A stretch of DNA of 64,000 nt from an uncultured Gammaproteobacteria bacterium (GTDB lineage: Bacteria; Patescibacteriota; Patescibacteriia; UBA11705), in contig CAZQEI010000005.1 of NCBI GenBank assembly GCA_964592195.1, forward strand, positions 5,689 through 69,688, written 5' to 3'. A program made the position numbers and the translations under genes. This document shows, one piece after another, positions 1 through 64,000 of the stretch. Positions within the stretch are counted from its first letter, which is position 1. Each line of letters opens with the position of its first letter. The notes under the pieces are model-generated. The model was not told the DNA's origin and did not search any database. It worked only from the letters and a program-made list of their open reading frames with translations.

Positions 1-157
1 ACGAGCTTCATCAGAAAAAACTGAAAGATATGAATTCAATTCATTATTATTATTTTCAATGCGATCCAAATAGTGCATAACCAATTCCTGACATGAAAAG
101 TCTTTATTTTTCAATCCTTCTTGCACTTCTGTTATGGAAAGTTTATTTAAATTCATA
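1..157 (-). CDS. gatA: Glu-tRNA(Gln) amidotransferase subunit A, N-terminal fragment (gene continues past window start)
   Basis: Minus-strand translation from ATG at 155-157 gives MNLNKLSITEVQEGLKNKDFSCQELVMHYLDRIENNNNELNSYLSVFSDEAR, typical of a GatA N-terminus. It abuts the gatC stop, as in gatCAB operons. Confidence 0.55.
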
Positions 158-448
158 CTATTTATGTTTTAAAACTGATTTAACGCGCACCTGACCATCT
201 TCCACGTCTGGCGCGGCCGCTAACACTTCCTCGGCTGAATAAATCAAGTGGGACTCATCCGGCCGCGTAATGTTTTCTTGGCCAGTGATGTGATCCATGG
301 CTGGGATAGTGCTTAAGTCAACCTCGTTAAGTTGATTCATATACGTCAAAATCGACGACAGCTGGGTCGCAAATTTCTTTTTTTCTTCTTCAGTTAAATC
401 TAGCTTGGATAGTTTAGCTAGGTGGTCAATCTGTTTAAGTGAAAGCAT
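158..448 (-). CDS. gatC: Asp-tRNA(Asn)/Glu-tRNA(Gln) amidotransferase subunit C
   Basis: 96 aa with a GatC-like pattern (LAKLSKLDLTEEEKKKF...LNEVD...HITGQENITRPDE) and a position directly upstream of gatA. Confidence 0.8.
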   Translation of the reverse strand: MLSLKQIDHLAKLSKLDLTEEEKKKFATQLSSILTYMNQLNEVDLSTIPAMDHITGQENITRPDESHLIYSAEEVLAAAPDVEDGQVRVKSVLKHK

Positions 449-471
449 ATAAGCATTTTAACAAGGTAGTT

Positions 472-594
472 CCCTCTTCTGCGAGCCCCGAAAGTATTGA
501 GGGGCGTGGCAGTCTCAATTGAACTGTTACTTGTATATAATAAATTTTAAAGAGATTGCTTCGTCTCCCCGATTAAATCGGTGATCCTCGCAAA
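472..594. repeat. Composite intergenic repeat family R1, copy a: module tcctcttctgcgagCCCCG...GGGGcgtggcagtctc plus module agagattgcNcgtcNcCCCGATTAAATCGGNgaNcctcgcaaa
   Basis: Near-identical modules recur at 20897-21036, 35531-35660 and 47620-47663. They contain the palindrome cccgattaaatcggg and nested hairpins. Confidence 0.6.
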
Positions 595-732
595 TGAGGT
601 TACTATTTTACTTGCCTGCACAGACAGGAGTAGCTTCCGTCGTGTCATCCGACACGACTGGCATGTCGAATGACATGCCGTAGTTCAGAATTAATTCAAT
701 CTATTCTATCCGTAGAATCCGTAGCCTTGTAA

Positions 733-1047
733 CTAAATCGCAACCCCATATAATCCTGCGATAATCGATGTAATCCTACGGGCTTCGTTCTCCACCAACT
801 CACCCTCATACTCCCCCGAATGCGCAGTCGAACCTTCATAGGAAACTTCTTTTTGGTCAATATGAATGCTGAAATCAAAATGGTCTTCAAACTTTTTAAT
901 ATAAACGTGGAAGCGTGGATAATGACCACTTCCCAGTGAACGCTTATAACTGGTTTCTTTGGTGTGAAAGCTGGTAATTTCACCATAACCACACCGACGA
1001 ATCAAATCTTCCGGGTTATATTCTTTGTATGGAAAACTAAAGTTCAT
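733..1047 (-). CDS. hypothetical protein (104 aa)
   Basis: An ORF with no recognisable motif. The overlapping ORF 696-992 in another frame is probably spurious. Confidence 0.3.
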   Translation of the reverse strand: MNFSFPYKEYNPEDLIRRCGYGEITSFHTKETSYKRSLGSGHYPRFHVYIKKFEDHFDFSIHIDQKEVSYEGSTAHSGEYEGELVENEARRITSIIAGLYGVAI

Positions 1048-1048
1048 A

Positions 1049-3088
<2,040 letters not shown>

Positions 3089-3223
3089 TTAAATCATTAT
3101 AAGTGCCTTATTATTTACATCCCCATTTATGGGGGAGTAAAAGTCAACCAACATGGCAAAAGAAAATATTTTTTCAAAGGTTAAAAAGTTCCAACTCCCA
3201 CCTAAAGGTGGATGTAATAATAA

Positions 3224-3763
3224 CTACACTTTAATCAATGTCACCACCAACGGCGTATATTTAAACTGCTTTTTCAAACTGGCGATGCATTTCAACAAAC
3301 TCGAAACTTTTATTTCCTTGCGTTTTCCTTCCCACGGATCAACGATCGTTGCTTGATTACTTTCTATTTTTTCTAAAACAATATAATGCCCGGCATGATC
3401 AGCATAATATTCATATTCCAAATATTTGGCATCCAAATAAACCAAAATCGGCTTATTTTTTGACCAGCGTTTTAAATTCACCAAAGATATTTCACCACCT
3501 GACACTTGAATATATTCGTTATCTTTTAACATTTTCTTCAAGTGCTTTTTGTATTGTTCAAATTCAACGATTACTTTTAATTTAACATGATACTTATTCA
3601 CAAACTCAGACAAAACACCAGGATGATAATCTAAATATTTCTTTTTCAACCCATTCAATAGCAACTGACCTTCAGCAGCTTTCGACATTTTGACACCAGT
3701 TAACATCGCCAAAGCGCATAGACCGCAACTTTGTGTATAATTTTGTTCTAACGGTTTAATCAT
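3224..3763 (-). CDS. standalone peptidase C39-like (papain-fold, double-glycine-leader peptidase-like) domain protein
   Basis: N-terminal Q-x4-SCGLCALAML matches the C39 QxxxxCGxAxLxM[IL] catalytic Cys motif, with a later His (HAGHYIVL). There is no fused ABC transporter. Confidence 0.45.
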   Translation of the reverse strand: MIKPLEQNYTQSCGLCALAMLTGVKMSKAAEGQLLLNGLKKKYLDYHPGVLSEFVNKYHVKLKVIVEFEQYKKHLKKMLKDNEYIQVSGGEISLVNLKRWSKNKPILVYLDAKYLEYEYYADHAGHYIVLEKIESNQATIVDPWEGKRKEIKVSSLLKCIASLKKQFKYTPLVVTLIKV

Positions 3764-3960
3764 ATTAAAAATTTAAATATTTCAAATTAAACATTTATAA
3801 TCTCATTTTCGCGCATTTGACCTTCTAATTTTTGTAAACGAATTTTCGCTTCTGCTTTATTCATATATTGCAATGCAAATTAATTTCGTGTTTGGAATTT
3901 GTAATTTTGGAATTTGTAATTTGGGATTTGCCCCGAAGGGGCCCCTTTGGGGGAATTTAT

Positions 3961-5121
3961 TTATACATTTATTATTTCTTTTATCACCGTTGTGCCATTA
4001 AAACCATAAACCGCACATTGAGTGTTAGAAATCGGTTTGATGCTGGTAATTTCCTTAATACCACTATTTCTAGAACAAACCTCACCTTTATCATTCATAA
4101 CTACATGATTCCCCTCTCTATTCATCACACAATAAATTAGACGCTCGCCAACTACTTGAGTTAAACCATATTCAACTAAACGACCAAAATTACCGGGCAG
4201 GATTTCTTTGCCATCTACCCAGAGATGTTCTTCTCCTGAGCCTTCAAATGAAACAGCCACCAGTTTATTATTCCAAAACAATATCTTTTTTATCATTTTT
4301 AATTTTAACGTCCAATCAACCATTTTACTATTTATTTCAACGCCATTTTGTGCATTACTTTTACGCTGTAAAATAACCGCCAAATCATTTTCATTACGAG
4401 CAAAACCTAATATTATTGAATCTCCGGGAGCGTTATAAATTAGTCCTCCCTCAGAGACCACAGATTGACATCCCGCCATGATTGCAACAACATATAATTT
4501 ACCATCAATAAGATTAATGCCTCCAAATTTACTTACCTTATATTTACTCACCCAATCAATCCGCTTTTCATCAACCCAGATATGCAGTTTGTCAGAATTG
4601 TCTCTCCCATAAATGATAAAATGTCCATTTGAGTTTGCAACATCCACTCGATCCACAACCTCGGGGACTGCGTATTCATGCCCATTTTTCATATAGACAC
4701 CCGGCTTTAAATTATTCCTAGACTCATCACAAACCGAAACTGCATAACCATCTGGAATGCTAATTAAATTGTAGAAATTTGCATAATCCTCAGTTAGCAC
4801 ATTACCTAGATCATCCATAAGAATATCATTCTCACCATTTCTTATATGATAAACAAAACCTTTTTCAAGAGGAACAACGTTAAATATTTCAATATTTTCA
4901 CCTTCAATAAAATCACGAACATTCACACTGACAGCTTCCAACGACTCAGGTTTTACCAACCCGGCATAGTTTTCCACTTCTTTCAACAGTCGCGCCACAT
5001 GATCAGGATCTTTAGGATTACCGGTTTTGGCTAGTTCGCGCAATCGTTCATTAACATCAACCAAACTCACTGATTGCTCGTGAGTAACATCGCCGGTTAA
5101 TTTTTGTTCAAATGGTGACAT
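3961..5121 (-). CDS. N-module family protein F1 (conserved N-terminal module MSPFEQKLTG.. plus predicted beta-propeller-like C-terminal region)
   Basis: The ORF track gives 3961-5226. The homologous start MSPFEQKLTGDVTHEQSVSLVDVNERLRELAKTGNPKDPDHVARLL is at ATG 5119-5121, and the upstream 35 codons are read through a GC hairpin repeat. Confidence 0.6.
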   Translation of the reverse strand: MSPFEQKLTGDVTHEQSVSLVDVNERLRELAKTGNPKDPDHVARLLKEVENYAGLVKPESLEAVSVNVRDFIEGENIEIFNVVPLEKGFVYHIRNGENDILMDDLGNVLTEDYANFYNLISIPDGYAVSVCDESRNNLKPGVYMKNGHEYAVPEVVDRVDVANSNGHFIIYGRDNSDKLHIWVDEKRIDWVSKYKVSKFGGINLIDGKLYVVAIMAGCQSVVSEGGLIYNAPGDSIILGFARNENDLAVILQRKSNAQNGVEINSKMVDWTLKLKMIKKILFWNNKLVAVSFEGSGEEHLWVDGKEILPGNFGRLVEYGLTQVVGERLIYCVMNREGNHVVMNDKGEVCSRNSGIKEITSIKPISNTQCAVYGFNGTTVIKEIINV

Positions 5122-5212
5122 TGTATTGTATATTATGAAATCTACTTCCTGCTTTTCCGCCTGAGGCGGATCCGCCTTTGGCGGAGGAATTTTGGATTTG
5201 AAATTTGGAATT

Positions 5213-6904
5213 TTAATTTTTATCATTTAACTCATTCTCATGAACAAACATAAAATTTTCGAGATCGAATAATCGTTTGTAAAGTTTATCATCTTGGCGA
5301 TAAGTCACCCAAGCGAATGACTTTGATGCTGGTGTGATGGAAACAAAGGCATCAGAGACTAAAATGCAAGGCGCTATCACTTGCTCACGCCCTTGTTCAT
5401 CAAACATGATCCAATCATCACCATCCTTCAACCTTTTTGTGACAAAAATTACCTTATCACCCACAGGAATCGATTTTATCCCATTTCCAGTGGAAACATC
5501 AAGAATTGTCTTTATAACACCTCTATCAGGACTAAAAATTGTAGTGTAGCGACTATCCGCCCCATGTTTGGATGAATAGTACAACTTATTTTGTGAATTA
5601 TGAATCACGGCACAATCTGACAACTCTTCATTAAAAAACTTTTTAGTTATCCTTTCCCCTTTTGCATTAAATACTTGCGTTCCAAAATTTTCATAATAAC
5701 CAATCACATACACCTCCTCGCCTTGAACAACCAATGAACTAGGTGTAGAGCAACCAGATTGCAAAAAATTCATATCCAAGTTACCATTAACCGCCAGGCA
5801 GGTACTAGCGGAGACTCTTAAAGAATGAGTAGAATAAACATGCTGACTATTTTCAACTATATTAACAACCCGACCATCAACATTATTTTTAATAACCTTA
5901 CCGCTTGAATTGAGTATGTATGCTTGAGAAATATTATTTACAGGCCAACTGCCTACCAAAAAGAATCCTTGGCCCTCATTATTCACTCTCACTGCGGGAT
6001 TTGAAATATAACCTTCCAGCGGTTCGCCGGTGGGTGTCGAGCCAAGGTACCCAGGCGTATTTTTCTTGCCCCAAATTTCACCTTTGTGATCACATATATA
6101 AAAATGTTGATCCTTGTCCTTCAATGCCATAAAAACTTTATCCCCGACTGGTTGCAAATGTCCAGTAATAATATATTCATCGGGCAAATCAAGAATACCA
6201 TCACGCTCAGAATACAGGCACCACTTATTATTTTTGATAACTAAGAACATATACTGACCTTGAAATCGAATAACTGTTTGCACGTCAATTCTAGAAAATT
6301 CTCCCTTGAATCTTTTACCATCCATCGTTACCAAGGAATAAAAGCCATCCATTTCTTTCTCTTGCCAAACTGCAAAATCTCCGGACATCAAATTTTGATA
6401 ATTCGCAGTTTCATTGACAGAAACATTAGGATTGATAACTTCGTTTTTTTCATTCACAAACCTATTCGGATTAAACCCTCCATCATTCTTGTCCCCTACA
6501 AAAATCACTTGACTTCCCACTTCACCTATTTCTGTGAAAGTGACAAAACCTTTACCTCCGGAAATATCTTCATTCGATTCATTAAAAACATGAACCATAC
6601 CATCCTTGTCATCGCAGGTAAAAAACAAGTGGCCATCAAAAACATAAATATTACTTTTATCCAAATTTGCAATTTGATTTATTTCATCAGTCTCAAATAA
6701 ATGAACAATCACATCATTTAAAATTTCCGACTTTTCAATCTGATTGGAATAGGCTGCCACTAAAGACAACAAAGTCTTCACTCTTCGCGGATCACGAGTA
6801 TCACCCTCCTTTACCACTTCACGCAGGCGTTCGTTTAAATCAACCAAGCTCACCGATTGATCGTGAGTAATATTGCCAGTTAGTTTTTGTTCAAATGGTG
6901 ACAT
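5213..6904 (-). CDS. N-module family protein F2 (563 aa, beta-propeller-like C-terminus)
   Basis: Starts MSPFEQKLTGNITHDQSVSLVDLNERLREVVKEGDTRDPRRV. The C-terminal region is rich in beta-strand repeats. Confidence 0.6.
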   Translation of the reverse strand: MSPFEQKLTGNITHDQSVSLVDLNERLREVVKEGDTRDPRRVKTLLSLVAAYSNQIEKSEILNDVIVHLFETDEINQIANLDKSNIYVFDGHLFFTCDDKDGMVHVFNESNEDISGGKGFVTFTEIGEVGSQVIFVGDKNDGGFNPNRFVNEKNEVINPNVSVNETANYQNLMSGDFAVWQEKEMDGFYSLVTMDGKRFKGEFSRIDVQTVIRFQGQYMFLVIKNNKWCLYSERDGILDLPDEYIITGHLQPVGDKVFMALKDKDQHFYICDHKGEIWGKKNTPGYLGSTPTGEPLEGYISNPAVRVNNEGQGFFLVGSWPVNNISQAYILNSSGKVIKNNVDGRVVNIVENSQHVYSTHSLRVSASTCLAVNGNLDMNFLQSGCSTPSSLVVQGEEVYVIGYYENFGTQVFNAKGERITKKFFNEELSDCAVIHNSQNKLYYSSKHGADSRYTTIFSPDRGVIKTILDVSTGNGIKSIPVGDKVIFVTKRLKDGDDWIMFDEQGREQVIAPCILVSDAFVSITPASKSFAWVTYRQDDKLYKRLFDLENFMFVHENELNDKN

Positions 6905-7021
6905 TCTGTTAGATTTAAGATTAGAGTTTATAGATTGTAGATATTATGGGTGATGGTAATTGGGATAAGGATGCCAGAAAATAATATTCGTGGATTCCCC
7001 GCGTGGCGGGGCAGGCGTGGT

Positions 7022-8260
7022 CTAATTCGAGAGATCTTCCTCCGACACTGGTTCCATAATATCAACTGTCACGCAAATCGCTTGACCATCTTTAACTCCA
7101 TAAACCTTGCATATATTATCTTTTATTGGTTTCACAAAACTAATCGCATCGAATATGCCAACTCGAATGCAAGCCTCACCTTCATGGTTAACCAATCGCA
7201 ACCCATCGGAAGCATAGTCAGCAATCACAAACCCATCACCGACCTTCGTTAGTTCTTTACCATTTTCAATAATAATAAGTGGTTCTGCTGAGTCTGATGC
7301 CATCACTGTGTTCCTGGGGAAATCATTGTCAGCAACATATAAAGCCTTCCCTTCCCAAATTATGGAATTCCCAACCATATTTAAAATACGATCATCCAAA
7401 AATTTTTGATTTTTTCCTCTAATTTGTTTTATTCCGTAATGTTTATTGAACTCATCACGGTATTTAACATATAAACCATCCTCACCATCAGTAAATATTT
7501 CATTAACATTAAGACAACTAAACAATTCTTCCACTTATACCCCATCAATAAGCAAAAAATGTGTCTTATCACGCGATCCGACACAGACAATTTGATTATG
7601 ATAAAAACAAAAACTTGTAAAATATGAATAATTACTGGCCCATTCCTGTTCCTGTCCGTCAATCATCAAGGATGCAACAACTGTTTCTTTATTTCGTTTA
7701 TAGCCATCATCAGTAAAGATTATTTCGTGGCCACCAACATTCTTAACTGAAACACCTGAAAAGTTTTTATACCTGAGATCTTCTCCATTTTTTCTAATAA
7801 TCACAATATCCTCATGAAAGTCATTATGAAATCTCGATGGATGACTGCCCCTTTTACCTGTGGCAACAAATGAATCTCCAACTGATACTAAGTTGTTCAC
7901 TTCCCGTAAATTTTCAGACAAAACCTTACCTTTATTATCGACAATGATAAAATCCGAAGCTCTCCTCCCGATGATCACCGCACCACCAGCAATCGGCACA
8001 ACCTTCATAATTTGGTAAATGCCTAAATTTTCAAAATTAAAAACATCAAAGAGAACCTTCTTGCCTAATTTAATCTCATCCAAATCATCTTCAAATTCTT
8101 TTGAATATTTCTCCACCAATTGCAATAAAGCAGCAACGTTCTTTGGATCACGCGGATTTTTCACTTTTGCAGCTTCGTGCAAGCGTTCGTTAATATCAAC
8201 CAAACTCACCGCTTGATCGTGAGTAATATTGCCAGTTAATTTTTGTTCAAATGGTGACAT
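7022..8260 (-). pseudogene. N-module family member F3, interrupted by an in-frame TAA (7535-7537)
   Basis: ORFs 7535-8260 (N-module MSPFEQKLTGNITHDQAVSLVDINERLHEAAKVKNPRDPKNV) and 7022-7534 are in the same frame, separated by a single TAA. Together they are colinear with the intact paralog at 8387-9616 (both C-termini end ...ICKV.G..D..QAICVT...SEEDL). Confidence 0.55.
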
Positions 8261-8386
8261 TCTGTTAAATTAGAGATTATAGATTTTATGTGATAATTAA
8301 ATCTTATTCGTGGATTCGTGGGAAATTCGTGGATTCCCCGCGTGACGGGGCAGGCGTGGGACATTTATGGATTTGCGGTCAATATA

Positions 8387-9616
8387 TTATAGATCTTCCG
8401 CTGAAACAGTTGTCATCGTATTTATAGTCACACAAATCGCTTGATTATTTTTATCAATTCCACAAACTTTGCAAATATTACCTTTAACAGGAAGAATGTC
8501 AGTAATTCTAACAAAATCAGATGGTTCTATACATGATACTCCTAAATAATTATAAACAGTTACACCATCGCCGGAAAGATCCCTACCAATCACGAGAAAA
8601 TCTTCATTAAAAGGAATAATGCCAAGCGATTCCTTGACTGTAAACAAGGGATTATTTTTATCTTTGGTCAAAGTAATATCGAGATAGCCTTGACCTGCAG
8701 TTGAGGATGTTTTCATGAATACCATCTGACCATAATTACCAGAGTATACAACTTGGTTGTTCACAATCCTAGTTAATTCAACCTCTTTGGAATCGTCATT
8801 TGTTTGAATTTCTTTAACCAATGTTACAGTTGTAATCCGCTTATCCGTGTAACAAACAAATAATTCATCCTTGGCATTTGAAATTAAATTAGTCACAGAG
8901 TCACAATCAGGTAACTCTTCCTCTTCCTTACCATCTAAAACAAGCCACCATTTACCATCACGATAACCAGCGCATGCGATGCCTTTGCAATAAGAACAAA
9001 ATGCTTTAACCTTTATATACTTTTTTGCCCACTCTTGATTTATTCCATTAATAATAACTTTAGCGGGTAAGTTCGTTTGATTTATTTTATGATAGGCGTA
9101 GACAATTTCACAATTATCAACAATCGCAATATTTGCATATCTATAACCGATTAACGATTCGTCTTCTCCCTGTGGTCGAACCACATTTATACTACCACCA
9201 CGATGAACAAGCGCGACAAAAGAATCTGTACCAATCCTATGAGGTCTGACATAAACATGATCAAAATTATCAGAATATTTTTTCCCATCAGTATCTAACA
9301 AAATTTTACCGGACTGATCATCACCATAAATCAAGATCTTCCTGCCAAAAAGTAAAACTGACTGGATATATTTTAATCCATATCTTTGAATAATATCCGA
9401 GTTGAAAAGTATTTTTTTCCCTAATTTTGTCCCATATAATTCATCCTCAAATTCCATGGAATATTGCTCCACCAATTGCAACAATGTGGCAACGTTTTTC
9501 GGGTCACGCGGGTTTTTACCTTTTGCGACTTCACGCAAGCGTTCGTTAATATCAACCAAACTCGCCGCTTGATCGTGAGTAACATCGCCAGTTAATTTTT
9601 GTTCAAAAAGAGACAT
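8387..9616 (-). CDS. N-module family protein F4 (beta-propeller-like C-terminus)
   Basis: The homologous start MSLFEQKLTGDVTHDQAASLVDINERLREVAKGKNPRDPKNV is at ATG 9614-9616. The ORF track start at 9640 adds 8 codons. Confidence 0.6.
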   Translation of the reverse strand: MSLFEQKLTGDVTHDQAASLVDINERLREVAKGKNPRDPKNVATLLQLVEQYSMEFEDELYGTKLGKKILFNSDIIQRYGLKYIQSVLLFGRKILIYGDDQSGKILLDTDGKKYSDNFDHVYVRPHRIGTDSFVALVHRGGSINVVRPQGEDESLIGYRYANIAIVDNCEIVYAYHKINQTNLPAKVIINGINQEWAKKYIKVKAFCSYCKGIACAGYRDGKWWLVLDGKEEEELPDCDSVTNLISNAKDELFVCYTDKRITTVTLVKEIQTNDDSKEVELTRIVNNQVVYSGNYGQMVFMKTSSTAGQGYLDITLTKDKNNPLFTVKESLGIIPFNEDFLVIGRDLSGDGVTVYNYLGVSCIEPSDFVRITDILPVKGNICKVCGIDKNNQAICVTINTMTTVSAEDL

Positions 9617-9775
9617 AAGACTAATTAAAGAATAATACAAGGCTACAGATGCTACCGATATTTTCTACCGATACTACTGATTTAAAAATTAGTTCCCTGT
9701 ATTGGAATTTTCCGCCGGTCATCGACTCCGAGGTAAATGTATGTTTCGTCGCTCAGACTCGAGGAGAGGCGGATC

Positions 9776-9795
9776 CCTGCCTACCGGCAGGCAGG
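9776..9795. repeat. REP-like palindrome, near-perfect copy (cctgcctaccggcaggcagg) embedded in ggcggatcc...ttggcggag hairpin context
   Basis: One mismatch relative to the 20-bp perfect palindrome seen at 14298, 24445, 29132 and 45045. Confidence 0.55.
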
Positions 9796-9828
9796 CGCCT
9801 TTGGCGGAGATTATTGGTGCTTGGTTAT

Positions 9829-11406
9829 TTAAACTAACGGTTGCCCCGTAATATATTTCGGTATCTCCACATTCATTATTTTCAACGCCGTAGCCGTCAC
9901 ATCTGACAACAATCCAACTGGTCGCAATAAACTTAAATCATTACCAATCAATTGTGATTCTGGTGAACTCTTGCCTTGATATTTTTCACCGACGATAATT
10001 AACGGCACTGGATTAGTGGAATGGTCTTTACTGATTTCGCCAGTTTGCAAATTGCGCAATTCTTCGCAGTTACCATGGTCAGAAGTTATAATACAATTAC
10101 CACCTTTGGAAAGAACTAAATCAACTAATTGCCCTAAACAATAGTCTACGGTTTCTACTGCTTTAATACAGGCGGGAATATCACCGGTATGACCAACCAT
10201 GTCAGGATTGGCGTAGTTAACTACAATAAAATCATGTTTTTCTTGCATTAAGGCTTTGTTCAACTTGGAAGTAACTTCCAACGCTGACATCTCCGGTTTA
10301 TCCGCGTAACTAGCTACGCGCGGAGAAGGGATAACATCGCGATCTTCAGCTTTGAAGGCCGCTTCTGCGCCACCATTGAAAAAGAAAGTTACATGCGCGT
10401 ATTTTTCTGTTTCCGCAATGTGATATTGACTCAAACCAACATCACTAACTATTTTGGATAAACAAGTAGAAACCTTTTCCTTGTGCATAGCCACTTCCAC
10501 CGGTAACCCTTCTTCATATTCAGTCATGGTAATCATCTTGATATTGTTAACTTTCTTGCGGTTAAAGCTATCAAATTCATCCAAAACCAAGGCTTTAGTT
10601 AATTGTCGCGCACGATCAGAACGATAGTTCATAAAAATTACCGCATCGCCATCTTCAATAGTGGCCACTGGTTTTCCACCTTCGGTAATAACAACAGGTA
10701 CAAACTCTTCATCAAAAACTTTTTTTGAATATGAGGCTTCTACGGCAGTCACGGCATCGTCAAAAGTTTCATCGCTCGTGCCTTCCACCATGGCTTTGTA
10801 AGTTTTTTCCACACGTTCCCAATGATTATCACGATCCATGGCATAAAATCGACCGGAAACAGTAGCAATTTTCCCTATACCAATCTCTGCTATTTTCTTT
10901 TTCAACGAAGTCATGTATTCTTTACCACCATTAAAAATCGTATCACGACCATCAATAAAGCAATGCAAGAAGACATCCTTAATTTTTTGTTGTTTGGCAA
11001 ATTCCAGCAAAGCATAAGCATGTTCAATAGTGGAGTGCACTTTGCCATCGCTCATCAAACCAATAATATGCAAGCGTGATTTATTTTGGCGCACATGTTC
11101 AGCGGCTGACAAAAACTTTTCATTTTCAAAAAATGCGCCATCATTAATATCTCTATCAATTAATGGTAAATTTTGAAACAAAACTTTACCCACACCCAAA
11201 TTGGTGTGTCCAACTTCAGAATTTCCAATCTCCCCCCAAGACAAACCGACTGATTCACCAGAGGCCAATAAAGTATAAACTGGGTAATTGGAAGCATACT
11301 TATCAAAATTCGGTTTTTTCGCCAGCGAAATACTATTACTATCACAGGGTGGCGCGATCCCAAAGCCATCCAAAACAATTAACACTAAAGGTTTGCGTTG
11401 AGACAT
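9829..11406 (-). CDS. gpmI: 2,3-bisphosphoglycerate-independent phosphoglycerate mutase, paralog 2
   Basis: 525 aa. N-terminal LVLIVLDGFGIAPP...LAKKPNFD and overall colinearity with the adjacent iPGM. Confidence 0.85.
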   Translation of the reverse strand: MSQRKPLVLIVLDGFGIAPPCDSNSISLAKKPNFDKYASNYPVYTLLASGESVGLSWGEIGNSEVGHTNLGVGKVLFQNLPLIDRDINDGAFFENEKFLSAAEHVRQNKSRLHIIGLMSDGKVHSTIEHAYALLEFAKQQKIKDVFLHCFIDGRDTIFNGGKEYMTSLKKKIAEIGIGKIATVSGRFYAMDRDNHWERVEKTYKAMVEGTSDETFDDAVTAVEASYSKKVFDEEFVPVVITEGGKPVATIEDGDAVIFMNYRSDRARQLTKALVLDEFDSFNRKKVNNIKMITMTEYEEGLPVEVAMHKEKVSTCLSKIVSDVGLSQYHIAETEKYAHVTFFFNGGAEAAFKAEDRDVIPSPRVASYADKPEMSALEVTSKLNKALMQEKHDFIVVNYANPDMVGHTGDIPACIKAVETVDYCLGQLVDLVLSKGGNCIITSDHGNCEELRNLQTGEISKDHSTNPVPLIIVGEKYQGKSSPESQLIGNDLSLLRPVGLLSDVTATALKIMNVEIPKYITGQPLV

Positions 11407-11410
11407 ATAG

Positions 11411-13012
11411 TTACTTGCCTGCCTGAGCAGGCGGGTGATTTATTAACGATTGACCGACTACGGTAGCTGGTTGTTTAATCTCCATAAAGTCATAGATAGT
11501 CGGGGCAATATCTCCTAAACTACCATCGTGTAAATGCACTTTTTTAGTTTTCGAATGCATGATAACAAACGGCACGGGATTAGTGGTATGCTCAGTGAAC
11601 ACTTCACCGGTTTTTTCATCAATCATTTTCTCCGCATTACCATGATCAGCCGTCACAAACATCACCCCCTTCAACGAGGTAACGGCCTTCATTAATTTAC
11701 CCAAACAGATATCTACATGTTCAATCGCCTTGATGGTTGCCTTCAAATTACCAGTATGACCAACAATGTCTGGATTGGCAAAATTAACCACAATGAAATC
11801 AAATTTTTTAGCTTTAATCGCCTTTAAAATATAATCAGTAATAGTATACACTGACATTTCTGGTTTTAAGGCGAAGTTTCTCACTTTATCCGAAGGAATT
11901 AAAACTCGAGTTTCGTCAAACACTTCATGCGGGTAACCGCCATTGATGAAATACGTCACATGTGCAAACTTTTCCGATTCTGCTATATACAGTTGTTTGT
12001 AATTATTCATAACAAAAGGCAACGTCCCCAACAATTCAGCTCCGGGAAAAGCCGTAATCAATTCGCTTGATAAATCCGGGCCAAAATATGTAAAAGCACA
12101 AAACAAAACATTTCTCAAAGATTTAGAGCGCTTAAACGAACCAGGATTTTCTGCGTTAAACCTCTTTTGCACAAATGCTTTTGTCAATTGACGAGCCCGA
12201 TCAGAACGTAAATTGAAAAAAATCACGGCATCATCATTTTTAATTCGCGACTCGGAAAAATCAGAACGGCCACGATCAATAATCGACGGTTCGATAAACT
12301 CATCTGTCAACTCGGAATTGTATGCATGTTCAATGGCATCTTTGTAATAAGTAAATTTCAATCCCTTACCCCCGACCAAACAATCATAGGCTTTCTTAGT
12401 TCGATCCCAATTCTTGGCACGATCCATCGCATAAAATCGTCCCAGCAACGTTACCAGTTCCCAACCCTTATATCCATGATTAAGTTTCTCGAGTTTTGTC
12501 AACAACTCATGAATAATCCTATGGGAAGAATGTTGAGCTGAGTCACGACCGTCAGTAAATAAATGTAAAAAAACTTTTTCAATTTTCTGTTGCCGTGCCC
12601 ACTCCACCAAAGCGACCAAGTGACTTAACGAACTATGAGGGCTATCACCATCCGACACCATACCCATTAAATGTAATCGGGATTTATTGGCAATAATATG
12701 ATCATTAACATATTTAAAAGAAATATTTTGATAAAAAGAACCATCAGCGATCGCGCGATTAATAATGACATTATCCTGAAACACGACCCGACCAGCGCCG
12801 ATGTTCATGTGTCCAGCTTCAGAATTACCAGCTAAACCATCTGGCAAGCCAACGCAACTTTCGCTGGCGCACAATTTGGCATGCGGATATTTTTTCCATA
12901 ATGAATCGAAGTTTGGTTTCTTGGCCAGCTCAATAGCATTGCCCGGCCCTTTGGGTGCCAAACCAAAACCATCCATGACTAATAAAATTGTTGGTTGATA
13001 TTTTTTAATCAT
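11411..13012 (-). CDS. gpmI: 2,3-bisphosphoglycerate-independent phosphoglycerate mutase, paralog 1
   Basis: 533 aa. ILLVMDGFGLAPKGPGNAIELAKKPNFD and metal-binding regions typical of iPGM. Confidence 0.85.
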   Translation of the reverse strand: MIKKYQPTILLVMDGFGLAPKGPGNAIELAKKPNFDSLWKKYPHAKLCASESCVGLPDGLAGNSEAGHMNIGAGRVVFQDNVIINRAIADGSFYQNISFKYVNDHIIANKSRLHLMGMVSDGDSPHSSLSHLVALVEWARQQKIEKVFLHLFTDGRDSAQHSSHRIIHELLTKLEKLNHGYKGWELVTLLGRFYAMDRAKNWDRTKKAYDCLVGGKGLKFTYYKDAIEHAYNSELTDEFIEPSIIDRGRSDFSESRIKNDDAVIFFNLRSDRARQLTKAFVQKRFNAENPGSFKRSKSLRNVLFCAFTYFGPDLSSELITAFPGAELLGTLPFVMNNYKQLYIAESEKFAHVTYFINGGYPHEVFDETRVLIPSDKVRNFALKPEMSVYTITDYILKAIKAKKFDFIVVNFANPDIVGHTGNLKATIKAIEHVDICLGKLMKAVTSLKGVMFVTADHGNAEKMIDEKTGEVFTEHTTNPVPFVIMHSKTKKVHLHDGSLGDIAPTIYDFMEIKQPATVVGQSLINHPPAQAGK

Positions 13013-14274
13013 AAAGATTTTAATTCCCGTTCGATCTCCATCAAGCGGTTATATTTTTCTACCCGCTCTGAACGTGATAAGGAACCAGTTTTAATAAAAT
13101 CCGCATTCACTGCTACAGCCAAATCAGCAATAAAAGTATCCGCAGTTTCTCCTGATCGATGAGAGACACTGACTTTGTAATTATGTTCTTTGGCTAAATA
13201 AATCGCATCAATAGTCTCAGTTAACGAACCAATTTGGTTTAACTTAATCAAGATGGCATTGGCCACATTATTTTCAATCCCATGTTTTAAACGTTCCACA
13301 TTGGTCACAAATAAATCATCGCCCACTAAAGCGACATGATCGCCCAAGTAACCGGTTAGCTTCGCCCAATTAGCCCAATCATCTTCAGCTAATGCATCTT
13401 CAAGAGAAATAATTGGATATTTACGTAACCAACTTTCCATAGTTTTGATCACAGCATCAGGCGTGATAAACTTTTTCATTTTCTTATCGTTCAAGGCGTA
13501 TTTACCATTAGCAAAATATTCACTCAATGCTAAATCAACTCCGATAAAAGCATCCTTCCCTGGTTTATAACCGGCTTTTTTAATGGCGGCAACAATAAAA
13601 TCTAAACCCTCTTCATTGGACTTCAAATTTGGCGCAAAACCACCTTCATCGCCCACTAAAGTTTGATAACCAGCGTCTTTTAATAAAGATTTCAAAGCTT
13701 GAAAAACTTCCGATCCGATTCTCACCATATCCGCCATGGATTTCGCTTGTGGCACGACCATCATTTCTTGTACTGTAACTGAATTATCCGCATGTTTACC
13801 GCCGTTCAAGATATTCATGGTTGGTTGCGGACTAAAATATTTTTTCTCCGGTAAATTGTAAATGCTTCGAATATATCGATACAGTGGTAAGCCATGAGCA
13901 ATACTGCCGGCGCGCGCAACTGCCAAAGACACGGCTAATATCGCATTAGCTCCCAATTTACTCTTATTCTCCGTACCATCATACGCAATCATGGCATCGT
14001 CAATCAATTGCTGTTCTTCAATTTTAACTCCGACTAATATTTTACCAATCTTATCATTTACATTTTTAACTGCTTTCAGAACACCCTTCCCACCATAACG
14101 TTTTTTATCCCCATCTCTCAATTCCAAAGCTTCATGACTACCAGTGGACGCACCACTCGGCACTGCCGCCTTGGCCACCACTCCATTAGTTAAATAAACT
14201 GACGCCTCGACTGTTGGCAAACCACGAGAGTCAAGAATTTCACGAGCAATAATTTTTTTGATTTTCATATACAT
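13009..14274 (-). CDS. eno: enolase
   Basis: IIAREILDSRGLPTVEA N-terminal signature and full-length enolase architecture. Confidence 0.95.
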   Translation of the reverse strand: MYMKIKKIIAREILDSRGLPTVEASVYLTNGVVAKAAVPSGASTGSHEALELRDGDKKRYGGKGVLKAVKNVNDKIGKILVGVKIEEQQLIDDAMIAYDGTENKSKLGANAILAVSLAVARAGSIAHGLPLYRYIRSIYNLPEKKYFSPQPTMNILNGGKHADNSVTVQEMMVVPQAKSMADMVRIGSEVFQALKSLLKDAGYQTLVGDEGGFAPNLKSNEEGLDFIVAAIKKAGYKPGKDAFIGVDLALSEYFANGKYALNDKKMKKFITPDAVIKTMESWLRKYPIISLEDALAEDDWANWAKLTGYLGDHVALVGDDLFVTNVERLKHGIENNVANAILIKLNQIGSLTETIDAIYLAKEHNYKVSVSHRSGETADTFIADLAVAVNADFIKTGSLSRSERVEKYNRLMEIERELKSL

Positions 14275-14297
14275 TTCGAATGTACGAATTAATTACG

Positions 14298-14317
14298 CCT
14301 GCCTGCCGGCAGGCAGG
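14298..14317. repeat. REP-like 20-bp perfect palindrome CCTGCCTGCCGGCAGGCAGG
   Basis: Exact copy. It is intergenic between eno and the upstream small gene. Confidence 0.7.
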
Positions 14318-14392
14318 AATGTTTGCGAATTATTAATTTGGTTAACTTGCAAACAATCCTCGTTTTCGCACTATAATATTATTTTTTATTTA

Positions 14393-14776
14393 TTATTTAT
14401 TTAACCACGCAATAGCTTCATCACGCTTTTTGAATAATTTATAATTTTTATTTCCTCCCAAAGCATAAATCACCTTAATAAAAGCCGAGCGAAAGCCCGT
14501 AGCACCAACCACTGCGGTTTTACGCACCTTAAAAACTTTAAAATATTTGGCTTGCATCTTTTGAGCTTCTGTGGTAATTTTTCCTGCTTGTGAAACATCC
14601 ACTAACAAATCAAAATGTTCAATCAAGGAATCTTTGTAGCGCTGATCAGCAATCTGTAGAGTAGCATCAAATAATTCACGCGAACTTTCTTTATTTTGAT
14701 CACCATACAATGTCACATCAACCACTTGATTTTTCTTATCCCAAATGGCTTTGAATTTTTTATTTTTTTCGTCCAT
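14393..14776 (-). CDS. hypothetical protein (127 aa), possibly STAS/SpoIIAA-like
   Basis: An ORF in the pgk-eno operon with no secure motif. Confidence 0.3.
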   Translation of the reverse strand: MDEKNKKFKAIWDKKNQVVDVTLYGDQNKESSRELFDATLQIADQRYKDSLIEHFDLLVDVSQAGKITTEAQKMQAKYFKVFKVRKTAVVGATGFRSAFIKVIYALGGNKNYKLFKKRDEAIAWLNK

Positions 14777-14779
14777 ACT

Positions 14780-15958
14780 TTATTTATAAATTAGCGGCTT
14801 TATTCCCGGTAATTGTTTACCTTCCAAGAACTCTAACATCGCTCCACCTCCAGTAGAAATGAAATTAAACTTCTTACCAAGTTTTAATCGATTAATCACT
14901 GTAATCGTTTCGCCACCGCCAGCAATAGTTAACTTACGTTTACCGGTGGCTACAGCTTTCATCAACTTTTCAGTTCCAGCGGAAAAATCTTTCAAGTCAA
15001 TCAATCCCAGTGGTCCACCACAAACAATAGTTTTCATTTTGGTAATTGAATCAACGAAAAGTTTAATTGTTTCCGGACCAATATCCAAAATCATTTCTCC
15101 AATTTCGCAAAGCTGTTTACCAAAGGCTAATTTAACGTAATGCTTTTTCTTTTTGGTAGCAGTATCGGCTACGATAAAATCAACTGGAATAATAATCTTT
15201 TTACTTTTGGCTAACTTACGCGCTTGATCAAAATATTGTGGGTCGTAAATTGAATCGCCGATTTCATAGCCTTTAGCCTTCAAGAATACATGCGCAACCG
15301 CGCCACCAACTAAAATTTTATCGTATTTTTTCAAAAACTTTTCCACCACTCCAAACTTTGAATCCAATTTAATGCCTCCAATAATCGCGCCTGCCGGTGA
15401 TGGTGGAGTCAACGCTTCACTTAAATAATTCACCTCATCCACCAGATTTAACCCGGCATAGCTGGGCATCAAATTTGTAATCGCGCTCACTGAGGCCGCG
15501 TCGCGATGGCAAACACCGAAGGCGTCGTTAACATATACTTCTGCCAAGCTGGCTAATAACTGCGCAAACTGAAGATCGTTTTTTTCTTCACCAAAATGGA
15601 AGCGTAAATTCTCAAGTAAAATGACTGGAGTTTTAATTTTACTTAACTTACCGGCTAACTGATTATCAAAACTGGCGGTAACAAACTTTGACGGTGTGTT
15701 GCCCAAATATTTTTTCAAAACTGTATAAATTGGTTTTAATGAATATTTTTGATCAACTACACCATTTGGTCTACCCAGATGCGCACCAATAATCACTTGG
15801 CATTTATTTTTAACTAAGAATTTAATCGTTGGAACTACGCGACTGATGCGATAATCTTCCAAAACTTTTTTTCCATCCAACGAGACATTGAAATCCACCC
15901 GCAAAAACACTTTTTTCCCGTACCATTTTTTATTATCTTTGATTGATCGTAGTTTCAT
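14780..15958 (-). CDS. pgk: phosphoglycerate kinase
   Basis: KKVFLRVDFNV N-terminal signature and full-length PGK. Confidence 0.95.
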   Translation of the reverse strand: MKLRSIKDNKKWYGKKVFLRVDFNVSLDGKKVLEDYRISRVVPTIKFLVKNKCQVIIGAHLGRPNGVVDQKYSLKPIYTVLKKYLGNTPSKFVTASFDNQLAGKLSKIKTPVILLENLRFHFGEEKNDLQFAQLLASLAEVYVNDAFGVCHRDAASVSAITNLMPSYAGLNLVDEVNYLSEALTPPSPAGAIIGGIKLDSKFGVVEKFLKKYDKILVGGAVAHVFLKAKGYEIGDSIYDPQYFDQARKLAKSKKIIIPVDFIVADTATKKKKHYVKLAFGKQLCEIGEMILDIGPETIKLFVDSITKMKTIVCGGPLGLIDLKDFSAGTEKLMKAVATGKRKLTIAGGGETITVINRLKLGKKFNFISTGGGAMLEFLEGKQLPGIKPLIYK

Positions 15959-15959
15959 A

Positions 15960-16214
15960 TTATTCTCCTTTTATTGATATTAATTTCCAATTGTTACCAG
16001 AGACTTCTTTGATAGTCACTTCCGCCTTTTCCGCCACCGTTCCTCTGGCTAACATGCCGATATTGAACTGTAAATTTTCCGGGTTAATAGCCGCACCATG
16101 TTCAATCACCGTTCCCAGCTCTAAATTTATTTGACTAACTTGGCTAAATTTATTGGTTTTTGAGGTCTCAATTACCACTTTTAATACCAAATCAGCCACA
16201 TGCAAATCGTGCAT
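15960..16214 (-). CDS. HypA-like hydrogenase nickel-incorporation protein lacking the C-terminal zinc finger
   Basis: MHDLHVADLVLKVVIETS...INLELGTV...LQFNIGMLARGTVAEKAEVTIKEV follows the HypA MHE...IG.LS.V....L.F.F...GT.AEGA.L.I pattern but has no Cys. The likely start is ATG 16212-16214; the track ORF extends to 16259. Confidence 0.45.
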   Translation of the reverse strand: MHDLHVADLVLKVVIETSKTNKFSQVSQINLELGTVIEHGAAINPENLQFNIGMLARGTVAEKAEVTIKEVSGNNWKLISIKGE

Positions 16215-16312
16215 ATTTTTTATCTTTATTATTACCCCTATTATACCAAAATTAAACAAAAAAGGTAAGCAGAATTGCTCACAGTGGAAAGATTATATAG
16301 TTGACAAGAAAA

Positions 16313-16908
16313 ACAGGAGAAACGAGGGAGACAAGAGAGAAAAGGGATGGAATTTATCTTTTAAGAGTCAATGATTACAAGTGGGAAACGAGAGTGAAAA
16401 GCTACGGGATTTATTTTTCTAGTTTCTTCCTTAAACCTTCAATGGTTCGAATAATTAAATATTCAGTTACCCCCATTAATTTATCTAATTCTTTATATTC
16501 GTCCGCAGTAATTAAACCATCGTCAAAGCAATCATCAACGTCGCCCTTTAATTCATTGAGAGAGCCTCTGCTTATGGACAGGTAACTTAAATAACTTTTG
16601 GTACTTTTAAAATACCCCTCCTGCATATTCTGCTTAACAGATCTTGCAGCGTCCCGCATCTGTGAAATTCTGCGATATTCTGCTTGCGGAAATTTTTTTG
16701 TTAATTGATAAATTTTAATTCTAATATCTTTGGCCTTTTGCCATATAATCAATTTTTTGTAACCGTAGTTAGAACTATCTACTTCCTCCATATTTTAAAT
16801 GAATATTTCATTCACACATATTCCTCTATACTCTCGTCCTTTATATTTTTTACAAATAACTTCCTTCCCCCGTCTCCCTCGTCACTCTTATTTCTCCTGT
16901 CTCTCCCC
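16313..16908. mobile_element. Inverted-repeat-flanked cassette carrying a four-helix-bundle (23S rRNA intervening-sequence-type) protein gene
   Basis: Left arm acaggagaaacgagggagacaagagagaaaaggg (about 16313-16346). Right arm reverse complement ggggagagacaggagaaataagagtgacgagggagacgg (about 16862-16905). They share caggagaaa...gagggagac. Confidence 0.45.
16411..16791 (-). CDS. four-helix-bundle protein (TIGR02436-like, 23S rRNA IVS protein family)
   Basis: 126 aa. KKLIIWQKAKDIRIKIYQLTKKFP...EYRRISQMRDAARSV..N..EG is typical of this family. Confidence 0.65.
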   Translation of the reverse strand: MEEVDSSNYGYKKLIIWQKAKDIRIKIYQLTKKFPQAEYRRISQMRDAARSVKQNMQEGYFKSTKSYLSYLSISRGSLNELKGDVDDCFDDGLITADEYKELDKLMGVTEYLIIRTIEGLRKKLEK

Positions 16909-18180
16909 TTAGTGGGTAGCACAGCTGATACACGGATCATACGCGCGAACTAAAGTTTTCAACAACAATTTCTGTTTTTCAACTGGGAACTTCTGAATTT
17001 GTGGTAAAAACGCGCCCAAATCATTTTCCAGATTGGCAAGGAACATCGCAGTTGGTGTTATTATATTCGAATTAATAACTATTCCCTGATTATTCAATTC
17101 ATAATAATGGATCAAAATCCCACGCGGCGCTTCCACCACACCCACACCTTTACCTGCTTGTGGCTTAAAATCAACGAAAAGTTTCTTATTTTTCAATTTT
17201 AAATATTTTGGTAACAACTTTTCCAATTCTTCAAAAGCATGGATAATTTCCACTGCTTGAGCCAACGTGTTAAAAAAGGAATTGTAACAAGGTTGACTAG
17301 CTTTGAACGATTTCCAAATCTTTTTAGCCAAAGGATTAAGTTTATCACCATTCAAATTAACCCGCGCCAAGGAACCAACCATAAATGGTTGTTCAAAATA
17401 TTTCACCCGTTTCACACCTTCGCCCTGAAAACAGTATTCTTCAAAATATTTTAAATACTCCAGGGGATCATTGACTTTTTGTTTATCCCCAACATTAATC
17501 ACGCCATCATAATGCGCATATTCACTTTTGCTTTTCATTCCAGCATACAATGTTTGATTGGAAAACTTCGGTGGTTTGGCTTTACTTTTTACAAATTCAA
17601 CAATCTTGATCGCCATTTTTTTAGCATCTTGAATCTCCGCATGCAAAGCCTGTAATTTTTCTTCATCTGGCACCACTTTAAAACCACCAACTACGCTATT
17701 AATCGGATGCGTGGCTCGTCCACCAATAACATCGCACAAACGCAAAGCCCAATCACGCATGACTAACGCGGAAGTGGATTGTTTAGTATATTTTTTAACT
17801 AGATCAAAGTCATTATTCACGCCGACAAAATCTGGAAACGATAAAAAGTAAACATGTAATGCATGGCTATGAATCCATTGCGCCAAGTTAAAAATTTTAC
17901 GCAACAAAACAATCTCGGCCGTTGGTTCAACATTCATGGCCATTTCCAAAGCTTTAATTGCCGCTAAATTATGCACAATCGGACACACACCGCAAATTCT
18001 GGCAGTAATAATTGGCACATCGTAATAAGATCGATTCAAAACAATCCCCTCCATTAACCGCGCTCCTTCAAGAGTTAAAATTCTGGCGCTAGCCATATCA
18101 GCTTGTTGCAAAGTCGCTTCCAGACCCAAGTGCCCTTCTGTTTTGCCTATGTGATTGATGGTAATAGTTTTTTGTGACAT
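16909..18180 (-). CDS. hydA: [NiFe] hydrogenase large (alpha) subunit, group 3b/sulfhydrogenase-like
   Basis: N-terminal RICGVCPIVH and C-terminal DPCISCATH nickel-binding motifs. Confidence 0.9.
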   Translation of the reverse strand: MSQKTITINHIGKTEGHLGLEATLQQADMASARILTLEGARLMEGIVLNRSYYDVPIITARICGVCPIVHNLAAIKALEMAMNVEPTAEIVLLRKIFNLAQWIHSHALHVYFLSFPDFVGVNNDFDLVKKYTKQSTSALVMRDWALRLCDVIGGRATHPINSVVGGFKVVPDEEKLQALHAEIQDAKKMAIKIVEFVKSKAKPPKFSNQTLYAGMKSKSEYAHYDGVINVGDKQKVNDPLEYLKYFEEYCFQGEGVKRVKYFEQPFMVGSLARVNLNGDKLNPLAKKIWKSFKASQPCYNSFFNTLAQAVEIIHAFEELEKLLPKYLKLKNKKLFVDFKPQAGKGVGVVEAPRGILIHYYELNNQGIVINSNIITPTAMFLANLENDLGAFLPQIQKFPVEKQKLLLKTLVRAYDPCISCATH

Positions 18181-18189
18181 ATTTTATTT

Positions 18190-19182
18190 TTATTCTTTTA
18201 AAAATGCTATTGTAATGCGAAAACCGGTTGTCTGGCTCGGGGTGTAAACATTTTCATTGGTTGTAGTATATAGACTTCCTGCACCTCCATTTTCACTACC
18301 ACCTACTAATATTCGCATATTTGATTTATAACCATCGTGACTAACAACAAAAGTTCCTGATAATTCTGAAGTTTTAACTTGACTTAATCCAGGGAATTCT
18401 TCATTCAATCTACGATTAACAAGTGCCGGAGTCAAAATAACTTCAAAATTTGGCAAACTCAACCCTTCTTCATTCCATTTTTTTTGAATTATATTTTTTA
18501 ATTTTGGAAAAGTATTCGAAATTAACCACATACCCACCCTATTAAAGCGAAGATTTGAACCACCACCTATCATTTTAGCTATTGGATCTAGGTTTTCAAT
18601 ACTCCCAGAATATGAGCCATAGTGTTCCCCCATAACCTCGCCCTCAAGACTGTTTGGTCTTATTATGGTTTCTGTTACCAATAAAGAATATTTTTCTGCT
18701 ACTTCTTTAGCATCCTTAATTAATGACCGCTCCATAACTTCTGACATGATTGAACCTGGCTGATGAACTAAACTATACACACCAGGACTTCTTTGCCATA
18801 AATGTGATCTAAAATTTACCAATGTTTTGTCTTTATCTGGCAAAGCATTCCACTGGCTTTCAGTAATTTCGGGGAACAAAGATAAAAATTTCTCATGATT
18901 CATATCACCATCTTCAGCCGGATCAGTAATAAATGGTTCAAATTGTCCAAAAATTAATTCTTTTATGGCGTCAATATGTTCACTATATTTTTCCGCTGGG
19001 GTAATAGTCTCAACCGTTCCGGCATACTCTTCCACCAATCGCAAAGCTTCCGCCACTTGATCGGGTTTGGGAATTTTTTGGTTCTTTATTTCAACCGCCA
19101 AATCTCGTAACTTTTCATTTACTGAAACAACTGTGGCACCTTGTTCTGGCTTTAAATTTTGAGTTAATCGTTCACCTATCAT
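18190..19182 (-). CDS. N-module family protein F5 (type-B C-terminal domain) inserted between the hydrogenase small and large subunit genes
   Basis: The likely start MIGERLTQNL..VNEKLRDLAVEIKNQKIPKPDQVAEALRLVEEYAG is at ATG 19180-19182. It shares IDAIKELIFGQFEPF, VILTPALVNRRLNEEFPGLSQV, ENGGAGS and the C-terminal GFRITIAFLKE with the 54998-58367 array. Confidence 0.6.
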   Translation of the reverse strand: MIGERLTQNLKPEQGATVVSVNEKLRDLAVEIKNQKIPKPDQVAEALRLVEEYAGTVETITPAEKYSEHIDAIKELIFGQFEPFITDPAEDGDMNHEKFLSLFPEITESQWNALPDKDKTLVNFRSHLWQRSPGVYSLVHQPGSIMSEVMERSLIKDAKEVAEKYSLLVTETIIRPNSLEGEVMGEHYGSYSGSIENLDPIAKMIGGGSNLRFNRVGMWLISNTFPKLKNIIQKKWNEEGLSLPNFEVILTPALVNRRLNEEFPGLSQVKTSELSGTFVVSHDGYKSNMRILVGGSENGGAGSLYTTTNENVYTPSQTTGFRITIAFLKE

Positions 19183-19183
19183 T

Positions 19184-19948
19184 TTATTGTTTTTTAACAG
19201 GAGACATAAATTCTTTAATACCAAACACTTTCAATACGTCATTTATCTGCGATTGAGTAAAACCTTTTTCTTTTAATAAATTCAACCAGTTTTCAATGGC
19301 CGGCGCGCGTAGCAAACCGCGACACCCCCAACACGCCTGTCCATTAGTTGGACAAATAGCGTCGCAACCGCCTTGAACAATTGGACCAAGACAAATCTCT
19401 CCAGCTTGTAACAAACATTTGTTTCCTTTTTTCAAACATTCATAACAAACAGGATTTTGTTTAATGGTTGGACGTTTACCGGCGACAAGACTGTAAATGA
19501 ATTGTAAAATTTCTTTTTTAATTACCGGACATGTTGGCAAAGAAAAATCTACTTTGACATACTCGGAAATCGGCTTCACCTCAGGATTATCTAAATTTTG
19601 ATCTTCATCATAAACCTTGGCCATCAACCGAGATTTATCACTATAATTTTTCATATGGTAAATACCACCGATATGCGCGCAAGATCCACACGCCACTAAG
19701 ATCTTGGCTTGCCAACGATATTGTTTCAATAAACGAATATTGTGTTTGGTAATCGGACTACCTTCTACAAACACCACATCCACTTTTTGCGTACCTCGAA
19801 ATTCTTCATCTTCAAACAACCGAAAATCTACAATATCTATTTTATCTTTTAATGCCACAAATTTTTCTCTCAATCCTAATAATTCAAAATAACAACCTTC
19901 GCAACTGGTCAATGAAACAAAGGCAAATTTAAGCTTTTTGTGCGCCAT
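19184..19948 (-). CDS. hydD: [NiFe] hydrogenase small (delta) subunit
   Basis: FVSLTSCEGCYFELL and VACGSCAHIGG cysteine motifs of hydrogenase small subunits. Confidence 0.85.
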   Translation of the reverse strand: MAHKKLKFAFVSLTSCEGCYFELLGLREKFVALKDKIDIVDFRLFEDEEFRGTQKVDVVFVEGSPITKHNIRLLKQYRWQAKILVACGSCAHIGGIYHMKNYSDKSRLMAKVYDEDQNLDNPEVKPISEYVKVDFSLPTCPVIKKEILQFIYSLVAGKRPTIKQNPVCYECLKKGNKCLLQAGEICLGPIVQGGCDAICPTNGQACWGCRGLLRAPAIENWLNLLKEKGFTQSQINDVLKVFGIKEFMSPVKKQ

Positions 19949-20420
19949 ATTTTAATAATTCACTTTGTAATTCTTGTGGTCTGTTAGTTTTCACAAAACA
20001 TAAGATTCCTTCATAATCAAAGGTAATCCCTGAACCGTTCATTTTATAATAACTATTTTTGGCTGGATAGATATGCCCATATTTCTTCAATTCTTCGCGA
20101 GAGATAAAGGCGACAGTGCGCAGTTGAGTAATCTCATTAATATCAAATTTATTTGGAAGAAAACCGAACTTAACCATAAACCTGCCATTATTCAATTCAA
20201 CTGAATAATTACTTATAATTAAAATAAAAGTGCTAAGCATTAGAGTCATGATAAATCCTAAAAATACTTTCTCCCCCGAGGATGTAGGATCAGCAGCAAA
20301 AAATTCAACCCCACCAATCTTAATTCCAGTGTCAAAAATCAAACTATACATGAAGACACCCCAGATAATCAAAGGTAAAATGTGATTATAAATTTTTAAC
20401 CAATAGACATCTTTAAACAT
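19929..20420 (-). CDS. membrane protein, possible bacterial PH-domain (bPH_2/DUF304-like)
   Basis: Two N-terminal TM helices plus a C-terminal globular part ending ..LLKYGAQKA. It is a paralog of the next gene. Confidence 0.35.
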   Translation of the reverse strand: MFKDVYWLKIYNHILPLIIWGVFMYSLIFDTGIKIGGVEFFAADPTSSGEKVFLGFIMTLMLSTFILIISNYSVELNNGRFMVKFGFLPNKFDINEITQLRTVAFISREELKKYGHIYPAKNSYYKMNGSGITFDYEGILCFVKTNRPQELQSELLKYGAQKA

Positions 20421-20423
20421 ATT

Positions 20424-20885
20424 TTATTTTTTTGCGCCGTATTGAATTAAATAGGTATACAACTTCTCCGCTTCGTTAACTGTCACAAAATATTTACGCT
20501 TTTGGTTTAAGATTTCAAAGCTCAAACCACGTCGAGCACCAGCAATAAATCCCATAGTTTTATTTCTCCCCATGCGCAGACCATATCCACCAAAATCCAT
20601 AAAATGATAGTCCTTCAATTCCAAATTGAAAATATCTTTGATCACAAATTTCTTTTTGAACAAACCGAAACTGACTTCTAAAGTATAATTTACTATTTCA
20701 ATTTTCAACACACTGAAATTCAAGAACACAAACAAAATAAAAGCATCTATCCCTGCCACGATCCAAAGATCACCGATTAATTCTGAACTTTTAGAAAATA
20801 TCATCACCAAACTTCCAATTAGAATGACTAAAGTAATGACAATGAAAATTTTAGGGATTGATTGATATTCTTTAAATACTTGCAT
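20424..20885 (-). CDS. membrane protein, paralog of 19929-20420
   Basis: The same 2-TM plus C-terminal domain layout, ending ..LIQYGAKK. Confidence 0.35.
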   Translation of the reverse strand: MQVFKEYQSIPKIFIVITLVILIGSLVMIFSKSSELIGDLWIVAGIDAFILFVFLNFSVLKIEIVNYTLEVSFGLFKKKFVIKDIFNLELKDYHFMDFGGYGLRMGRNKTMGFIAGARRGLSFEILNQKRKYFVTVNEAEKLYTYLIQYGAKK

Positions 20886-20896
20886 ATATATTATTT

Positions 20897-21036
20897 CGAG
20901 ATTGCCACGCCCCGATGCGGGGCTCGCAAATTAGGTTACTCTTTTGCGAGGAGTGAAACGACGAAGCAATCTCTATGGAAATTAAACCTCTTTTGCGAGG
21001 ATCCCCGATTAAATCGGGGAGACGAAGCAATCTCTA
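20897..21036. repeat. Composite intergenic repeat family R1, copy b (two inverted core modules)
   Basis: gagattgccacgccccgatgcggggctcgcaaa ... tttgcgaggatccccgattaaatcggggagacgaagcaatctct. Confidence 0.6.
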
Positions 21037-21040
21037 AAAG

Positions 21041-21340
21041 TTACAAATCATCATAAAGATCTCGAAATTCCGGATTCATACTTTTATTTAGTGCTATTTT
21101 TTTCGCCCTTGAACCAGCCTTAATTTGCCTTTCTCTATTTAAAGCTTCATAAGCACTATCACAAATCTCGAAGTAAACTAATTTATTTATATTATATCTT
21201 GCCGTAAACGAATTCGGATCAACCTTATTCTTGTGTTGCCAAACTCTTCCGACTAAATCATTTGAAAAACCTGTATATAAAACTGTATTTATATTATTTG
21301 TCATTATATACACATAGAATTGTTCAGGCCTATCATACAT
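21041..21340 (-). CDS. GIY-YIG nuclease family protein
   Basis: FYVYIMTNNINTVLYTGFSNDLVGRVWQHKNK fits the GIY-x10-YIG signature. The gene sits inside the hydrogenase operon. Confidence 0.8.
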   Translation of the reverse strand: MYDRPEQFYVYIMTNNINTVLYTGFSNDLVGRVWQHKNKVDPNSFTARYNINKLVYFEICDSAYEALNRERQIKAGSRAKKIALNKSMNPEFRDLYDDL

Positions 21341-21349
21341 ACTTGCCGA

Positions 21350-22165
21350 CTAAACATCTATGTATTCTTTGGGCAAGCCTCTTAAAAACTCCACTGAATA
21401 CACTGGCCCATCTTTACAAACATAACAAGAACCCAGCGCGCAATGTTGACACACACCAACACCGCAATGCATTCTTCTTTCCAGTGACAAATAAATATCT
21501 TTGGGTAAAATGCCTTTTTCTTCCAAAACTTTAACAACAAACTTATACATCGGTTCTGGACCGCAAACATAGACATCAGCGTCTTTTAACAATTCAGTGG
21601 TTTTAATTAAATCAGTCACAAAGCCTTTTTGAGTTGACCAATTAGGAAATTCAGTTTCTTCCAAAATTACATGCATACTAATTTTACTTTTCCAACTTTC
21701 AAGTTCTCTTTCAAAAACAACCGAATCATGATTTCTGCATCCCATAAAAGCTTGAACTTTTATATCTGTTCTTAACATGTTTTCCACCAACACTGAACGT
21801 AACGGAATAAAGCCGCAACCACCGCCAACGATAATTAAGTTGCGTTTAACCTCGGGAAAACCGTTACCAAATGGACCGCGAATATATAAATAATCACCAA
21901 CTTCTAATTCGTTAATCTTCTCAGTTAACTCACCTGCCGTGCGAATACTGACATCAAAATATTCTCGACTGTCATGCCGATTGGAGGCCAAAGTAAAAGG
22001 AGCATCACCAAATCCGGGTAATCCGATCATTAGAAATTGCCCGGCGGCAAACTGAAATTCTTTTTGAACTTTTGTTTCAAATTGCAATCGAAAAGTATTG
22101 ATCAAACTATTTTCCTTAATCTTCTGTATGATTTTCGCCCGGATGGGCAAGAGTGGATTTTTCAT
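21350..22165 (-). CDS. hydG: hydrogenase gamma subunit (FAD/NAD(P)-binding with C-terminal 2Fe-2S), sulfhydrogenase/AsrB-like
   Basis: Ferredoxin-reductase-type fold (GGGCGFIPLRS) and a C-terminal CGVGVCQHCALGSCYVCKDG cluster motif. Confidence 0.8.
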   Translation of the reverse strand: MKNPLLPIRAKIIQKIKENSLINTFRLQFETKVQKEFQFAAGQFLMIGLPGFGDAPFTLASNRHDSREYFDVSIRTAGELTEKINELEVGDYLYIRGPFGNGFPEVKRNLIIVGGGCGFIPLRSVLVENMLRTDIKVQAFMGCRNHDSVVFERELESWKSKISMHVILEETEFPNWSTQKGFVTDLIKTTELLKDADVYVCGPEPMYKFVVKVLEEKGILPKDIYLSLERRMHCGVGVCQHCALGSCYVCKDGPVYSVEFLRGLPKEYIDV

Positions 22166-23144
22166 CTTGTTTATTTAATGAGGTTAAGACTTGAGCTATG
22201 TTAATTCCCGCCGGACAAACTTTAAAACATCGCATACAGCTGACACAGCCGGCATAGGAAAATTGATCAGGAATACGAACGAATTTATGAAAATACCAAA
22301 AAGCAATTTTCTTTTTCACAGTATCTAAATATTCATGGCCTCCGGCAAGACCGGAAAAATCGTTAAAAAAACAAGAAGACCACTGCCGCACTCGGTTAAT
22401 GGTATCATGTTCAAATTCGTCAACCGTATCAAAACAAAAACAAGTAGGACAAGTCACGGTGCAACGACCGCAGGCAATACACTTGGCGCTGATTTCATCC
22501 CAAATAGCTTTTTGCGCACCATTGTAAACTCGAGAACGAAGATCATCCAGCTTTTTTGAACGGCCAAACTCTGGCACAAAACCAACAAACTCAATATTTT
22601 CATAATCAGTAATATCGTTTTTTTCCAATAATCTTTGTCCATTTTCAGACCCCGAAAAAACAATTAAGTTACCATTTTTTTGGGCTTCAATAAAAACATC
22701 GAAAGCTCGATGTTCTAATATATTTTCCTCAAAATCATGATGAAAAATTTGATAACGTTTATAATCATCTTCAATTCCTTGACTGAAGCCGACAATGTGC
22801 AAGTTTCTTCGTCTTAATAAATAGTATTCATCCTTCGCAAACACCTGTTCAAACAAACCAAAAGCTTCCAAATCCAAGATGTTCATGCCAAAGATAACAG
22901 TCGGTGGAAACTCTTTAGATTCATCAACAAACTGTTCTTTTTTTAATGTGGCTAATACTTCACGGTCAGGTAAAAAAATTGATTTATAAGTATTGGTCGG
23001 AATTTGTCCAGACCAATCAACTTCTTTTGGATCGGTGATTTTTTTAACCACCACATGGTCGTCAACTTTCACCGGTGCGTAAACAATGTATTGAGATAAT
23101 AATTTTGCCAAAAAAAGATTGATTTGCGCTTTTTGCATATACAC
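22116..23144 (-). CDS. hydB: hydrogenase beta subunit (4Fe-4S dicluster), sulfhydrogenase/AsrA-like
   Basis: CIACGRCTVTCPTCFCFD and CVSCMRCFKVCPAG ferredoxin-type motifs. Confidence 0.8.
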   Translation of the reverse strand: MYMQKAQINLFLAKLLSQYIVYAPVKVDDHVVVKKITDPKEVDWSGQIPTNTYKSIFLPDREVLATLKKEQFVDESKEFPPTVIFGMNILDLEAFGLFEQVFAKDEYYLLRRRNLHIVGFSQGIEDDYKRYQIFHHDFEENILEHRAFDVFIEAQKNGNLIVFSGSENGQRLLEKNDITDYENIEFVGFVPEFGRSKKLDDLRSRVYNGAQKAIWDEISAKCIACGRCTVTCPTCFCFDTVDEFEHDTINRVRQWSSCFFNDFSGLAGGHEYLDTVKKKIAFWYFHKFVRIPDQFSYAGCVSCMRCFKVCPAGINIAQVLTSLNKQDEKSTLAHPGENHTED

Positions 23145-23186
23145 TTATTATACAAAATTTTACCAACTGTGTAAAACAAAAATGCC

Positions 23187-23308
23187 TACGAATGACGTAT
23201 TTGCTACGCCTGCCCCGCTGTGCGGGGAAACTACATATACATATAGTGAATAACTAAAAGTTCTCAATATCCTAATTCGTAGATACGTAGCTGATTCGTT
23301 ATTGGTAG
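23187..23308. repeat. Composite GTAG-rich intergenic repeat family R2, copy i
   Basis: ctacgaatgacgtatttgctacgc + GC hairpin cctgccccgctgtgcgggg + cgtagatacgtagctgattcgttattggtag. The same architecture recurs at 33100, 44970 (inverted) and 52425. Confidence 0.6.
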
Positions 23309-23371
23309 GAGCCATATATCTTAATTAACAAAAAACAAACCGCCTGCGCGATCTGTCTTAAAGAATGTAAT

Positions 23372-23497
23372 TTATCTAGCCTTACTAGCTTTTTGAGCTT
23401 GTTTTCTAGCGTTTTTCTTGATAGTTCGAGATTTCTTGTCGAACTTTACCGGGTTATGGAACTTACTTGGTCGATCTGTTGGTCTTACTTTTTTCAT
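23372..23497 (-). CDS. small basic protein (41 aa), possibly ribosome-associated
   Basis: MKKVRPTDRPSKFHNPVKFDKKSRTIKKNARKQAQKASKAR is highly Lys/Arg-rich. It is below the ORF-track cutoff and has no secure family assignment. Confidence 0.3.
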   Translation of the reverse strand: MKKVRPTDRPSKFHNPVKFDKKSRTIKKNARKQAQKASKAR

Positions 23498-23570
23498 AAA
23501 ATAGTGTTGATTATTTTTTATATAATAGCACAAACATTAAAATATTTCAAGTTTTCGCCATTAATATACC

Positions 23571-24221
23571 TTATACATAATTTTCCGCTCCACAGTGAGG
23601 ACAATTAACTATTTTGTTAATAGTTGAAAATCTTACCCGATTCCATGGAACATCACTCTGGTACTTATATTGAAAGTCCTTTCCACAACCAAAACATTTT
23701 GTTGTTTTAATACTTCTATTAAGGCCATATACATTATATATCCCCTGATCAATATCAATTGCCTCTGGTATCGTATACTCACTCAGAGAAACTTTTTTAT
23801 TATTTAAATCTTCAAGAATTTTTTCTAATTTTGCCCGCTCTACTGCATTTTTAGCGTCAACACCAGAAAGCTTATCGGTATATCCTTTAATTAATTCGTT
23901 AAGATCTTTTTCATAAAGTTTAGCTTTCTCATCTCTCTCTTTATAAATACTTTCCATTGCCTTTTTTGCCTTTATAATATCTTCTTCTTGCCTATCAAAA
24001 AAATCATCAACTCGCTTTTTTTGATCAGAACTATTCTTCCACAAATAAACAGAAACAACTATCGCAATAACTGCAATTAAAATAGTTAAAAAACCAATCA
24101 TCAAACCATAGGGATTTGTCCACAAACTAAGCTGTTGATTTGTTTTTTCAACGATAGATGCATAGTTATTCAACATAGCATCGTATTCAGTTGGAACACT
24201 TTGTAATACTGTTTCTTCCAT
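23571..24221 (-). CDS. membrane-anchored coiled-coil protein with C-terminal Zn-ribbon
   Basis: One TM segment (GLMIGFLTILIAVIAIVVSVYL), a charged coiled-coil region, and C-terminal CFGCG...CPHCG. The likely start MEETVLQ is at 24219-24221; the track ORF start at 24278 reads through a tRNA-like fragment. Confidence 0.4.
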   Translation of the reverse strand: MEETVLQSVPTEYDAMLNNYASIVEKTNQQLSLWTNPYGLMIGFLTILIAVIAIVVSVYLWKNSSDQKKRVDDFFDRQEEDIIKAKKAMESIYKERDEKAKLYEKDLNELIKGYTDKLSGVDAKNAVERAKLEKILEDLNNKKVSLSEYTIPEAIDIDQGIYNVYGLNRSIKTTKCFGCGKDFQYKYQSDVPWNRVRFSTINKIVNCPHCGAENYV

Positions 24222-24254
24222 ATTTTCTGAGTAAATATGTAATACTAAGATATT

Positions 24255-24273
24255 TGGAGCGGATAAGGGGAAT
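24255..24273 (-). repeat. tRNA 3'-end-like fragment (minus strand ...ATTCCCCTTATCCGC-T-CCA), copy 1
   Basis: The 19-nt tggagcggataaggggaat is exactly repeated at 24400-24418. It has no 5' acceptor partner (no GCGGATA upstream), so it is not a complete tRNA. Confidence 0.5.
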
Positions 24274-24399
24274 CTCACGTCGTCACGAATTATTCGTGAC
24301 TCCCGTAGGGGTTTCCACCCCTACGTTACCCCCAGAATATAGGGGGCATACCCCCTATCACCCCCGGTTCGATTCCAAAGCAGTCATATTTAATTATTC

Positions 24400-24444
24400 T
24401 GGAGCGGATAAGGGGAATTGAACCCCTCTCTCAACCTTGGGAAG
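24400..24444 (-). repeat. tRNA-like remnant, copy 2: T-arm (GGGG-TTCAATT-CCCC), acceptor 3' strand and CCA, plus anticodon-loop-like CTTCCCAAGG
   Basis: It shares the 3' 19 nt with copy 1 and the loop CTTCCCAAG with the downstream tRNA-Gly. The D-arm and 5' acceptor region is replaced by the CCTGCCTGCCGGCAGGCAGG palindrome (24445-24464). Confidence 0.45.
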
Positions 24445-24464
24445 CCTGCCTGCCGGCAGGCAGG
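24445..24464. repeat. REP-like 20-bp perfect palindrome CCTGCCTGCCGGCAGGCAGG
   Basis: Exact copy. Confidence 0.7.
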
Positions 24465-24512
24465 GTCGCATAAAATAAATTACATTACATTATTCTAATC
24501 GTACTAAATATC

Positions 24513-24586
24513 TGGAGCGGGGTACGAGAATCGGACTCGCGTCTCTTGCTTGGGAAGCAAGCATACTACCACTGTACTAACCCCGC
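24513..24586 (-). tRNA. tRNA-Gly (anticodon CCC)
   Basis: The minus strand reads GCGGGGT-TA-GTAC-AGTGGTA-GTAT-G-CTTGC-TTCCCAA-GCAAG-AGAC-GCGAG-TCCGATT-CTCGT-ACCCCGC-T-CCA. This gives a 7-bp acceptor, a 5-bp anticodon stem, U33, anticodon CCC, A37 and an encoded CCA. Position 55 is C rather than U, which is unusual. Confidence 0.7.
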
Positions 24587-24695
24587 CTAGTCATTGATCA
24601 TTAGACAAAAAGCAACTGAATTATACCTGATTTAAACCAAAATTGGAAGAGTCACTAAAAATAAAAATCAACCCATTTAGGTTGATTAATTTAAT

Positions 24696-25763
24696 TTATT
24701 CTTTGACAAAATGCATCTTTCTCGTGTCCATATCAACGACCACAGCCATGGGATTCATCAGTTTGGCAAATTCAGGGTACTTATCTTGAATTTTTTCCAC
24801 AGCGAATCTTTGCATAAACAATGCCTTTTCTCGTGCCAACAATGGTTCCACTCCAACAGCATCACGATAAATGGCTGAGCACAAAAGAACAAAATTCTCA
24901 TGAGTAACACGACTGCCTTCCATATTACTTTTAATAATACCAGCCGCTTTTTCAATCGGCTCATCCAGATTTGGACTGAACGGTCCGATGATCAAAGCCA
25001 TGTTCGGCTCATGCAACCAGTCAAAGCCACGACCAACACCAATCACCCATTCTCGATGTTCAGTATCACTCAACGGTCGATTACTCAGTTGCACTTCTTC
25101 AATGTGAGCAATATTACCAACAATCAAAGGCAAGAAATCTTCCAAAATTCTCGACGGCATGTCCGGATACAAACGCTTCAACATCATCCGCAAAGCTTTT
25201 TCGGATTTATCTTCAATTTGAGAAACATCGACAACTTCACCATTTTCACCATTCAAAATTACCGCGTCCAAATCAGTTTCAAAACCAAAGAGCACAGGAT
25301 AGACCACTTGATGTTGACTGCCGAAAACCCGTTCCACTTGTTGCTTCAACTTCCGCGTTTCCGACAATGCCAATTCATAATTATAACCATAACCAGCACA
25401 ACCACGATGAGTATTTCCACGCGAATAGTGATAAGTAACCAAAATCAAACATTTCTTTCCGTTGCTAACCGAATACTTCACCCAATTCATGACATCCAAA
25501 CCAAAGTGCGGCCAACCCATATCAAACTGTCCACCAATGTTGCGCCAAGGTTGAATGATTCCAAGTGGCGTGTTTGTGGCCACGGGAATATGGATTCTGC
25601 CATCCATACATTTAAAAGCCGCGATTTCTGTCGGATGTTTCGCGCGATACAATTCACGTGCCAATCTCGCATCTGGACTGGAAAATTGATCTGAGTGCTT
25701 TTTGTTCAACCTCATCAAATAACGAATCTGTTGTCGACTATTCACGTATCCTCCTTGTCCCAT
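24696..25763 (-). CDS. beta-carbonic-anhydrase-like zinc protein (long form), paralog 1
   Basis: FKCMDGRIH (C-x-D-x-R) and HYSRGNTHRGCAGYGY (H-x-x-C-x-G) resemble the two beta-CA zinc-ligand motifs. The protein is about 355 aa, longer than canonical beta-CA. Confidence 0.4.
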   Translation of the reverse strand: MGQGGYVNSRQQIRYLMRLNKKHSDQFSSPDARLARELYRAKHPTEIAAFKCMDGRIHIPVATNTPLGIIQPWRNIGGQFDMGWPHFGLDVMNWVKYSVSNGKKCLILVTYHYSRGNTHRGCAGYGYNYELALSETRKLKQQVERVFGSQHQVVYPVLFGFETDLDAVILNGENGEVVDVSQIEDKSEKALRMMLKRLYPDMPSRILEDFLPLIVGNIAHIEEVQLSNRPLSDTEHREWVIGVGRGFDWLHEPNMALIIGPFSPNLDEPIEKAAGIIKSNMEGSRVTHENFVLLCSAIYRDAVGVEPLLAREKALFMQRFAVEKIQDKYPEFAKLMNPMAVVVDMDTRKMHFVKE

Positions 25764-25879
25764 TTTAGGGACTTTTGGTTGTCAAAGTAGATGTATATAT
25801 TAACAAATATTATGGTTTTGTCAATCAAGCAAAAACCCCACTTTCGTGGGATTTTCGTGTATAGTTTCATCTTTTGAGA

Positions 25880-26968
25880 TTACTCAGTCACAACCGTCAT
25901 TTTACGCGTCACCATATCAACTGTGACCGCCATCGGATTCATTAAATCAACCAATTCTGGGAATTTAACTTTAATAGTTTCAATCGCAAACCGTTTCATA
26001 AATAAAGCTTTTTCCTTCGCCATCAACGGTTCTGAACCGGCGGCATCGCGATAAATTGCAGAACACAACAATGTAAACGATTGATTACCGGTACGACCAG
26101 CTTCCATGTTACTCTTAATAATACCGGCCGCTTTTTCAATTGGCTCAGCCAAGTTCGGACTAAACGGTCCAATAATTAAAGCTGTATTTGGTTCATGTAA
26201 CCAGTCAAAGCCACGACCAACACCAATCATCCATTCTCTATGTTCCGTATCACTCAACGGTCTATTGCTCATTTTTACTTCTTCAATATGCGCAACATTA
26301 CCAACTATTAAAGGTAAAAAATCAGCTAAAATTCTCAATGACATATCTGGGAATAATCGTCGTAACATGCTACGCAAACCTTCCTCAGTTTTATCTTGAA
26401 CTTCTGACAAATCCACCACTTCTCCATTTTCACCATGTAAAATCACCGCATCCAAGTCAGTTTCAAACCCAAATAATATAGGGTAAACAATTTGATGACT
26501 GGAACCATAAACACGTTCAATCTGTTGTTTCAATTTCTTTGTTTCACTCAAGGCTAACTGAGTATCATAGCAATAACCGGCGCAACCTCGGTGTTCGTGA
26601 CCACGAGAATAATGGTAGGTCGCCAAGATTAAACAATCACGACCATTACTAACGGAATATTTAACCCAGTTATTCACATCCATACCAAAATGAGGCCATC
26701 CCATATCAAACTTGCCACCCAAATTTCTCCAAGGTTGAATAATTCCCAATGGAGTATTTGTCGCAATCGGAATATGAATACGACCATCCATACATTTGAA
26801 CGCCGCAATTTCTGTCGGATGTTGGGCGCGATATTTTTCCCGAGCCAAACGAGCACCAGGACTAGAAAAAATATCTGAATGTTCTTTATTTTTTTTCAAT
26901 AAATATTCAATCTGCTCATCTCGAGTGATTGGATCATTATTTTGATTATTATTTAAATCACTTGTCAT
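25880..26968 (-). CDS. beta-carbonic-anhydrase-like zinc protein (long form), paralog 2
   Basis: A tandem paralog (FKCMDGRIH, HYSRGHEHRGCAGYCY), largely colinear with the gene at 24696. Confidence 0.4.
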   Translation of the reverse strand: MTSDLNNNQNNDPITRDEQIEYLLKKNKEHSDIFSSPGARLAREKYRAQHPTEIAAFKCMDGRIHIPIATNTPLGIIQPWRNLGGKFDMGWPHFGMDVNNWVKYSVSNGRDCLILATYHYSRGHEHRGCAGYCYDTQLALSETKKLKQQIERVYGSSHQIVYPILFGFETDLDAVILHGENGEVVDLSEVQDKTEEGLRSMLRRLFPDMSLRILADFLPLIVGNVAHIEEVKMSNRPLSDTEHREWMIGVGRGFDWLHEPNTALIIGPFSPNLAEPIEKAAGIIKSNMEAGRTGNQSFTLLCSAIYRDAAGSEPLMAKEKALFMKRFAIETIKVKFPELVDLMNPMAVTVDMVTRKMTVVTE

Positions 26969-27154
26969 ACGTTTTAGTGTATAAGTTAGTCAGTGAGTAA
27001 GTTCGTCAGTTTTTAAAACTTAATTACTTACACACTTATAAACTTACAAACTTATAAACTATATTATTAACTATTTAATTCATAAGTTCGTAAGTAAATA
27101 AGTATAAGCATCATCACTGACAAACTTAAAAACTTATGAACTTACAAGCTTGCT

Positions 27155-27592
27155 CTAATTATTCTCAATACTTCTCCCCGCTCCCTTTGTTAAATGTTTC
27201 TTACCAACTTTTAACCGTGCCAATTCTTTTTCCATCATAGCAGACAAGGCTGCAAATTCCTTGGCATCAAAGCGTTTAGTGTTTAAAGCTTCTTCCGCGC
27301 GTTTTCTGGCAGCCTCGGCACGTTCGACATCCAATTCTTCCGCGCGTTCTGCAGTATCGGCTAAGCAAACCACTTTATCGGGCAAAACCTCAATGAAACC
27401 ACCGGAAACCGCCAAAGAAATTTCTTCACCGTCTTTTTTAATTAAAACTTCACCCGGTTTAAGAACCGAAATCAATGGAATGTGATTGGGAAGAATGGTA
27501 ATCTCACCTTGCATAGTTGGCAAAGTGATCTGATCCACTTCTTCTTTGTAAACCACACGCTCGGGAGTGGCTATTTTAAAATTTATCTTCAT
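27155..27592 (-). CDS. atpC: F1 ATP synthase epsilon subunit
   Basis: The N-terminal beta-sandwich ITLPTMQGEITILPNHIPLI and operon position. Confidence 0.85.
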   Translation of the reverse strand: MKINFKIATPERVVYKEEVDQITLPTMQGEITILPNHIPLISVLKPGEVLIKKDGEEISLAVSGGFIEVLPDKVVCLADTAERAEELDVERAEAARKRAEEALNTKRFDAKEFAALSAMMEKELARLKVGKKHLTKGAGRSIENN

Positions 27593-27698
27593 ATTCGTAA
27601 TTCGTTATACGATAAACGTGAAACGATATGTAACTGGTAACCCGTAACCTGTAATCCGTAATATCGGTAATATCTGTAACACATCAGTATATCCGTAA

Positions 27699-29081
<1,383 letters not shown>

Positions 29082-29131
29082 TCAATTATTTAAATTTTTT
29101 CGTTATTAATAATTATTCCATTGTGGTTATC

Positions 29132-29151
29132 CCTGCCTGCCGGCAGGCAGG
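29132..29151. repeat. REP-like 20-bp perfect palindrome CCTGCCTGCCGGCAGGCAGG followed by cgtag and a second hairpin-rich segment (ggtgtcatccgacacc, ggcatgtcgaatgacatgcc)
   Basis: Exact copy between atpG and atpD. The flanking hairpin block also occurs at 640-690. Confidence 0.7.
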
Positions 29152-29226
29152 CGTAGTATCAGTAGCAGATCCGTAGATCCGTGGTGTCATCCGACACCAC
29201 TGGCATGTCGAATGACATGCCGTAGT

Positions 29227-30177
29227 CTATTTCTCCAGGGCCGCCTTACCAGAACTGATTTCAGCAATTTCCTGGGTAATGGCCGCTTGACGAGCTTGAT
29301 TAAAGATCAAGGTCAAACTGTTAATCATATCTCGAGCCGCATCAGTCGCATTTCTCATACTCAACATTCGGCTGCTGTGTTCAGACGCATCTGATTCCAA
29401 GACTGCTTGATACAATTGAACTTCAATTAACCGCGGTAACATCTGTTCGAGGACTATTTCCGCATCTGGTTCGAATAAGTATTCAAATTTATAATCACCT
29501 TTTTGTGAATAACGGTCTTTCTTTTCATCAATAAATTCTTTCTTCATGGTAACTTGTTCACTCTTACCAACTACGCCCAAATAACCATCTGGGTCAGCTT
29601 CTAACGGTAACAATTGTTTAACACGTGGCACTTGTTTAATACTGGAAACAAAATCTGTATAGGCCACCATGACTTTATCGTATTTCTTTTCTTTAAAACC
29701 AGAAATTAACAAATGTGCCAACGAAGTGACTTCTGCGGCTGATAAAATTAAATCTTGTTTAATAAAATCAGCAGCCACTTTTTTACCTTCACTTAACAAA
29801 ATATCTCTAGCTTTGGTTCCCATGGTTAATATTTCGGTGCTTTCAACAGAACCTTCATGTTTTTTTATGGAAGCCAAGGCTTTTTTAACTATATTATGAT
29901 TAAATGCACCGCATAAACCACGGTTGGAGCTAATCACTACCAACGCAATATTTTTACCATCGCGTTTTTGTAATAAAGGATGCAAGTTTTTATCAGTCTT
30001 TTCCGCTAAACTCAAAACTGTCACCCAAGCTAAATTAGCATAGTCCCGTGTGGCAATCACATTACTGACTGCGCGACGCATTTTTGCAGCCGCTACCATT
30101 TCCATGGCTTTGGTAATTTTTTTAGTATTACCAATGGATTTGATGCGACGTTTTAATTCACGTGTACCTCGTGACAT
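29227..30177 (-). CDS. atpG: F1 ATP synthase gamma subunit
   Basis: N-terminal RELKRRIKSIGNTKKITKAMEMVAAAKMRRA and operon position. Confidence 0.9.
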   Translation of the reverse strand: MSRGTRELKRRIKSIGNTKKITKAMEMVAAAKMRRAVSNVIATRDYANLAWVTVLSLAEKTDKNLHPLLQKRDGKNIALVVISSNRGLCGAFNHNIVKKALASIKKHEGSVESTEILTMGTKARDILLSEGKKVAADFIKQDLILSAAEVTSLAHLLISGFKEKKYDKVMVAYTDFVSSIKQVPRVKQLLPLEADPDGYLGVVGKSEQVTMKKEFIDEKKDRYSQKGDYKFEYLFEPDAEIVLEQMLPRLIEVQLYQAVLESDASEHSSRMLSMRNATDAARDMINSLTLIFNQARQAAITQEIAEISSGKAALEK

Positions 30178-30179
30178 AC

Positions 30180-31733
30180 TTATTTCACTTCTTTAGTTTC
30201 CAAAAATTCTGGATGAATAGACTTAAATTCTTCTATGGTTGATTTCAATTCTTTGACAATCTCATCGTTTAATTCTTTTTCTTTTACAATCTTAATCAAC
30301 AACTCTTTGGCTTGACCGTCAAAATATTGATGGAACAATTTTTCAAATTCATTCATTTGCTTCACATCCACATCATCGATAAATCCATTAATTACAGCAA
30401 ATAAAATTGCCACTTGGTGTTCCACCGCCATTGGCACATAAATACCTTGTTTTAGAATTTCTGTTATACGAGCACCTCGTCGTAATTGTTTTTGAGTGCC
30501 TTCATCCAAGTCAGAACCGAACTGAGCAAACGCAGCCAATTCTCGATATTGCGCCAATTCCAAACGCAACTGACCAGCCACTTTTTTCATGGCTTTCAAT
30601 TGAGCGGAAGAACCGACACGAGAAACTGACAAGCCGACGTTCACGGCTGGACGAATACCTTGATAGAATAAATCACCTTCCAAATATATTTGACCATCAG
30701 TAATGGAAATAACGTTTGTAGGAATATAAGCAGACACATCACCAGCTTGAGTTTCAATAATTGGCAAAGCAGTCAATGAACCACCGCCATTATCCTCATT
30801 CAACTTACAAGCTCTTTCCAATAAACGAGAATGTAAATAAAATACATCGCCGGGGAAAGCTTCGCGTCCCGGTGGGCGTCTTAACAATAAAGAAATTTCA
30901 CGATACGCGACCGCATGTTTAGATAAATCATCATAGATCACCAAGACATCCTTACCTTGATCCATAAAATACTCACCCATGGCGCAACCAGCGTAAGGCG
31001 CGATAAAGCTTAAGGACGCGGGATCAGAAGCACCAGCTACTAAAACTATAGTATATTCCATGGCACCAACCTCTTCCAACTTGGCAACAATCTTAGCAAT
31101 CTTAGATTCCTTTTGACTAATGGCCACGTAAATACAAATCATGTCCTGACCTTTTTGGTTAATAATAGTATCCACCGCAATGGCAGTCTTACCGGTCTGA
31201 CGATCACCAATGATCAATTCCCGTTGACCACGTCCAATTGGGATCATGGAATCAATGGCCTTGATACCGGTTTGCACTGGTTGATGCACTGATTTACGAG
31301 TAATAACACCAGGCGCCACTTTTTCCACTGGATAAAACTTTTTCGATTTAATATCACCTTTGCCATCAATCGGTTCGCCCAATGGATTAACCACACGACC
31401 AATCATTTCTTCACCAACCGGTACTTCCAAAATACGACCAGTACTGCGAACAGTATCGCCTTCTTTTACTTTTAAATAATCGCCAAGAATCATGGCACCG
31501 ACTAAATCTTCTTCTAAGTTCAAAGCTACTCCCATGACACCATTACCGAAATCCAACATTTCCGAAGCTCGACAATCGCCCAAGCCGGAAACCTTGGCAA
31601 TGCCATCACCCACTTCCAAAACACGACCGACATGATCGATGGAAATGGTTTCTTCAAAATTTTCAATTTGTTGGCGGAGGATATTCATCACACCTGATTT
31701 ATTATCCGAATGTTTTTTTGTGTCTTTTACCAT
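30180..31733 (-). CDS. atpA: F1 ATP synthase alpha subunit
   Basis: Walker A GDRQTGKT and full-length alpha subunit. Confidence 0.95.
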
Positions 31734-31746
31734 ATAAAATTTTCAA

Positions 31747-32283
31747 TTATATATTAGCTATTTTATCTTTTAAGGCTTGTAATCGTCCTCGCAGACTGGC
31801 ATCAATAATCTGATCACCAACGTGTAATCGTAATCCGCCAAGCACATCATGATTAATTAAATTTTTCACAATCACTTGCTTACCTAATTTCTCTCCAAAA
31901 ATTTCAAGCAATTGCTTTTCTTGTTCCGGCTTCAAAGGCACAACTGACTCAGCGATTATTTCAACAATATTCTGAACGTGGTAATAATGTTTTCCGGCGT
32001 AATCAATCACTTCATCCAAATACCCTAAAGCTTTGTATTTTAATAAAATTAATATAAAATTATACGTTCGATGACTAATAAAATCCCCAAAAATAACTTC
32101 CAAAGCTTTACGTTTTTCTTTTAATGAAACATGAGGATCATTTAAATAATGCTTATAATCCGGTTCCAAGTTGATTTTCTCCTGAACATTTTTCAAATTA
32201 TCCAATAACTGCTCGAAAATATTCTCCTCTTGTCCGATTTGAATCAAAGCTTGGGCTAATTGTTTAATATTAATCTTTTTCAT
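31747..32283 (-). CDS. atpH: F1 ATP synthase delta subunit
   Basis: 178 aa OSCP-like protein between atpF and atpA. Confidence 0.75.
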   Translation of the reverse strand: MKKINIKQLAQALIQIGQEENIFEQLLDNLKNVQEKINLEPDYKHYLNDPHVSLKEKRKALEVIFGDFISHRTYNFILILLKYKALGYLDEVIDYAGKHYYHVQNIVEIIAESVVPLKPEQEKQLLEIFGEKLGKQVIVKNLINHDVLGGLRLHVGDQIIDASLRGRLQALKDKIANI

Positions 32284-32285
32284 GG

Positions 32286-32795
32286 CTAGATCTTAGTCGT
32301 TTTTAATTCTTCAATCACATCGCTAATCAATTTTTCATGTTTTGTCTTATCAATGGCACCTCCAGCAATTTTGCCCGAGGCAATCAAAATCAACTCACCC
32401 AATTCATTGCGCAATTCTTTCATCATGGTTTGTTTTTCATTGAAAATTTCAACCTTGGCATCAGAAACAATTTTTTCAGTTTCTTTCTTGGCTTTTTCAA
32501 TTTTCTGACGACGAACATCCTCTGCATCTTTTTCCGCAGTAGTGATAATTTTTTGCGCTTCTTGACGGCCACGCTTCACTTCTTGCTGACGATCAACCTC
32601 AATCTTTTTCAATTTTTCGTCGAAGACTTCGGCATTTTTCAAACCTTCATCAATTCGTTGACTGCGTTCGTGCATTAATTTCATCAAAGGACGGACACCA
32701 AAAATGTATAATACAATCAATACTATTAAAAAATTTACCGCTTGTGCGACCAACAAATGCCAGTCCACGTAAAAAGTTTTCATTATTTCTTCCAT
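32286..32795 (-). CDS. atpF: Fo ATP synthase b subunit
   Basis: A single N-terminal TM helix followed by a long charged helix, plus operon position. Confidence 0.8.
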   Translation of the reverse strand: MEEIMKTFYVDWHLLVAQAVNFLIVLIVLYIFGVRPLMKLMHERSQRIDEGLKNAEVFDEKLKKIEVDRQQEVKRGRQEAQKIITTAEKDAEDVRRQKIEKAKKETEKIVSDAKVEIFNEKQTMMKELRNELGELILIASGKIAGGAIDKTKHEKLISDVIEELKTTKI

Positions 32796-32853
32796 AGGTT
32801 TTAATATAAATAATCTTTAGTCTCTCGCCAATTGCTTGGCAAGAGTAAAAAAA

Positions 32854-33087
<234 letters not shown>

Positions 33088-33099
33088 TTATTATTTTTT

Positions 33100-33195
33100 C
33101 TACGAATGACATATTTGCTACGCTTGTCCGCCTCAGGCGGAAAACAACGGATATAATATCGATACGTAGATTCGTAGCTGATTCGTTATTGGTAG
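33100..33195. repeat. Composite GTAG-rich intergenic repeat family R2, copy ii
   Basis: tctacgaatgacatatttgctacgc + GC hairpin ccgcctcaggcgg + cgtagattcgtagctgattcgttattggtag. Confidence 0.6.
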
Positions 33196-33200
33196 CTCAA

Positions 33201-34076
33201 TTAATGCTCATCCGCCGTTGACGCAATCGAATAGTAAACTAAACTCAACATGGCGAAAATTAACGCTTGCACCACGCCAACTATTAACTCCAAGAACATG
33301 AATGGGATTGGCAAACCATAAGCGGAAATAACGGCCAAAGTTGATAATAAAACTTCACCGGCGAAAATATTACCGAACAACCGGAAAGATAATGAGGCGA
33401 CTTTGGCAATTTCACCGATGATCTCAATTAAACCAACGAAAAACTTAATTGGATTCACCACAATCACGCTAAAATCTTTTCTTATATGTTTAGGGATTTC
33501 CCAGAAAGTTTTCAAATTAACAAACTTATTGGCATGTTTCAAAATACCCACCGTCATCATACCAAAAATGTTCGCGCCGATAACGCTGATCAAAGCTAAC
33601 GCCAAGGTAGTATTCAAATCCGCTGTGCCACCTCGGAAGAAAGGAACAAACGTATTGTGCTCAACAAAGCCAATTGATCCAATTCCCGGTAACAAACCTA
33701 ACCAGTTATTCAATAAAATGAAAATAAAAAAAGTGAACACAATTGGGAACACTTTCTCAGATTTTTTTCGATCATTGGTCACGTTGTCGCACATTTTCAG
33801 TGCACCCTCAACCACAATCTCAAATATATTTTGTAAACCGCGAGGTACTAAACGTAAACGAGTGCGCAAAACAGCAGTAAAAACTATAACTATTAAAACT
33901 ACTAACCAAGTATTTAATAACGAGTTTGTGATTGGAAAGTTACCCACATGAATGATCGGCTCAGCTCCCAAGGTTACTTCATGTTTAATTTCCGCATGCG
34001 CTTCCGCCGACACCACCTCTCCGGCTGGCGGTTGTTCTGTAACTAATTCGTGCTCAATTGTCGGTTCGCTCGTCAT
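33201..34076 (-). CDS. atpB: Fo ATP synthase a subunit
   Basis: A polytopic membrane protein with the conserved Arg region (LSFRLFGNIFAGEVLL). Confidence 0.85.
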   Translation of the reverse strand: MTSEPTIEHELVTEQPPAGEVVSAEAHAEIKHEVTLGAEPIIHVGNFPITNSLLNTWLVVLIVIVFTAVLRTRLRLVPRGLQNIFEIVVEGALKMCDNVTNDRKKSEKVFPIVFTFFIFILLNNWLGLLPGIGSIGFVEHNTFVPFFRGGTADLNTTLALALISVIGANIFGMMTVGILKHANKFVNLKTFWEIPKHIRKDFSVIVVNPIKFFVGLIEIIGEIAKVASLSFRLFGNIFAGEVLLSTLAVISAYGLPIPFMFLELIVGVVQALIFAMLSLVYYSIASTADEH

Positions 34077-34347
34077 ATTTATCTAAATTTTTCTCTTTTT
34101 TTAATTTTTCGTCCTCAACAGCCAGAGTTTTACGATATTCTATTGTCTTTTTAACTAAGCCGAAATTTGTTACCAGGAACGCCACGGCCACGCATATAAT
34201 AAGATAACGCGAGCCGGTTTGATAACGTTCATCCAACCAGGAACCCAGAAGTAACGCCAAAATTATCGGCCCCGCGATCCACGCAGATATCTGAGCCATA
34301 AAGTTCAAAGCCGGACGCCACCAAGGTTCATTTTCGTTTGGCAACAT
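34054..34347 (-). CDS. ATP synthase protein I/AtpZ-like small membrane protein
   Basis: A 97 aa, two-TM protein immediately upstream of atpB. Confidence 0.5.
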   Translation of the reverse strand: MLPNENEPWWRPALNFMAQISAWIAGPIILALLLGSWLDERYQTGSRYLIICVAVAFLVTNFGLVKKTIEYRKTLAVEDEKLKKEKNLDKYDERTDN

Positions 34348-34598
34348 AGTTTTGTGATGTAATTAAAAGAGACGGAGGACGACTATATACTATACTTTTT
34401 TATCAATCGTGTCAATGTTTTTTGTTGATAAATGTCGATATATTGTCAAATATTCATTACCTTTACTTCAAACACACAGAAAATCTTCTTTCCACCACTA
34501 AAGTGGTGGGTAAAAAATATAACAATGCTTCAACAACTAATTATACTGCAAAATTTATGACTTCCCCCCCCCCTTCAGTGGGTGAATCATTCCTAAAT

Positions 34599-35435
34599 TT
34601 AAGCCAAATTAAACAACGCCTTAGCATTTCTGGAAGTCAATTCATTCGCCGCATCAAAGCTAATGCCACGAATCTCGGCAATCTTGGAAATAACATATTC
34701 CACATACATTGGTTCATTTCTTTTGCCACGGAATGGCTCAGGTGTCAAATACGGACAATCAGTTTCCGCCACAATTCGTTCAGCCGGTAAAGTTAAACAC
34801 AAACGTGGCAATTTCCCGGTTTTGTCAAAGGTTAAAATTCCATTAAATCCAAAATAAAAACCTAATTCCACAAATTGTTCTGCCAACTCTTGATCCCCTG
34901 AATAACTATGTAACACGCCTCGTTGTTTAGGTAAGTTCTTTTTTAACTCTCTTAACAAATCACGATAGGCATCACTCGGGTCATCCTTAGTTCCTCGTCC
35001 GTGAATGATTAACGGCTTACCAACTTCATTGGCCAAATTGATTTGCGCTTGCAGTTCAGCTTTTTGATTTTCTTTGGCCGTAGGAATATCCTTTACTAAA
35101 CTTAAATGGTAATAATCTAAACCACATTCGCCAATGGCCACCACTTTGGGATCGCGGGCTAAAACACGATAAGCATGTGGATCAAAAATTTCTGCGCGAG
35201 TTTGAAAAGTAGATTTTTCTTCTGTGACTTCCATTTCTTCCATTTGAATCGGATGCAAACCAACGGCGGCGTAAACGCCAGAATGAGTTTGCGCTAATTC
35301 AACCGCGCGATGACTAGTAGTGTATTGGGATCCAACATTAATTATTGTAATTCCCTTTTCTTTTGCGCGATTAAAAACTTCTTCCAAATCATTTTTGAAA
35401 CTATGAAAATTAACGTGAGCGTGAGTGTCGATCAT
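34599..35435 (-). CDS. tatD: TatD family metal-dependent hydrolase
   Basis: N-terminal MIDTHAHVNF and a TIM-barrel-length ORF. Confidence 0.8.
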   Translation of the reverse strand: MIDTHAHVNFHSFKNDLEEVFNRAKEKGITIINVGSQYTTSHRAVELAQTHSGVYAAVGLHPIQMEEMEVTEEKSTFQTRAEIFDPHAYRVLARDPKVVAIGECGLDYYHLSLVKDIPTAKENQKAELQAQINLANEVGKPLIIHGRGTKDDPSDAYRDLLRELKKNLPKQRGVLHSYSGDQELAEQFVELGFYFGFNGILTFDKTGKLPRLCLTLPAERIVAETDCPYLTPEPFRGKRNEPMYVEYVISKIAEIRGISFDAANELTSRNAKALFNLA

Positions 35436-35530
35436 ATATCATGGAACATGGAGCATGGAACATGTAACATTCGAAATGGGACATGATCATGCAACAACGA
35501 AATATTAAATTCTAAATCCTAAATTCTTTT

Positions 35531-35660
35531 TTAAACTTATTCCTCTTCTGCGAGTCCCGCAAAGCGGGACGTGGCAGTCTCGACAAATCACTTGGGCCTT
35601 GGAAATAGTTTTCAAGAGATTGCCGCGTCGTCCCGATTGAATCGTGACTCCTCGCAAAAT
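35531..35660. repeat. Composite intergenic repeat family R1, copy c
   Basis: tcctcttctgcgagtcccgcaaagcgggacgtggcagtctc ... agagattgccgcgtcgtcccgattgaatcgtgactcctcgcaaa. Confidence 0.6.
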
Positions 35661-35680
35661 AGTGAGAATATATGAAAAGA

Positions 35681-38104
35681 CTACTCAGCTGGTTGCATCA
35701 TTAACCGTTCCCAATCGGTGATATCAATTACTCTTGTGACAATTTTATCATCTAACAACGCAATGACTTTCACAAAATTATTTTTAATATGCTCGAAATG
35801 ATAAATCTCATCAAATTCTTGACTGCACTGCTCACCATCTTCATTCATTAAACATTCTTCATCATCCCCTTTTGCCATAAAAAATACCTTGCCATTTATC
35901 ACTTTAAAAGCTTCAAATTTTTTATATTGTTTGTCTACATCAATCTTTTTTCCTTTAATGTATATTATTGAATGTCCATTATTCTTATATGCAATTAAAG
36001 ATAATTCTCCCGGAAAAATATTATCAATGTACTCTATGTCATCACAACCATCAGGAATTATATCCACCCCATCTAAAAGAAGATGTTTCCCGGTACCATC
36101 AAGATAGTCAAAGATCACATGACCTGATACTTCAATCGGTTCGCCTACTTTCCAACAGCCTAACTGAGGTGTTACCAATTTATCATTAATGAACACATGA
36201 AAATTATTATTTTGATAATCACGAACAGAAATCACAACCTTTCCGGCGATATTATGAACTACCGGTTTTTGATCTATTCCATTATTTCTCAATGATAATT
36301 GCTTGCCTTTATAAAACACCTGCCAAGTGCCATCATTTGACGCAGTATAAAAGACTCCCATTTCTGCCATTTCTTGAGAAGTGAATAAATGATCACAACC
36401 AAGTATTGGCGTCACTTCTTTATCATCATAATACAAATGTTGTTTACCCTGTTCATCAACAACCCAATATTCCAAATGATTTTTGGTGGCAATTAAATCT
36501 TTTAGTTCTTCATGGCCAGAAGGATCGGTTATTTCTTGGTCTCCAACAAACACATGCCATTTATCATCCAATGTTTTTGCTGTATAAGCCACCTTACCTT
36601 TATATTCTACAATCTTACCATCATCAATTGTTACATGCTGAAACTCCCGATTGGCGGATAACTCTTTTTTTCCATAATATAAATGATCATTGCCTACTTG
36701 ATCTCTGGCGGTAAAAACAATCTCACCAGCTAAAGTTTGCATCTGAAAGTAATTCACCTGACAACAATCATCATTATTTATTTTTTCATTATTAATATAA
36801 ATGTCATGCATCCCCTTTCTTGGCCCAAGGCTCTTTTTTACCACGGTCACGATTTGACCATTAATCACCTTCACTTTAATAATTTCATATTCAATACCAA
36901 GCGTTAGAACCTCCTTCTTGCCATGGATAATAATTCGATTGTGATGATCGTCAACAACATCAAAGACAGGCAAACCATTTAAATCATGAATTTCTGTAAT
37001 TTCTTCATATCCGTTTGGAGGGGTATATTCCTTTTGGCCAACAAAAACATGATGGCGTCTCCCCAACTTTCTATCAATTGTCTCGGTAATATATGCAACA
37101 TTCTCACCCACATCATAATTTTTATTCGGTGTTACACATCCTTCAGGTGGAGTAATCTCTTTGTCTCCATAAAAAATATGTACTACTTTTTCATCATTAA
37201 AAATAAAATTAAAATAAATCTTACCTCCTCTATCTATCGGCCCGAGCAATGAGCTGATTGGTTTGGGCGTATTAAATTCTTGTCCATCTATATAGACATG
37301 AAGATTGCCATCATTATCACTCGCAGTGAGAAACGAATGTCCGGCAATTACATCAACTTTATAATGTCGTTTATGCCCAGGTTTTAAAATGATTTCCTTA
37401 CCATCAAGATAATAATGACGCTGATCATTTTCATCAATCGCCTCAAAATATATTTTACCAGTTGACTCTTTAGGTTTTGTGATTTGTATATAACCATCCG
37501 GAGGTGTCACCCATTTTCCATTAAGATACGCATGACTCTTTGCGCTCTTATCTGTGGCCAATAAGATCAATTGGCCAGCCTCTCCGTTTTGTAAAATTTT
37601 AAACGTTAATGTTCCTTTGGGATGAATAATTTCTTTACCTTTTAAAAAAATGCGATCAACTTTATCTGCTCCTTGTACTTTAATAAAAGATTCTCCATGA
37701 ACCAGTCGACGAGAAATATGCAAGGCTCCTTCCTTATCCAAAACTGATTTATTATCAATATACAAATGTTGACGTCCTGGATTATCTTTCAAAACAAACG
37801 ACGAATGGCCAGCCAAAACCTCTGGATCAATTTCAATCGACCTACCATTTAATTTAACTTCCTTTTCTAAGTATTTAAAAGACTCCAACGATTCTTCGAA
37901 CGTGGCGATATCATGATATTTCCCCACTAAACGTAAAGCCTCAGCCACAGCTTCTGGATTTTTATCTTTTAACTTTTCGGTTAATTCCATCAACTTCTCG
38001 TTCACCGCAACCAAATCAGGCGCGGATTGGCGCGAAATATCGGCGGTGAGTTTTTGGGTGGGAAAGTTTTTCATTGAATTAGTCATTTCGAATTTACGAA
38101 TCAA
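35681..38104 (-). CDS. N-module family protein F6 (807 aa) with a long internal tandem-repeat (about 45 aa units) C-terminal region
   Basis: N-terminal QKLTADISRQSAPDLVAVNEKLMELTEKLKDKNPEAVAEALRLVGKYHD. Repeated units of type G..HhYhDGKEh.P.G follow (HLYIDNK, HVYIDGQ, HVFVGQKE, HLYYGKKE, HVFVGDQE, HLYYDDKE, FHVFINDK). The start may be the downstream Met at 38086. Confidence 0.55.
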   Translation of the reverse strand: MIRKFEMTNSMKNFPTQKLTADISRQSAPDLVAVNEKLMELTEKLKDKNPEAVAEALRLVGKYHDIATFEESLESFKYLEKEVKLNGRSIEIDPEVLAGHSSFVLKDNPGRQHLYIDNKSVLDKEGALHISRRLVHGESFIKVQGADKVDRIFLKGKEIIHPKGTLTFKILQNGEAGQLILLATDKSAKSHAYLNGKWVTPPDGYIQITKPKESTGKIYFEAIDENDQRHYYLDGKEIILKPGHKRHYKVDVIAGHSFLTASDNDGNLHVYIDGQEFNTPKPISSLLGPIDRGGKIYFNFIFNDEKVVHIFYGDKEITPPEGCVTPNKNYDVGENVAYITETIDRKLGRRHHVFVGQKEYTPPNGYEEITEIHDLNGLPVFDVVDDHHNRIIIHGKKEVLTLGIEYEIIKVKVINGQIVTVVKKSLGPRKGMHDIYINNEKINNDDCCQVNYFQMQTLAGEIVFTARDQVGNDHLYYGKKELSANREFQHVTIDDGKIVEYKGKVAYTAKTLDDKWHVFVGDQEITDPSGHEELKDLIATKNHLEYWVVDEQGKQHLYYDDKEVTPILGCDHLFTSQEMAEMGVFYTASNDGTWQVFYKGKQLSLRNNGIDQKPVVHNIAGKVVISVRDYQNNNFHVFINDKLVTPQLGCWKVGEPIEVSGHVIFDYLDGTGKHLLLDGVDIIPDGCDDIEYIDNIFPGELSLIAYKNNGHSIIYIKGKKIDVDKQYKKFEAFKVINGKVFFMAKGDDEECLMNEDGEQCSQEFDEIYHFEHIKNNFVKVIALLDDKIVTRVIDITDWERLMMQPAE

Positions 38105-38186
38105 TTACGAATATGTTCGAATTATTATTTATCGGGCTCGGAAAGTAATTCGTAAAAATTCGAAACAAATTCGTACATTCGTAATG

Positions 38187-38684
38187 CTATATTAAGGACT
38201 TCAACGTCGCCAGCACATCCGGTAACAACGGCATTACAATTTTAGATATTTTAAGAAAAATGGAACACAGGATAGAATCGCGGGCTTGACCGAGCACCCA
38301 GGGATTGAATGGGAAACGACTGTAGAAGAAAGTTAAAACCGATAAGATCATTATACTCTCAACCAAACCAAGAACAAAGCCCATAAACTTGTTAATCGTG
38401 TGTAAAAACGGTAACAGCATAACGATTTGTAATATTTTTCCCAGTAACCAAAAGAAAATCCCGATTAACTTTGACACGATAAAATAGATAACTAGAAAAG
38501 CGAAAAAATTCGCCATATTAGTCGCGCCAAACATTTGACCGGCTAACAAAAAGTATTTACCCGCCACCACAATACCAATAAGCATGGCAACAATTTTTCC
38601 CGCGGATAAAATAAAACCGCGACGCAAGCCCAAAATGGCACCGGCTAAAATTAACGATAACAAAATGAAATCAAGGACGTTCAT
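38187..38684 (-). CDS. cvpA: CvpA family membrane protein
   Basis: A 165 aa, 4-TM protein with N-terminal MNVLDFILLSLILAGAILGLRRGFI typical of CvpA. Confidence 0.65.
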   Translation of the reverse strand: MNVLDFILLSLILAGAILGLRRGFILSAGKIVAMLIGIVVAGKYFLLAGQMFGATNMANFFAFLVIYFIVSKLIGIFFWLLGKILQIVMLLPFLHTINKFMGFVLGLVESIMILSVLTFFYSRFPFNPWVLGQARDSILCSIFLKISKIVMPLLPDVLATLKSLI

Positions 38685-38703
38685 ATATATTTATTTTTTA
38701 TTT

Positions 38704-39675
38704 TCAAATACTTGGGTCTGGTTTCCATTTAAATAATATCCCTGCTGTCCCAAAGGCTGACATAGTCGGTCTCAAACCATCTTGACATAAAACAATTTCA
38801 TCATTCACCACGCCAACGCCCACATGATCTCTTCGCCTGACATCAAAAGCTCTAAAGAAACCTATATCACTACCTGGTTTATGAAAATGTTCTGGTCCAC
38901 GAACCATAATGAAATATAGTAATTCCTCAATCGTTACTCCATATTTTTCCCAAATTTTTTTTGCACTAGTCATCGATGGTTGTAATAGATTTAAATGACT
39001 AGCAAAATTTTGTATTGCTTTTGCACGAAGGAAAAAATCATCTTCCGTTAAACTTGACCCCTCCACAATGTTATTGCTAATCAACATCCAACCAGGAGAT
39101 AACGATTTCGTGTCCGGAATGTTTAGTCTTAAAATATCTGGAAAATTTCCGGCATTGAGAGAAGTGCTTTGCATTCTCATAGTCACTTTTCTATCAAGTA
39201 AAAAGCGACACATATCATAAAGTTTCGGAGACTCAGTTAATTTACCAGCAACAACCATATAACGAGGAATATAGACCAAGCTCATGTTCAATTCTTTTGC
39301 TCTTTTCAACTCGCCAACATTAAATGGAATCTCGGGTATCCCGGATCTTTCTTCCAAAAATAAATATTCATCAAATTTACTGCTACAAAACGCATTATCT
39401 TCTGGTCCGTAAACATTATCATGACCCATAATTTCTCGAGCTAATTCAAATTGCATCTCCCACGGGGAGCCAAACTCACGCCTTTTAACAGGATTATAAG
39501 CCTCTAATTTTTCTTTTATAATTCTAATCTCATCCGGACTCAAAGGCTTACCATTCTTAGCTTTCACCATGGCATGCAGTTGCTCCATTAAATCAGCGTA
39601 AGAAAGAGATTCTTCGCCTTTTGATAAGGTTAAATCAATTTTTGGTTCACCGATGGCCATATTTATTTTTCCCAT
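38704..39675 (-). CDS. N-module family protein A1 (type-A C-terminal domain)
   Basis: MAIGEPKIDLTLSKGEESLSYADLMEQLHAMVKAKNGKPLSPDEIRIIKEKLEA, then SLVYIPRY, GWMLISNNIV and a C-terminal GILFKWKPDPSI. The probable true start is the internal MAIGEPK Met. Confidence 0.55.
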   Translation of the reverse strand: MGKINMAIGEPKIDLTLSKGEESLSYADLMEQLHAMVKAKNGKPLSPDEIRIIKEKLEAYNPVKRREFGSPWEMQFELAREIMGHDNVYGPEDNAFCSSKFDEYLFLEERSGIPEIPFNVGELKRAKELNMSLVYIPRYMVVAGKLTESPKLYDMCRFLLDRKVTMRMQSTSLNAGNFPDILRLNIPDTKSLSPGWMLISNNIVEGSSLTEDDFFLRAKAIQNFASHLNLLQPSMTSAKKIWEKYGVTIEELLYFIMVRGPEHFHKPGSDIGFFRAFDVRRRDHVGVGVVNDEIVLCQDGLRPTMSAFGTAGILFKWKPDPSI

Positions 39676-40637
39676 TTGAATAAAATACCGGCTTGATGAA
39701 AAGAATCTGTGGCAGATAATAATTGCTCTTCAAATAGCACTAATTCTTTATGTGCCACGCCAATCCCAAACTGATCACCGTGTTCTTCACCATATGCACG
39801 AAAAACACCTTTATCACTACCGGACTTCCAAACTTTTTCTTCTCCACGCACAATGATAAAATATAATAATTCAACTATTGTTGGACAATGTTTTTTAAAA
39901 GTATCATCAATGTCAATATTTGAGCCTATTCGTTCATCAACGGACAAACGACTAAAAAACTCTTTCAATCTAAAAGCCCTCTGAAATTGATTTTCCTCAG
40001 TTAAGTCTGTGTTTTTCACTATTTGATTACTTATCATCATCCAACCAGAGGTTAAATGAATATAAAAATCTTTTTCTTTCACACTGCTTATGATTTCAAG
40101 CAAATTCCCAGCATTTATAGATCTGTCCATAAATCTCATTGCTTTCTGCATTTCTAAAAGCCTCAAGACCATGTGTACAAGCGATGGGATTTCTACATTT
40201 TTTTTCCTTACAATAATTCTTCCCGGCTTATACACCAAACACATATCCATTTCTTTTGCTCTTTTCAACTCATCCGCCGTAAATGGAATTTTATCAATAC
40301 CATACTTCATCTCGGCCTGCATATATTCGTCAAACTCGTTACCATAACAAAAAACATTTTGCTCAGGTCCATAGACATTGCCCTCGCCCATGATTTCTCG
40401 AGCAACATTAACTTGATCTTCCCAATCTCCACTAATTTCTTTTTGATTTCCAGGATCAAAAGACTCTAGTTTATCTTTAATGATTCTAATTTCATCCGGA
40501 CTCAATGGCTTACCATTCTTAGCTTTCACCATGGCATGCAGTTGCTCCATCAACTCGGCGTAAGAAAGTGATTCTTCGCCTTTTGATAAAGTTAATCCAA
40601 TTTTTGGTTCTCCGATGGCCATAATTATTTCTCCCAT
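39663..40637 (-). CDS. N-module family protein A2 (type-A)
   Basis: Colinear tandem paralog. MCLVYKP, GWMMISNQIV and a C-terminal GILFKWEK. Confidence 0.55.
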   Translation of the reverse strand: MGEIIMAIGEPKIGLTLSKGEESLSYAELMEQLHAMVKAKNGKPLSPDEIRIIKDKLESFDPGNQKEISGDWEDQVNVAREIMGEGNVYGPEQNVFCYGNEFDEYMQAEMKYGIDKIPFTADELKRAKEMDMCLVYKPGRIIVRKKNVEIPSLVHMVLRLLEMQKAMRFMDRSINAGNLLEIISSVKEKDFYIHLTSGWMMISNQIVKNTDLTEENQFQRAFRLKEFFSRLSVDERIGSNIDIDDTFKKHCPTIVELLYFIIVRGEEKVWKSGSDKGVFRAYGEEHGDQFGIGVAHKELVLFEEQLLSATDSFHQAGILFKWEK

Positions 40638-41554
40638 TTAAATAACACACCGCTATGTTTCAAATTACTGGTATTTGACAATGCATCGTTAACTAAAAAA
40701 CTTATTTCATTAAAAAATACACTTAAACAAAATGAATCCCTATGTTCTTCATCAAAAGCCCGAGCGACAAATCTATCTGATCTAGGCACCCACATATTTT
40801 TCACCCCTCGCACAAGACAAAAATACAAAAGTTCGGCCATTGACGGACAGTGTCTTTCCCATATAGCATTAGGCAAAACAGTATTTCCGGCTTCATATTC
40901 TTTGAATCTTAACCAATCATGACCAAAAAACGCCATTTTTTCAGCCCGCTCTCTGAAATTACTATCTTTGTCATCAGTTTTTTTTATTATATTTTTTGAA
41001 AGCAACATCCATCCTGATTTAAACATTGAATTTTTATCAATATTTTTTAAAACATCTTTATCCAACCCACAATTGATAGTTACTCCCAAATTCTTTGCCA
41101 CTTCCATAAAAGATTCAAGTCTGGGATTATACATTTCAACATTTGAAAATCTAAATGCCCAAGGTTTATAGACTAAACACATATCCGCTCTTCCCGCCAG
41201 CTCAAGGTCAAATTCAGAAAAAGGAATATCTGGGATATTATTAAGTATCTTCGTGTTTAACGCTGATGCAATTACATCTGGTCCATACACATTTTCCGCT
41301 CCCAATATTTCTCTGGCAATATTTACATCCGCTCGATCAAATTCATATTGATTTGATTTATCAGGAACAAAAGCTTCTAATTTTTCTTTTATAATTCTAA
41401 TCTCATCCGGACTCAAAGGCTTACCATTCTTAGCTTTCACCATGGCATGAAGTTGTTCCATCAACTCAGCATAAGAAACTGATTCTTCGCCTTTTGATAA
41501 TGTTAAATCAATTTTTGGTTCACCAATGGCCATAGTTAAATAAATTTTTCCCAT
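40625..41554 (-). CDS. N-module family protein A3 (type-A)
   Basis: Colinear tandem paralog. MCLVYKP, GWMLLSKNII and a C-terminal GVLFKWEK. Confidence 0.55.
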   Translation of the reverse strand: MGKIYLTMAIGEPKIDLTLSKGEESVSYAELMEQLHAMVKAKNGKPLSPDEIRIIKEKLEAFVPDKSNQYEFDRADVNIAREILGAENVYGPDVIASALNTKILNNIPDIPFSEFDLELAGRADMCLVYKPWAFRFSNVEMYNPRLESFMEVAKNLGVTINCGLDKDVLKNIDKNSMFKSGWMLLSKNIIKKTDDKDSNFRERAEKMAFFGHDWLRFKEYEAGNTVLPNAIWERHCPSMAELLYFCLVRGVKNMWVPRSDRFVARAFDEEHRDSFCLSVFFNEISFLVNDALSNTSNLKHSGVLFKWEK

Positions 41555-42453
41555 TTAAACATAACGCCGGAACCTTTAAGCTCATCCTTATTAGTTAACT
41601 TTTCTTCATCAAAACCAAATAACTTATTCCCCGTCATCGCCAATCCCAAATAATGTATTTGCGATTTGTCGTATCCACGAGCTTTAAAGATCTCTTGCCC
41701 GGACAGCATTAATCGCTCTTTTCCCAAGGTCATCATTACAAATAATAATTCGGGCAAAGACATAACATGATTTTGCCACAATCTTTTAGCCAGATTTTCA
41801 TTCATGGCCTCATTGTACCCCATATCCAATCTATTAACCGCGAAATCCTGCAAACATGCTGCTTGTTGAAAATAGTTCTTGCCACCCACAGAAAGTTGTA
41901 AAACATTTTTTGATACTAGCACCCAGCCAGAATGCATCATATTACTCGGAACTAAATTTGGATTATTTTCCGCCCAACTAAAAGCATCAAAACTTTCAGT
42001 TACCAATTGACTCATAGCTTCAAAACTTACTCCCAGAGTTTCGCTCAGTCCAAACTGTTCCGGTGTTGGTTTATAAATCAAAAACATTCCACACTCACTG
42101 GCTTTTTGCAATTTCTCTTCGGTAAAACGGATGGCGGGTAATTCAGCGATGGGCGCCAAACTCCAACGTGTAGCAATTTCATCTGGTCCAATAAAATTTT
42201 CTCCAAACAAACCTCTCGCCACCTCCATCTGCGCTTCCACCCTGGCGCGCTTTAACATTTTTTCATGATTAAATCGGTTCTCTTTATATTTATCAAATAA
42301 TTTGCAAACATAAGCTACATCATCTGGATCCAGATGAACACCTTTTCCCTTGGCCAATACCAACGCATGAAGTTTTTCTGTTAACTCCGCGTAAGACAGA
42401 TGATCATCGTCTTGCGATAAGGTTAAATCAATTTTGGGTTCACCGATTGCCAT
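41536..42453 (-). CDS. N-module family protein A4 (type-A)
   Basis: Colinear tandem paralog. MFLIYKP, GWVLVSKNVL and a C-terminal GVMFKWEKFI. Confidence 0.55.
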   Translation of the reverse strand: MAIGEPKIDLTLSQDDDHLSYAELTEKLHALVLAKGKGVHLDPDDVAYVCKLFDKYKENRFNHEKMLKRARVEAQMEVARGLFGENFIGPDEIATRWSLAPIAELPAIRFTEEKLQKASECGMFLIYKPTPEQFGLSETLGVSFEAMSQLVTESFDAFSWAENNPNLVPSNMMHSGWVLVSKNVLQLSVGGKNYFQQAACLQDFAVNRLDMGYNEAMNENLAKRLWQNHVMSLPELLFVMMTLGKERLMLSGQEIFKARGYDKSQIHYLGLAMTGNKLFGFDEEKLTNKDELKGSGVMFKWEKFI

Positions 42454-42455
42454 AA

Positions 42456-43361
42456 TTATTTAGACCATCGAATTATACATCCATTATCAATAAATGCTCT
42501 CTCACCATCAAAAAAAGAATTATAATCATACACCAATATACTTCCATCATTCTCTATATCGACCAAAGCGGTAAAATCCCCTTCTTTTCTATCATAAGCT
42601 AATGAGGTTAAAATACCCGGGATATTTTCTTTACCTCTCAAAACATAATAATAAAGGAGATCAACGACAGATAAACAAAACTCTGGTAAAACATTTTCCG
42701 TCTGAGGGCTAAATCGTTCTTTGAAATGGGCGGTAGCAAATTCCCAAATTTTCGATGACCTATCCAAGGTCGTGCATTTTTTTGTACCGGGAACAATATC
42801 CTTGCTGATTAACACCCATCCACTTAGCATACTGGACGAATCTTGAACTCTTTTACTAATATCATCCCACTTTTCATTTCCCCAACGTAAATTTATCCCA
42901 ATTTCATGCGCCTTCTCACATAATTCTTTCAAATTTGGATAGCTAACATCTTCGCCTCCTACATTAATTTTATTAGGTCGAAAAACTAAGCACATGCCAG
43001 CTGATTCTGCTCTTTTTAATTCTTCCACTGAATATGGAATATCTAAGACCTCTTGTGGCCAAGGTGATTTCCATCTTTCGACAAACTCCTGTGGGCCTAA
43101 CACATTTTCCTTCCCCAAAATTTCTCTAGCCTGTTTCAATTGACGTTTAAGATTTTTAGATAATTGATCTTCTGAATCAACCACTTCATTAGGAGTAAAC
43201 GCTTCTAATTTATTTTTAATTAATCGAATCTCATCTGCCGTCAATGGTTTACCATTCTTCGCTTTCATTATGTCATGCAACTCAGACATCAAACCAGCGT
43301 AGGAAATTTCTTCCTCGCCTTTGGATAAAGTTAAATCTAATTGTGGTTCTCCTCCCACCAT
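42456..43361 (-). CDS. N-module family protein A5 (type-A, most divergent)
   Basis: MVGGEPQLDLTLSKGEEEISYAGLMSELHDIMKAKNGKPLTADEIRLIKNKLEA, then MCLVFRP, GWVLISKDIV and a C-terminal GCIIRWSK. Confidence 0.5.
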   Translation of the reverse strand: MVGGEPQLDLTLSKGEEEISYAGLMSELHDIMKAKNGKPLTADEIRLIKNKLEAFTPNEVVDSEDQLSKNLKRQLKQAREILGKENVLGPQEFVERWKSPWPQEVLDIPYSVEELKRAESAGMCLVFRPNKINVGGEDVSYPNLKELCEKAHEIGINLRWGNEKWDDISKRVQDSSSMLSGWVLISKDIVPGTKKCTTLDRSSKIWEFATAHFKERFSPQTENVLPEFCLSVVDLLYYYVLRGKENIPGILTSLAYDRKEGDFTALVDIENDGSILVYDYNSFFDGERAFIDNGCIIRWSK

Positions 43362-43409
43362 TATATTATTTAGGAAACACCAAAAATATTTTTCAATGCT
43401 TCCTTAAGT

Positions 43410-44930
43410 TTAAGTTTTCTGTTCTGTTTCCTTGCGATTGAACAAACCTTCGCCTTTGTCTAAAACAGTTTCCGCTTTTAAACCGCCAATCACGCGTAAT
43501 TCCGCTAAAGTTTTAACTTTGTCATCAATAACACCCAGCTTTTGCCAAATCTTTTCCGCAGTTTCCGGCATATAAGGCATCATGGCGTAGGATAAGTGAC
43601 GAATGATTTCGAGTAAATTATAAATCACGGAATTTAATTTCGGATCATTCACCTTCGCCAATTCCCACGGTTTAATAGTGGCAATATAATTATCGCACCA
43701 ACGTGTGGCAATAATCACTGATTGCAAAGCTTCGTAAATACGATAATTTTCAAAATGACCATTATATTCTTCCCAAAATTTGTTTAAATCAAACTCGGCA
43801 TCAAAGGTGGCAGTCGGAACTTTGGAATCAAAATATTTTTCCGCCATACCAATAACCCGACTGACCAAGTTACCCACACCGTTGGCCAAATCAGCATTAT
43901 ATTTCGTAATGAATTCTTCTTTTTTAATATCACCATCATTACCAAAAGGATATTGGCACAAAATTAAATAACGCGCCGCATCACTGGCAAAATCATCAAC
44001 CAGTTGATTAGGATCAATTATATTACCAATACTTTTACTCATCTTTTGACCGTCAATGGTAAAGAAACCGTGAATAAACAAACCTTTCGGCACAGGTAAA
44101 TCTAACGATAATAACATCGCCGGCCAAATAGTGGCATGCACGCGTAAGATATCTTTACTCATTAATTCCACAGTCGCTGGCCAAAACTCCGGACAGGGAT
44201 CTTGCGGACCATTCCAACCGAGTACGGTTAAATAATTCAAAAACGCATCACTCCACACATAGGCAGTATGCTTTTCATCCCAAGGCAGAGGAATTCCCCA
44301 CTTCACATTCACGCGAGAAAAAGACACATCATTCAAACCTTCATTTTTATAAAACTGCAACATCTCATTGCGACGTTCTTCCGGTTGAATCACAAATTCA
44401 TTGCTTTCAATTTTTTTCAAAAGTTCATCCGCATACTTGGACATTTTGAACATGTAAGTTTCCTCTTCCATTTTTTCCGGAGCTTTCTTATGATCTGGGC
44501 AAAGTCCATCGACTAAATCTTTTTCACTCTTGTATTGTTCACAACCTCGGCAATAATAGCCGGTATATTTACCCAAATAAATATCACCCTTATCATACAT
44601 GTATTGCAAAGCTTTTTGCACGGCTAACATGTGGGCAGGATTTGAGGTACGAATAAATTTGTCATTAGAAACATTCAAGCGATCCCAAGCAAATTCAAAA
44701 GTGGCCGCCACTTCATCCACAAAGGCTTGAGGATCTTTGTTTTTTTCAATGGCAATGGCTTCAATCTTGGCGCCATGTTCATCTGTACCGGTAGCGAAAA
44801 AAGTTTTCTCTCCAAGCATGCGATGATAACGAGCCAAAACATCCGCGGCTACGGTCGTATAAGCATGACCAATGTGCGGCGCGGCATTTACATAATAAAT
44901 CGGGGTGGTGATGTAGAACTTTTTGTCCAT
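43410..44930 (-). CDS. metG: methionyl-tRNA synthetase
   Basis: HIGH-type motif APHIGHAYTTV, KMSKS motif QKMSKSIGN, and a CxxC zinc knuckle. Confidence 0.95.
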   Translation of the reverse strand: MDKKFYITTPIYYVNAAPHIGHAYTTVAADVLARYHRMLGEKTFFATGTDEHGAKIEAIAIEKNKDPQAFVDEVAATFEFAWDRLNVSNDKFIRTSNPAHMLAVQKALQYMYDKGDIYLGKYTGYYCRGCEQYKSEKDLVDGLCPDHKKAPEKMEEETYMFKMSKYADELLKKIESNEFVIQPEERRNEMLQFYKNEGLNDVSFSRVNVKWGIPLPWDEKHTAYVWSDAFLNYLTVLGWNGPQDPCPEFWPATVELMSKDILRVHATIWPAMLLSLDLPVPKGLFIHGFFTIDGQKMSKSIGNIIDPNQLVDDFASDAARYLILCQYPFGNDGDIKKEEFITKYNADLANGVGNLVSRVIGMAEKYFDSKVPTATFDAEFDLNKFWEEYNGHFENYRIYEALQSVIIATRWCDNYIATIKPWELAKVNDPKLNSVIYNLLEIIRHLSYAMMPYMPETAEKIWQKLGVIDDKVKTLAELRVIGGLKAETVLDKGEGLFNRKETEQKT

Positions 44931-44969
44931 AAAATTAATATTAACAAATATAATTAATTAGGTCTTTTC

Positions 44970-45090
44970 TACCAATAACGAATCAGCTACGAATCTACGT
45001 ATCGAAATATTTCTACATTTCATGAGCTTACATATTCGTAGTTTCCTGCCTGCCGGCAGGCAGGCGTAGCAAATTTGCCATACGTAGAAA
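44970..45090. repeat. Composite GTAG-rich intergenic repeat family R2, copy iii (inverted orientation) with the 20-bp palindrome in the central hairpin slot
   Basis: ctaccaataacgaatcagctacgaatctacgta ... cctgcctgccggcaggcagg (45045-45064) ... gcgtagcaaatttgccatacgtagaaac. Confidence 0.6.
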
Positions 45091-45750
45091 CTATTTGCCA
45101 TGGATAATAACAACGAACTCGCCTTTACTTTGCTTTTCCAGTTCCGGAATGATAGTTTCTAACGTACCGCGATAGGTAGTTTCAAATTTTTTCGTTAACT
45201 CACGACAGACAACGATTTGACGAGTCGGTTCTAAATATTTTTGCATTTCTGTTAAAGTTTTAATAATGCGATGGGTGGACTCATAGAAACAGGTGGTGCA
45301 ATCAGAATCGCGAATGGTTTCAAAGTTTTTTGTTTTGCCCTTGTGGGGCATGAAACCTAAAAATAAAAATCTGTCTGTTGGAAAACCGGAAATACTCAAA
45401 GCGGAAATCACTGCGCAAGCGCCGGGAATGGTTATTACCTGCCAACCTAATTTCACTGCAGACTCAACCACGCGACCACCGGGATCGGAAATACCTGGAG
45501 TGCCGGCATCGGAGACATAAGCAACATTAGAATACAAATCTAATAACTGCTCAATATTCTCAATCTCAGTATGTTGATGAATGGTCACCAACTTATTTTT
45601 AAACTCAAAATGCGCCAAAAGCTTAGAAGTTTGGCGGGTATCTTCGCAAAAAATCACCTCCACGGATTTTAAGGTTTCCAATGCGCGAGGGGTTAAATCG
45701 CCAAGGTTACCAATAGGTGTGGCGACGATGAATAATTGTTTTTCGGTCAT
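45091..45750 (-). CDS. rsmI: 16S rRNA (cytidine1402-2'-O)-methyltransferase
   Basis: LFIVATPIGNLGDLTPRALETLKSVEVIFCEDTR tetrapyrrole-methylase-fold signature. The likely start MTEKQ is at 45748-45750. Confidence 0.85.
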   Translation of the reverse strand: MTEKQLFIVATPIGNLGDLTPRALETLKSVEVIFCEDTRQTSKLLAHFEFKNKLVTIHQHTEIENIEQLLDLYSNVAYVSDAGTPGISDPGGRVVESAVKLGWQVITIPGACAVISALSISGFPTDRFLFLGFMPHKGKTKNFETIRDSDCTTCFYESTHRIIKTLTEMQKYLEPTRQIVVCRELTKKFETTYRGTLETIIPELEKQSKGEFVVIIHGK

Positions 45751-45916
45751 ATGGATGTCTACCCTTCGAGGCTCCTGTTTCACAGGAGGCACCTCAGGGT
45801 GACATTTAAAGTATATTTTAATGTTGTAATTATATCAAATGTATAAAATATAAGCAATTTTCAGCTAATTTTCGTGTTTTTTGATCAATGATCAATGGTC
45901 AATGTTACATGACCAC

Positions 45917-45945
45917 TTGACAAACTTTAAACTATGTGCTATAAT
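45917..45945 (+). promoter_or_regulatory. Consensus sigma70-type promoter TTGACA-17-TATAAT
   Basis: ttgaca (45917-45922), a 17-nt spacer, tataat (45940-45945). It lies directly upstream of the GC-rich non-coding island on the plus strand. Confidence 0.6.
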
Positions 45946-45951
45946 GCTTAG

Positions 45952-47508
45952 TTACATGATCGTTTACAATCAATAGCTCTCGTAGAGTCTTTTGACTCCG
46001 AGATGTCTATAACCAACTCCAAGCCCCCACCGAACTATGCACATTGGAGGTGCCGCAGGAATGCGATCGGGGGCAGATGCAGGGTGGACATGCCAAAGTA
46101 TAGGCTCGTAACAAAAACCGCGAGGAGAGAAGCGGTTTGAGCTGAAGCTGTGGACAACCCCACCCTAATTCGTCAAAACTCTCGCTCGAGCCACAAGGTT
46201 CGCGAGATAATTGACTGCTCCTCGTCAGATGAGCCGCAACCAACGGGACTCATGGCGAGGCACGCGCACGTATCTTGGTATGGAGTAAGCACCGCGGTTG
46301 ACCCTGCTGGTAACAGGGTGGTATATAACCGGCGGAAGCGCTACATAGTACAAGAGGTGCGGTGAAATCGAGCCCGATTCGTCGGGATTTCGATACGAGC
46401 TCCTGGAGCCCCCACCCAACAACACACCTGGAGGTGGCGCGTAATGCGTTTGGGGGCAGACAGCGGGTGAGACAGACTTGTCTCGACCAATTGACTACTC
46501 AAAGAAGTGAAAGATCCTCGACGAGAAAGTCTCACCCAAAGTCGTCGATTTCTCTACCGCAAGGTGGAGATCGAAGATACGCTGACTCGGACGATCGCGG
46601 TCCTGTGGCCCTCCCGCCCCTCTGCTGGTGGCAGAGATGGACAATCGTTCGAGCGTACCCCGGCCCTAAGCTCGGCTAACCCTGCGCCTCGCGGTGCACG
46701 GTCAAGCAGCTTCCGTGGCAGTCCTCACGAGGCTCGTTCGGTCGCTCGCTGGAGTCCTCTTCAGGATAAACCAGCCCGCCGCGACTGCGCCCCAGACTTC
46801 CGTCTGTCGGGGCTTACGCCTGTGGGGTTCGCACGCCACGCGAGGTGTCCGGGGATGCGAAGTTGATCGTTCTGCGAAAGTGGAACGTCGACATAGATCA
46901 CCACGCAACTCTCCCAGCAAATCCAGGGAGACTACCCGCCTTGAGTCTTTTGGGCCACGTGTGGACGAGTTAAATCGTCCTGTACAAGCCTCAGTTCGAA
47001 ACTGGCTCTAAGGCGGGCACGAAATTGACCACTCTTCGGAGTGTGTTGATACAGATCATCCGAGGGCTCGCAGCTCACACCCACTCGATGTGGGAGTCAG
47101 CTCTGAGCTCGTCAACGTGAGCACCAACGTCACTGGCGGTTCTTATCCGTCCAGAATCTGGTCAGCCTGAAGTACAAGGGCTGGTTGGAGGAGGGGTTCA
47201 CGGTGATGTCCATGGTGTCCGAACAATCGGACTGACCATATCAGAACGCCACCCATCGTCGCATGCGCAACGATTCATCGAACTCGGACATCCGAGACAC
47301 AGCATGACGCGACGATCGGGCGTTGATCCCCAGTTCACATCTGGTTCAGGCCGCAAACAAAAGCGACTGACCGATAAGCTGGGGACACGAATTCAGCCTT
47401 TGCTGATGGACAAGATGACTTCGGTCGTCGCGTTCTCGCAAAGTGTTGATAGATCTCAAGCTCCGACGTTGAACACCTCACGGTGAACAACGTCGGAGCA
47501 CTTTTTTT
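45952..47508 (+). ncRNA. Candidate large (about 1.55 kb) GC-rich structured non-coding RNA of unknown class, or a non-coding foreign insertion
   Basis: There is an abrupt shift to GC-rich sequence with no frame free of stops. The short ORFs are Arg/Pro/Ser-rich in all six frames. It is bounded by a consensus promoter and an intrinsic terminator, and carries an internal ~65-nt repeat (46024-46090 and 46409-46476). Confidence 0.45.
47461..47508 (+). terminator. Rho-independent terminator
   Basis: An 11-bp stem ctccgacgttg/caacgtcggag with an inner sub-hairpin cacc-tcac-ggtg, followed by cacTTTTTTTaTTT. Confidence 0.7.
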
Positions 47509-47619
47509 ATTTGGTAAGTTGGCCTGCCTGCGTAAGGCAGGTAATTGGTAAAAAAGTAAATTGGTACATGGAATATTAAAAAAACGAGCAAAATGCTCGA
47601 ATTTTTATTATTATTTTAT

Positions 47620-47663
47620 TAGAGATTGCCACGTCGTCCCGATTAATCGGGACTCCTCGCAAA
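47620..47663. repeat. Intergenic repeat family R1, copy d (core module only)
   Basis: agagattgccacgtcgtcccgattaatcgggactcctcgcaaa. Confidence 0.6.
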
Positions 47664-47674
47664 ATAGGGATTAA

Positions 47675-48166
47675 CTATTCCCCGACTTTCGTAACTTCCC
47701 ATCGTTCACCATTCCAGATATAACAATCATTTATTTTCTTAAAAAAATCTTGACATTGTCCATCACCTGAGCCGATCAAACCACCACTGGCATTACAAAG
47801 CTTTTGTCCATCATCTTTATAAACAATATCAGTGTAACAATCTTCACAATTTGGTTGTCCGCCAAGACTAAGATATACAGTTGCTCCGGAATAATTGCAA
47901 CGGAAGTCTGGAATTAAATAATTCTCCACAGTTGAATCAGCTTGCATGATTTTCAACCAATCTGGTAAAGCATTATTATTGACAGCTGTTTCGTTTCCAT
48001 TCACGGACGAAGAACCTCCGCTAGTTAAATCAGTGATTGATTTTTTCAAAGCTTCCACTTCCGCTTTTTTTTGTTTGGCTTGATTCACCAAATCCTCACC
48101 TTTTTGCCAATCCGAGTTGGCCTCATTCTTATATTTATCAACTTCAGTTGTAATATTATTCCACAA
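47675..48166 (-). CDS. hypothetical Cys-rich protein (163 aa)
   Basis: 8 Cys in the C-terminal half (CNYSG...CEDC...CNASG...CQDFFKKINDC). It may be the C-terminal part of a gene split from 48212-48397. Confidence 0.3.
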   Translation of the reverse strand: MWNNITTEVDKYKNEANSDWQKGEDLVNQAKQKKAEVEALKKSITDLTSGGSSSVNGNETAVNNNALPDWLKIMQADSTVENYLIPDFRCNYSGATVYLSLGGQPNCEDCYTDIVYKDDGQKLCNASGGLIGSGDGQCQDFFKKINDCYIWNGERWEVTKVGE

Positions 48167-48211
48167 GCCGCCTATCTTTCCCCAATCGCCGGCAAACTGT
48201 CCATTGATATT

Positions 48212-48397
48212 TTAGAAAAAGAAAAACGCGAAAAACACTATGACGCAAAAAAACAACAGACCAAAACCAAATTTTTTAGATTTATGGCGGTAAGAATTAT
48301 TTTCTTCCTCGAAAGACTCATCATCCTCCACCGAACGATTAAAACGTCGATGTTGTTCCAAAGTGTCACGATATTGTCGTTCTTCTTCTGAAAGCAT
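48212..48397 (-). CDS. small protein with a C-terminal hydrophobic segment (61 aa). It may be the N-terminal fragment of a split gene
   Basis: It ends in FGFGLLFFCVIVFFAFFFF immediately before a stop. The next ORF continues 46 nt downstream. Confidence 0.25.
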   Translation of the reverse strand: MLSEEERQYRDTLEQHRRFNRSVEDDESFEEENNSYRHKSKKFGFGLLFFCVIVFFAFFFF

Positions 48398-48398
48398 A

Positions 48399-48974
48399 TT
48401 ATCTATTTTTTAAATTAATTTCATACATCATCTGTTCAATGCGTTGTAAATTCTTCTTGGCTTGATCAAACTTGGTTCTCAATAAACCGGTCAAATTGTA
48501 AGCCAACAAATCTTCAATCACATCACCAATTTCTGTGGCAATAATTTGCACTTGATCAAATTTTTGTTTAGTGGCAGACAAAACAGCGCGTCGCAACAAT
48601 TCTCCTGTGTAATCAGACAAACCACCCAAATATTCCTCCGGTTCAATTTTCACACCAGTAATTTCACCGACTGCTTCGCCTTTTACAAACATTAAAAATA
48701 ATTTGGCTTCTACATATTCCTCTCTTGCCGCTTGCCAAGCGCCTTCGTATCTCAACTTCGCATCACCGGAAAACTTATTTTCCAATTCTCCAAAAATCTT
48801 TTCACTTTCACTTAACTTACCTTCAGCTTCTTCAACGTTATCACGATGTAAACCAAAGATGGCTTGTTTGGCTAAATGGAGGGCAATATTGGATTGTCCA
48901 ATAATTACTCGGCGCGCTTTGTCATACTGAGCCTGCGATTCATTGATCTGTTTCCAGAATTCACGATTTAACAT
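48399..48974 (-). CDS. translin-family-like protein (tentative)
   Basis: A 191 aa all-helical protein. EEYVEAKLF and LGGLSDYTGELLRRAV resemble the translin EEY..A and GhADLTGELMR motifs. Confidence 0.35.
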   Translation of the reverse strand: MLNREFWKQINESQAQYDKARRVIIGQSNIALHLAKQAIFGLHRDNVEEAEGKLSESEKIFGELENKFSGDAKLRYEGAWQAAREEYVEAKLFLMFVKGEAVGEITGVKIEPEEYLGGLSDYTGELLRRAVLSATKQKFDQVQIIATEIGDVIEDLLAYNLTGLLRTKFDQAKKNLQRIEQMMYEINLKNR

Positions 48975-48978
48975 AAAT

Positions 48979-49983
48979 TTACTTAAGATATTTATTACGA
49001 TTTAATATGTGCTCTTCATGGTTACGCGCAAAATAGACTTTGCCATCCGGCGCGGTTAAAAAGAAATAATAAGGTGTGGCTGTTTGATAAACCGTAGCTT
49101 TGATTGATTCATAACTGGGATTGCAAATCGGAGTTGGTGGTAAACCGGAATATTTGTAAGTATTATACGGATTAGCTAATTGGATATCATCAAGTGAAGA
49201 TCGAGTCTCCCCTTTTTGAGTGATGTAATTCACCGTCGCATCTGATTGCAAAGGATAATTGTCATTCAAACGTTTTTGAAAAATATTCGCCACCTTCTGC
49301 CGATTTTCATAACCGGAAACTTCTTTTTCCACAATACTTGCCAAAGTTAAAACATCATAAAAAGACTTCTTTTGTTTGCCAATTTCCAATCTTAATTCCT
49401 GATCAATTTTCTGATCAAAATTATTCAACATTTTAATCACCACATCATTTGGAGTTGAATCCGCATAAACCATGTAAGTATCAGGATAAAGGAAACCTTC
49501 AAGAGTTGCTTCTTTTGGCGCTGAACTTAAAAATTCATAATTGTAAGCGCGGATATCTGCCGTGGCAGTTAAAAAATCTTTGGCGGAAAACAAGCCTTGT
49601 TGTTCTAAATACACAGCAATGTCTTGTCGTCGCCAACCTTCGATAATAGTAATCTTCTTTTCCTCGCGCTTCCAAGCTTTGCGAGCAAATTCATCCACAA
49701 TTTCCTTCATGCTTAACCCGGTATTCAATTTGTATTCACCTGCTCTCAGTTTACTTTGCTGTTTCGTTAAATAAACATAGAGTTTGAACACGGTTGGTTT
49801 GGTTAAAAATCCTTCTTTCTTTAAATTGGCCCCAATCTGAGATACTGATTCGCCAGCTGTAATAACAAACTTCTTATCACCAAAAGGATTATTATTTGGC
49901 ATTTCCGCCAACCATAAAATCATGATATATCCGACGAATAATATTAGTGCGACAAATAGTAAACGTTTTATATTGGTTTTCAT
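48979..49983 (-). CDS. mltG: endolytic murein transglycosylase MltG/YceG family
   Basis: An N-terminal TM anchor and the NPYNTYKYSGLPPTPICNP signature. Confidence 0.85.
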   Translation of the reverse strand: MKTNIKRLLFVALILFVGYIMILWLAEMPNNNPFGDKKFVITAGESVSQIGANLKKEGFLTKPTVFKLYVYLTKQQSKLRAGEYKLNTGLSMKEIVDEFARKAWKREEKKITIIEGWRRQDIAVYLEQQGLFSAKDFLTATADIRAYNYEFLSSAPKEATLEGFLYPDTYMVYADSTPNDVVIKMLNNFDQKIDQELRLEIGKQKKSFYDVLTLASIVEKEVSGYENRQKVANIFQKRLNDNYPLQSDATVNYITQKGETRSSLDDIQLANPYNTYKYSGLPPTPICNPSYESIKATVYQTATPYYFFLTAPDGKVYFARNHEEHILNRNKYLK

Positions 49984-51059
49984 AATAAATGCTGAAACTT
50001 TGAATTTTTTATTTGTTCTACAATTTTTTTAATATCTTGCGCATTATCTCTGGAACACATCAACGTCGTTTCCTCAGTTTGCACGATAATCATATTTTTA
50101 ACGCCCACGGCGCAGATCGGTCGATTGGTATAGTTGTAAATTAAATTACCGTGACAATCAACTAAGAAATTCTCCCCTTTTAATAAATTCTCATCATCTT
50201 CTGATAAAACTTCTTTAATTGTTCGCCAATGACCAATATCTGCCCAACCAAAGTCTGCTGGAATAACTAACATATCTTTAAGTTTTTCCATTATACCATA
50301 ATCAATGGAAATGGCTTCAAATTCAGAATAAAGTTTTTTCACGGCTTCACGATCATGCCAAGTATTCAACATTTTATCCATTACCTCGTGATGGCGCGGT
50401 AAATGTTGTTCAAACAATTTTCTTAAATTTTCAACTTGCCAAACAAAAATAGCCGGATTCCACAAATATTCCCAACGAGTAATATAATCTTTGGCTAATT
50501 CCAATGAAGGTTTCTCAACAAACTTCTCAACTGCAAAAACATCGTCAAAATCACCTTTTTCATTTGCCAATCTTTCCACTTGTCCTGACATTTTAATATA
50601 ACCGTAACCTGTCTCGGGATATGTCGGTTTCAAACCGACTAAAATAGTTTTTGTGAGATTTTTTTCAATTAGACTTTCCGTTAACTTCAATATTCGTAAA
50701 TATTCTGCTTCATTTTTCACAAACGCGTCAGAGTTAATCGAGGCAAAACACGCATTGGGATCAATTTTTTGAAGATGAACACACGCAAAACCAATCGCCG
50801 CGGCAGTATCACGTTTTTCCGGTTCGAGAATTAAATGATCATCAGCAATATTGGGCAGTTGTTTTTTAATTAAATCATATTGACTCTGATTAGTAGAAAT
50901 AAAAATTTTATCAGCGTCAAATCCCCGATTCAATCGATTGTATGTCGCCTGCAACAAAGTTTCTTCACCGATGAACGGTAAAAGTTGCTTGGGCGAATTT
51001 TTGCGTGACACCGGCCACAAACGCGTACCACCACCACCGGCCAAAATTACAAGATACAT
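49980..51059 (-). CDS. mannose-1-phosphate guanylyltransferase-like NDP-sugar pyrophosphorylase
   Basis: LVILAGGGGTRLWPVSRKNSPKQLLP nucleotidyltransferase signature. Confidence 0.8.
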   Translation of the reverse strand: MYLVILAGGGGTRLWPVSRKNSPKQLLPFIGEETLLQATYNRLNRGFDADKIFISTNQSQYDLIKKQLPNIADDHLILEPEKRDTAAAIGFACVHLQKIDPNACFASINSDAFVKNEAEYLRILKLTESLIEKNLTKTILVGLKPTYPETGYGYIKMSGQVERLANEKGDFDDVFAVEKFVEKPSLELAKDYITRWEYLWNPAIFVWQVENLRKLFEQHLPRHHEVMDKMLNTWHDREAVKKLYSEFEAISIDYGIMEKLKDMLVIPADFGWADIGHWRTIKEVLSEDDENLLKGENFLVDCHGNLIYNYTNRPICAVGVKNMIIVQTEETTLMCSRDNAQDIKKIVEQIKNSKFQHLL

Positions 51060-51065
51060 GCGATT

Positions 51066-51881
51066 TTATTTGATTAAATAAATAACGCCTACGATTATTA
51101 ATGCCAAGACTATTCTATACCAAGCAAATACTGACAAAGAATTCTTTTGTAAAAACTTTAAAAACCCTTTAATCACCAAATATCCCAACCAGAACGTTAA
51201 AACAATACTAAACAATAAAATAAACATCTCTCTATTATTCAATAACATCAAATTAACTTCAAATAACTGTTTAACGCCGGCTAATAGAACTACAGGAATA
51301 CTTAATAAGAATGAAAATCGAGCCGCCTCCTCGCGCTTCAAATTTATCGCCATACCTGCTACAATAGTAGCACCGGAACGGGAAACGCCAGGAATTAACG
51401 CCAATGCTTGCGCCAAACCGATCAAACAAGCTTCTGGAATGGATAAACTTTCGTAGATAATTCGTCGTTTGGAGTATCTCTCCACAATTAAAATTACCAC
51501 GCCACCGACGAACAACGCAATGGCCACTGTCCACAGGTTACGAAAATATTTCTCAATCCAATTTTCCGCCAACAAACCGACAATGACGGCTGGAATAGTT
51601 CCCAGGATAATATTCACCACAGTGCGCTGATCATCATGGGTAAAGTTAACACCTTTGCGCATAGACCAGAAGGCTTTCCAATAGCGACTTATATCCTGAC
51701 GAAAATATACTATTAACGCCAAAGCCGTCCCCAAATGCAAGGCGGTGTCAAAAGCCAAGTTGTCTAAAATTTCAAAACTAACGAATTGATGTAATAAAAC
51801 CAAATGTCCAGAACTTGATATCGGCCAGAACTCAGTTAGAGCTTGAACAATGGAAAAAATTAGAGCTTGAAATAGTTGCAT
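51066..51881 (-). CDS. uppP: undecaprenyl-diphosphatase
   Basis: TEFWPISSSGHL signature and an 8-TM layout. Confidence 0.85.
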   Translation of the reverse strand: MQLFQALIFSIVQALTEFWPISSSGHLVLLHQFVSFEILDNLAFDTALHLGTALALIVYFRQDISRYWKAFWSMRKGVNFTHDDQRTVVNIILGTIPAVIVGLLAENWIEKYFRNLWTVAIALFVGGVVILIVERYSKRRIIYESLSIPEACLIGLAQALALIPGVSRSGATIVAGMAINLKREEAARFSFLLSIPVVLLAGVKQLFEVNLMLLNNREMFILLFSIVLTFWLGYLVIKGFLKFLQKNSLSVFAWYRIVLALIIVGVIYLIK

Positions 51882-51996
51882 ATGCAGTCATTGATCATTG
51901 AACAATGAACATTGATCAACGAAATATTTAAATAATTTATTACTCTTTTCACTTATCTCGCTTATCTCGCTTTCTTGCTTATAAGCTAAAAACTAT

Positions 51997-52425
51997 ATGT
52001 ATCACTTAATCATCATCCCGATCGCAGCGGCGATCATTGCTCAGCTCATTAAACTTATCATTGACGCCAAGAATAAACAATTTTCATGGACAGATTTGAA
52101 TGGTTATGGCGGTATGCCATCTTCTCACACGGCCATGGTGACCAGTTTAGTCGCCAGTATTGGTTACTTTGACGGCATCACAACTTCGGCTTTTGCTGTC
52201 AGTTTAGTTTTAGCCGTTTTAATCATTCGCGACGCGGCTGGATATAGACGACAAATAGGACTGCATGCTAAAATCTTGAATAAACATTTGGAACAATTAC
52301 CAGCTGAACAAAACTTTCAATTTCCTCATTTGCGCGAACGGCTTGGGCATACACCACTAGAAGTGCTCGGCGGGTTAACGGTGGGACTGGTGGTAACGGC
52401 GGTGTATATTATTTTATTTATATAG
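51997..52425 (+). CDS. divergent PAP2 family (DUF212) membrane protein
   Basis: GGMPSSHTAMV and a later HTPLEV. This is one of only two plus-strand features in the window. Confidence 0.65.
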   Translation: MYHLIIIPIAAAIIAQLIKLIIDAKNKQFSWTDLNGYGGMPSSHTAMVTSLVASIGYFDGITTSAFAVSLVLAVLIIRDAAGYRRQIGLHAKILNKHLEQLPAEQNFQFPHLRERLGHTPLEVLGGLTVGLVVTAVYIILFI

Positions 52426-52565
52426 CTACCAATGACAAATCAGCTACGAATCTACGTATTCGATAAACATTTCTAGATTATTCTATTTGTAATTTCGTAG
52501 CAAATACGTTATTCGTAGACTATTACATTCGTAGTTACGTAGCAAATACGTTATTCGTAGCTAAC
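52425..52565. repeat. Composite GTAG-rich intergenic repeat family R2, copy iv
   Basis: ctaccaatgacaaatcagctacgaatctacgtattcg ... two copies of ttcgtagcaaatacgttattcgtag. Confidence 0.6.
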
Positions 52566-52573
52566 TCTTGCAG

Positions 52574-53473
52574 TTACTTTTGACACACAGAACAATAGCT
52601 CGTCCCCCTTTGCGCCACCTTCATCTTTTGAATGGTGGCTTTTTTGCATTTCAAACATTTCAAACCAGCGCGGCCATAAACCTTGAGGAAACGAACAAAG
52701 TTTCCTTTTTCTCCGCGCGCATCCACGTAAGTATTGAATGACGTGCCTCGTTCTTCGATCGCTTTTTTCAAAATTTTAACTATAGCAATATATAACTTTT
52801 TTCTTTCTGCTAATTTTAAACTTTTCACCTTACGATCAGGCATCACTCCAGCCGCAAAGCAACTTTCATCTGCGTAAATATTGCCGATGCCGGCAATTAA
52901 TTCTTGCATCAATAAAACTTTTTTAATTTCCAAATTCGGTTTGCGTTTAAGAATCGAGTTAAAAACTTCCAAAGTAAATTCCGGCACAATCGGCTCCATT
53001 CCAAAACGCAATTTTTCTTTCGTCACTGTTGCTTCATCAGCTAACCGCAAATAACCAAACTTCCGCATATCATTGTAATACAATTTTCCCGCTGAACCGA
53101 AATCTAACAATACTTTATTAAATCGGTCTGGTGTTTGTCGCGATTGACCAATAGGGTGGCCGCCGGTGATAATTTTTCCCCTCGGCGGCACAAACACAAA
53201 TTGACCAGTCATTTTCATATGGGCCAAAACTTTCATTGATTTATCTCCGCCAAAGGCGGATCCGCCTCCGGCGGAGAAATCGAATATTAGCATTTTACCA
53301 ACACGTTCAACGCGATGAAATTTCGCGCCTTGCAAAAACTTAATAAATTTCTCTTTAGTCGGAGAAATTCTTTTTTTAAAATCATCTTTAATTTCAACCT
53401 GCAAAACCTTTTTGCCTTTCAAATACTTTTCCAAATCTCGGCGCACGGTTTCGACTTCGGGTAGTTCGGGCAT
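52574..53473 (-). CDS. mutM: formamidopyrimidine-DNA glycosylase
   Basis: N-terminal MPELPEVETVRR (catalytic Pro2/Glu3) and a C-terminal zinc finger CLKC...CSVCQ. It contains an in-frame GC-palindrome insertion at 53245-53285. Confidence 0.9.
   Translation of the reverse strand: MPELPEVETVRRDLEKYLKGKKVLQVEIKDDFKKRISPTKEKFIKFLQGAKFHRVERVGKMLIFDFSAGGGSAFGGDKSMKVLAHMKMTGQFVFVPPRGKIITGGHPIGQSRQTPDRFNKVLLDFGSAGKLYYNDMRKFGYLRLADEATVTKEKLRFGMEPIVPEFTLEVFNSILKRKPNLEIKKVLLMQELIAGIGNIYADESCFAAGVMPDRKVKSLKLAERKKLYIAIVKILKKAIEERGTSFNTYVDARGEKGNFVRFLKVYGRAGLKCLKCKKATIQKMKVAQRGTSYCSVCQK
53245..53285. repeat. GC-rich palindromic repeat ctccgccaaaggcggatccgcctccggcggag embedded in-frame in mutM
   Basis: It encodes SAGGGSAFGGD. 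The same ggcggatccgcc...ttggcggag element is intergenic at 5158-5190 and 9765-9810. Confidence 0.55.
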
Positions 53474-53594
53474 ACATTATTTAAATTCCAAATATTAAAA
53501 TTCCAAATTCCAAAGTTGGTGTTTTTTATCCGTAATATCAGCCCCAAAGGGGCCCCTTCGGGGTAAAATCGGTAATCAATCGGTATATCCGTAA

Positions 53595-54470
53595 CTACCA
53601 AACAATCAACATTCCTCCCACAATAATTAACGCTATTGCCATAACACGTTTCACCATTGTAGTCCGAGACATCGGTTCTTTGAAAAACTTCGAATGGAAG
53701 AAACTTAACAGTAAGATTAACAAGAAAACTAACAGGGGCTTGGTTGCCAGAATGGCACTCGGTAATGTTACCACACCGGTTGAAATAGCGGCCATGAAGC
53801 TTAACAGGGCGCCGGCTGAAATTAAGGCAGACAAGACAATGTGCCACACCCCGGCCTTGGCTTTTTCAATCAAATGCGGATGATGAAATATTATCATTAA
53901 TACAGGAATAATCAAACCACCTACACCAAACCAAAACATACTGGTATAAAAGTCAACTTCAGAGGTAATAAAGCGCATGAACAAATTTCTCAAAGCAAAA
54001 AATATCATTGCCCCAAAAGCCAACAGATGTCCAAAACCGATTTTCTTGCCATGCTTTTCATGTACCACCAAATACGCTCCCAAAACAATTATCCCGATCC
54101 CCAAATAACGTAGCCAGCTCAAAGATTCATTGAAAAACAGACAAGCTAATAACGCAATCACCAATGGCTCAGTCGCTAAGATAACTGTAAAGGATGAAAG
54201 TTTTTCAACCCGCGATGCTTGATAATCCAACCATACCGCACCGGAATAAATTATACCGGCAATTAATGCCGCAAACAATACCGGTAACGATACTGACAAA
54301 TCAGCGTGCATGATTGAAGATAAACAAATAAAAATCAAACATGCGACGACACAAAAGATTGTCATTGCCAGACGAGGATCTCGCATTTCTTTTTTAATTA
54401 CGTGAACATCAATGATCTCCACGATTGACCAGCCAAAGACGGCAATCAAAGTGAAAATTAACCACAACAT
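53595..54470 (-). CDS. EamA/DMT-family transporter
   Basis: A 291 aa, about 10-TM protein with duplicated EamA-like halves. Confidence 0.6.
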   Translation of the reverse strand: MLWLIFTLIAVFGWSIVEIIDVHVIKKEMRDPRLAMTIFCVVACLIFICLSSIMHADLSVSLPVLFAALIAGIIYSGAVWLDYQASRVEKLSSFTVILATEPLVIALLACLFFNESLSWLRYLGIGIIVLGAYLVVHEKHGKKIGFGHLLAFGAMIFFALRNLFMRFITSEVDFYTSMFWFGVGGLIIPVLMIIFHHPHLIEKAKAGVWHIVLSALISAGALLSFMAAISTGVVTLPSAILATKPLLVFLLILLLSFFHSKFFKEPMSRTTMVKRVMAIALIIVGGMLIVW

Positions 54471-54474
54471 ATAA

Positions 54475-54993
54475 TTATTCCACGGTTATTTGATTAGTTT
54501 TCGGGTTAACATACACAAACAATCGAATATCAGATTTTTTTCTAGATTGAAAATTCGCCACTGCAGTAGTTTCCGTGACTTCACAATCTTGACCGAAACA
54601 AACTCCTTGAGAATAGTGCTTTGACAAGAAGCTGGGAGTATAGTTCAAAGTAAAATTCCAATCAGGCGAAATGGAGATATCTACTGGTCCGATTTGCTCG
54701 CCTTCATCACAAAGAAAATCACCGTTCAAATCTGCGCATACTGTGGCAGTTCTATTTGATTCATTATAATAAACTCCAAAGGAAAACGGCACCCTCCCGT
54801 TCACCTTCTCGGAAGCTTCAGCTTTTTGCTTAGCAAGATTTAACAACGAGACATATTCATCTGCCGCTTGGCGAACTGCATAGCGCTCAGCCACCTTTTG
54901 CCAAGTTAAAAACGTCATAGCGCCAACTAATATTACCAAAACAACGACTAACAATACGTCGATTGAATAAAACTTTTTTAGATATTTTTTCAT
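54475..54993 (-). CDS. hypothetical exported/membrane-anchored protein (172 aa)
   Basis: An N-terminal TM/signal anchor and a Cys-containing extracytoplasmic region. Confidence 0.3.
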   Translation of the reverse strand: MKKYLKKFYSIDVLLVVVLVILVGAMTFLTWQKVAERYAVRQAADEYVSLLNLAKQKAEASEKVNGRVPFSFGVYYNESNRTATVCADLNGDFLCDEGEQIGPVDISISPDWNFTLNYTPSFLSKHYSQGVCFGQDCEVTETTAVANFQSRKKSDIRLFVYVNPKTNQITVE

Positions 54994-54997
54994 ATTT

Positions 54998-55951
54998 TTA
55001 TTTTTTAAAAGCTATCGTAAAACGAAAACCAGTATGATCATTTCTTGTATTATCTCGAACAACATTAATATTTCCAGCGCCTTCTCGACCACCAACCACA
55101 AGATTTTGCCAAGTATTTAAACCTAAAGTCGAGGTTCTTTCTTCCCCAAGAGTTTGCGTTAAGGCTGGATAAACTTCACACAATTGTCGGAACAATAATG
55201 CTGGCGTTAATATCACATCAAAATCTCGATATTTTAATTTTTTTTCATTCCAGTCATTACAAATCATTTCTTTAATTTTTGCTAATATTATATTCACCTC
55301 ATCAATACATAATTTAAACCGCCCATATCTAGAAGCCGTTGGTGGTAACCCATCACACCAGGTTATTATTGACTCGACTATATCTAGGTTTTTCGAAAGA
55401 CCTTCTTGTGAACCATAATGTTTTTCTTGAAATGTGGTAACCGAGGGTTTTTGAATACTCTCCGTAACAAATAAATCATATTTTTGTGCCAGTTGTTCAG
55501 CTTCTTTTTTCATTATCTCAAAAAACACCTCTGATCCAATTCTATTGCCATCTAATCCAGTCTGTTTCATGCTGGTGCTTCGATAATTCACCAAGCCTTT
55601 CTTTGAATCTTCTTCAGTTTGTTCTACTGGATACATTTTATTAAACCATTCTGCGGTTAATTCTTCGGGATGTATTGGTTCTGAGATAAACGGCTTATTT
55701 TCACCAAAAAATATATCTTCAATCGCTTTTATCTGTTTACCATATTTCATTTCCTTTGGAGAAGAATCTTCAACCGTTTCACCAAATGCCTGGACAAAGC
55801 GCAAAGCTTCCAAGACCTGTTCTGGTTTAGGATTTTTGCCTTGAGACTTTATTCTTTTTGCCAAGTCAAACAAACCCTCGTTGATTTTAATTTGATCATT
55901 GGATTGGGAGGGTGTGAGGTTAGCGGTTAATTTTTCAACGTTATTTAGCAT
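54998..55951 (-). CDS. N-module family protein B1 (type-B C-terminal domain)
   Basis: VEKLTANLTPSQSNDQIKINEGLFDLAKRIKSQGKNPKPEQVLEALRFV, then IKAIEDIFFGENKPF, WFNKMYP, VILTPALLFRQL, REGAGN and a C-terminal GFRFTIAFKK. Confidence 0.55.
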   Translation of the reverse strand: MLNNVEKLTANLTPSQSNDQIKINEGLFDLAKRIKSQGKNPKPEQVLEALRFVQAFGETVEDSSPKEMKYGKQIKAIEDIFFGENKPFISEPIHPEELTAEWFNKMYPVEQTEEDSKKGLVNYRSTSMKQTGLDGNRIGSEVFFEIMKKEAEQLAQKYDLFVTESIQKPSVTTFQEKHYGSQEGLSKNLDIVESIITWCDGLPPTASRYGRFKLCIDEVNIILAKIKEMICNDWNEKKLKYRDFDVILTPALLFRQLCEVYPALTQTLGEERTSTLGLNTWQNLVVGGREGAGNINVVRDNTRNDHTGFRFTIAFKK

Positions 55952-55956
55952 GATAA

Positions 55957-57204
55957 TTAAATTTCACGATTTTTTGTAAAATCTCTTTTTCGATCCTCAA
56001 GCTCATTAATTAAATGCTCCATTTCATAAAATTTAGTATTTGCTGAAATTACAGAACCTAACATCGTGTTCATTCTTGCTGTATGCGCTAATCTTTTCCT
56101 CATCGTTATTAAAATTTTATCAATTTGAATTACTGCATCTTTAATAAAGTCATGCGCTTCTTTCTCTTTATAAAAAACTATTGACAATCTAAAAAACTCA
56201 GCGTGTTTATCATCCATAGTTTTATACCACACTGACCCAGCACCGCCATTCTCCTGATCTTTATCTTCTTCGTAACCAATAAAGCCTCCAATAGTCAAAT
56301 AAGCCTTTTCGTTTTCGATCTTGGTGGAAGTCAAAATTCTATAAATTGATTGCGACAATTCCGGTTTATCCTCCATAATTTGCCTGGTAATTACAGCCGG
56401 CGTGCACATCACGCGAAATGGTGGTATTTTCAAGCCTTGCTCTTTCCACTTTTTTATTAATTCATCTTCTATCTTTTGCACTAATGTCAACCTAACATCA
56501 TCTACACCTAAAAAATATCTGGTTTTATTTTCTCCAAATGCTTCATTAATATAATCATTGATCGGATCAATCACTAATCCACGACGTTTATCATCCTGTT
56601 CAATTGGCATTGCTAATTCCGAATACACCATTTCCCAATCCGACATTTCCGTCACTTCATTTTTCATGGCACGAACAAAGTCATCCATGAAAGTTTTAAC
56701 TAAACAATCTTTGGGTTTATAATTTTTCTTCAACTTCTTTTTAAACCACTCAATCACAGCATATTCTTTTCTTGCAACACTAAGATCAATATTGCAAATA
56801 TGTGGTCGAAAATTCAATCTCCCAGCTTTAACATCTTCATCGCGTTGATGATCTTTATCCACATTGGGAAACATTTTTTCAAACCAAGCATCGTTAATCT
56901 CTTCCGGCTTGGGTGGTAAACAAACGTATGGTTCATCAATGCCGAAAAATTGATCTTGAATCGCCTCAATATATGTTCTAAATTTTTCTTTTGGATCAGC
57001 TTCCTTAGTCAAACTATAAGATTGCTCCACTAACCGCAAAGCTTCCTTTATTCGTTCACTATCCCGAGCACCGCCTTCTTCTCGAATCCTCTTCGCCAAC
57101 GCTCGCATATCTTCATCAACCCGAACCCGCTCCACGGCTTGCGCTGGAGTTTGATTAGCTGTGAGTTTTTCAATATGATTTGGCATTGTAATTATTGCTC
57201 CCAA
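55957..57204 (-). CDS. N-module family protein B2 (type-B)
   Basis: IEKLTANQTPAQAVERVRVDEDMRALAKRIREEGGARDSERIKEALRLVEQ, then WFEKMFP, VMCTPAVITRQI, ENGGAGS and FFRLSIVFYKEK, plus an extra C-terminal tail. Confidence 0.55.
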   Translation of the reverse strand: MGAIITMPNHIEKLTANQTPAQAVERVRVDEDMRALAKRIREEGGARDSERIKEALRLVEQSYSLTKEADPKEKFRTYIEAIQDQFFGIDEPYVCLPPKPEEINDAWFEKMFPNVDKDHQRDEDVKAGRLNFRPHICNIDLSVARKEYAVIEWFKKKLKKNYKPKDCLVKTFMDDFVRAMKNEVTEMSDWEMVYSELAMPIEQDDKRRGLVIDPINDYINEAFGENKTRYFLGVDDVRLTLVQKIEDELIKKWKEQGLKIPPFRVMCTPAVITRQIMEDKPELSQSIYRILTSTKIENEKAYLTIGGFIGYEEDKDQENGGAGSVWYKTMDDKHAEFFRLSIVFYKEKEAHDFIKDAVIQIDKILITMRKRLAHTARMNTMLGSVISANTKFYEMEHLINELEDRKRDFTKNREI

Positions 57205-58352
57205 CTTTTATTTCTATTTTTTGTAATATCTCTAATAGCTTTCCCCCTTAAAATCATATTTTCTAAATTCAAGTATTTCAAATATTGAGGATTTTGATAC
57301 ATATTTGAAATTGATGACAATTTTTTATCATGTTTTTCATGTTTCTTTTTAATTTCATCTATTTGTTTCTCTTCCTCAATTGAAAGTGGTCTATCTTTAT
57401 AAAAAACAATTGAAAGTCTAAACATAGTAAACTGGGGGGCATCCTTAACATTCAAAGTTCCAATTGCCCCAGCCCCGCCAAGATCAACCCCACCAGTAGT
57501 TAACCATTTTGTTGTCTCTTTACCAGACTCATCGAGTAAAGGTGTTTCGCTCAGAACACTAAAATCCAATTTAGACATATTGGGATTTTGTTCCATAAAC
57601 TGCCTAGAAACAGATACTGGAGTTAATAAAACTTGAAAAGCAGGAATTTTAAAACCCGACTTCTTAAATTTTTTCACAATATTATCTTCCATACTTCGCA
57701 AAAGACCATAAAGTTGGATTAATAATCCACCCTTTGCTGCTCTTGCAATTGAAAAAACATTATCGTCAATTTTAATATCCGCATTTGAAATCAAAAGTCT
57801 GCTTGTAAAAACAGATTCACTCTCTTTCAAAAATTCCGCTTCAGCTTTTATCGATCGAAAATATGCTCCCATTACCGAATGTTCTTCAGAAACAGATTTA
57901 CTAGACCTATCAAGTCTAGATAGAAGCTTACTCACTATTCCAAACTTAGCTCGTTTATTTTCCGATGGTGGTCGAAAGCAAATTCTTCCCGCCGTAAGAT
58001 CCTCAGGTCGTTGGTGGTCATTATCCACATCAGGATACATCTTTTCAAACCATTCATCAGTTAAATCTTCAGGTTTTGGAGGAATAGAGAAAAAAGGCTC
58101 CTTATTTCCAAATAATTCTTCCTGAATAACTTCAACATATGGTAAATACTTTTCTCTTGGATCTTCTTCCCTAGTTAAACTATAAGATTGCTCCACTAAC
58201 CGCAAAGCTTCCTTTATTCGTTCACTATCCCGCGCACCGCCTTCTTCTCGAATCCTCTTCGCCAACTCTCTCAAATTTTCATCAATCTGAATCCGCTCCA
58301 CGGCTTTTTCTGGAGACAAATTAGCGGTTAAATTTTCAGCGTGATTTTTCAT
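57192..58352 (-). CDS. N-module family protein B3 (type-B)
   Basis: Its N-module is nearly identical to B2 (ENLTANLSPEKAVERIQIDENLRELAKRIREEGGARDSERIKEALRLVEQSYSLTREEDPREKY). VLLTPVSVSRQF, LGGAGA and FRLSIVFYKDR. Confidence 0.55.
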   Translation of the reverse strand: MKNHAENLTANLSPEKAVERIQIDENLRELAKRIREEGGARDSERIKEALRLVEQSYSLTREEDPREKYLPYVEVIQEELFGNKEPFFSIPPKPEDLTDEWFEKMYPDVDNDHQRPEDLTAGRICFRPPSENKRAKFGIVSKLLSRLDRSSKSVSEEHSVMGAYFRSIKAEAEFLKESESVFTSRLLISNADIKIDDNVFSIARAAKGGLLIQLYGLLRSMEDNIVKKFKKSGFKIPAFQVLLTPVSVSRQFMEQNPNMSKLDFSVLSETPLLDESGKETTKWLTTGGVDLGGAGAIGTLNVKDAPQFTMFRLSIVFYKDRPLSIEEEKQIDEIKKKHEKHDKKLSSISNMYQNPQYLKYLNLENMILRGKAIRDITKNRNKSWEQ

Positions 58353-58366
58353 GTATAAAATTCAAA

Positions 58367-59344
58367 TCAATTCTTGTAAAATATTACAGAGATCCTAAAA
58401 CCAGCGCCTGAAGTGCCCTTATCCATAGTGTCAATATTACCAGCACCACCATTAGGGGTACCGACTACCAAGCATCTTTCAGTTTTATTCCCATCTTTAT
58501 CCAATAAATCTGTAGACGTTGTTTCCCAGAAGCTTGATTTTGTCATCTCTAGATTTTCCCCCATAATTTGTCGTTGAATAATTGCTGGAGTGCAAATTAC
58601 ATCAAACTTCGGAACTTCCAAAAGATTTTCAAGCCACGCTTTTCTTATTTTGGACTTTAACATTCTTAGTAACCTATTATCAATTGTTTCTCGAGAAAGC
58701 ATTGATCGATGGGTAGCGCGAAAATTAGTACAATCTTTAATAAAAGGAACTAAAACATCAGCGTTGCTTGATCCTTGATGATCATGGTCTGGGTCATTTA
58801 ATCCATAATGTTGCAATACACCGGATTTTTTTATTAACGGTTTACCAATTGTTTCAGTCAAAACCAATTCACAGTTGTTCATTTGTCGAGCTTGCGTGCG
58901 GATTGAACGAGCAAAGACACTAAACCAAGTTTCCCCTGGGAATGACTGGCAAATTTCTTCAGCAGGATCAAAAAAATACCTAGGTCTAAAATTTGTAACT
59001 TTACTTTTTGGATCTTGTTCTATCGGATACATTTTTTCAAACCAAGCATCAGTCATTTCATCCACATGAAAAGGAATGGAAACAAAGGGTTTATTTTCAC
59101 CAAACAACAATGGTTCAATAGCCTCAATATGCTTACGATATTTTTCACGAGGATCCGCCTCCACCAATGTTTTTTCATATTCCCCCACCAATCGCAAAGC
59201 CTCCACTACTTGCGCAGGAGTGGCTTTCTTGCCTTGAGCTTTTACTCGACCAGCCAAATCCATCAAACCTTCGTTAACAGTAACTTGATCAATGGCGCGG
59301 GCGGGCGTGGGACTAGCGGTTAATTTTTCAAAAGATGATTTCAT
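58367..59344 (-). CDS. N-module family protein B4 (type-B)
   Basis: FEKLTASPTPARAIDQVTVNEGLMDLAGRVKAQGKKATPAQVVEALRLVGEYE, then VICTPAIIQRQI, NGGAGN and GFRISVIFYKN. Confidence 0.55.
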   Translation of the reverse strand: MKSSFEKLTASPTPARAIDQVTVNEGLMDLAGRVKAQGKKATPAQVVEALRLVGEYEKTLVEADPREKYRKHIEAIEPLLFGENKPFVSIPFHVDEMTDAWFEKMYPIEQDPKSKVTNFRPRYFFDPAEEICQSFPGETWFSVFARSIRTQARQMNNCELVLTETIGKPLIKKSGVLQHYGLNDPDHDHQGSSNADVLVPFIKDCTNFRATHRSMLSRETIDNRLLRMLKSKIRKAWLENLLEVPKFDVICTPAIIQRQIMGENLEMTKSSFWETTSTDLLDKDGNKTERCLVVGTPNGGAGNIDTMDKGTSGAGFRISVIFYKN

Positions 59345-59655
59345 TTAATAAGTTTATGAAATTTATTTTTTAATTTCCCTTTTTTACCAACGAATAATTT
59401 GTCTACTTCTGCAATCATTTCACCTAGACCAGCGTTTAATTCCTTTATGACTTTATCAAATAATTCAGCGTCGATAATTTTCGTAGTATCTTCATATTGC
59501 CCGACTAATTTCAAAGCCTCTGAAACTTGTTCTGGCGTCGCCTTTTTACCTTGTAACTTAACTCGCCTAGCCAACTCCATTAACTTCTCGTTTACATCTA
59601 CTTGATTAACAGCTTTTTCTGGAGTCACATTGGCAGTCAATTTTTCTTGACTCAT
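59341..59655 (-). CDS. N-module-only family member B5 (104 aa, truncated)
   Basis: MSQEKLTANVTPEKAVNQVDVNEKLMELARRVKLQGKKATPEQVSEALKLVGQYEDT with no C-terminal domain. Confidence 0.5.
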   Translation of the reverse strand: MSQEKLTANVTPEKAVNQVDVNEKLMELARRVKLQGKKATPEQVSEALKLVGQYEDTTKIIDAELFDKVIKELNAGLGEMIAEVDKLFVGKKGKLKNKFHKLIK

Positions 59656-60461
59656 ATTATTAATACCAATCGCAGAAATTCAATTATTTGTTGATTAAAT
59701 AAAACAAAAATCATTGTGGCCGGACAGAGGAAAACGGCCATAGGCAACGCACCGCCGAACTGTTTCCATTTTATCGCTAACAAAACAATGGCCACAATTG
59801 CTCCAACAATATACGCGACAAAAATTGTAAACACCAAACCTGTCCACCCGACCATTATGCCTATCAACGCACCCAATAACATATCACCATCCCCCACCCA
59901 TCTACCTTTGGAAATCGCATATTGAAAATAATAGAACAGAAAACCGACACCACCAGCCGCGAGCATGTTGGCGACTTGAAACCAGGTAAATCCAGTAACC
60001 ATCAAATTTAAAAAGAAAGCAATCGGTAGCATGATGTAGATCAAACTATCAATAATCGCAAACTCTTTCCAATCAATGACCATTATTACCAACAACACAG
60101 AAACAAAAAGAAAATCTTTAACCAACGATAAATAATCAAAACCAATAACTAGTTGTTCCCAGTGAAGTAATAAAATAATTTCAAACAAAATCGCAGTGAC
60201 TATTTCAACAATTGGATATTGCCAAGAAATTTTCGCTTTACAATGACGGCACAATCCTTTCAACCAAACAAAACTTAGAACCGGAATCAATTCAAAGAAA
60301 CCCAAAACATTTTGACATTTGGGACAATGCGATCGCGCGCGCTTCCAAATCGATTCGCCTTTGGGTAAGCGGCAAATTAAAACGTTTAAAAAACTGCCGA
60401 TTGCGAGTCCTAATATTATAGTGGCTATTGACGCTAAAATAATCATAAAAATATATTTCAA
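59652..60461 (-). CDS. pilD: prepilin peptidase (A24 family, type IV pilin leader peptidase/N-methyltransferase-like)
   Basis: N-terminal CxxC...CxxC (CPKCQ...CRHCK) and the catalytic Asp region GRWVGDGDMLLGALIG, with an about 8-TM layout. Confidence 0.8.
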   Translation of the reverse strand: MKYIFMIILASIATIILGLAIGSFLNVLICRLPKGESIWKRARSHCPKCQNVLGFFELIPVLSFVWLKGLCRHCKAKISWQYPIVEIVTAILFEIILLLHWEQLVIGFDYLSLVKDFLFVSVLLVIMVIDWKEFAIIDSLIYIMLPIAFFLNLMVTGFTWFQVANMLAAGGVGFLFYYFQYAISKGRWVGDGDMLLGALIGIMVGWTGLVFTIFVAYIVGAIVAIVLLAIKWKQFGGALPMAVFLCPATMIFVLFNQQIIEFLRLVLII

Positions 60462-60606
60462 ATCTTGGAGATTGGTATTTGATTATTGGGATTTGGGATT
60501 TCCGCTTGGAGAATTATTTTCCCCACACTAAAGCAGTCCAACCCCAGATCCCCGCTCGTAGGCGGGGATGACGGAGTGTGTGGGCAATTGACCTTCACTT
60601 CAAGAA

Positions 60607-61605
60607 TTACTTTCCCAAGCGGCTCGCCATTTCAACTAACCGATGCGAATAGCCCCATTCATTATCATACCAAGCGAGAACTTTAACTAAATTACCACCA
60701 ACCACGCGAGTGAAATTTGAATCAACGATTGATGATGCTGTGGTGTTCAAAATATCCGTGGAAACTAATTCTTCATCAGTGACTTCCAACACACCTTTGA
60801 ATCGTGCAGTTTTTGAAGCTTTAATTAATGCCTTGTTCACTTCTTCCGCAGTAGTATTCTTTCTCAACACTGCCACCACGTCAATTAACGATCCGCAGAC
60901 AACTGGCACGCGAATGGAAATACCATCAAATTTATCTTTTAATTGTGGTAAAGTTAAAGCCGTAGCTTTGGCGGCACCCGTACTAGTTGGCACAATATTG
61001 CCAACGATTGAACGACCTTCTCTCCAATCTTTCGCATTAGCCATATCCACAGTACGTTGACTGGCAGTCGTGGCGTGAACAGTGGTTAACAAAGCTTTTT
61101 CCACGCCAAAAACTTCATCCAAAACTGCCATAACAGGAGCAGTACAATTAGTAGTGCAGGAAGCATTGGCTACCACCTTTTGACCTTTAGCTTTTTCCTC
61201 GTTAACACTACGAACAACAGTCACGACACCTTCACTCTTTGATGGCGCGGAAATCAAAACAGCTTTGGCTCCAGCTTTCAAATGTTTGGAAGCATCTTCC
61301 ATTTTGGTAAACACTCCGGTACATTCAAGCACCACATCCACCTTATGTTTTTTCCAGGGTAAAGCAGCCGGATCAGTGCCTTGATAAAAAGCGATTTTTT
61401 TATTATTAACAATTAAATAATTACCGCTGACACTAACCTTACCCTTAAACCGACCTTGCGAAGTATCGTACTTGAGTAAATACGCTAAGTTGTTCAAATC
61501 CCCCAAGTCATTGATCGCGACTACCTGCATGTCTTTTTTGCCCAAAATAATTTTGAGCGAGGCCCGGCCAATACGACCGAAACCATTGATGGCTACATTT
61601 TTCAT
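60607..61605 (-). CDS. gap: glyceraldehyde-3-phosphate dehydrogenase
   Basis: NGFGRIGR Rossmann motif and the ASCTTNCTAPV active-site Cys region. Confidence 0.95.
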   Translation of the reverse strand: MKNVAINGFGRIGRASLKIILGKKDMQVVAINDLGDLNNLAYLLKYDTSQGRFKGKVSVSGNYLIVNNKKIAFYQGTDPAALPWKKHKVDVVLECTGVFTKMEDASKHLKAGAKAVLISAPSKSEGVVTVVRSVNEEKAKGQKVVANASCTTNCTAPVMAVLDEVFGVEKALLTTVHATTASQRTVDMANAKDWREGRSIVGNIVPTSTGAAKATALTLPQLKDKFDGISIRVPVVCGSLIDVVAVLRKNTTAEEVNKALIKASKTARFKGVLEVTDEELVSTDILNTTASSIVDSNFTRVVGGNLVKVLAWYDNEWGYSHRLVEMASRLGK

Positions 61606-61821
61606 ACGTTAAGTTTATCAGTTAATAAGTTTGTAAGTTTACAAGTAATAATACAAAATTATCTTATGCTTATAAGCTTAGACACTTAGAAACTATTTAT
61701 TTTGCTATCTGAATTAATTATACCATAAAGCGGTAACCAAGAACACCGATTTATCCCCTGTTATTCATGATTTTCAATATAAAAAAACCGCCTCAAAAGA
61801 AGCGATTTTGTAGCTTTAAAA

Positions 61822-62022
61822 TTATTGATTAACCGCGGAAGAAATCAAGGATTGCAACTGATCATTCATGGTCTTGGTCTGGTAATACATGGATCCGAAC
61901 AAGGCGGTGAAAGTTAAAAAGATTATCACCATAAATATCAATAACACCACAGTAAATCCATGAAAATATCTAATCTCTGACTCCCACCAATTTGTTTTTG
62001 TTTTTTTTATTTTTGCTTTCAT
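61822..62022 (-). CDS. small membrane protein (66 aa)
   Basis: A single TM helix, speculative. Confidence 0.25.
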   Translation of the reverse strand: MKAKIKKTKTNWWESEIRYFHGFTVVLLIFMVIIFLTFTALFGSMYYQTKTMNDQLQSLISSAVNQ

Positions 62023-62043
62023 GTGATATCTCTACAAATCTTT

Positions 62044-62092
62044 TACGAATAAGAATTCGTTGATTCGTAGCTAATTTGTTATTAGTAGAGAC
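62044..62092. repeat. GTAG-rich intergenic repeat family R2, short copy v
   Basis: ttacgaataagaattcgttgattcgtagctaatttgttattagtag. Confidence 0.45.
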
Positions 62093-62154
62093 CCATGTTA
62101 TTAATTTAACAAAAAATCCCTCCCTATTTGCATCTTAATTATACCACTAATTTA

Positions 62155-62844
62155 TCAATCAAAGAATTGCAACTGAGAAAAAACGGTGGATAAATCACCA
62201 ACACGACAATCACCAGACAACTCAAATATTTTTTGTTTTTTAACATCAAAGTAAACAATCTTATTCACAGGGCAGCTAACATCACGTCCATTTTCATAAT
62301 TAAAAACAGGATATTCGTTTATCGTTTGAGATGCAAATAATTTACTTATCGCTTCTTCACGTGTCGGTGAAATCGTATTCCAACCGTAATCAAACACCGT
62401 ACACTCATTTAAGTTGCACGGCTCGCCGTTAAACCTCCAACTTTCCAAATACGTGCTTTGGTTACCGGTAAACATTCGCAATTGCGCGGGGGGAGAATTT
62501 TGACCAGTGCGCAATTCAATCGTGCCATCGGCTAACTCTACGACTTGATAATTTTGTGCAGTATTAACTTTCAAACCAAAACCAGCAGGATTATTAACAT
62601 AGGAGAATTCACCGTCAACCACCACAGGTTGCTCAACTTGTTTTTGCTTTACCACCTGTTGCCAGTTTTGCCATTGACTGGTAATTTCCCCTACTTGAGA
62701 TCTTGTTTGCCAAAACATATAACCGAGCAAAATAAAACCACCTACTAGAAAAATTATTATTACCCCCAAAATCAAGGTTAATCGTTGTTTACGTTTATAA
62801 TCATTAATTTGCTTCATACTAAACTGTTCTAACTTTTTTAACAT
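62155..62844 (-). CDS. hypothetical membrane-anchored protein (229 aa)
   Basis: An N-terminal TM helix and Gln/Trp-rich linker. No recognisable family. Confidence 0.3.
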   Translation of the reverse strand: MLKKLEQFSMKQINDYKRKQRLTLILGVIIIFLVGGFILLGYMFWQTRSQVGEITSQWQNWQQVVKQKQVEQPVVVDGEFSYVNNPAGFGLKVNTAQNYQVVELADGTIELRTGQNSPPAQLRMFTGNQSTYLESWRFNGEPCNLNECTVFDYGWNTISPTREEAISKLFASQTINEYPVFNYENGRDVSCPVNKIVYFDVKKQKIFELSGDCRVGDLSTVFSQLQFFD

Positions 62845-63910
62845 CCTCTTTAGCGTGACTCAAGCATCTTTCACCTAGTTCGTTCAATCGAACTATTAAA
62901 GATTTACGTTCACTTTTATATCTTTGATATTCAAAATTGGTTTCCGGTTCATCGCCCTGCGCAAAAGTTTTCTTTATTTCACTGTATTTATAATTATGAG
63001 CAGAAAAATCTTTTTTTATTTGTTCCAGGCGATCAATGTCCTCTGAATAATCAAAATATTCCATTAATGTTTTCAAATAACTAAACAGTAATTCAAACCA
63101 ACGGGTTCTCCATTTATTATTATACGCCGGATCTTCAACATCATAATCCATAGTATTTTCCACATTTAACGGGGAGGTAGAACCAGACATTGCCACCAAT
63201 TTCTTTAATCTTTCCAAAACCACGGGATCTACCGGTTTCTTTTCCATATGCAAATGTGGATCATCGTTGAATGATAAATATTTTTCAACCTGTTTAATCA
63301 GGGCCTGAATTTCGGTTAATTGCGTTTCCGTGGTTTCAGGAATTGGGCCACGTTGCCGATGTTTAATCGGCGACTGGGCAGGATCCAATTGTTGTTCGTC
63401 TTCGAAGGACATATTTTTATGTTTTAATTGCCAATTCAACGGATTGTTTTCAATATAGGCGCGAATTTTATTTAATGATTGTTCATTGCGAATAATGTGA
63501 TCGTAGAATGATTTTTGCCACACGAATTCATTATCACCATTTTCCCGAAAATATTTGGTAACGCCAATTTTAAAACCACGAACAATCGATGAAATGGATT
63601 TTGACCATTTTGTTTGCCATGGTAGGGAACAAACATTTTTGTTCCCTACGTTATGGTCAAAATATAATATTCCATGAATATGATCTGGCATTATAATATG
63701 ATAATCCAATCGACATTCGGGAAAATGTTTTGGTATATCCAACCAACAATCACGCACAAAAATACCATAATCATTTAAAACCATTTCACCATTAACAATA
63801 TTACCAAACCAAAACAATCTATTTTTCGTACAAATCGTTATATAATACCATCCCGCCTGCGAATAATCCCACCCACGCAATCGATTTAATTTTCGATTTT
63901 TCCCCTCCAT
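62819..63910 (-). CDS. REP-associated tyrosine transposase (RAYT)/IS200-like HuH transposase domain protein with long C-terminal extension
   Basis: The N-terminal about 140 aa carries the IS200/Y1 fold signatures GWDYSQAGWYYITICTKNR and the HuH motif MPDHIHGIL. It is followed by an unrelated charged extension of about 220 aa. Confidence 0.6.
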   Translation of the reverse strand: MEGKNRKLNRLRGWDYSQAGWYYITICTKNRLFWFGNIVNGEMVLNDYGIFVRDCWLDIPKHFPECRLDYHIIMPDHIHGILYFDHNVGNKNVCSLPWQTKWSKSISSIVRGFKIGVTKYFRENGDNEFVWQKSFYDHIIRNEQSLNKIRAYIENNPLNWQLKHKNMSFEDEQQLDPAQSPIKHRQRGPIPETTETQLTEIQALIKQVEKYLSFNDDPHLHMEKKPVDPVVLERLKKLVAMSGSTSPLNVENTMDYDVEDPAYNNKWRTRWFELLFSYLKTLMEYFDYSEDIDRLEQIKKDFSAHNYKYSEIKKTFAQGDEPETNFEYQRYKSERKSLIVRLNELGERCLSHAKEDVKKVRTV

Positions 63911-63917
63911 GGCATTA

Positions 63918-64000
63918 TTAAAATCGATTCACCCAATCACCAATATGAAATAAATCGCGACCGGTAATAAATAACATTAACGCAATCAAAATCGCAAAAC
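63918..64000 (-). CDS. C-terminal fragment of a membrane protein (gene starts beyond window end)
   Basis: The minus-strand frame reads ...FAILIALMLFITGRDLFHIGDWVNRF* and ends at the TAA at 63918-63920. Confidence 0.3.
   Translation of the reverse strand, partial: FAILIALMLFITGRDLFHIGDWVNRF

Follow-up and report, generated by a model that had tools for sequence, protein, structure and literature searches.

Within 39 kb of a 64-kb window (the whole stretch of DNA analysed here, 64,000 nt) lie five composite, GTAG-rich repeats, termed R2, which raise the question of what kind of element they are and how GC-rich hairpins came to be nested in them. They are best read as ORF-less, MITE-like relatives of an IVS-like nuclease cassette, and not as a REP/RAYT system, because octamer arms of the same kind flank all seven GxxExxY nuclease-like genes found in unrelated contigs.

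Anatomy of the R2 elements

The repeat family proposed in a preliminary description of the window proved to be real: all five copies were recovered, 1–12 nt away from the positions given there (Table 1), and the three hairpin sequences quoted were correct. The right arm CGTAGCTGATTCGTTATTGGTAG had five matches with up to three mismatches, against 0.00 expected from 100 shuffles, and the left arm CTACGAATGACGTATTTGCTACG had four, again against 0.00 expected in shuffled sequence; copy C carries a fifth left arm with four mismatches to CTACGAATGACGTATTTGCTACG. A profile search of the window detected arms at these five loci alone: 10 were significant (E 1e-11 to 3e-5), and no other hit fell below E 0.01. 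With shuffled counts near zero and a specific profile, the arms are not unrelated AT-rich stretches resembling each other by chance.

The copies measure 57–135 bp and are devoid of ORFs. Each is made of two arms of ~41 nt enclosing a variable, poorly conserved AT-rich loop; each arm consists of three to four iterated octamers, CTACGAAT / ATTCGTAG, and the element termini read CTAC...GTAG. The left arm is an imperfect inverted repeat of the right one (16–18 of 23 positions match), and R2 is therefore an inverted-repeat element. The arms show no self-complementarity and pair only with one another. All copies are predicted to fold into a terminal stem from which the GC hairpin, where present, branches off (z -2.9 to -4.4 compared to shuffled controls), and upon transcription the paired arms would form a long stem. 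The window contains no rRNA, and every copy lies between protein genes. Between copies the arms are 78–100% identical and far better conserved than the interiors, a pattern equally compatible with selection on the arms for a function in the host and with recognition by a transposase.

Table 1. Positions of R2 copies, their parts and related arms in the window
Feature	Position	Strand	Context or content
ATTCGTGG-type arm fragment	6986-7033	-	P2 hairpin 6997-7015 in same slot, CCACG^AAT on minus strand
Paralogous ATTCGTGG-type arm, three octamers	8301-8360	-	P2-like hairpin 8336-8354, same slot (CCCACG^AAT)
Degenerate solo arm TACGAAT-TAAT-TACG^AAT-GTT-TGCGAAT	14276-14341	+	P1 14298-14317 in slot
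R2 copy A	23186-23308	+	intergenic, minus-strand gene on either side
A, outer left arm	23186-23208		
A, nested hairpin P2	23209-23227		CCTG-CCCCGC-TGT-GCGGGG
A, inner left arm	23228-23245		followed by AT-rich loop
A, right arm	23268-23308		
P1 + ATCCGTAG-type octamer arm	29132-29225	-	P1 29132-29151 directly 3' of CTACG (CTACG^GAT)
R2 copy B	33100-33195	+	atpB-atpE spacer within ATP synthase operon
B, left arm	33100-33122		
B, slot	33123-33141		CTTG + P3 hairpin TCCGCC-TCA-GGCGGA
B, right arm	33155-33195		
Sibling ORF-less inverted-repeat element	38088-38186	.	TTACGAAT/ATTCGTAA octamers; between 807-aa ORF and cvpA
R2 copy C	44969-45087	-	rsmI-metG spacer
C, right arm	44969-45009		
C, inner left arm	45027-45044		
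C, nested palindrome P1	45045-45064		20 bp
C, outer left arm	45065-45087		
R2 copy D	52426-52560	-	occupies spacer of convergent DUF212 and fpg
D, right arm	52426-52466		
D, two complete tandem left arms	52478-52518, 52520-52560		
D, empty slots	52496/52495, 52538/52537		no GC hairpin
R2 copy E	62032-62088	+	compact form, no hairpin
E, short left arm	62032-62050		CTACAAAT-CTTT-TACGAAT, then AAG
E, right arm variant	62048-62088		complete

A fixed hairpin slot within the left arm

R2 had been described as two arms around an exchangeable hairpin. The modular part of this picture holds, with a fixed slot that is either empty or filled with different hairpins; the hairpin is not central, however, but nested in the left arm, where it splits a single octamer (CTACG^AAA) and sits between ...GCTACG and AAACTACGAAT (alignment A1). 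Using nhmmer, the left arm was aligned across the hairpin, which behaved as an insert. In the same alignment A1, the inserts of copies A, B and C are 18–20 nt long, start with CYTG and are followed by AAAC. Copy D and every homologous metagenome element have nothing in the slot, and against the metagenome elements the hairpin appears as a 19–20-nt insert. As intrinsic terminators the slot hairpins were rejected: AAAC follows on one strand and CGTAGCAAA on the other, without T-runs on either.

The three hairpins belong to separate dispersed families, P1, P2 and P3, each present outside R2 as well. Of the eight P1/P2 units in the window, six immediately follow ACG on its 3' side, within octamers of four different arm types, as compared to an expectation of ~2% estimated from base composition (8.5% in a looser control accepting ACG within 0–4 nt on either strand). 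One such arm (29132-29225) is joined to two more GTAG-tagged hairpins of another family. The suggestion that palindromes insert into, or are carried by, GTAG-rich elements is thus borne out as to their preferential location; insertion and carriage are not fully separable. In a related organism (L020), an R2-like element also carries P1, similarly spaced from its R2-type right arm. None of 26 GC hairpins in the metagenome loci occupies such a slot, and the slot rule therefore rests on one genome. A P3 double hairpin is also inserted in frame in Fpg, where it adds 10 residues as compared to the protein of the syntenic contig L001.

R2 in relatives and the wider arm family

Comparison of orthologous spacers, which the preliminary description had called for, revealed presence/absence differences: R2 is missing from two of three comparable spacers in syntenic relatives. 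The polarity of insertion is seen between fpg and DUF212, where the spacer has 9 nt in L001 vs 148 nt in the window, 135 nt of which are copy D. The atpB-atpE spacer of L001 is also without R2, and the third, the rsmI-metG spacer of L002, is occupied by another repeat, of the ATTCGCAG type. The genes of the window are uniformly on the minus strand; three R2 copies face one way relative to them and two the other. No target-site duplication or other transposition footprint was detected, and the flanks of copies A–D share no direct repeat.

In a metagenome scan, 25 loci shared the arm consensus (CAAGTG)ATTCGTAGAATTCGTAGCTAATTCGTTATTCGTAG; two of these, L006 and L011, seem to be fortuitous. Full inverted repeats (L003, L004, L010, L026) and solo arms are among the loci, and in alignment A1 the R2 copies are homologous to them. 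Related uncultured bacteria widely carry the arms as ORF-less inverted repeats, as terminal repeats of gene cassettes and as solo arms, some of them in frame in genes: one is translated within IscU (ATNNELATNSTNHL; NifU_N match 7.9e-40), and some dNK and NifU genes end at a stop codon provided by such an arm. Among GTDB representative genomes there were essentially no arm matches, so that the breadth of the family rests on a few environments.

Octamer arms bracket predicted nuclease genes

Inverted octamer arms bracket 7/7 GxxExxY genes located in unrelated contigs (L030/L027, L034, L036, L037, L038, L041 and L043), the genes themselves being 40–100% identical. At L027/L030 the arms are the same ~41-nt arms as those of R2. 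These cassettes are of ~0.5 kb, contain a single gene and occupy narrow gaps between genes within conserved operons: rpsG/fusA, hydrogenase small/large subunits, serS/hpf and pilB/pilC. The 64-kb window is without any GxxExxY gene by tblastn. The family assignment (PF13366, 2e-25; TIGR04256, 9e-23), the invariant D, E and K residues and an AF2 model (pLDDT 91.7) whose nearest structures are Cas4, lambda exonuclease, a splicing endonuclease and Hjc together predict a minimal PD-(D/E)xK nuclease. The function of the protein has been given as 'Unknown' (PMC3424549).

Alternative origins of R2 and of its hairpins

GTAG motifs, inverted dimers, mosaic clusters of different small units, GC-rich stem-loops of 6–10 bp, occasional nesting in longer palindromes and occasional intragenic copies are common to the R2 system and to REP/REPIN/BIME sequences (PMC3733652), and the GTAG REPs nested in longer palindromes of Anabaena variabilis (PMC3733652) offer a precedent for reading R2 as inverted pairs of GTAG-tagged palindromes moved by a RAYT (Y1 HUH), the hairpin and its adjoining GTAG being the true unit. 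Each slot hairpin indeed adjoins C-GTAG on one strand, a second GTAG lies 3 nt off on the other side in copies A and C, and R2 elements are extragenic inverted pairs in mosaic clusters with other hairpins. We nevertheless consider such an origin very unlikely. The GTAG is part of the arm octamer, not of the hairpin, and is kept at the empty slots of copy D and of all metagenome elements, while P1 and P3 also occur without nearby GTAG (9776, 24445, 5156, 53246). A REP unit is a 20–40-bp imperfect palindrome with a stem of 6–13 bp, a format found in the nested hairpins and not in the R2 arms, which are not self-palindromic. The canonical REP order is GTAG-stem-loop, with a single unpaired tag at the palindrome end; in R2 the GTAG stands within an iterated octamer and on the opposite side: read on its own strand, it consistently follows the hairpin on the 3' side (hairpin-C-GTAG), in a mirror image of that order. 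Finally, neither the 20 small or unassigned ORFs examined in the 64-kb window nor the Pfam-annotated genes of nine related loci include a Y1/RAYT transposase, and the arms flank PD-(D/E)xK genes, not RAYT genes.

R2 could also be mainly a host cis-element of polycistronic mRNA (an RNase III site, a stabiliser/insulator or a protein-binding array) kept for its function. Every copy is located in a transcribed spacer of a compact operon, as in atpB-atpE and rsmI-metG, their predicted stems beat shuffled controls (z to -4.4), the arms are conserved around variable interiors, and inspection of the sequence shows that G:U pairs improve the pairing on the strand that runs from left to right arm; the stems of 23S IVS are real RNase III substrates (PMC4990558). 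We regard this role as unlikely. Orientation relative to transcription is mixed (3 vs 2), and copy D is flanked by the ends of two converging genes. At two of the three spacers that could be compared, relatives express the same genes without any R2; relatives also carry solo arms, as well as insertions that are in frame or truncate a gene. R2 has no Rfam match even at E<=1, and its hairpins do not qualify as intrinsic terminators. A further alternative concerns the slot alone: copies A, B and C might derive from one hairpin-bearing master, its hairpin having later been exchanged, by replacement or gene conversion, for those of other families, in place of repeated site-specific insertion. In its favour, the right arms of the three copies are identical, hairpin-less D is more distant from these copies than they are from one another, their inserts share length, CYTG start and AAAC continuation, and P1 is similarly spaced from the R2-type right arm of L020. 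We hold it to be doubtful: the three slot stems are unrelated in sequence, each matching its own dispersed family, and NTACG^RAT is also occupied in four non-R2 arm types (6997, 8336, 14298, 29132), which requires independent events at that site.

R2 as a probable relative of nuclease cassettes

From these data, R2 is probably a non-autonomous, gene-less selfish inverted-repeat insertion family in a Patescibacteria (CPR) chromosome, related to the nuclease cassettes. By analogy, R2 would be to the GxxExxY cassette what a MITE is to its parent transposon. Like MITEs (Correia/NEMIS, RU-1/ERIC), R2 is short, gene-less, multicopy and intergenic, is found in either orientation with presence/absence differences and occasionally in frame in genes, and shares its terminal inverted repeats with a larger, gene-bearing and putatively autonomous element. 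Unlike in MITEs, copies A–D show no target-site duplication, the arms are arrays of iterated octamers, solo arms are common, and the presumed parent encodes a 130-aa PD-(D/E)xK protein where a MITE parent encodes a DDE transposase.

As to the agent that moves R2 and its mechanism, we infer that the cassette nuclease, supplied in trans, would recognise the octamers at both element ends. P1, P2 and P3 appear to have been inserted at one precise intra-octamer point, NTACG^RAT, which would most simply be a preferred break or target site. More tentatively, (C/T)TACNAAT octamer arms and GxxExxY may together form a previously unrecognised mobile cassette, driven by a minimal PD-(D/E)xK nuclease that would bind the octamers at both ends and cut within them at TACG^RAT; R2 and the solo arms would descend from it as non-autonomous forms. 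Slot palindromes would then mark the cleavage point, having been either inserted into the break or generated during its repair. If true, this logic would also explain the spread of ORF-bearing 23S rRNA intervening sequences (IVS), which to our knowledge has never been worked out.

Rickettsia palindromic elements (RPE) are selfish palindromic repeats tolerated in frame within protein genes, as are the arm in IscU and P3 in Fpg; BOX elements of Streptococcus pneumoniae are modular, with separable sub-units and complementary ends, a composition that R2 resembles. Both differ from R2 in unit size and have no sequence relationship to it, and we know of no link of either to a nuclease gene or to iterated octamers.

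The whole R2/cassette class has the architecture of ORF-bearing 23S rRNA IVS. The Coxiella burnetii IVS is a selfish, stem-flanked element excised by RNase III, with a small ORF (S23p) preceded by tandem heptamers, GACAGAT being present 3–4 times in the arms next to the ORF start (PMC4990558). Both are small selfish insertions whose complementary arms form a long stem and carry tandem 7–8-nt direct repeats adjoining the ORF start, with an optional tiny ORF in the loop, from an otherwise function-less, sporadically distributed family. They differ in location, IVS residing in 23S rRNA helices and R2 and its relatives in mRNA spacers and coding genes, and in content: R2 has lost the ORF, and that of the parent-type cassette is a predicted PD-(D/E)xK nuclease instead of S23p. 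The window itself holds an IVS-protein cassette (PF05635/TIGR02436; 16411-16791), flanked by inverted repeats of its own.

R2 is an inverted-repeat element with a hairpin slot in one arm

The sequences of the five R2 sites quoted in the preliminary description were confirmed on reading (Table). The 23-nt right arm has five matches in the window at three mismatches or fewer and the left arm has four, against 0.00 expected from shuffles in both cases. A profile of all arms recovered ten significant arms in the window (E 1.5e-11 to 3e-5), all within the five R2 loci, the best match beyond these loci having an E value of 0.017. CGTAG is over-represented (67 occurrences vs 40 +/- 6) because of R2 and similar elements. 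Arm counts, profile search and CGTAG excess therefore argue against chance CGTAG occurrences in AT-rich DNA, the caveat originally attached to the family.

When reverse-complemented, the right arm agrees with the left at 16-18 of 23 positions, and R2 is therefore an inverted-repeat element. In an alignment of the window copies with homologous metagenome elements, each arm is ~41 nt long and composed of 3-4 iterated octamers, CTACGAAT-(A/G)ACG(A/T)AT-..-CTACGAAT-.-CTACGAAT (other strand ATTCGTAG). The GC hairpin is a 19-20-nt insert within the left arm, between ...GCTACG and AAACTACGAAT. R2 had been proposed to consist of modular arms around a swapped central hairpin: the variable hairpin at a fixed slot was borne out, its central location was not. 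The slot is empty in all metagenome elements of the alignment and in copy D, whose left arm is present twice in tandem, both times complete. Arm identity is 78-100%; the interiors (39-69 nt) can be aligned only with gaps, and their pairwise 'identity' in gapped global alignment, being inflated by AT-richness, was left unused.

Every copy is predicted to fold as a terminal left-arm:right-arm stem from which the GC hairpin, where present, protrudes as a side branch, with fold z-scores ranging from -2.9 to -4.4 for the left-to-right strand and from -1.9 to -4.3 for its complement. No Rfam match to R2 was obtained at the gathering threshold or at E<=1, and neither target-site duplications nor other footprints of transposition were found at the copies.

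Table. Features of the window (^, hairpin position within the flanking sequence)
Feature	Position (strand)	Remark
R2 copy A	23186-23308 (+)	
R2 copy B	33100-33195 (+)	atpB-atpE spacer
R2 copy C	44969-45087 (-)	rsmI-metG spacer
R2 copy D	52426-52560 (-)	DUF212/fpg spacer, between convergent gene ends
R2 copy E	62032-62088 (+)	compact form, shortened left arm
Hairpin family P1	9776, 14298, 24445, 29132, 45045	CCTGCCTGCCGGCAGGCAGG
Hairpin family P2	6997, 8336, 23209	CCTG-CCCCGC-N3-GCGGGG
Hairpin family P3	5156, 5171, 33127, 53246, 53261	TCCGCC-N3-GGCGGA
CTACG^AAA site	copies A and C	
TTACG^AAT site	14298	
CCACG^AAT site	6997, 8336	
CTACG^GAT site	29132	
Sibling inverted repeat	38088-38186	TTACGAAT octamers, ORF-less
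IVS-protein cassette	16300-16910	between protein-coding genes, not in rRNA
IVS-protein gene	16411-16791 (-)	PF05635/TIGR02436 '23S rRNA IVS protein'
Other iterated-octamer arrays	27590-27700, 600-725, 29152-29225, 53562-53597	intergenic; ATCCGTAA, ATCCGTAG
tRNA 3' half	24393-24469 (-)	starts exactly at P1 copy (24445)
GC-rich stretch	45917-47510 (+)	~1.55 kb
Promoter of GC-rich stretch	45917-45945	perfect 12/12 TTGACA-17-TATAAT, extended -10 TG
Closing long stem and T-run	~47460-47510	
Tandem array, five paralogous genes	38704-43361	~300 aa each, spacing 908-962 bp
Tandem array, four paralogous genes	4900-9640	spacing ~1356-1783 bp

Slot hairpins belong to dispersed families

A GC-rich hairpin scan of the window placed each slot hairpin in a dispersed family of its own (P1, P2 or P3). 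When flanks were oriented, six of the eight P1/P2 units were found immediately 3' of ACG, each splitting an octamer, and these six represent four arm types. Base composition gives an estimated background of ~2% for an ACG abutting on the 5' side, either strand counted; a looser control, ACG within 0-4 nt, gave 8.5%. The P3 unit of copy B lies 4 nt from the same CTACG, and the P1 unit at 9776 is nested within a P3 doublet. There is thus good support for the view that the GC hairpins are small units in their own right, nested inside an arm octamer at a single position. They were ruled out as terminators, no T-run following any slot hairpin. Of 26 GC hairpins in the other loci, 0 adjoin [TC]ACG, and the slot rule is therefore so far specific to one genome. 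A P1 unit does occur ~65 nt from an R2-type right arm in L020, a locus from the same metagenome as the syntenic relative L002.

A P3 doublet at 53246-53275, within fpg on the minus strand, is an exact 30-nt in-frame insertion of 10 residues (SAGGGSAFGG) by comparison with the Fpg of L001, the other syntenic relative. A near-identical doublet (5156-5185) is found near the 5' end of ORF 3961-5226. In L019, from another organism, an arm (1656-1723) has its second octamer interrupted by a 'CCTG + hairpin' unit of 33-34 nt, which reads CCTG-CCTAGTA...TACTAGG on the opposite strand. The unit is a tagged hairpin of the P2 kind at a different CG^ position.

R2 copies compared with syntenic relatives

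The window has a G+C content of ~37%, carries nearly every gene on the minus strand and includes housekeeping genes such as the ATP synthase operon, metG, rsmI, fpg, gap and ligA. Its methionyl-tRNA synthetase (MetRS) is 100% identical to a protein of an NCBI contig, and the next relatives include proteins labelled Parcubacteria, Falkowbacteria or Patescibacteria. The genome is streamlined, its presumed size being the roughly 1 Mb typical of the phylum. L001 and L002 (MetRS identity 65% and 70%) are syntenic with the window at 33-53 kb. The fpg/DUF212 spacer measures 9 nt in L001 vs 148 nt in the window, where 135 nt are copy D. R2 was not found in the atpB-atpE spacer of L001, and the rsmI-metG spacer of L002 carries a different repeat, of the ATTCGCAG type. 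Relative to the uniformly minus-strand genes, three R2 copies are oriented one way and two the other. Spacer comparison and orientation speak for the R2 copies being insertions.

The arm family in metagenomes

Among GTDB representative genomes, an R/Y-degenerate arm had 0 matches; with N positions only two were obtained, in an Acidobacteriaceae and a cyanobacterial genome, both probably due to chance. The JGI metagenome scan returned 25 loci, of which two (L006, L011) look like chance; the arms of the remainder follow a near-identical consensus, (CAAGTG)ATTCGTAGAATTCGTAGCTAATTCGTTATTCGTAG. L003, L004, L010 and L026 hold full inverted repeats, in which the arms are ~41 nt and the loops 13-30 nt long. 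Many loci hold solo arms, which typically fill tiny spacers and leave 0-7 nt to the start or stop codon of a gene, a closeness that we judged a by-product of the very short CPR spacers rather than a signal.

Arms also reach into coding sequence. They provide the last codons and the stop of the dNK and NifU genes in L020 and L005. In L024 a solo arm lies within IscU (NifU_N 7.9e-40) as a ~15-residue insertion, read in the arm's only open frame (ATNNELATNSTNHL); this open frame rules out a three-frame stop cassette. In L027 (2990-3300, equivalent to L030 ~8490-8760), from a related organism, nrdD appears to be split by the repeat: the arm starts one base past the stop of a 688-aa nrdD ORF, and ~100 nt with this solo arm are followed by a separate 53-aa ORF with an NRDD Pfam match and, by inspection, an RVVGY glycyl-radical-type motif. 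A role as DNA-uptake sequence was ruled out, ATTCGTAG being confined to arms and not dispersed through genes.

Octamer arms flank GxxExxY nuclease genes

In L027, a 130-aa ORF (4529-4921) is bracketed by two inverted arms; ORF and arms take up the space between two genes. The ORF matches PF13366 (PDDEXK_3, 2e-25) and TIGR04256 ('GxxExxY protein', 9e-23). Six further GxxExxY homologues, 40-54% identical, were examined in their own contigs. Inverted arms of 3-4 iterated octamers flank all seven genes, with termini that are usually CTAC...GTAG. The octamer is of type CTACGAAT in L027/L030, TTACGAAT in L037, L038 and L041, TTACGAAA in L036, TACAAAT in L043 and TACTAAT/TACGAA in L034. Such cassettes lie within conserved operons (rpsG|fusA, hydrogenase small|large subunit, serS|hpf, pilB|pilC). 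No GxxExxY gene was found within the 64-kb window.

The D...E-x-K residues are invariant in the family alignment, and the AlphaFold model (pLDDT 91.7) is a minimal PD-(D/E)xK fold whose closest folds are Cas4 SSO0001 (E 3e-5), lambda exonuclease, tRNA-splicing endonucleases and Hjc. Sequence comparison with PDB chains gave no meaningful match, so that the fold comparison alone was informative. The activity of the family is given as 'Unknown' (PMC3424549).

The IVS-protein cassette of the window has the same architecture as the GxxExxY elements, its gene lying between purine-rich inverted repeats of its own, ~40 nt each (ACAGGAGAAA...GACGAGGGAGAC). A second IVS-protein gene, in L038, is flanked by iterated TCTAATT/AATTAGA.

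Origin and proposed mobility of R2

That R2 is an ORF-less member of an inverted-repeat cassette family whose gene-bearing members encode a GxxExxY nuclease is well supported, and we rate R2 as a MITE-like or IVS-like selfish inverted repeat. ORF-bearing 23S rRNA IVSs match the architecture of the R2/GxxExxY cassettes; the Coxiella IVS is described as a stem-bearing selfish element whose small ORF follows tandem heptamers and which is excised by RNase III (PMC4990558). The octamers at both ends may be recognition sites of the GxxExxY nuclease, in which case R2 could be mobilised in trans, and TACG^RAT would be a preferred break or target site that captures hairpins.

A REP/RAYT system, for which biology and nesting precedents are already described (PMC3733652), fails on two of its defining points: the arms are non-palindromic, and GTAG, since it stays at empty slots, is part of the arm. 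Nor was a Y1 transposase seen in the 64 kb analysed of this genome. A cis-regulatory or putative RNase III role for the host may exist secondarily; three findings contradict it as the main explanation: the copies are mixed in orientation, R2 is absent from the orthologous spacers compared in L001, and relatives hold gene-disrupting or in-frame copies. For the filled slots of copies A, B and C, a single-origin history is possible, but it leaves unexplained that the same position is filled in four other arm types.

Full-text searches returned nothing on REPs or MITEs in CPR/Patescibacteria, whose small repeats are essentially undescribed, and nothing on GxxExxY mobility or on GxxExxY genes as mobile cassettes. 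On the selfish reading of R2, the window clearly exemplifies the nesting of selfish DNA within a streamlined genome, with in-frame insertions reaching housekeeping proteins (a hairpin in Fpg in the window, an arm in IscU in a relative). The new lead is the octamer-nuclease pairing: inverted TACNAAT octamer arrays are a concrete signature that ties the function-less but widespread PF13366/TIGR04256 family to a mobile-cassette lifestyle in conserved operons, and TACG^RAT, as a candidate site of cleavage or targeting, is precise enough for a biochemical test. If the link between nuclease and octamers is true, the long-open question of how IVS-type elements move becomes directly testable, and annotators would be alerted to the repeat origin of many 'intergenic motifs' and small protein insertions in CPR genomes.

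Other observations in the window

The arrays of other iterated octamers, one of which occupies the atpD-atpC spacer, are often joined to GTAG-tagged hairpins (GTGTC-ATCC-GACAC; GGCATGTC-GAAT-GACATGCC-GTAG).

The tRNA 3' half consists of an anticodon-loop-like CTTCCCAAGG, a T-arm, the acceptor 3' strand and an encoded CCA, without a 5' half. An intact tRNA-Gly(CCC) lies ~45 nt upstream. The T-arm is unlike that of tRNA-Gly(CCC), and the half is therefore a remnant of a second tRNA gene, not a duplication. A split or intron-containing tRNA at 24445 was ruled out, only 3 acceptor pairs being possible and ARAGORN making no call.

Scanning one member of each of the two tandem gene arrays gave no Pfam match. 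The GC-rich stretch (51% vs 37% background) differs in strand from almost all genes and contains no ORF of 120 aa or more. L001 and L002 lack it in their syntenic region, and Rfam gave no match even at E<=1. Its first 298 nt have a fold z of -3.8, motifs within it recur every ~385-400 nt, and it looks like a large structured non-coding RNA.

What the first reader, a model, noticed from the sequence alone, without database searches (positions are those of the whole stretch)
38704..43361. Five colinear tandem paralogs (type-A domain) with conserved [MC]xL[VI][YF]xP, GW[MV][LM][IV]S and C-terminal G[IV][LM]FKWEK motifs
Five adjacent genes of about 300 aa have abutting or slightly overlapping ORFs. 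Divergence increases from A1 to A5; A5 begins MVGGEPQLD and ends CIIRWSK. This is the signature of tandem duplication followed by diversification, as in arrays of variant effectors or of immunity/orphan modules. The conserved Trp-containing GWMLIS and the invariant C-terminal FKWEK suggest a folded domain with a functional C-terminal tail. No known enzyme motif was recognisable. The putative Cys in the MCLVYKP motif is not invariant: A1 has Ser and A4 has Phe.
Basis: seen in the sequence. Interest (0 to 1): 0.7.

Follow-up and report, generated by a model that had tools for sequence, protein, structure and literature searches.

The report
DGR-type binding-protein genes without a DGR
Five back-to-back genes encode diverged copies of a putative ligand-binding protein that most related candidate-phyla bacteria diversify with a mutagenic retroelement, but this 64-kb window has no such retroelement, so the variety appears to be stored as separate gene copies.

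Summary
Five intact minus-strand genes (301-319 aa) lie head to tail, each separated from the next by exactly 2 nt.

They are not an orphan family. An exhaustive profile search links them, over their full length, to a Patescibacteria-wide family with no Pfam model. In about 25 of 32 homologous loci, the last ~120 nt of the gene is a variable region. It is paired with a template repeat that differs only at template adenines, next to a reverse transcriptase and bAvd. That is the signature of a diversity-generating retroelement (DGR).

The window itself has no reverse transcriptase, bAvd, template repeat, AAA_5 or vWA gene. The five 3' ends are about 62% identical with no adenine bias. So this is a DGR-less, lineage-specific five-copy expansion.

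The gene bodies are old (dS saturated). The first ~170 nt of A1-A3 are 89-92% identical (dS 0.27-0.53), which indicates 5' gene conversion of a two-helix N-terminal module.

At least one other genome carries comparable DGR-less arrays, and another likely does.

Verdict: a new variant of a known kind, of moderate interest. The ligand and cellular role are unknown.

The parts
42456..43361 (-). A5, the first gene of the array in transcription order (301 aa; MVGGEPQ... to ...CIIRWSK)
   Evidence: ORF. Present as a 301-aa NCBI protein, P0005. Matches the family HMM at E = 1e-56.
41536..42453 (-). A4 (305 aa), the most divergent copy. Its N-terminal module is also diverged.
   Evidence: N-terminal dS against A1-A3 is 0.8-1.5. 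Family HMM E = 1e-49.
40625..41533 (-). A3 (302 aa from the MAIGEPK start; the longest ORF runs on to 41554)
   Evidence: (P0002, 302 aa).
39663..40622 (-). A2 (319 aa from the MAIGEPK start; the longest ORF runs on to 40637). This is the protein modelled with the 59-sequence alignment.
38704..39660 (-). A1, the last gene of the array (318 aa). It ends ...GILFKWKPDPSI and is followed after 19 nt by cvpA.
   Evidence: (P0003, 318 aa).
39489..39690 (-). Homogenised 5' block of A1: about 170 nt of coding sequence for the two-helix N-terminal module, plus the junction with the A2 stop codon. This is the reference copy of repeat family D1.
   Evidence: D1: 202 nt; copies at 40451-40652 are 89% identical, 41362-41563 84%, 43190-43391 68%. 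(83-100% nt identity from +1 to about +170, then a sharp drop). (dS 0.27-0.53 here against 1.3-4 in the gene bodies).
40451..40652 (-). Homogenised 5' block of A2
41362..41563 (-). Homogenised 5' block of A3
39663..39809 (-). Segment of A2 (about residues 272-319, ...GDQFGIGVAHKELVLFEEQLLSATDSFHQAGILFKWEK) that aligns with the DGR variable region of canonical family members. Approximate equivalents in the other copies: A1 38704-38850, A3 40625-40768, A4 41536-41685, A5 42456-42614.
   Evidence: Alignment A3. VR/TR pairs in homologous loci map to the last ~120 nt of the gene. No TR-like copy and no adenine-biased mismatches in the window.
43410..44930 (-). Upstream flank: methionyl-tRNA synthetase-like gene (506 aa), 48 nt before A5. 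The function is read from the sequence and was not tested with a family search.
   Evidence: translation. Present as an NCBI protein on the same 81,855-bp contig.
38187..38684 (-). Downstream flank: CvpA (colicin V production) membrane protein
   Evidence: Pfam PF02674, E = 7.7e-18.
35681..38104 (-). Next gene downstream: an 807-aa repeat-rich protein. Its N-terminus carries the 'KLT' two-helix module shared by 11 ORFs of the window and weakly similar to the N-terminal module of the array.
   Evidence: module HMM E = 5e-24. No Pfam family above threshold.

Best explanation
The array encodes five fixed variants of a soluble, non-enzymatic ligand-binding protein. Each protein has two parts:
- a ~57-residue N-terminal two-helix 'handle';
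- a ~250-residue body that belongs to the Patescibacteria family of DGR variable proteins, which is probably a divergent C-type-lectin fold.

In most relatives, a diversity-generating retroelement rewrites the last ~40 codons and so changes the binding surface. In this lineage the variable-region/template-repeat signature is gone from the genes, and no reverse transcriptase or template repeat lies in the 64-kb window. Diversity is instead held as five old, diverged paralogs. They are co-oriented with 2-nt spacers, so they are probably co-transcribed and translationally coupled.

Gene conversion keeps the handle nearly identical in A1-A3. I infer that the handle docks every variant onto one common partner, while the bodies supply different specificities.

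Shown: paralogy, family membership, DGR association of the relatives, absence of DGR parts from the window, and the 5' homogenisation tract.

Inferred: the binding function, the handle acting as a docking module, and co-expression.

Unknown: the ligand, and whether the role is defence-type sensing or interaction with a host or partner cell.
For: Paralogy and gene structure:
- Five intact paralogs.
- Exactly 2 nt between each stop codon and the next ATG.
- No hydrophobic segment (maximum Kyte-Doolittle 19-residue mean 1.28).

Family membership:
- The exhaustive HMM search gave 430 relatives at E <= 1e-3 and 48 at E <= 1e-10.
- The five align end to end with these relatives, including GILFKWEK against LGVSFSRS.
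- The relatives come almost entirely from Patescibacteria MAGs.

DGR association of relatives:
- In about 25 of 32 loci, the last ~120 nt of the gene has a second copy whose mismatches all lie at adenines of that copy. Examples: L003 17/17, L005 21/21, L001 14/14.
- RVT_1 and bAvd are adjacent.
- vWA and AAA_5 genes lie upstream in at least 18 loci.

Fold:
- Two AF2 models (pLDDT 75 and 84).

Not an enzyme: across 59 family members the invariant and near-invariant residues are only L, W, A, G, P and I.

No DGR in the window:
- tblastn with a family RT and bAvd finds nothing better than E = 1.2.
- The five 3' ends match only each other, at about 62% identity and with unbiased substitutions.
- No AAA_5 or vWA gene is present.

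Gene conversion:
- In the N-terminal 57 codons of A1-A3, nt identity is 89-92% and dS is 0.27-0.53.
- In the gene bodies, nt identity is 46-56% and dS is 1.3-4.
- The boundary is sharp, at about +170 nt.

The pattern recurs in other genomes:
- The closest relatives (P0006, P0008, P0013, P0026) share the handle and lack the canonical VR tail. Each is recorded on a single NCBI contig of 126,086 bp, presumably the same one.
- MAG E14_metabat.bin.303 has two five-copy arrays with their own conserved handle and no RT or TR in the DNA held. A WD40 protein there carries the same handle, next to AAA_5.
Against: - No binding partner, ligand or expression data exist.
- The window covers 64 kb of an 81,855-bp contig from an incomplete genome, so a DGR elsewhere cannot be excluded.
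- The handle's similarity to other N-terminal modules in the window is marginal (hmmsearch E 0.002-0.06; hhalign probability 49%).
- No AAA_5/vWA partner lies nearby, so the docking idea is an analogy with L033 and with published MoxR-vWA systems (PMC7159879).
- dS in the bodies is saturated, so dN/dS values there are unreliable.
Confidence: 0.6

Rival explanations
1. Recombination-driven variation system. The nearly identical 170-nt 5' blocks serve as substrates for homologous recombination or unequal crossing-over. This would expand, contract or reshuffle the array, and change which bodies are present or how strongly they are expressed in a population. It would resemble cassette-based antigenic variation.
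For: 89-92% identical 5' blocks occur at a 911-962-nt period. dS shows that sequence has been exchanged between the copies. Copy number differs between genomes: 5 here, probably at least 4 on another contig, and 5 and 6 in E14_metabat.bin.303.
Against: All five copies have their own start codon and an intact ORF, so none is a silent cassette. No invertible elements or recombinase genes were noticed next to the array. A single assembly cannot show population heterogeneity. This reading could hold alongside the main explanation.
Confidence: 0.12
2. Decaying relics. After the DGR was lost, the former target genes duplicated and are now drifting without function.
For: The canonical VR tail is lost. 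The bodies are extremely diverged, at 22-44% aa identity. There are no close relatives among 5.8 billion clustered proteins apart from one other contig.
Against: All five ORFs are intact and of similar length. dN/dS is below 1 in every comparison. The family-wide structural residues (A74, G79, G85, I112, L119, A122, L129, W194) are retained in all five. The junction spacing is exact. The handle is actively homogenised.
Confidence: 0.08
3. Orphan immunity or variant effector array of a polymorphic toxin system.
For: The layout is a tandem array of diverged paralogs with a constant N-terminus and variable remainder. Other arrays in the window share a constant N-terminal module.
Against: No toxin, immunity or secretion-system family is detected in the five proteins or their neighbours in Pfam, NCBIfam or PADLOC. 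The flanking genes are housekeeping (metG-like, cvpA). The homologs are DGR variable proteins, not immunity proteins.
Confidence: 0.07
4. The five are still active DGR targets, served in trans by a template repeat and reverse transcriptase outside the window.
For: The family is DGR-targeted in most genomes. About 18 kb of the contig and the rest of the genome were not visible. Remote targets are known for other DGRs (PMC7159879 mentions template repeats located elsewhere in the genome).
Against: The five VR-equivalent segments are only about 62% identical to each other, contain indels and show no adenine bias, so one template repeat could not serve them. The canonical, non-adenine-encoded constant residues of the VR (..LV.VG.F..G..V....P......LGVSFSRS) are replaced. 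With 2-nt intergenic spacers there is no room for a 3' IMH or hairpin element outside the next gene.
Confidence: 0.05
5. Enzymes of the FGE/EgtB/PvdO type, which share the same fold.
Against: No Pfam FGE-sulfatase match. No conserved Cys, His or acidic residues across the family. No sequence hit to any PDB chain.
Confidence: 0.03

Closest known systems
Variable (target) proteins of Patescibacteria/CPR diversity-generating retroelements (DGR clade 2 of Roux et al. 2021, PMC8144416; first described by Paul et al. 2017, Nat Microbiol, cited from memory because the paper is not held)
   Same: Homologous over the full length. About 300-340 aa. No signal peptide, transmembrane segment or Pfam domain, as PMC8144416 reports for CPR targets. 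N-terminal helical hairpin followed by the conserved core A.EI.G..GP / IP.IPF..EL..A / GW.L.S. Often found as 2-3 tandem copies.
   Different: No VR/TR pair, RT or bAvd in the window. The canonical VR tail (LGVSFSRS) is replaced by GILFKWEK. No vWA or AAA_5 neighbours. Five copies, diverged throughout the body and not only in the last 40 residues.
Structurally characterised C-type-lectin-fold DGR variable proteins: TvpA (2y3c), Mtd (1yu0), TaqVP (5vf4)
MoxR(AAA+)-vWA ternary conflict systems with DGR-diversified FGS/C-type-lectin sensor domains and N-terminal effector-associated adaptor domains (Kaur et al. 2020, PMC7159879; Dore et al. 2024, PMC10907252)
   Same: The canonical relatives sit in vWA - AAA_5 - C-type-lectin - TR - RT cassettes. 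A short N-terminal helical module is shared by proteins with different C-terminal domains, for example the C-type-lectin-like body and WD40 in L033. This resembles the logic of effector-associated domains.
   Different: Those systems were described mainly in multicellular bacteria, with the FGS domain fused to the vWA component. The window has no AAA_5 or vWA gene. No Pfam or PADLOC model matches the handle. Homology of the handle to any published adaptor domain was not tested.
Multigene families with a constant 5' end kept uniform by gene conversion and a variable remainder (general phenomenon, cited from my own knowledge)
   Same: A sharp-edged 170-nt tract of 89-92% identity sits on top of saturated divergence.
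   Different: Every copy is a complete gene that could be expressed. No evidence of an expression site or silent cassettes.

Membership tests
Active DGR target (variable protein in the functional sense) | C-terminal variable region with a cognate template repeat that differs from it only at template adenines | tested here: not met
   A blastn search (word size 7) of the last 280 nt of each gene against the window finds only the other paralogs, at about 62% identity and with unbiased mismatches. The same test is positive in about 25 of 32 homologous loci.
Active DGR target (variable protein in the functional sense) | DGR-type reverse transcriptase (and usually bAvd) in the same locus or genome | tested here: not met
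   tblastn with the L001 RT and bAvd against the window gives no hit better than E = 1.2. The same RT query detects RTs at 41-65% identity in 20 of the 36 fetched loci. Sequence outside the 64-kb window could not be examined.
Patescibacteria DGR variable-protein sequence family (homology) | Significant full-length profile similarity to proteins whose 3' ends are demonstrable variable regions | tested here: met
   The profile of the five proteins retrieves the family (48 hits at E <= 1e-10). The family HMM scores the five at E = 1e-50 to 1e-57. The alignment runs end to end. VR/TR pairs were shown in the retrieved loci.
C-type-lectin / FGE-sulfatase fold | Structural match to C-type-lectin-fold proteins | tested here: inconclusive
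C-type-lectin / FGE-sulfatase fold | Match to a Pfam model of the clan (FGE-sulfatase, DUF1566, Lectin_C) | tested here: not met
   No such Pfam family at E <= 1 for any of the five, nor among 64 family members at E <= 1e-3.
MoxR-vWA ternary conflict system | Adjacent AAA+ (MoxR/AAA_5) and vWA genes | tested here: not met
   tblastn with the AAA_5 and vWA proteins of L001 and L033 gives no hit in the window. These genes are present in at least 18 homologous loci.
Polymorphic-toxin immunity or effector array | Neighbouring toxin or secretion gene, or a recognised toxin or immunity domain | tested here: not met
   No such family in Pfam, NCBIfam, PADLOC or PHROGs for the five proteins or their neighbours.

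The most novel reading that the evidence does not exclude
This genome may carry a DGR-independent, gene-encoded recognition repertoire. Many proteins would share a common N-terminal two-helix handle: the five paralogs here, plus 11 further ORFs of the window with the related 'KLT' module. The handle would plug diverse binding domains (C-type-lectin-like bodies, beta-rich repeats and others) into one shared machine, either for export and display or for signalling. Gene conversion would keep the handles compatible. In that case, tandem paralog arrays and DGR mutagenesis would be two interchangeable routes to receptor diversity within the same protein family in Patescibacteria.
Probability: 0.15. 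Interest if true: 0.75.

Novelty: new variant of a known kind. Interest (0 to 1): 0.5.

Why it matters
DGR variable proteins of candidate-phyla bacteria are abundant, but no function or Pfam model exists for them. This array shows the same scaffold kept as five fixed, diverged copies with no retroelement in the window. That gives a natural comparison between diversity encoded as gene copies and diversity generated by a retroelement.

The finding also offers two practical leads:
- The five stable sequence variants could be expressed and screened for ligands, which is harder with a hypervariable target.
- The N-terminal handle is kept uniform by gene conversion, which marks it as the likely contact point with the rest of the system and so as a way to find the partner.

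It also supplies an end-to-end alignment and profile for a family of at least 430 clusters (at 50% identity) that current domain libraries miss.

Tried and rejected
Domain, structure-sequence and fold searches:
- Pfam, NCBIfam, PADLOC and PHROGs scans of the five proteins gave nothing above threshold.
- Sequence searches of the PDB with the 5-sequence and 59-sequence profiles gave nothing.
- Foldseek against the PDB gave nothing significant.
- The afdb50 fold library was unavailable.

Homolog searches with the word index:
- The first search returned only proteins of the window's own contig.
- The third, with the KLT-module alignment, returned one protein from the same contig.

Locus retrieval:
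- The look-up of encoding contigs has no record for P0003 or P0006, so neither the rest of the 81,855-bp contig nor the 126,086-bp contig of the closest relatives could be read.
- The alignments were too diverse for the search for related loci.
- A metagenome scan with N-terminal-module patterns found no relative.
- Paul et al. 2017 is not held in the paper library.

Ideas tested and rejected:
- An active DGR in the window.
- AAA_5 or vWA partners in the window.
- Further family members elsewhere in the window.
- Enrichment of promoters or terminators within the array (46 promoter-like sites against 40.8 expected, 7 terminator-like against 8.8).

Idea left weak:
- That FKWEK is conserved because it embeds a Shine-Dalgarno sequence for the next gene. 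TGGGAG/TGGGAA lies 7-9 nt before the ATG at A3->A2 and A2->A1, and further upstream at A4->A3, where the FI extension intervenes. It is absent at A5->A4, and the same strand is conserved family-wide as FSRS, so this is at most a secondary constraint.

Technical failures:
- A first NJ bootstrap script timed out and a second crashed. The third worked.


Full report
**1. Observation**

The five ORFs exist exactly where stated, all on the minus strand. They are unmistakable paralogs: identity to A1 is 53, 43, 29 and 34%, and profile E-values are 1e-124 to 1e-140.

NCBI's protein lengths for this contig (318, 319, 302, 305 and 301 aa) and the conserved MAIGEPK start show that the apparent overlaps come from taking the longest ORF. 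With the real starts, each of the four internal junctions is stop + 2 nt + ATG. A5 lies 48 nt after a metG-like gene, and A1 lies 19 nt before cvpA.

A4, not A5, is the most divergent copy.

The proteins have no hydrophobic segment that could be a signal peptide or membrane helix.

**2. The family**

Pfam, NCBIfam, PADLOC, PHROGs and PDB sequence searches are all empty. The word-indexed search of 5.8 billion proteins returned only the contig's own proteins.

The exhaustive HMMER search changed the picture. It found 430 cluster representatives at E <= 1e-3 and 48 at E <= 1e-10. Most are about 300-350 aa. Twelve of the 64 scanned carry an N-terminal AAA_5 domain.

A 59-sequence alignment shows that the window proteins align end to end with this family:
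- AREI.G..NVYGP corresponds to A.EI.G....GP.
- IPFT.DELKRAKE corresponds to IP.IPFS.EELERAKEL.
- MCLVYKP corresponds to Q.LVLR.D.
- GWMLIS corresponds to GWALVSKE.
- The terminal GILFKWEK corresponds to LGVSFSRS.

Across the family, the invariant and near-invariant positions are only L, W, A, G, P and I. That pattern fits a structural scaffold, not an active site.

**3. The family consists of DGR variable proteins**

A scan of one genome per GTDB species retrieved 36 loci, almost all from Patescibacteria MAGs: Berkelbacteria, Howlettbacteria, Parcubacteria, Magasanikiibacteria, Saccharibacteria and others.

In about 25 of 32 loci tested, the last ~120 nt of the gene has a second copy 0.3-5 kb away. 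All mismatches lie at adenines of that second copy: L003 17/17, L005 21/21, L001 14/14, L024 22/22. This is the defining TR/VR signature of a diversity-generating retroelement.

The VR encodes the last ~40 residues, for example KRRNSDGRLVYVGYFESAGVSVGRYRPGYSRGDLGVSFSRSR.

The neighbours are an RVT_1 reverse transcriptase and a bAvd protein. In at least 18 loci a vWA (CobT-like) gene and an AAA_5 gene lie upstream, and the AAA_5 protein often ends in its own copy of the domain with a VR. Two or three tandem target genes per cassette are usual.

This matches published descriptions. [quoted passage not shown]

**4. Fold**

AF2 with only the five paralogs gave pLDDT 75 and pTM 0.71. With the 59-sequence alignment it gave pLDDT 84 and pTM 0.79.

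- invasin, intimin and animal C-type lectins;
- the three solved C-type-lectin-fold DGR variable proteins among the hits: TvpA (5.1), Mtd (4.6) and TaqVP (3.8).

The scores are low, and Foldseek against the PDB finds nothing. I therefore treat the fold as probable, not proven. The DGR context is independent support, because C-terminal VRs typically sit in this fold (PMC6328139, PMC5006420).

**5. The window array is not DGR-served**

- tblastn with a family RT and bAvd finds only noise in the window (best E = 1.2). The same RT query detects RTs at down to 41% identity in the other loci.
- The last 280 nt of each of the five genes matches nothing in the window except the other paralogs, at about 62% identity and with substitutions spread over all base classes.
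- No AAA_5 or vWA homolog is present. No sixth family member is present.
- The canonical constant residues of the VR have been replaced.
- The 2-nt spacers leave no room for 3' targeting elements.

A DGR elsewhere in this incomplete genome cannot be excluded. Even so, one template repeat could not serve five such different ends.

**6. Evolution of the array**

The five copies form a clade (49/50 NJ bootstraps). It is sister (42/50) to four proteins, P0006, P0008, P0013 and P0026. Each of these is recorded on a single NCBI contig of 126,086 bp, presumably the same one. They share the N-terminal module and also lack the canonical VR tail. So a second genome probably has at least four copies. I could not fetch that contig.

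Within the window, the gene bodies are anciently diverged: 22-44% aa identity, 41-56% nt identity and saturated dS of 1.3-4.

The first 57 codons tell a different story:
- In A1-A3 they are 89-92% identical at the DNA level, with dS of 0.27-0.53.
- Identity runs at 83-100% from +1 to about +170 nt and then collapses. The tract corresponds to repeat family D1.
- Because synonymous sites are affected, this is sequence exchange (gene conversion) among the three adjacent copies, not merely protein-level constraint.
- A4 and A5 have older handles (dS 0.8-1.5).

**7. The handle**

The AF2 models place two helices (about residues 21-34 and 42-54) around an NGKPLSPDE loop.

A similar helix-loop-helix N-terminus occurs in canonical family members. 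In MAG E14_metabat.bin.303, two five-copy DGR-less arrays (L006, L033) have their own well-conserved handle: 52-62% identity against 26-28% in the distal body. In L033 the same handle also heads a WD40 beta-propeller protein, next to an AAA_5 gene and a vWA-like gene (the latter recognised by a MIDAS-like motif and its gene position; Pfam finds nothing in it).

In the window, 11 other minus-strand ORFs share a related 'KLT' module at E = 1e-24 to 1e-30. They include the 807-aa protein two genes downstream of the array. The similarity of this module to the array's handle is in register and reciprocal but weak: hmmsearch E 0.002-0.06, hhalign probability 49% and E = 1.7e-4.

I infer that the handle is a docking or adaptor module common to proteins with different binding domains. 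This is analogous to the effector-associated adaptor domains described for MoxR-vWA conflict systems, some of which use DGR-diversified FGS/C-type-lectin sensors (PMC7159879, PMC10907252). It is an inference by analogy. No partner lies in the window.

**8. Mechanism proposed**

Five co-oriented, probably co-transcribed genes supply five fixed specificities of a C-type-lectin-like binding scaffold. A common N-terminal handle, kept uniform by gene conversion, connects them to one partner. The lineage has replaced retroelement-driven rewriting of one surface with a small repertoire of gene copies.

Whether the ligands are phage or invader molecules (defence-type sensing inside the cell) or host or partner structures is not resolved. 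The lack of signal peptides and the AAA_5/vWA context of relatives lean towards an intracellular role.

**9. Rivals**

The rivals are a recombination-based variation system, decaying relics, an immunity or effector array, trans-acting DGR targeting, and FGE-type enzymes. Each is weighed in the rival list, and none is better supported than the main explanation.

**10. Verdict**

This is a new variant of a known kind, of moderate interest.

Noticed in passing
window 3961-5226, 5213-6904, 7535-8260, 8387-9640, 18190-19224, 35681-38104, 54998-55951, 55957-57204, 57192-58352, 58367-59344, 59344-59679 (all minus strand): Eleven further ORFs share a ~56-aa N-terminal two-helix 'KLT' module ([EQ]KLT..xT..Q....V.VNE.L..LAK......P..V...L.LVE.Y), matching the module HMM at E = 1e-24 to 1e-30. 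Several sit in two tandem arrays of four genes. Their C-terminal regions differ, and the ten that were scanned have no Pfam match. The word-indexed search found the module only on this contig.
   Followed up: partly
window ~45950-47450, + strand: A 1.5-kb non-coding island of 54-66% GC in a 37% GC genome. It is preceded by a perfect sigma-70 consensus promoter (45917-45945, TTGACA-17-TATAAT with TG) that points antisense to every gene of the window. There is no Rfam match. RNAfold z-score is -8.1 on the + strand and -3.7 on the - strand (20 shuffles). It contains two similar internal modules. This is a candidate large structured non-coding RNA.
   Followed up: partly
L006 592-5387 and L033 907-5679, 9999-12088 (MAG E14_metabat.bin.303): Two five-copy tandem arrays of the same family, with a locally conserved N-terminal handle and no RT or TR in the DNA held. 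Only one copy keeps a canonical VR-like tail. A WD40 beta-propeller protein carries the same handle, next to an AAA_5 gene and a vWA-like gene.
   Followed up: partly
window 1-64000: All but two of the 55 ORFs of at least 150 aa are on the minus strand, and those two lie inside minus-strand ORFs. GC skew is negative throughout. The strand bias in gene orientation is extreme.
   Followed up: no
window 24696-25763 and 25880-26968 (minus strand): Two adjacent paralogous ORFs (355 and 362 aa) share ...FSSP.ARLARE.YRA.HPTEIAAFKCMDGRIHIP.ATNTPLGIIQPWRN.GG.FDMGW.... The CxDxR-like motif resembles beta-carbonic-anhydrase-type sites. This was seen only in the translations and was not searched.
   Followed up: no
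window 9829-11406 and 11411-13012 (minus strand): Two adjacent ORFs of 525 and 533 aa have similar N-termini (..LDGFG.AP.....I.LAKKPNFD...). They look like a tandem duplicate of a cofactor-independent phosphoglycerate-mutase-like gene. This is read from the sequence only.
   Followed up: no
L001 5300-12545 and at least 17 other loci: The canonical Patescibacteria cassette is vWA (CobT_C-like), then AAA_5 with a C-terminal VR domain, then a short variable protein with its VR, then TR, bAvd and RT. The AAA_5 protein is therefore itself a DGR target.
   Followed up: yes

Follow-up and report, generated by a model that had tools for sequence, protein, structure and literature searches.

A probable large structured RNA gene, lineage-restricted and fast-evolving, upstream of rsmI in a Falkowbacteria-like patescibacterium

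Layout and boundaries of a GC-rich island

The host is a Falkowbacteria-like patescibacterium of the candidate phyla radiation with a reduced, AT-rich genome, and the stretch of its DNA analyzed here (64 kb, referred to as the window) contains an unusually GC-rich intergenic island. The island lies at ~45,950 to 47,510, between rsmI and a DUF6970 gene that is convergent to it, and contains 54 to 66% G+C, versus 37% G+C for the genome (Table 1). In 200-nt segments, G+C rises from 0.28 (45800 to 45999) to 0.54 to 0.66 (46000 to 47499) and returns to 0.365 (47500 to 47699), confirming the abrupt switch from AT-rich to GC-rich sequence between rsmI and the next minus-strand gene that a first-pass annotation had described; 1-kb averages across the remainder of the window are 0.32 to 0.43. 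Both composition boundaries fall on the promoter and terminator of a predicted plus-strand transcript, and neither an internal promoter nor an internal terminator was found on the plus strand within 45952 to 47508.

TABLE 1 Features at and around the GC-rich island, in positions of the window
Feature	Position	Strand	Details
rsmI	45091-45750	-	Flank of the island
TCAATGN heptads	45882-45911	+	3 to 4 tandem copies abutting the -35 box; TRF: period 7, 3.3 copies
Sigma-70 promoter	45917-45945	+	TTGACA-17-TATAAT with extended -10 TG (TGCTATAAT); consensus score 12/12
Inferred transcript	45952-47508	+	~1.56 kb, 56% G+C; start from the -10 box, end at the U7 tract
Conserved 5' motif	45958-45969	+	GATCGTTTACAA; predicted pairing with GATC 47452-47455, just 5' of the terminator
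5' hairpin	45973-46010	+	Core gagtcttttgactc at 45985-45998; 45950-46012: -15.6 kcal/mol, z = -2.6
Module A, copy 1	46010-46182	+	P1 and P2 helices
First SD-start unit	46047-46111	+	SD-like GAGGTG, 8 nt, ATG 46061; 16-codon mini-ORF MRSGADAGWTCQSIGS; motif scan
Hairpin H	46172-46214	+	Two helices, 2-nt bulge, ACAA loop; CM R1, 55.9 bits
Module A, copy 2	46395-46552	+	P1 and P2 as in copy 1; P2 insert unrelated
Second SD-start unit	46431-46470	+	SD-like GAGGTG, 7 nt, ATG 46444; 8-codon mini-ORF MRLGADSG; motif scan
Third SD-start unit	46842-46866	+	GAGGTG-N7-ATGCG, ATG 46855; 3-codon ORF MRS; motif scan
Intrinsic terminator	47460-47508	+	Hairpin 47460-47499 with 12+4 bp stem, then U7 at 47502-47508; folding
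Second GC hairpin	47522-47542	+	3' of the terminator (GCCTGCCTGCGTAAGGCAGGT); -15.2 kcal/mol, z = -3.9
Bidirectional terminator-like hairpin	47585-47599		Predicted, for the convergent DUF6970 gene
DUF6970 gene	47675-48397	-	Other flank; convergent to the island

The promoter, with its extended -10 TG at 45937-38, is the only zero-mismatch match to TTGACA-17-TATAAT on either strand of the window, and just one other site matches with a single mismatch. The same TTGACA...TGCTATAAT arrangement is present at the syntenic loci L001, L003, L007, and L030, and L002 has TTGACG...TGCTATAAT. The TCAATGN heptads upstream of the -35 box are, from their sequence, a candidate regulator binding site, and the array is found again at 51889-51915 (4 matches versus 0.01 expected). 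At the other end, the terminator hairpin is strongly stable (-29.2 kcal/mol, z = -8.3). All of the elements named in the first-pass annotation, including the perfect promoter, the GC stem with its U7 tract, a second hairpin beyond it, a 5' hairpin at 45985, and a duplicated element of ~65 nt, were found where it had placed them.

Coding capacity and known RNA families

The reading frames of the island had been described as broken, and indeed the longest ORF, at 119 aa from its start codon (123 codons between stops), is no longer than chance, 59% of shuffles reaching 123 codons. Composition does not differ among codon positions (chi2 p = 0.9, versus 2e-20 for the neighboring metG), the ten longest table-11 ORFs match no Pfam family, and the 119-aa ORF has no match among 5.8 billion protein clusters. 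Comparison of all ORF fragments with the syntenic islands, including L001, by tblastn returned only noise.

The earlier failure to assign the island to a known RNA class is upheld by scans with all 4227 models of Rfam 15. No family is reported in the island at gathering score in a cmscan of the whole 64-kb window, and nothing relevant is seen for 45700-47800 at E<=10, for which three matches with E>0.4 either fall beyond the island or reflect miRNA noise; seven syntenic loci likewise gave nothing relevant at gathering score. The universal 16S and 23S blocks noted as absent are absent in these scans too, with no SSU or LSU covariance-model match in the whole window or at E<=10 in 45700-47800 for an rRNA or rRNA fragment. 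RNase P RNA, tmRNA (including permuted forms), signal recognition particle RNA, and 6S RNA are without Rfam match, as are OLE, GOLLD, ROOL, HEARO, and raiA, families that are represented in Rfam. ARAGORN predicts no tRNA or tmRNA gene in 45800-47700 or in six syntenic loci, and a resemblance to a permuted tRNA-like acceptor stem (GCCCCC-ACC...GGGGGC) was rejected, there being no ARAGORN prediction and no G3-U70 pair. Group I and II introns have no match even at E<=10, and the island is intergenic, has its own promoter, and has no ORF with a Pfam domain. Sponges of the CsrB/RsmZ type were rejected on motif counts (A.GGA, 4 versus 7.5 expected; GGA, 29 versus 31.5) and the lack of a recurrent GGA loop motif, and a ToxI-like type III toxin-antitoxin RNA or CRISPR array on the lack of a tandem array in the island and of a same-strand protein gene.

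Folding, structural modules, and a syntenic homologue

The transcribed strand folds below composition-matched shuffles in all seven 400-nt segments, as expected generally of a structured RNA, with minimum free energy (MFE) z-scores of -4.9, -3.5, -2.9, -3.1, -5.0, -2.9, and -7.6; twenty coding controls average -0.51 (range, +1.0 to -2.0; minimum, -1.97). The antisense strand likewise folds below shuffles (z = -0.4 to -5.5). GNRA and UUCG tetraloops on stems of 3 bp or more are overrepresented (8 versus 3.3 expected, p = 0.025), and closing helices joining the 5' end to the pre-terminator segment are present in the MFE folds of both the window RNA and the L001 RNA. The motifs UAUGG and CCUAAG of a GNRA tetraloop receptor both occur, but their flanks are not complementary by eye, and this candidate was rejected.

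Two modules, A and H, recur in these RNAs. In copy 1 of module A, helix P1 (GCCCCC, 46023-28, with GGGGGC, 46069-74) encloses a GGAGGTG and an ATG, and helix P2 (GGGTGG, 46082-87, with CCACCC, 46160-65) flanks a variable insert. Copy 2 differs in P2 by one compensated pair (G-C to A-U) despite complete replacement of that insert. The repeat core, 46014-46090 versus 46399-46470, is ~78% identical, and the similarity extends to the second helix, such that the duplicated element is larger than first described. Hairpin H (-20.2 kcal/mol, z = -4.1) is listed once in the window RNA and three times in L001. When these 4 copies of one 44-nt module from two genomes are aligned by fitting them to the model, pairing covers 97.7% of cells and compensatory changes affect 4 of the 11 pairs, a level reached by only 8 of 500 shuffles; slid controls fail. 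Self-diagonals show only the module A duplication and no periodic repeat of ~385 to 400 nt across the RNA, TRF finds no tandem repeats inside the island (the repeats being two dispersed copies only), and there is no recurring loop motif among the predicted loops of the window RNA.

The closest relative, with an RsmI that is 74% identical, has a 1.04-kb GC-rich unit at the same site (L001). On its contig, from a groundwater metagenome (JGI 3300024054), the unit occupies 2382..1338 of the minus strand. It shares with the window RNA the promoter, the 5' motif GATCGTTnACAA at an equal distance from the -10 box, and hairpin module H, and the 5' ends match over 53 nt with 70% identity (E = 3e-4). 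Both RNAs hold 54 to 56% G+C, yet they cannot be aligned (local score z = 1.9), whereas rsmI of the two genomes shares 71% DNA identity. RNAs with an intricate conserved fold do not usually change in sequence this quickly.

Besides the window, a single metagenome contig, L001, is so far known to carry the gene. An RsmI-anchored scan of genome contigs yielded nine loci, none of the window/L001 type; L001 alone is homologous among the contigs of nine RsmI relatives, and no contig is on record as encoding the window's own RsmI. The metagenome pattern TGCTATAATN{11,13}GATCGTTNACAA recovered the L001 contig again plus five chance matches in unrelated contexts, and two viral-contig scans with module patterns gave only one chance match, in a phage coding region of 64% G+C. 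These searches of genome, metagenome, and viral contigs and of protein clusters provided no homologue beyond L001. In other Falkowbacteria the rsmI-upstream site is variable, with unrelated RNAs, a methyltransferase and Ham1, or other protein genes; the RNAs are unrelated GC-rich promoter/terminator units, several of them rich in mini-ORFs with a Shine-Dalgarno (SD)-like motif and a start codon.

The first-pass annotation had looked to homologues and covariation for support of an RNA gene. A homologue exists and hairpin H has compensatory changes, but the remainder is unalignable, and with a single homologue in the searchable data covariation is seen for just the one 44-nt module, so that a conserved ornate architecture of the whole RNA does not follow. 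Its proposal of an undescribed large structured RNA is nonetheless supported by the lack of coding signal, the excess folding, and the syntenic homologue, the transcript itself being read from sequence signals. The island is thus probably a genuine gene for a large structured RNA, lineage-restricted and fast-evolving.

SD-start mini-ORFs and possible function

The window RNA contains three units of the form GAGGTG-N7-8-ATGCG, versus 0.00 expected in 1000 dinucleotide shuffles; with ATG alone as the start the expectation is 0.04. The spacing of SD and start is that expected of a dual-function RNA of the RNAIII type. Two of the three are not independent because they are duplicated with module A, and both their SD and their AUG are in part engaged in base pairs. 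SD cores in general show no enrichment (10 versus 7.8). Peptide conservation is not observed: a premature stop and non-synonymous changes separate the paralogous ORFs, the non-ORF flanks of the module A ORFs are as conserved as the ORFs, and the peptides have no similarity to those of relatives. Over all syntenic RNAs there are 16 SD+ATG units versus 2.8 expected and none antisense, although L001 has one, at chance level. An SD and start codon are located within the first 30 to 130 nt of nearly every syntenic RNA examined, and a peptide of the pattern M[RK][RK]x[FY]x[TS]G[FY]x-stop recurs among the mini-ORFs of L021 and L002, its paralogues being distinguished by synonymous and conservative substitutions and an in-frame 3-nt indel.

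The SD-start units of the window, the sense-strand excess and early SD and start in the syntenic RNAs, and the recurring L021/L002 peptide all favor a micro-coding transcript, in which the tiny peptides (ORFs of 16, 8, 3, and 9 codons at 46061, 46444, 46855, and 47206) would be functional and the GC-rich body would stabilize the mRNA or regulate its translation. We consider this rather unlikely, as the window peptides are unlike the L021/L002 family and the mini-ORFs, at less than 8% of the transcript, cannot account for 1.5 kb of GC-rich structure. Moreover, the ORF of module A copy 2 has a stop at codon 9, and nucleotide conservation runs on past it and is just as strong 5' of the SD, implying that the RNA module rather than the peptide is conserved.

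The RNA could alternatively be a protein-binding scaffold or sponge, or form an RNA-only assembly like those of OLE, GOLLD, and ROOL, with SD-like motifs that are incidental to the helices. Large size, GC-richness, repeated modules, and many GNRA- or UUCG-capped hairpins fit this, and GAGGUG, both in L001 and at 46838-46847, falls within the sequence that flanks hairpin H on its 3' side (CGAGGUGUC), such that the motif is explicable structurally. However, there is neither a repeated loop motif, nor enrichment of the CsrA-type ANGGA, nor a linked partner protein gene, nor homology to OLE, GOLLD, or ROOL, and known ornate RNAs keep many invariant nucleotides, as the window RNA does not; this reading is judged unlikely.

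It is more improbable again that the island is nonfunctional or selfish DNA, whether a foreign GC-rich fragment or decaying hotspot content for which only the promoter or the act of transcription matters. The variability of the rsmI-upstream site in Falkowbacteria and the barely conserved primary sequence are compatible with this, but GC-richness is kept in two AT-rich lineages whose neutral sites must be saturated, as shown by their rsmI divergence. The island boundaries are a promoter and a terminator rather than repeats or an integrase, excess structure runs along the whole length, and a compensated hairpin module is common to L001. A distant-mode blastn search of 50,697 phage and 72,556 plasmid records found no match. 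Horizontal acquisition of a noncoding fragment, the alternative offered earlier, is disfavored also by the GC-rich unit at the same place in the L001 genome.

Last, a protein gene, standard or hidden by a UGA-as-sense code or assembly frameshifts, is effectively refuted, there being no long ORF, three-base periodicity, protein homologues, or translated similarity to L001. Reading UGA as sense (codes 4 and 25), an alternative that had been raised at the outset, leaves frame +1 with only two stops and a 314-codon open stretch (p = 0.007, mononucleotide shuffles), but the depletion of UA (observed/expected, 0.59) accounts for it, and significance is lost with dinucleotide shuffles (p = 0.17). Its translation is Arg/Ser/Pro-rich, several of the Pfam-negative ORFs sit in this frame, and the adjoining genes read cleanly with table 11.

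A stand-alone structured RNA gene with ribosome- or protein-engaging modules is, with moderate confidence, the best explanation as a whole. The transcript would accumulate as a stable RNA of ~28 hairpins, with its 5' end, in the modeled folds, pairing with the segment just before the terminator. It may have grown as structured modules were duplicated within it (module A, in two to three copies, and hairpin H), with selection presumably acting on structure, stability, and a few modules but not on primary sequence, and it is envisaged as abundant, modular, and acting in trans. The repeated modules would each show an SD-like GAGGUG 7 to 8 nt before an AUG, partly paired, through which they might engage 30S subunits or ribosomes via the tiny ORFs, or else engage a protein partner. 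The ribosome-engaging mechanism itself is put forward tentatively. By analogy with RNAIII, the outcome could be a large dual-function or decoy-type riboregulator rather than a catalytic housekeeping RNA.

Bacteria have several large ornate ncRNAs whose roles are at best partly understood, including OLE, GOLLD, ROOL, and raiA, together with the class from GC-rich intergenic regions recognized by the Breaker laboratory (PMC11109978, PMC12286853). Like these, the window RNA is a stand-alone gene of hundreds of nucleotides or more, far more GC-rich than its AT-rich host, with many hairpins (several GNRA- or UUCG-capped); it is noncoding and has a promoter and a terminator of its own. It differs in being about twice the length of the largest, in its patescibacterial host and very narrow distribution, in having no Rfam 15 match, and in that hardly any nucleotides are invariant between the two representatives known. 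OLE and ROOL are ~600 nt and GOLLD is ~800 nt, and Staphylococcus aureus RNAIII, which encodes delta-hemolysin, is 514 nt. The window RNA resembles RNAIII as a long, multi-hairpin, lineage-specific RNA with predicted strong expression and an SD and small ORF in its structured body, but there is no homology, it is three times longer, and its ORFs of 3 to 16 codons are not conserved as peptides in the window.

Drug-sensing leaders offer a second comparison, with mini-ORFs such as ErmDL (MTHSMRLR...) and a minimal MRLR arrest peptide (PMC8298421). The window RNA similarly has a strong SD, a start, and a very short Met-Arg ORF within a switchable RNA structure, and the mini-ORFs of the relatives L021 and L007 begin with MRKR or MKRR (+X+), as in ErmDL-type leaders. 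In contrast, the window ORFs begin with MRS or MRL-G and lack +X+, there are several units per transcript, and there is no same-strand downstream regulated gene, the unit being closed by its own terminator. With CsrB/RsmZ sponges it shares repeated structured modules, purine-rich SD-like motifs, and possible rapid turnover with conserved function, but ANGGA is not enriched, there is no consistent loop motif, and there is no sign of CsrA in the window.

To our knowledge, bacterial ncRNAs longer than ~500 nt are very rare, rRNA and mobile introns aside, and OLE, GOLLD, and ROOL each opened new biology. An ncRNA of 1.56 kb would, if true, rank among the largest in bacteria, and as our literature searches found no described large RNA in bacteria of the candidate phyla radiation, it would be, as far as these show, the first large structured RNA described for that group. 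Genomes this small would hardly be expected to keep 1.5 kb of noncoding DNA without a use downstream of the strongest promoter in 64 kb, and the retention of position, promoter, GC-richness, and structure while sequence is nearly free raises the question of which RNA function tolerates such turnover. RsmI methylates C1402 of 16S rRNA, in the ribosomal P site. A speculative and doubtful extension is that the rsmI-divergent site in Falkowbacteria-like Patescibacteria is a hotspot for an undescribed, fast-evolving class of strongly expressed, GC-rich, highly structured RNAs that have embedded SD-start mini-ORFs (many beginning Met-Arg/Lys) as their shared feature, of which the window RNA would be the largest member, and for which ribosome capture or stalling (translation sensing or sponging), not a conserved fold, would be what matters. 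The conserved Arg/Lys-rich mini-ORFs in several relatives at the same site provide a testable link to ribosome engagement.

Boundaries and folding of the GC-rich island

The GC-rich island divergent from rsmI has gene-like boundaries. The first-pass annotation had described an abrupt switch from AT-rich to GC-rich sequence, a perfect sigma70 promoter, an intrinsic terminator followed by a second hairpin, a small 5′ hairpin and a duplicated element, and all of these are present. In 200-nt windows the G+C fraction is 0.28 at 45800-45999, 0.54-0.66 at 46000-47499, and 0.365 at 47500-47699, and in the remaining 1-kb windows of the 64 kb it never exceeds 0.46 (mostly 0.33-0.41). The promoter is the sole zero-mismatch site on both strands of the window, with one other site at one mismatch, and the terminator hairpin is highly stable (-29.2 kcal/mol, z = -8.3). 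Because a scan found no additional plus-strand promoters or terminators within the island, a single transcript of ~1.56 kb is predicted from the sequence. It runs against the prevailing gene orientation: of the 63 window ORFs of at least 120 aa, ~58 are minus-strand, and the few plus-strand units include the RNA gene and the DUF212 gene at 51997. TCAATGN heptads adjoining the promoter recur downstream in the window (4 matches versus 0.01 expected), are absent upstream of the RNA of L001, the closest syntenic locus, and are a candidate shared operator of some regulator.

Features of the window and of rsmI-linked loci (window positions unless a locus is named)
Feature	Position	Strand	Description
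Inverted repeat CTCCTGT-TTC-ACAGGAG	45772-45788		
TCAATGN heptads	45882-45911	+	3-4 tandem copies; adjoin -35 box of RNA promoter
TCAATGN heptads	51889-51915	-	between divergent bacA/uppP (51066-51881) and DUF212/PAP2 gene (51997-52425)
Promoter TTGACA-17-TATAAT	45917-45945	+	score 12/12, plus extended -10 TG
Module A	46010-46182 and 46395-46552	+	internal duplicate
Duplicated element	46014-46090 and 46399-46470		~78% identity
GAGGTG-N7-8-ATGCG units	46047, 46431, 46842		open ORFs of 16, 8, and 3 codons
Hairpin H	46172-46214	+	44-nt two-helix hairpin, common to window RNA and L001
Terminator	47460-47499		hairpin, then U7 at 47502-47508
Second GC hairpin	47522-47542		
DUF6970 gene	47675-48397	-	convergent with RNA; in-frame TAA at 48212-48214
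Mini-ORF arrays	L021 1292..830 and 780..40	-	
Mini-ORF array	L002 5755..5470		
Mini-ORF array	L007 4882..4385		
Small promoter/terminator units	L003 5943..5470	-	three, ~70-120 nt; identical in L004/L005
GC-enriched unit	L003 (identical to L005)		0.63 kb, plus the three small units
GC-enriched unit	L007		0.5 kb
GC-enriched units	L002		two
GC-enriched unit	L014/L015		0.26 kb
GC-enriched units	L021/L020		0.46 and 0.74 kb
GC-enriched unit	L030		0.57 kb
GC-enriched units	L008, L031		truncated by contig ends

Excess structure extends along the whole length of the island. Sense-strand MFE in seven overlapping 400-nt windows gives z values of -4.9, -3.5, -2.9, -3.1, -5.0, -2.9, and -7.6 versus dinucleotide shuffles, compared with a mean of -0.51 (SD 0.82, minimum -1.97) for twenty 400-nt coding controls from the same 64 kb; the antisense strand is likewise below shuffles, on average less so, as expected for helices, and L001, L003, and L007 behave as the window RNA does. 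The MFE model contains 28 hairpins, whose loops include UUCG (three times), GCAA, and GAAA, and there are 8 GNRA or UUCG loops with a closing stem of at least 3 bp, versus 3.3 expected (p = 0.025). In both modelled RNAs a conserved 5′ motif is also predicted to pair with sequence immediately preceding the terminator, over 4 bp in the window RNA and 9 bp in that of L001, which faintly suggests a closed overall architecture.

A covariance model of hairpin H trained on three copies brings up one more in L001, the third there and a diverged one (E ~1e-4). With all four copies aligned, 97.7% of cells are paired and compensatory double changes affect 4 of the 11 pairs, a combination reached by just 8 of 500 shuffles and collapsing in shifted controls; given the small sample and an alignment fitted to the model, this covariation is suggestive, not conclusive, support for structure. 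The window RNA appears to have grown by module duplication. Both copies of module A retain helices P1 (GCCCCC/GGGGGC) and P2 (GGGUGR/YCACCC), with one P2 pair compensated and a 60-70 nt insert within P2 wholly replaced, and a conserved core whose periphery is free to vary is the pattern of structured RNAs. The initial proposal of an undescribed large structured RNA is supported by the gene-like ends, the lack of coding signal, the whole-length excess structure, and one homologue, and the island is probably a genuine structured RNA gene.

SD-start units and mini-ORFs

In the pooled syntenic RNAs, an SD core followed by ATG at 3-10 nt occurs 16 times versus 2.8 expected (antisense, 0), with the signal greatest in L021 and L002. 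GC-rich units of other Falkowbacteria carry arrays of a strong SD (AAGGAGGT), a start, and ORFs of 5-15 codons, mostly TAG-terminated, with peptides including MKRRYATGFQ, MRKRFPTGYV, MRKTFFPSGFA, MRRTQPFKFL, MRYTAGFL, MYTTGFA, and MRKRL. In L021 and L002 the mini-ORFs repeatedly encode the pattern M[RK][RK]x[FY]x[TS]G[FY]x-stop, and between paralogues the changes are synonymous or conservative, apart from an in-frame indel, as would suit a micro-peptide mRNA; alternatively, the conserved ACCGGUU of the arrays could form one strand of an RNA helix. Several array peptides begin with a +X+ motif, the arrest motif of ErmDL/MRLR (PMC8298421), which the Met-Arg/Lys mini-ORFs of the relatives recall; the motif is missing from the window ORFs, however, and the window RNA has no regulated gene downstream of it.

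In the window RNA, the GAGGTG-N7-8-ATGCG unit occurs three times where no occurrence is expected (1000 dinucleotide shuffles). Two of the three sit in the duplicated module A and are therefore not independent, SD and AUG are partly paired, and one of the two paralogous 'peptides' is cut short by a premature stop, with non-ORF flanks equally conserved; the conserved entity in the window is thus an RNA module, not a peptide, and a micro-peptide mRNA is unlikely. The module may nonetheless bind 30S subunits. A role purely as a scaffold or sponge, or as an assembly of RNA alone, with the SD-like motifs incidental to helices, is rather improbable.

Homologue, locus variability, and coding potential

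The neighbouring RsmI assigns the window to Patescibacteria, its named relatives being Falkowbacteria and Parcubacteria MAGs, and the closest among 5.8 billion clusters (P0002) is just 74% identical. L001, the 4.3-kb contig encoding P0002, is syntenic (translin, DUF6970-type membrane protein, GC-rich gap, rsmI, metG). Its gap of ~1.04 kb has 50-62% G+C versus 34-48% in the flanks and carries, on the strand divergent from rsmI, the promoter TTGACA-N14-TGCTATAAT, as in the window, the motif GATCGTTnACAA, common to both RNAs at equal distance from the -10 box, and a terminator of its own. Outside the promoter/5′ motif and one hairpin the two RNAs are unalignable (local score z = 1.9), and the adjacent rsmI genes share 71% DNA identity. 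A metagenome pattern scan for further homologues returned the L001 contig again and 5 chance matches, and two viral scans returned one chance match in a high-GC phage gene. What the one known homologue retains is the location, the promoter, the high G+C, and one hairpin module in which compensatory changes occur.

The database protein of the window rsmI (P0001, 233 aa) begins at GTG 45792. Most listed relatives have 212-230 aa, a length consistent with a start at the ATG at 45750 (minus); the extra 14 codons overlap the inverted repeat, which more probably belongs to the rsmI 5′ UTR. The DUF6970 gene (240 codons, membrane-anchored product) is split by its single TAA into same-frame ORFs of 61 and 163 aa; alignment with the L001 homologue (259 aa) spans the stop, with Gln at that position, and the TAA could reflect a nonsense mutation or pseudogene, an error in sequencing, or a stop that is read through.

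RsmI-anchored retrieval shows the site divergent from rsmI to be variable within the lineage. It holds protein genes in L006, L009, L010, L011, L017, and L019, and elsewhere GC-enriched units with a consensus promoter (mostly TGCTATAAT), no long ORF, and a terminator wherever the contig covers the unit end. By blastn the window RNA has no primary sequence in common with the other GC-enriched units compared, and Rfam has no match in L001, L002, L003, L007, or L008. The three small units of L003, which lie between rsmI and the 0.63-kb RNA, include two paralogues (80% identity over 44 nt) and have no Rfam match.

Such a site might collect hotspot junk or foreign DNA, and a horizontally acquired non-coding fragment was the alternative first offered. 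However, unconstrained sequence at this rsmI divergence should lose GC-richness in AT-rich genomes, so its retention points to selection on the RNA and away from a recent foreign insert, as do composition boundaries lying exactly at promoter and terminator; the island also has no similarity to phage and plasmid records, and this origin is very improbable.

A hidden protein gene is extremely unlikely, given flat codon-position composition (chi2 p = 0.9, versus 2e-20 for metG and 7e-5 for rsmI), zero Pfam matches for the ten longest ORFs, zero matches for the longest among 5.8 billion protein clusters, and a non-significant UGA-sense frame. The frames are broken, as first reported: the longest ORF runs to 119 aa, or 123 codons between stops, a length that 59% of shuffles reach. 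An alternative code, named beforehand as a possible refutation, rescues no coding frame; with UGA decoded as an amino acid, just 2 stops remain in frame +1, which has an open stretch of 314 codons (p = 0.007 versus mononucleotide, p = 0.17 versus dinucleotide shuffles), a spurious length due to UA depletion. Observed/expected UA is 0.59 in the RNA (45946-47512) versus 0.71 in the rest of the window, 0.66 in L001, and 0.50 in L003. The genes flanking the island read cleanly with table 11, and the island shows no coding signal.

Relation to known RNAs

Rfam 15 (4227 models) yields no meaningful match to the island, even with the cutoff relaxed to E ≤ 10; the sole match over the whole window is one tRNA outside the island, and ARAGORN finds neither tRNA nor tmRNA within it. 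A CsrB-like sponge is disfavoured, as ANGGA is not enriched, and a ToxI-like or CRISPR-like array is excluded by the lack of tandem repeats. The window RNA is alike in kind to OLE, GOLLD, ROOL, and raiA, ncRNAs of GC-rich intergenic regions (PMC11109978, PMC12286853). By Rfam it is a member of none of these, and it also differs from them in that hardly any nucleotides are invariant across its two representatives. Its predicted length is roughly double that of the longest of the four. RNAIII is a long dual-function RNA, and the window RNA may be closer in logic to that type. No description of such an RNA was found in the literature on candidate-phyla-radiation bacteria, and it is taken to be a new family of an already familiar type of RNA. 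It would be a stable, abundant 1.56-kb RNA acting in trans, whose repeated SD-AUG-bearing modules would most plausibly engage ribosomes or protein; engagement of ribosomes in particular is a tentative possibility. If the modules do engage either, the RNA would be a dual-function or decoy-type riboregulator.

Follow-up and report, generated by a model that had tools for sequence, protein, structure and literature searches.

A 30-nt twin-hairpin repeat in-frame in the fpg gene of an uncultured Patescibacteria bacterium: a probable selfish insertion of a family found across phyla

Palindromic repeats that lie in-frame within functional genes, and also between genes, are known from Rickettsia (Rickettsia palindromic elements, RPEs; Ogata et al. 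2000, via PMC3733652), and in-frame REPs have been found inside genes as well, many of them dimers and many in genes for replication and repair (Di Nocera et al. 2013, PMC3733652). Additionally, the double-hairpin elements (DHEs) of fungal mitochondria have been reported from intergenic regions and rRNA genes (Paquin, Laforest & Lang 2000; as excerpted in PMC10085805). Seamless insertion with no target-site duplication, and with end hairpins as likely recognition features, is found in PATEs, which derive from IS200/IS605. Known PATEs are considerably longer than 30 nt and insert strand-specifically on the 3' side of a fixed tetra- or pentanucleotide, RPEs measure roughly 100-150 bp, and for REPs an HUH/Y1-type transposase acting in trans has been proposed.

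The element described here is only 30 nt long and resembles RPEs and intragenic REPs, yet it differs in its smaller size, in the lack of a tag and in its distribution over several phyla. Both RPEs and this element are non-coding palindromes that occur in-frame in functional ORFs and between genes and are tolerated as an extra surface peptide, and neither has an associated transposase; RPEs, however, are Rickettsia-specific families confined to one genus, whereas the 30-nt element is unrelated in sequence and is carried by Patescibacteria, Omnitrophota, PVC and other phyla. Its similarity to REPs and REPINs, which are GC-rich imperfect palindromes of 20-40 nt and often inverted dimers, lies in its two inverted 15-nt hairpin units, in its in-frame intragenic copies and in G:T pairing in stems and loops, which suggests transcription of both. 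The differences are that the element and its conserved flanks lack GTAG, CTAC, CGTC and GACG, that the association with a RAYT (REPtron) is missing, that classical REPs are high-copy and overwhelmingly extragenic whereas this element appears to be low-copy and is about half intragenic among the sampled copies, and that REPs form families of their own in each species, in contrast to one near-invariant sequence across phyla. As described in the excerpt in PMC10085805, DHEs are likewise short GC-rich double hairpins, scattered in an AT-rich genome and suspected to be mobile, with identical or nearly identical copies across species and occasionally inside genes (rRNA genes); they are, however, organellar and of another sequence, and in-frame protein insertions are not among the features given in that excerpt. 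Finally, seamless insertion and hairpin structure are shared with PATEs, but the target preference is loose and symmetric (TTY/RAA-like, the slash marking the junction), with no strand bias among intergenic copies, no cognate TnpA was identified, and the target-site duplication of DDE-type MITEs is absent from the filled and empty GH57 sites described below.

The copy that we analyzed lies in a 64-kb stretch of DNA (hereafter the window), inside a 299-aa minus-strand ORF (52574-53473) identified with Pfam as fpg/mutM, the gene of formamidopyrimidine-DNA glycosylase, which is open and apparently intact. The GC-rich palindromic repeat that the initial annotation had placed in-frame within mutM is indeed present. 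It occupies 53246-53275 on the minus strand (codons 67-76, SAGGGSAFGG) and appears as ctccgccaaaggcggatccgcctccggcggag at 53245-53276 of the plus strand. The coding strand reads TCC GCC GGA GGC GGA TCC GCC TTT GGC GGA, that is, TCCGCC-GGA-GGCGGA followed by TCCGCC-TTT-GGCGGA, two adjacent hairpins, and the host bases TC...GA prolong the pairing to a 34-nt palindrome (53244-53277) that fits the flank consensus tTnT...AnAa. The G+C content of the insert is 22/30 in a genome of about 37% G+C. In the window, GGCGGATCCGCC occurs twice (0.02 expected), the 30-mer consensus of the family with at most three mismatches also twice (0.00 expected), and CCGCC-N3-5-GGCGG five times (0.02 expected). No mismatch separates the fpg copy from the family consensus, and its flanks TTCT...AGAT conform as well; as RNA, it is predicted to form a single hairpin, with a stem of about 15 bp and the loop GAUC, at -31.7 kcal/mol (z = -6.3).

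A second full copy, TCCGCC TGA GGCGGA TCCGCC TTT GGCGGA, was found at 5156-5185, and its sole difference from the fpg coding strand is TGA instead of GGA; in fpg, TGA would be an in-frame stop. This copy, located between paralogous genes, is probably intergenic: it comes about 27 nt past the stop codon of one gene, and about 35 nt separate it from the likely ATG (5121) of the next, which lies downstream. The longest ORF call, 3961-5226, would however run across it. Of the relatives of the fpg insert that had been noted at about 5160 and about 9765, the former is close (29/30 nt), and the latter proved to be a degenerate, interrupted copy.

The host protein has the hallmarks of Fpg/MutM, namely the N-terminal Pro-Glu catalytic dyad, the H2TH domain and the C-terminal C4 zinc finger. 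Pfam matches were obtained for Fapy_DNA_glyco (7e-28), H2TH (7e-22) and zf-FPG, and the invariant alignment columns P2, E3, K60, the HxKMTG motif and the four zinc-finger cysteines (C273, C276, C294 and C297) are all kept. Sequence matches in the PDB reach down to 1e-40, and the predicted model was aligned by Foldseek with 1PM5 and 1R2Y (TM 0.91), the values for L. lactis and B. stearothermophilus Fpg being TM 0.91 and rmsd 2.2-2.3 Å. Where the window protein reads FDF-SAGGGSAFGG-DKSM, a 4-residue turn is aligned in all 25 homologues (46-70% identity), none of which carries the same loop encoded by unrelated codons, and the insertion is thus lineage-specific. The closest homologue (P0002, 289 aa, on the syntenic contig L001) lacks exactly the 10 residues, as does every close homologue down to 68% identity, in agreement with the codon-level comparison, and L. 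lactis Fpg, like the solved Fpg structures, aligns with a 10-aa gap. The net gain is exactly 10 residues, rather than the roughly 11 estimated at first. Empty or filled fpg sites in other strains were searched for in a metagenome scan with a variable gap, which returned no matches, and the contig index has no entry for the exact protein.

As had been anticipated, the Gly-rich insert maps between two beta strands. In the AlphaFold model, which otherwise has a normal Fpg fold, strands 61-67 and 80-85 enclose a loop (68-79) of low pLDDT (<50-60) at the turn of a beta-hairpin. The first strand is preceded by K60 and the second is followed by the HMKMTG intercalation loop; both strands therefore run back to DNA-contacting residues, which makes the turn the point of the hairpin farthest from DNA. 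With its length of exactly 10 codons, the element leaves the frame intact, and the protein survives since the register reads Ser-Ala-x-Gly-Gly twice, since GGA stands where the sister copy has TGA, and since the insertion falls at the hairpin turn.

The family consensus is T-CCGCC-NNA-GGCGG-AT-CCGCC-TNN-GGCGG-A (30 nt), flanked by T-rich sequence on the 5' side and A-rich sequence on the 3' side, and corresponds to a head-to-head pair of hairpin units of 15 nt each, TCCGCC-NNA-GGCGGA. Two sets were collected, the first with at least 118 loci on contigs of one genome per species and the second with at least 120 loci on JGI metagenome contigs. The sampled copies, at least 240 with exact stems, come from Patescibacteria/CPR, Omnitrophota, PVC phyla and others, and their hosts span Planctomycetota/Verrucomicrobiota and Ignavibacteriota too. 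Among the matches listed, each sampled genome holds 1-4 exact copies (two full copies in the 64-kb window), and the sequence is nearly invariant across phyla in both sets, a near-identity suggestive of horizontal spread in uncultured bacteria of groundwater and sediment. As to phage carriage, only two matches were found among 2.9 million viral contigs. No description of this family was found in the literature, where the DNA sequence, the peptide and combined keywords led only to cloning primers, synthetic linkers or other families of elements; Rfam at gathering thresholds recognized only a tRNA in the window.

A T is found at position -3 in 87-91% of the copies and an A at +3 in 76-78%, which defines the loose, symmetric target preference. 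The loops are exactly complementary in 24 of 122 copies (16 expected), and at the middle loop positions G:T and A:C combinations outnumber Watson-Crick pairs by 71 to 29 (Fisher p = 8e-5), one unit having an NGA loop and the other an NAA loop. This enrichment of mismatches implies that the internally asymmetric element is not a simple inverted duplication, and an origin as a perfect palindrome or by fold-back was rejected. An intrinsic terminator was dismissed also, because on both strands a T-run precedes and an A-run follows the hairpin, so that a 3' U-tract is never present.

The seamlessness of insertion can be observed in the GH57 genes of two Omnitrophota MAGs that are 89.3% identical at the DNA level, one of them filled (CTTC-[30 nt]-AAAAAC) and the other empty (CTTC/AAAAAC), with no target duplication. 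Orthologous copies are kept between diverged genomes in the UvrB and ArsA pairs. In the UvrB pair, whose DNA is 84% identical, the element is identical at 30/30 positions while its flanks have diverged (0.841^30, about 0.006), which, at the level of sequence comparison, hints at a constraint on the DNA or RNA itself.

Among the matches listed, copies inside long ORFs account for 54/123 in set 1 and 73/121 in set 2 (127/244, about 52%, together). Phase 0 was found in 46/54 (p = 5e-15) and 59/73 (p = 1e-16) of the intragenic copies listed, 83% of which are in the frame S-A-x-G-G-S-A-x-G-G. Hosts confirmed with NCBIfam are RpoB, RpoC, DnaE, DnaG, UvrB, Mfd, GyrA and PolX, and furthermore PheT, CysS, AspS (twice), TsaD, MurA, MurC, FolD, NifS and others; clean 10-aa gaps are observed for TsaD against E. 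coli 4YDU and for FolD against 3P2O. Such colonization of a gene without disruption of its frame had been proposed to be rare; RPEs and intragenic REPs are earlier examples of in-frame palindromic repeats (PMC3733652), and here about half of the sampled copies are intragenic. Moreover, the A..C orientation prevails on the sense strand of the intragenic copies listed, at 31:8 (p = 3e-4) in set 1 and 33:8 in set 2. This orientation corresponds to Lys/Glu plus Ser and to a mismatched RNA hairpin; the fpg copy is in the minority orientation (G..U, fully paired). The intergenic copies listed are divided 12:12 relative to the local gene direction, which speaks against strand-specific insertion. The frame bias implies that the element is translated, and the frame and orientation biases together led us to dismiss a mini-intron removed before translation.

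We consider it likely that 53246-53275 is a copy of a selfish, seamlessly inserted repeat, tolerated in-frame as a loop and belonging to a spreading family that is sieved by selection. Under this reading, a miniature, non-coding, self-complementary repeat entered the fpg frame seamlessly, as a member of a family that spreads inside genomes and from one genome to another in Patescibacteria, Omnitrophota, PVC and further uncultured lineages and that inserts at T-rich/A-rich junctions (TTY/RAA-like) without duplicating the target. Selection then sieves the copies, so that those which survive inside genes are overwhelmingly in the SAxGGSAxGG frame and the A..C orientation, and the fpg insert is translated as a disordered surface loop. 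Rather than an adaptation of Fpg, it most probably represents "selfish" DNA, either neutral or slightly deleterious. The insertion itself, the membership of the family, the seamlessness, the biases of frame and orientation and the position of the loop are observed here; neutrality and the mode of movement are inferred. Our best guess for the mover is a candidate hairpin-recognizing single-stranded-DNA transposase of HUH/Y1 type, which would act in trans; the two observations behind this guess are the absence of a target duplication and the hairpin architecture.

Several other explanations were weighed against this reading. A chance likeness, in which an ordinary Gly-rich Fpg loop mimics the intergenic repeat, could draw on the variability of this loop position, since the distant homologues P0036, P0113 and P0116 carry unrelated insertions nearby; the likeness is effectively refuted by the 29/30-nt match to 5156-5185, which holds at synonymous positions too, the G+C content of the genome being 37%, by the expectation of 0.00 chance matches, and by the absence of the loop from every homologue. 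An artefact of assembly or sequencing, such as a palindrome-induced chimera, is a very improbable origin for the insert. The source is a metagenome-assembled contig, the exact Fpg protein occurs on one contig only, and every family member so far comes from MAGs or metagenomes; however, the frame is kept, with one of three frames preferred in two independent collections (p about 1e-15), one orientation is favoured inside genes only, copies occur in assemblies from many studies, made with various assemblers and platforms, long-read MFD MAGs among them, and orthologous copies are retained in the diverged UvrB and ArsA pairs. A domesticated insert, in which an mRNA hairpin or DNA palindrome regulates translation, mRNA decay or transcription, or in which the Gly-rich loop gives Fpg a new property, seems to us quite unlikely. 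The stability of the fpg RNA hairpin (-31.7 kcal/mol, z = -6.3), the 30/30 identity in UvrB between genomes only 84% identical around the element, and the near-invariance across phyla would be in line with it, but a function specific to one gene is disfavoured by the presence of the same 30 nt in dozens of unrelated genes, at positions that bear no relation to each other, and close Fpg relatives lack the insert. In addition, the loop is predicted by the model to be disordered and to sit at the turn that is most distant from the residues in contact with DNA, and intragenic copies prefer the orientation with the weaker RNA hairpin (31:8 and 33:8), with the fpg copy in the minority.

We also regard as unlikely that the element is a strict REP/REPIN moved by the RAYT-like Y1 transposase gene at 62819-63910, 9.3 kb away. 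Against NCBIfam, this ORF scores 50.9 bits for NF047646, "REP-associated tyrosine transposase" (E = 1.5e-13), which is below the NCBIfam cutoff of 80; there is a weak Pfam Y1_Tnp match, and homologues are named RayT by JGI. The doublet of inverted hairpin units is REPIN-like, and insertion without target duplication is compatible with HUH/Y1 chemistry. However, no element copies flank the ORF, four homologous loci are flanked by GGAACAAAAATTTTTGTTCC or atcgccatcttyggcgat and never by TCCGCC hairpins, and no RAYT-like homologue was found within about 4 kb of 119 sampled element loci, for which reasons this gene was not adopted as the mover; both of the other palindromes are absent from the 64-kb window. 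The lack of a GTAG or CGTC tag and the 12:12 orientation of intergenic copies also speak against a strict REP.

With the selfish reading of the fpg copy, a DNA-repair enzyme of a streamlined CPR genome would carry selfish DNA in its polypeptide, apparently without harm. We are evenly divided on the broader claim that this is an undescribed, phylum-crossing seamless family with near-invariant DNA and a hairpin-specific mover, whose flexible ten-codon linker sits in essential genes; if true, that linker is what allows persistence in gene-dense, streamlined genomes and lodging in rpoB, rpoC, dnaE and tRNA synthetase genes. The signature is simple, a 30-nt sequence and the peptide SAxGGSAxGG, by which surface loops that tolerate insertions can be recognized in dozens of essential proteins, and the element can confound alignments, phylogenies and structure prediction of CPR and Omnitrophota proteins. 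The family may serve as a natural experiment on the survival of mobile DNA where almost no intergenic space exists, and it points to a seamless insertion/excision activity on very short hairpin DNA; the mover, if found, could be of practical use as a minimal-substrate DNA insertion system.

Partial copies are also present in the window. The degenerate copy at 9766-9810, GGCGGATCC...GCCTTTGGCGGAG, is split by a nested, unrelated 20-nt palindrome, CCTGCCTACCGGCAGGCAGG (9776-9795); its right-hand 22 nt are intact and its left part has decayed, and removal of the 20 nt restores a match of 26/32 to the element. A single intergenic hairpin unit, TCCGCC TCA GGCGGA, was found at 33127-33141, preceded by gctacgcttg, which on the opposite strand is a tail containing GTAG. 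Other hairpins in the window carry a CAGGCGTRG tail.

The open reading frame that contains the repeat (window 52574-53473, minus strand, 299 codons) encodes a formamidopyrimidine-DNA glycosylase, with Pfam matches to Fapy_DNA_glyco (7e-28), H2TH (7e-22) and zf-FPG, and with matches to Fpg/MutM sequences of the PDB (best 1e-40). The plus strand at 53245-53276 reads ctccgccaaaggcggatccgcctccggcggag, and the 30-mer on the coding strand, TCC GCC GGA GGC GGA TCC GCC TTT GGC GGA, encodes SAGGGSAFGG as residues 67-76, in frame within mutM as the initial annotation had stated. It is built of two tandem 15-nt hairpin units, TCCGCC-NNN-GGCGGA, forms as a whole a near-perfect palindrome centred on GGATCC, and has a G+C content of 73%, compared to about 37% in the genome. 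The sequence GGCGGATCCGCC occurs twice in the window (0.02 expected), as does the 30-mer consensus when as many as 3 mismatches are allowed (0.00 expected), and a chance origin of the resemblance is excluded. A full second copy, TCCGCC TGA GGCGGA TCCGCC TTT GGCGGA, is located at 5156-5185 and shares 29 of its 30 bases with the coding strand of fpg, which bears out the proposed kinship to a repeat near 5160; the sole mismatch, TGA for GGA in the first loop, would be a stop codon in the fpg register.

A search of 5.8 billion proteins recovered the window protein itself at 299 aa, together with closest relatives of 68% to about 45% identity, mostly 284-290 aa long and assigned, where named, to Falkowbacteria, Magasanikbacteria or Patescibacteria. 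All 25 aligned homologues have a 4-residue turn (GTTH, GKDK, GLNK etc.) between the conserved strands ...GK(M/L)LIFDF and K(V/L)LAH(L/M)KMTGQ, where the window Fpg has the four homologue residues plus SAGGGSAFGG. The alignment of Lactococcus lactis Fpg (1TDZ, 1PM5) with the window protein likewise has a 10-residue gap, and on the syntenic contig of the closest relative, which has the same neighbours (DUF212, BacA and NTP-transferase), the repeat is absent throughout 14 kb. Judged from these alignments, the fpg segment is an insertion. The suggestion that it is lineage-specific agrees with the lack of the extra residues in 25 of 25 homologues, and only its size needs correction, from about 11 residues to 10; the observation and its interpretation were otherwise correct.

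The AlphaFold2 model computed on the homologue alignment (mean pLDDT 88.2) predicts beta strands at 61-67 and 80-85 and, between them, a coil with pLDDT below 50 at 70-72 and a mean of 58 over 71-80, in line with the Gly-rich loop that had been anticipated there. Superposition on structures of Fpg/MutM bound to DNA gave a TM of 0.91 (target-normalised) and an rmsd of 2.2-2.3 Å, and all catalytic and zinc-finger invariant residues are retained. K60 directly precedes the first strand and the HMKMTG motif, which in characterised Fpg enzymes bears the helix-intercalating Met, directly follows the second. Because these two elements adjoin the other ends of the strands, the insert-bearing turn would be the part of the hairpin most remote from the DNA, as read from sequence position and not from distances.

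The copy proposed near 9765 is indeed a relative of the element but not an intact one: its right-hand 22 nt are kept, its left end is decayed, and it is split at 9776-9795 by the unrelated 20-nt palindrome CCTGCCTACCGGCAGGCAGG, whose removal gives a 26/32 match. This nesting is evidence that small palindromes move in this genome, and by it the second palindrome family of the window, (G)CCTGCCTGCCGGCAGGCAGG(C), behaves as an insertion. Members of the latter were observed at 9776-9795, 11417-11432, 14297-14318, 24444-24465, 29132-29152 and 45045-45065, and one supplies the C-terminal tail ..PPAQAGK of the ORF at 11411-13048. A single hairpin unit of the element is present at 33127-33141. Additionally, differing GC hairpins (CCCCGC..GCGGGG, CCTGCC..GGCAGG and TCCGCC..GGCGGA) share an adjacent tail, CA(G/A)GCGT(A/G)G(C), at 6997-7020, 8336-8359, 23204-23227, 29132-29156, 45045-45069 and 33117-33141; exact matches to the tail number 5 as compared to 0.21 expected, and since the tail contains GTAG, these hairpins are tagged in a REP-like manner, albeit with the tag 3' of the hairpin after a 5-nt spacer. 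Twin hairpins of identical architecture but with CCCC/GGGG stems, GCCCC-GAA-GGGGCCCC-TTT-GGGG, are found at 3930-3953 and 53541-53563, one of them 68 nt upstream of the fpg start, and hybrid doublets such as CCCTCC-GGA-GGAGGG + TCCGCC-TTT-GGCGGA occur in contigs L004, L006 and L054, so that the double-hairpin class is broader than the TCCGCC type. Short tandem arrays of about 7-8-nt units (tttggaat, aaagtct, gaagatt, aaatctt) often surround intergenic twin hairpins on one or both sides (window 5186-5225 and 53478-53525; contigs L035, L037, L061, L062, L063, L069 and L107).

Using the pattern CCGCC-N3-GGCGGATCCGCC-N3-GGCGG, at least 118 stretches were found in one genome per species of 185,579 species. 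The matches listed are from MAGs only; about half belong to Patescibacteria/CPR (including Kaiser-, Sacchari-, Doudna-, Lipton-, Falkow-, Moran-, Magasanik-, Uhr- and Komeilibacteria), many others to Omnitrophota, and some are labelled Kiritimatiellae, Verrucomicrobia, Lentisphaerae, Planctomycetes, Ignavibacteria, Margulis-, Firestone- or Auribacterota, Chloroflexota and others. Viral contigs gave 2 matches only. The family core is t-T-n-T-CCGCC-NNA-GGCGG-AT-CCGCC-TNN-GGCGG-A-n-A-a, in which, among the matches listed, loop base 3 is invariably A (T on the mirror side) and only two dinucleotides vary. An independent scan of JGI metagenome contigs yielded at least 121 non-redundant copies and reproduced all results of the first set.

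Copies were considered intragenic if the ORF ran without a stop for at least 40 codons to either side. Among the matches listed, 54 of 123 copies of the first set lie within ORFs, in the registers SAxGGSAxGG (46/54), PPxADPPxAE (5/54) and RRRRIRLRR (3/54; binomial p = 5e-15 for the frame bias), and in the JGI set 73 of 121 do so, 59 of the 73 in phase 0 (p = 1e-16). Twenty hosts were confirmed by NCBIfam as bona fide core genes, namely RpoB, RpoC, DnaE, DnaG, UvrB, Mfd, GyrA, PolX, PheT, CysS, AspS (at two different sites), TsaD, MurA, MurC, FolD, NifS/IscS, an ArsA/Get3-like ATPase, a WecA/MraY-family transferase and a BshA-like glycosyltransferase; TsaD and FolD show clean 10-residue gaps against solved structures exactly at the element. 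A second, decayed peptide copy (FSARGGSAFGGDK, SAIGGSASSGK, SAVSGSASGGD, SAGGGPASGG) was seen in the hosts L017 (PheT), L034 (Mfd), L058 (CtpA-like) and L094, which indicates older insertions that by now decay like any other coding sequence; an NlpC/P60-like segment is also part of the L017 PheT ORF.

Among the matches listed, the middle loop bases are G:T or A:C in 71 copies and Watson-Crick in 29 (Fisher p = 8e-5; 81 and 16 in the JGI set), and this internal asymmetry gives most copies an orientation. Intragenic copies favour, on the sense strand, the A..C orientation, whose peptide has Lys/Glu...Ser and whose RNA hairpin contains a mismatch, by 31:8 (p = 3e-4; 33:8 in the JGI set), whereas intergenic copies are divided 12:12 relative to the local gene direction, all among the matches listed. 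Being confined to ORFs, the bias arises from selection on translated or transcribed copies, not from strand-specific insertion, and shows that ribosomes read the element, which is not removed beforehand. The fpg copy has the minority orientation, encoding Gly...Phe, and its mRNA can fold into one hairpin of about 15 bp without interruption (-31.7 kcal/mol, z = -6.3). Taken alone, the fpg locus is an ordinary and probably neutral member of an unusual class.

For three host proteins, exact-sequence cluster look-up identified close relatives. In GH57 glycosidase genes of two Omnitrophota MAGs (89.3% DNA identity), the filled site ...GCATTC[TCCGCCAAAGGCGGATCCGCCTCCGGCGGA]AAAAACAAGG... compares to the empty site ...ACCTTC|AAAAACAAGG..., so that the inserted DNA is the 30-mer and nothing more, its boundaries are unambiguous, and the target site is not duplicated. 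In two Doudnabacteria the ArsA-like genes are 99.4% identical and share the 30-mer, but only one has a 36-nt GC palindrome, CCCGCCCGCCTTGCTTCGCAAGGCGAAGCGGGCGGG (encoding PARLASQGEAGG), placed in frame and seamlessly between CAAAAA and TATGAC (L056, about 6154-6189, minus strand, compared with L127); here a member of another mini-palindrome family was gained or lost very recently. The UvrB genes of two Liptonbacteria (L020:3560-5416 and L128:1001-2866; 84.1% identical) carry the element at the same site, identical at 30 of 30 positions including the loops while the flanks diverge (chance about 0.006 at the background rate), which suggests constraint or homogenisation acting on its DNA or RNA. 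In fpg, the codon directly before the element, TTC (Phe66; F or L in homologues), belongs to the host, and the conserved T-rich/A-rich flanks therefore reflect a target preference (TTY|RAA-like), not inserted DNA.

With regard to the mobiliser, the window encodes a RAYT-like Y1/HUH transposase homologue (62819-63910, minus strand; NCBIfam NF047646, E = 1.5e-13, below the curated cutoff; Pfam Y1_Tnp, E = 1e-3). Its homologues, some of which are named RayT, number in the hundreds and are about 200 aa long; they lack its C-terminal extension of about 190 aa. A link to the element is disfavoured by three results: neither copies of it nor palindromes flank the gene, four homologous RAYT loci are flanked by unrelated palindromes not found in the window, and no RAYT homologue is near the element at 119 element loci. 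REPs of the GGAACAAAAATTTTTGTTCC type flank the homologues in L123-L125, and a 50-nt repeat that contains a hairpin flanks the one in L122 as direct copies; L122 also has copies related to the (G)CCTGCCTGCCGGCAGGCAGG(C) family. Movement by HUH/Y1 single-strand transposition is our leading guess, with low confidence, because hairpin ends and an unduplicated target are as expected of HUH/Y1. Small GIY-YIG-type ORFs adjoin GC hairpins in the window (21041-21349, minus strand, assigned by eye from sequence only; hairpins at 20909 and 21003) and the ArsA-like gene in L127 (440-712).

The family behaves like the in-frame palindromic repeats (RPEs) of Rickettsia, described in PMC3733652, like intragenic GTAG- or CGTC-tagged REPs, which are often dimers and often in replication/repair genes (PMC3733652), and like the GC-rich double-hairpin elements of fungal mitochondria, for which PMC10085805 describes cross-species sequence identity. 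It differs from them in being 30 nt long, untagged, seamlessly inserted and without RAYT association, in being about 50% intragenic among the matches listed with a strong single-frame signature, and in keeping one near-invariant sequence across many phyla. No description was found in the literature searched, whose coverage was incomplete, and the class seems to be a widespread and hitherto undescribed variant of the RPE/REP phenomenon that is worth systematic study.

Two further features of the window were observed. At 3961-9640 (minus strand), four or five paralogous genes without Pfam match form an array with GC hairpins between them, their products starting with MSPFEQKLTG. At 45915-47510 (plus strand), a GC-rich stretch of about 1.5 kb (0.5-0.57, genome 0.37) without a convincing ORF or an Rfam match at gathering thresholds or E<=0.1 has the look of an unannotated gene for a large structured RNA; it follows a sigma70-like ttgaca-17-tataat, has internal repeats at about 383-400-nt spacing, and ends in a strong hairpin and T-run (47460-47510).
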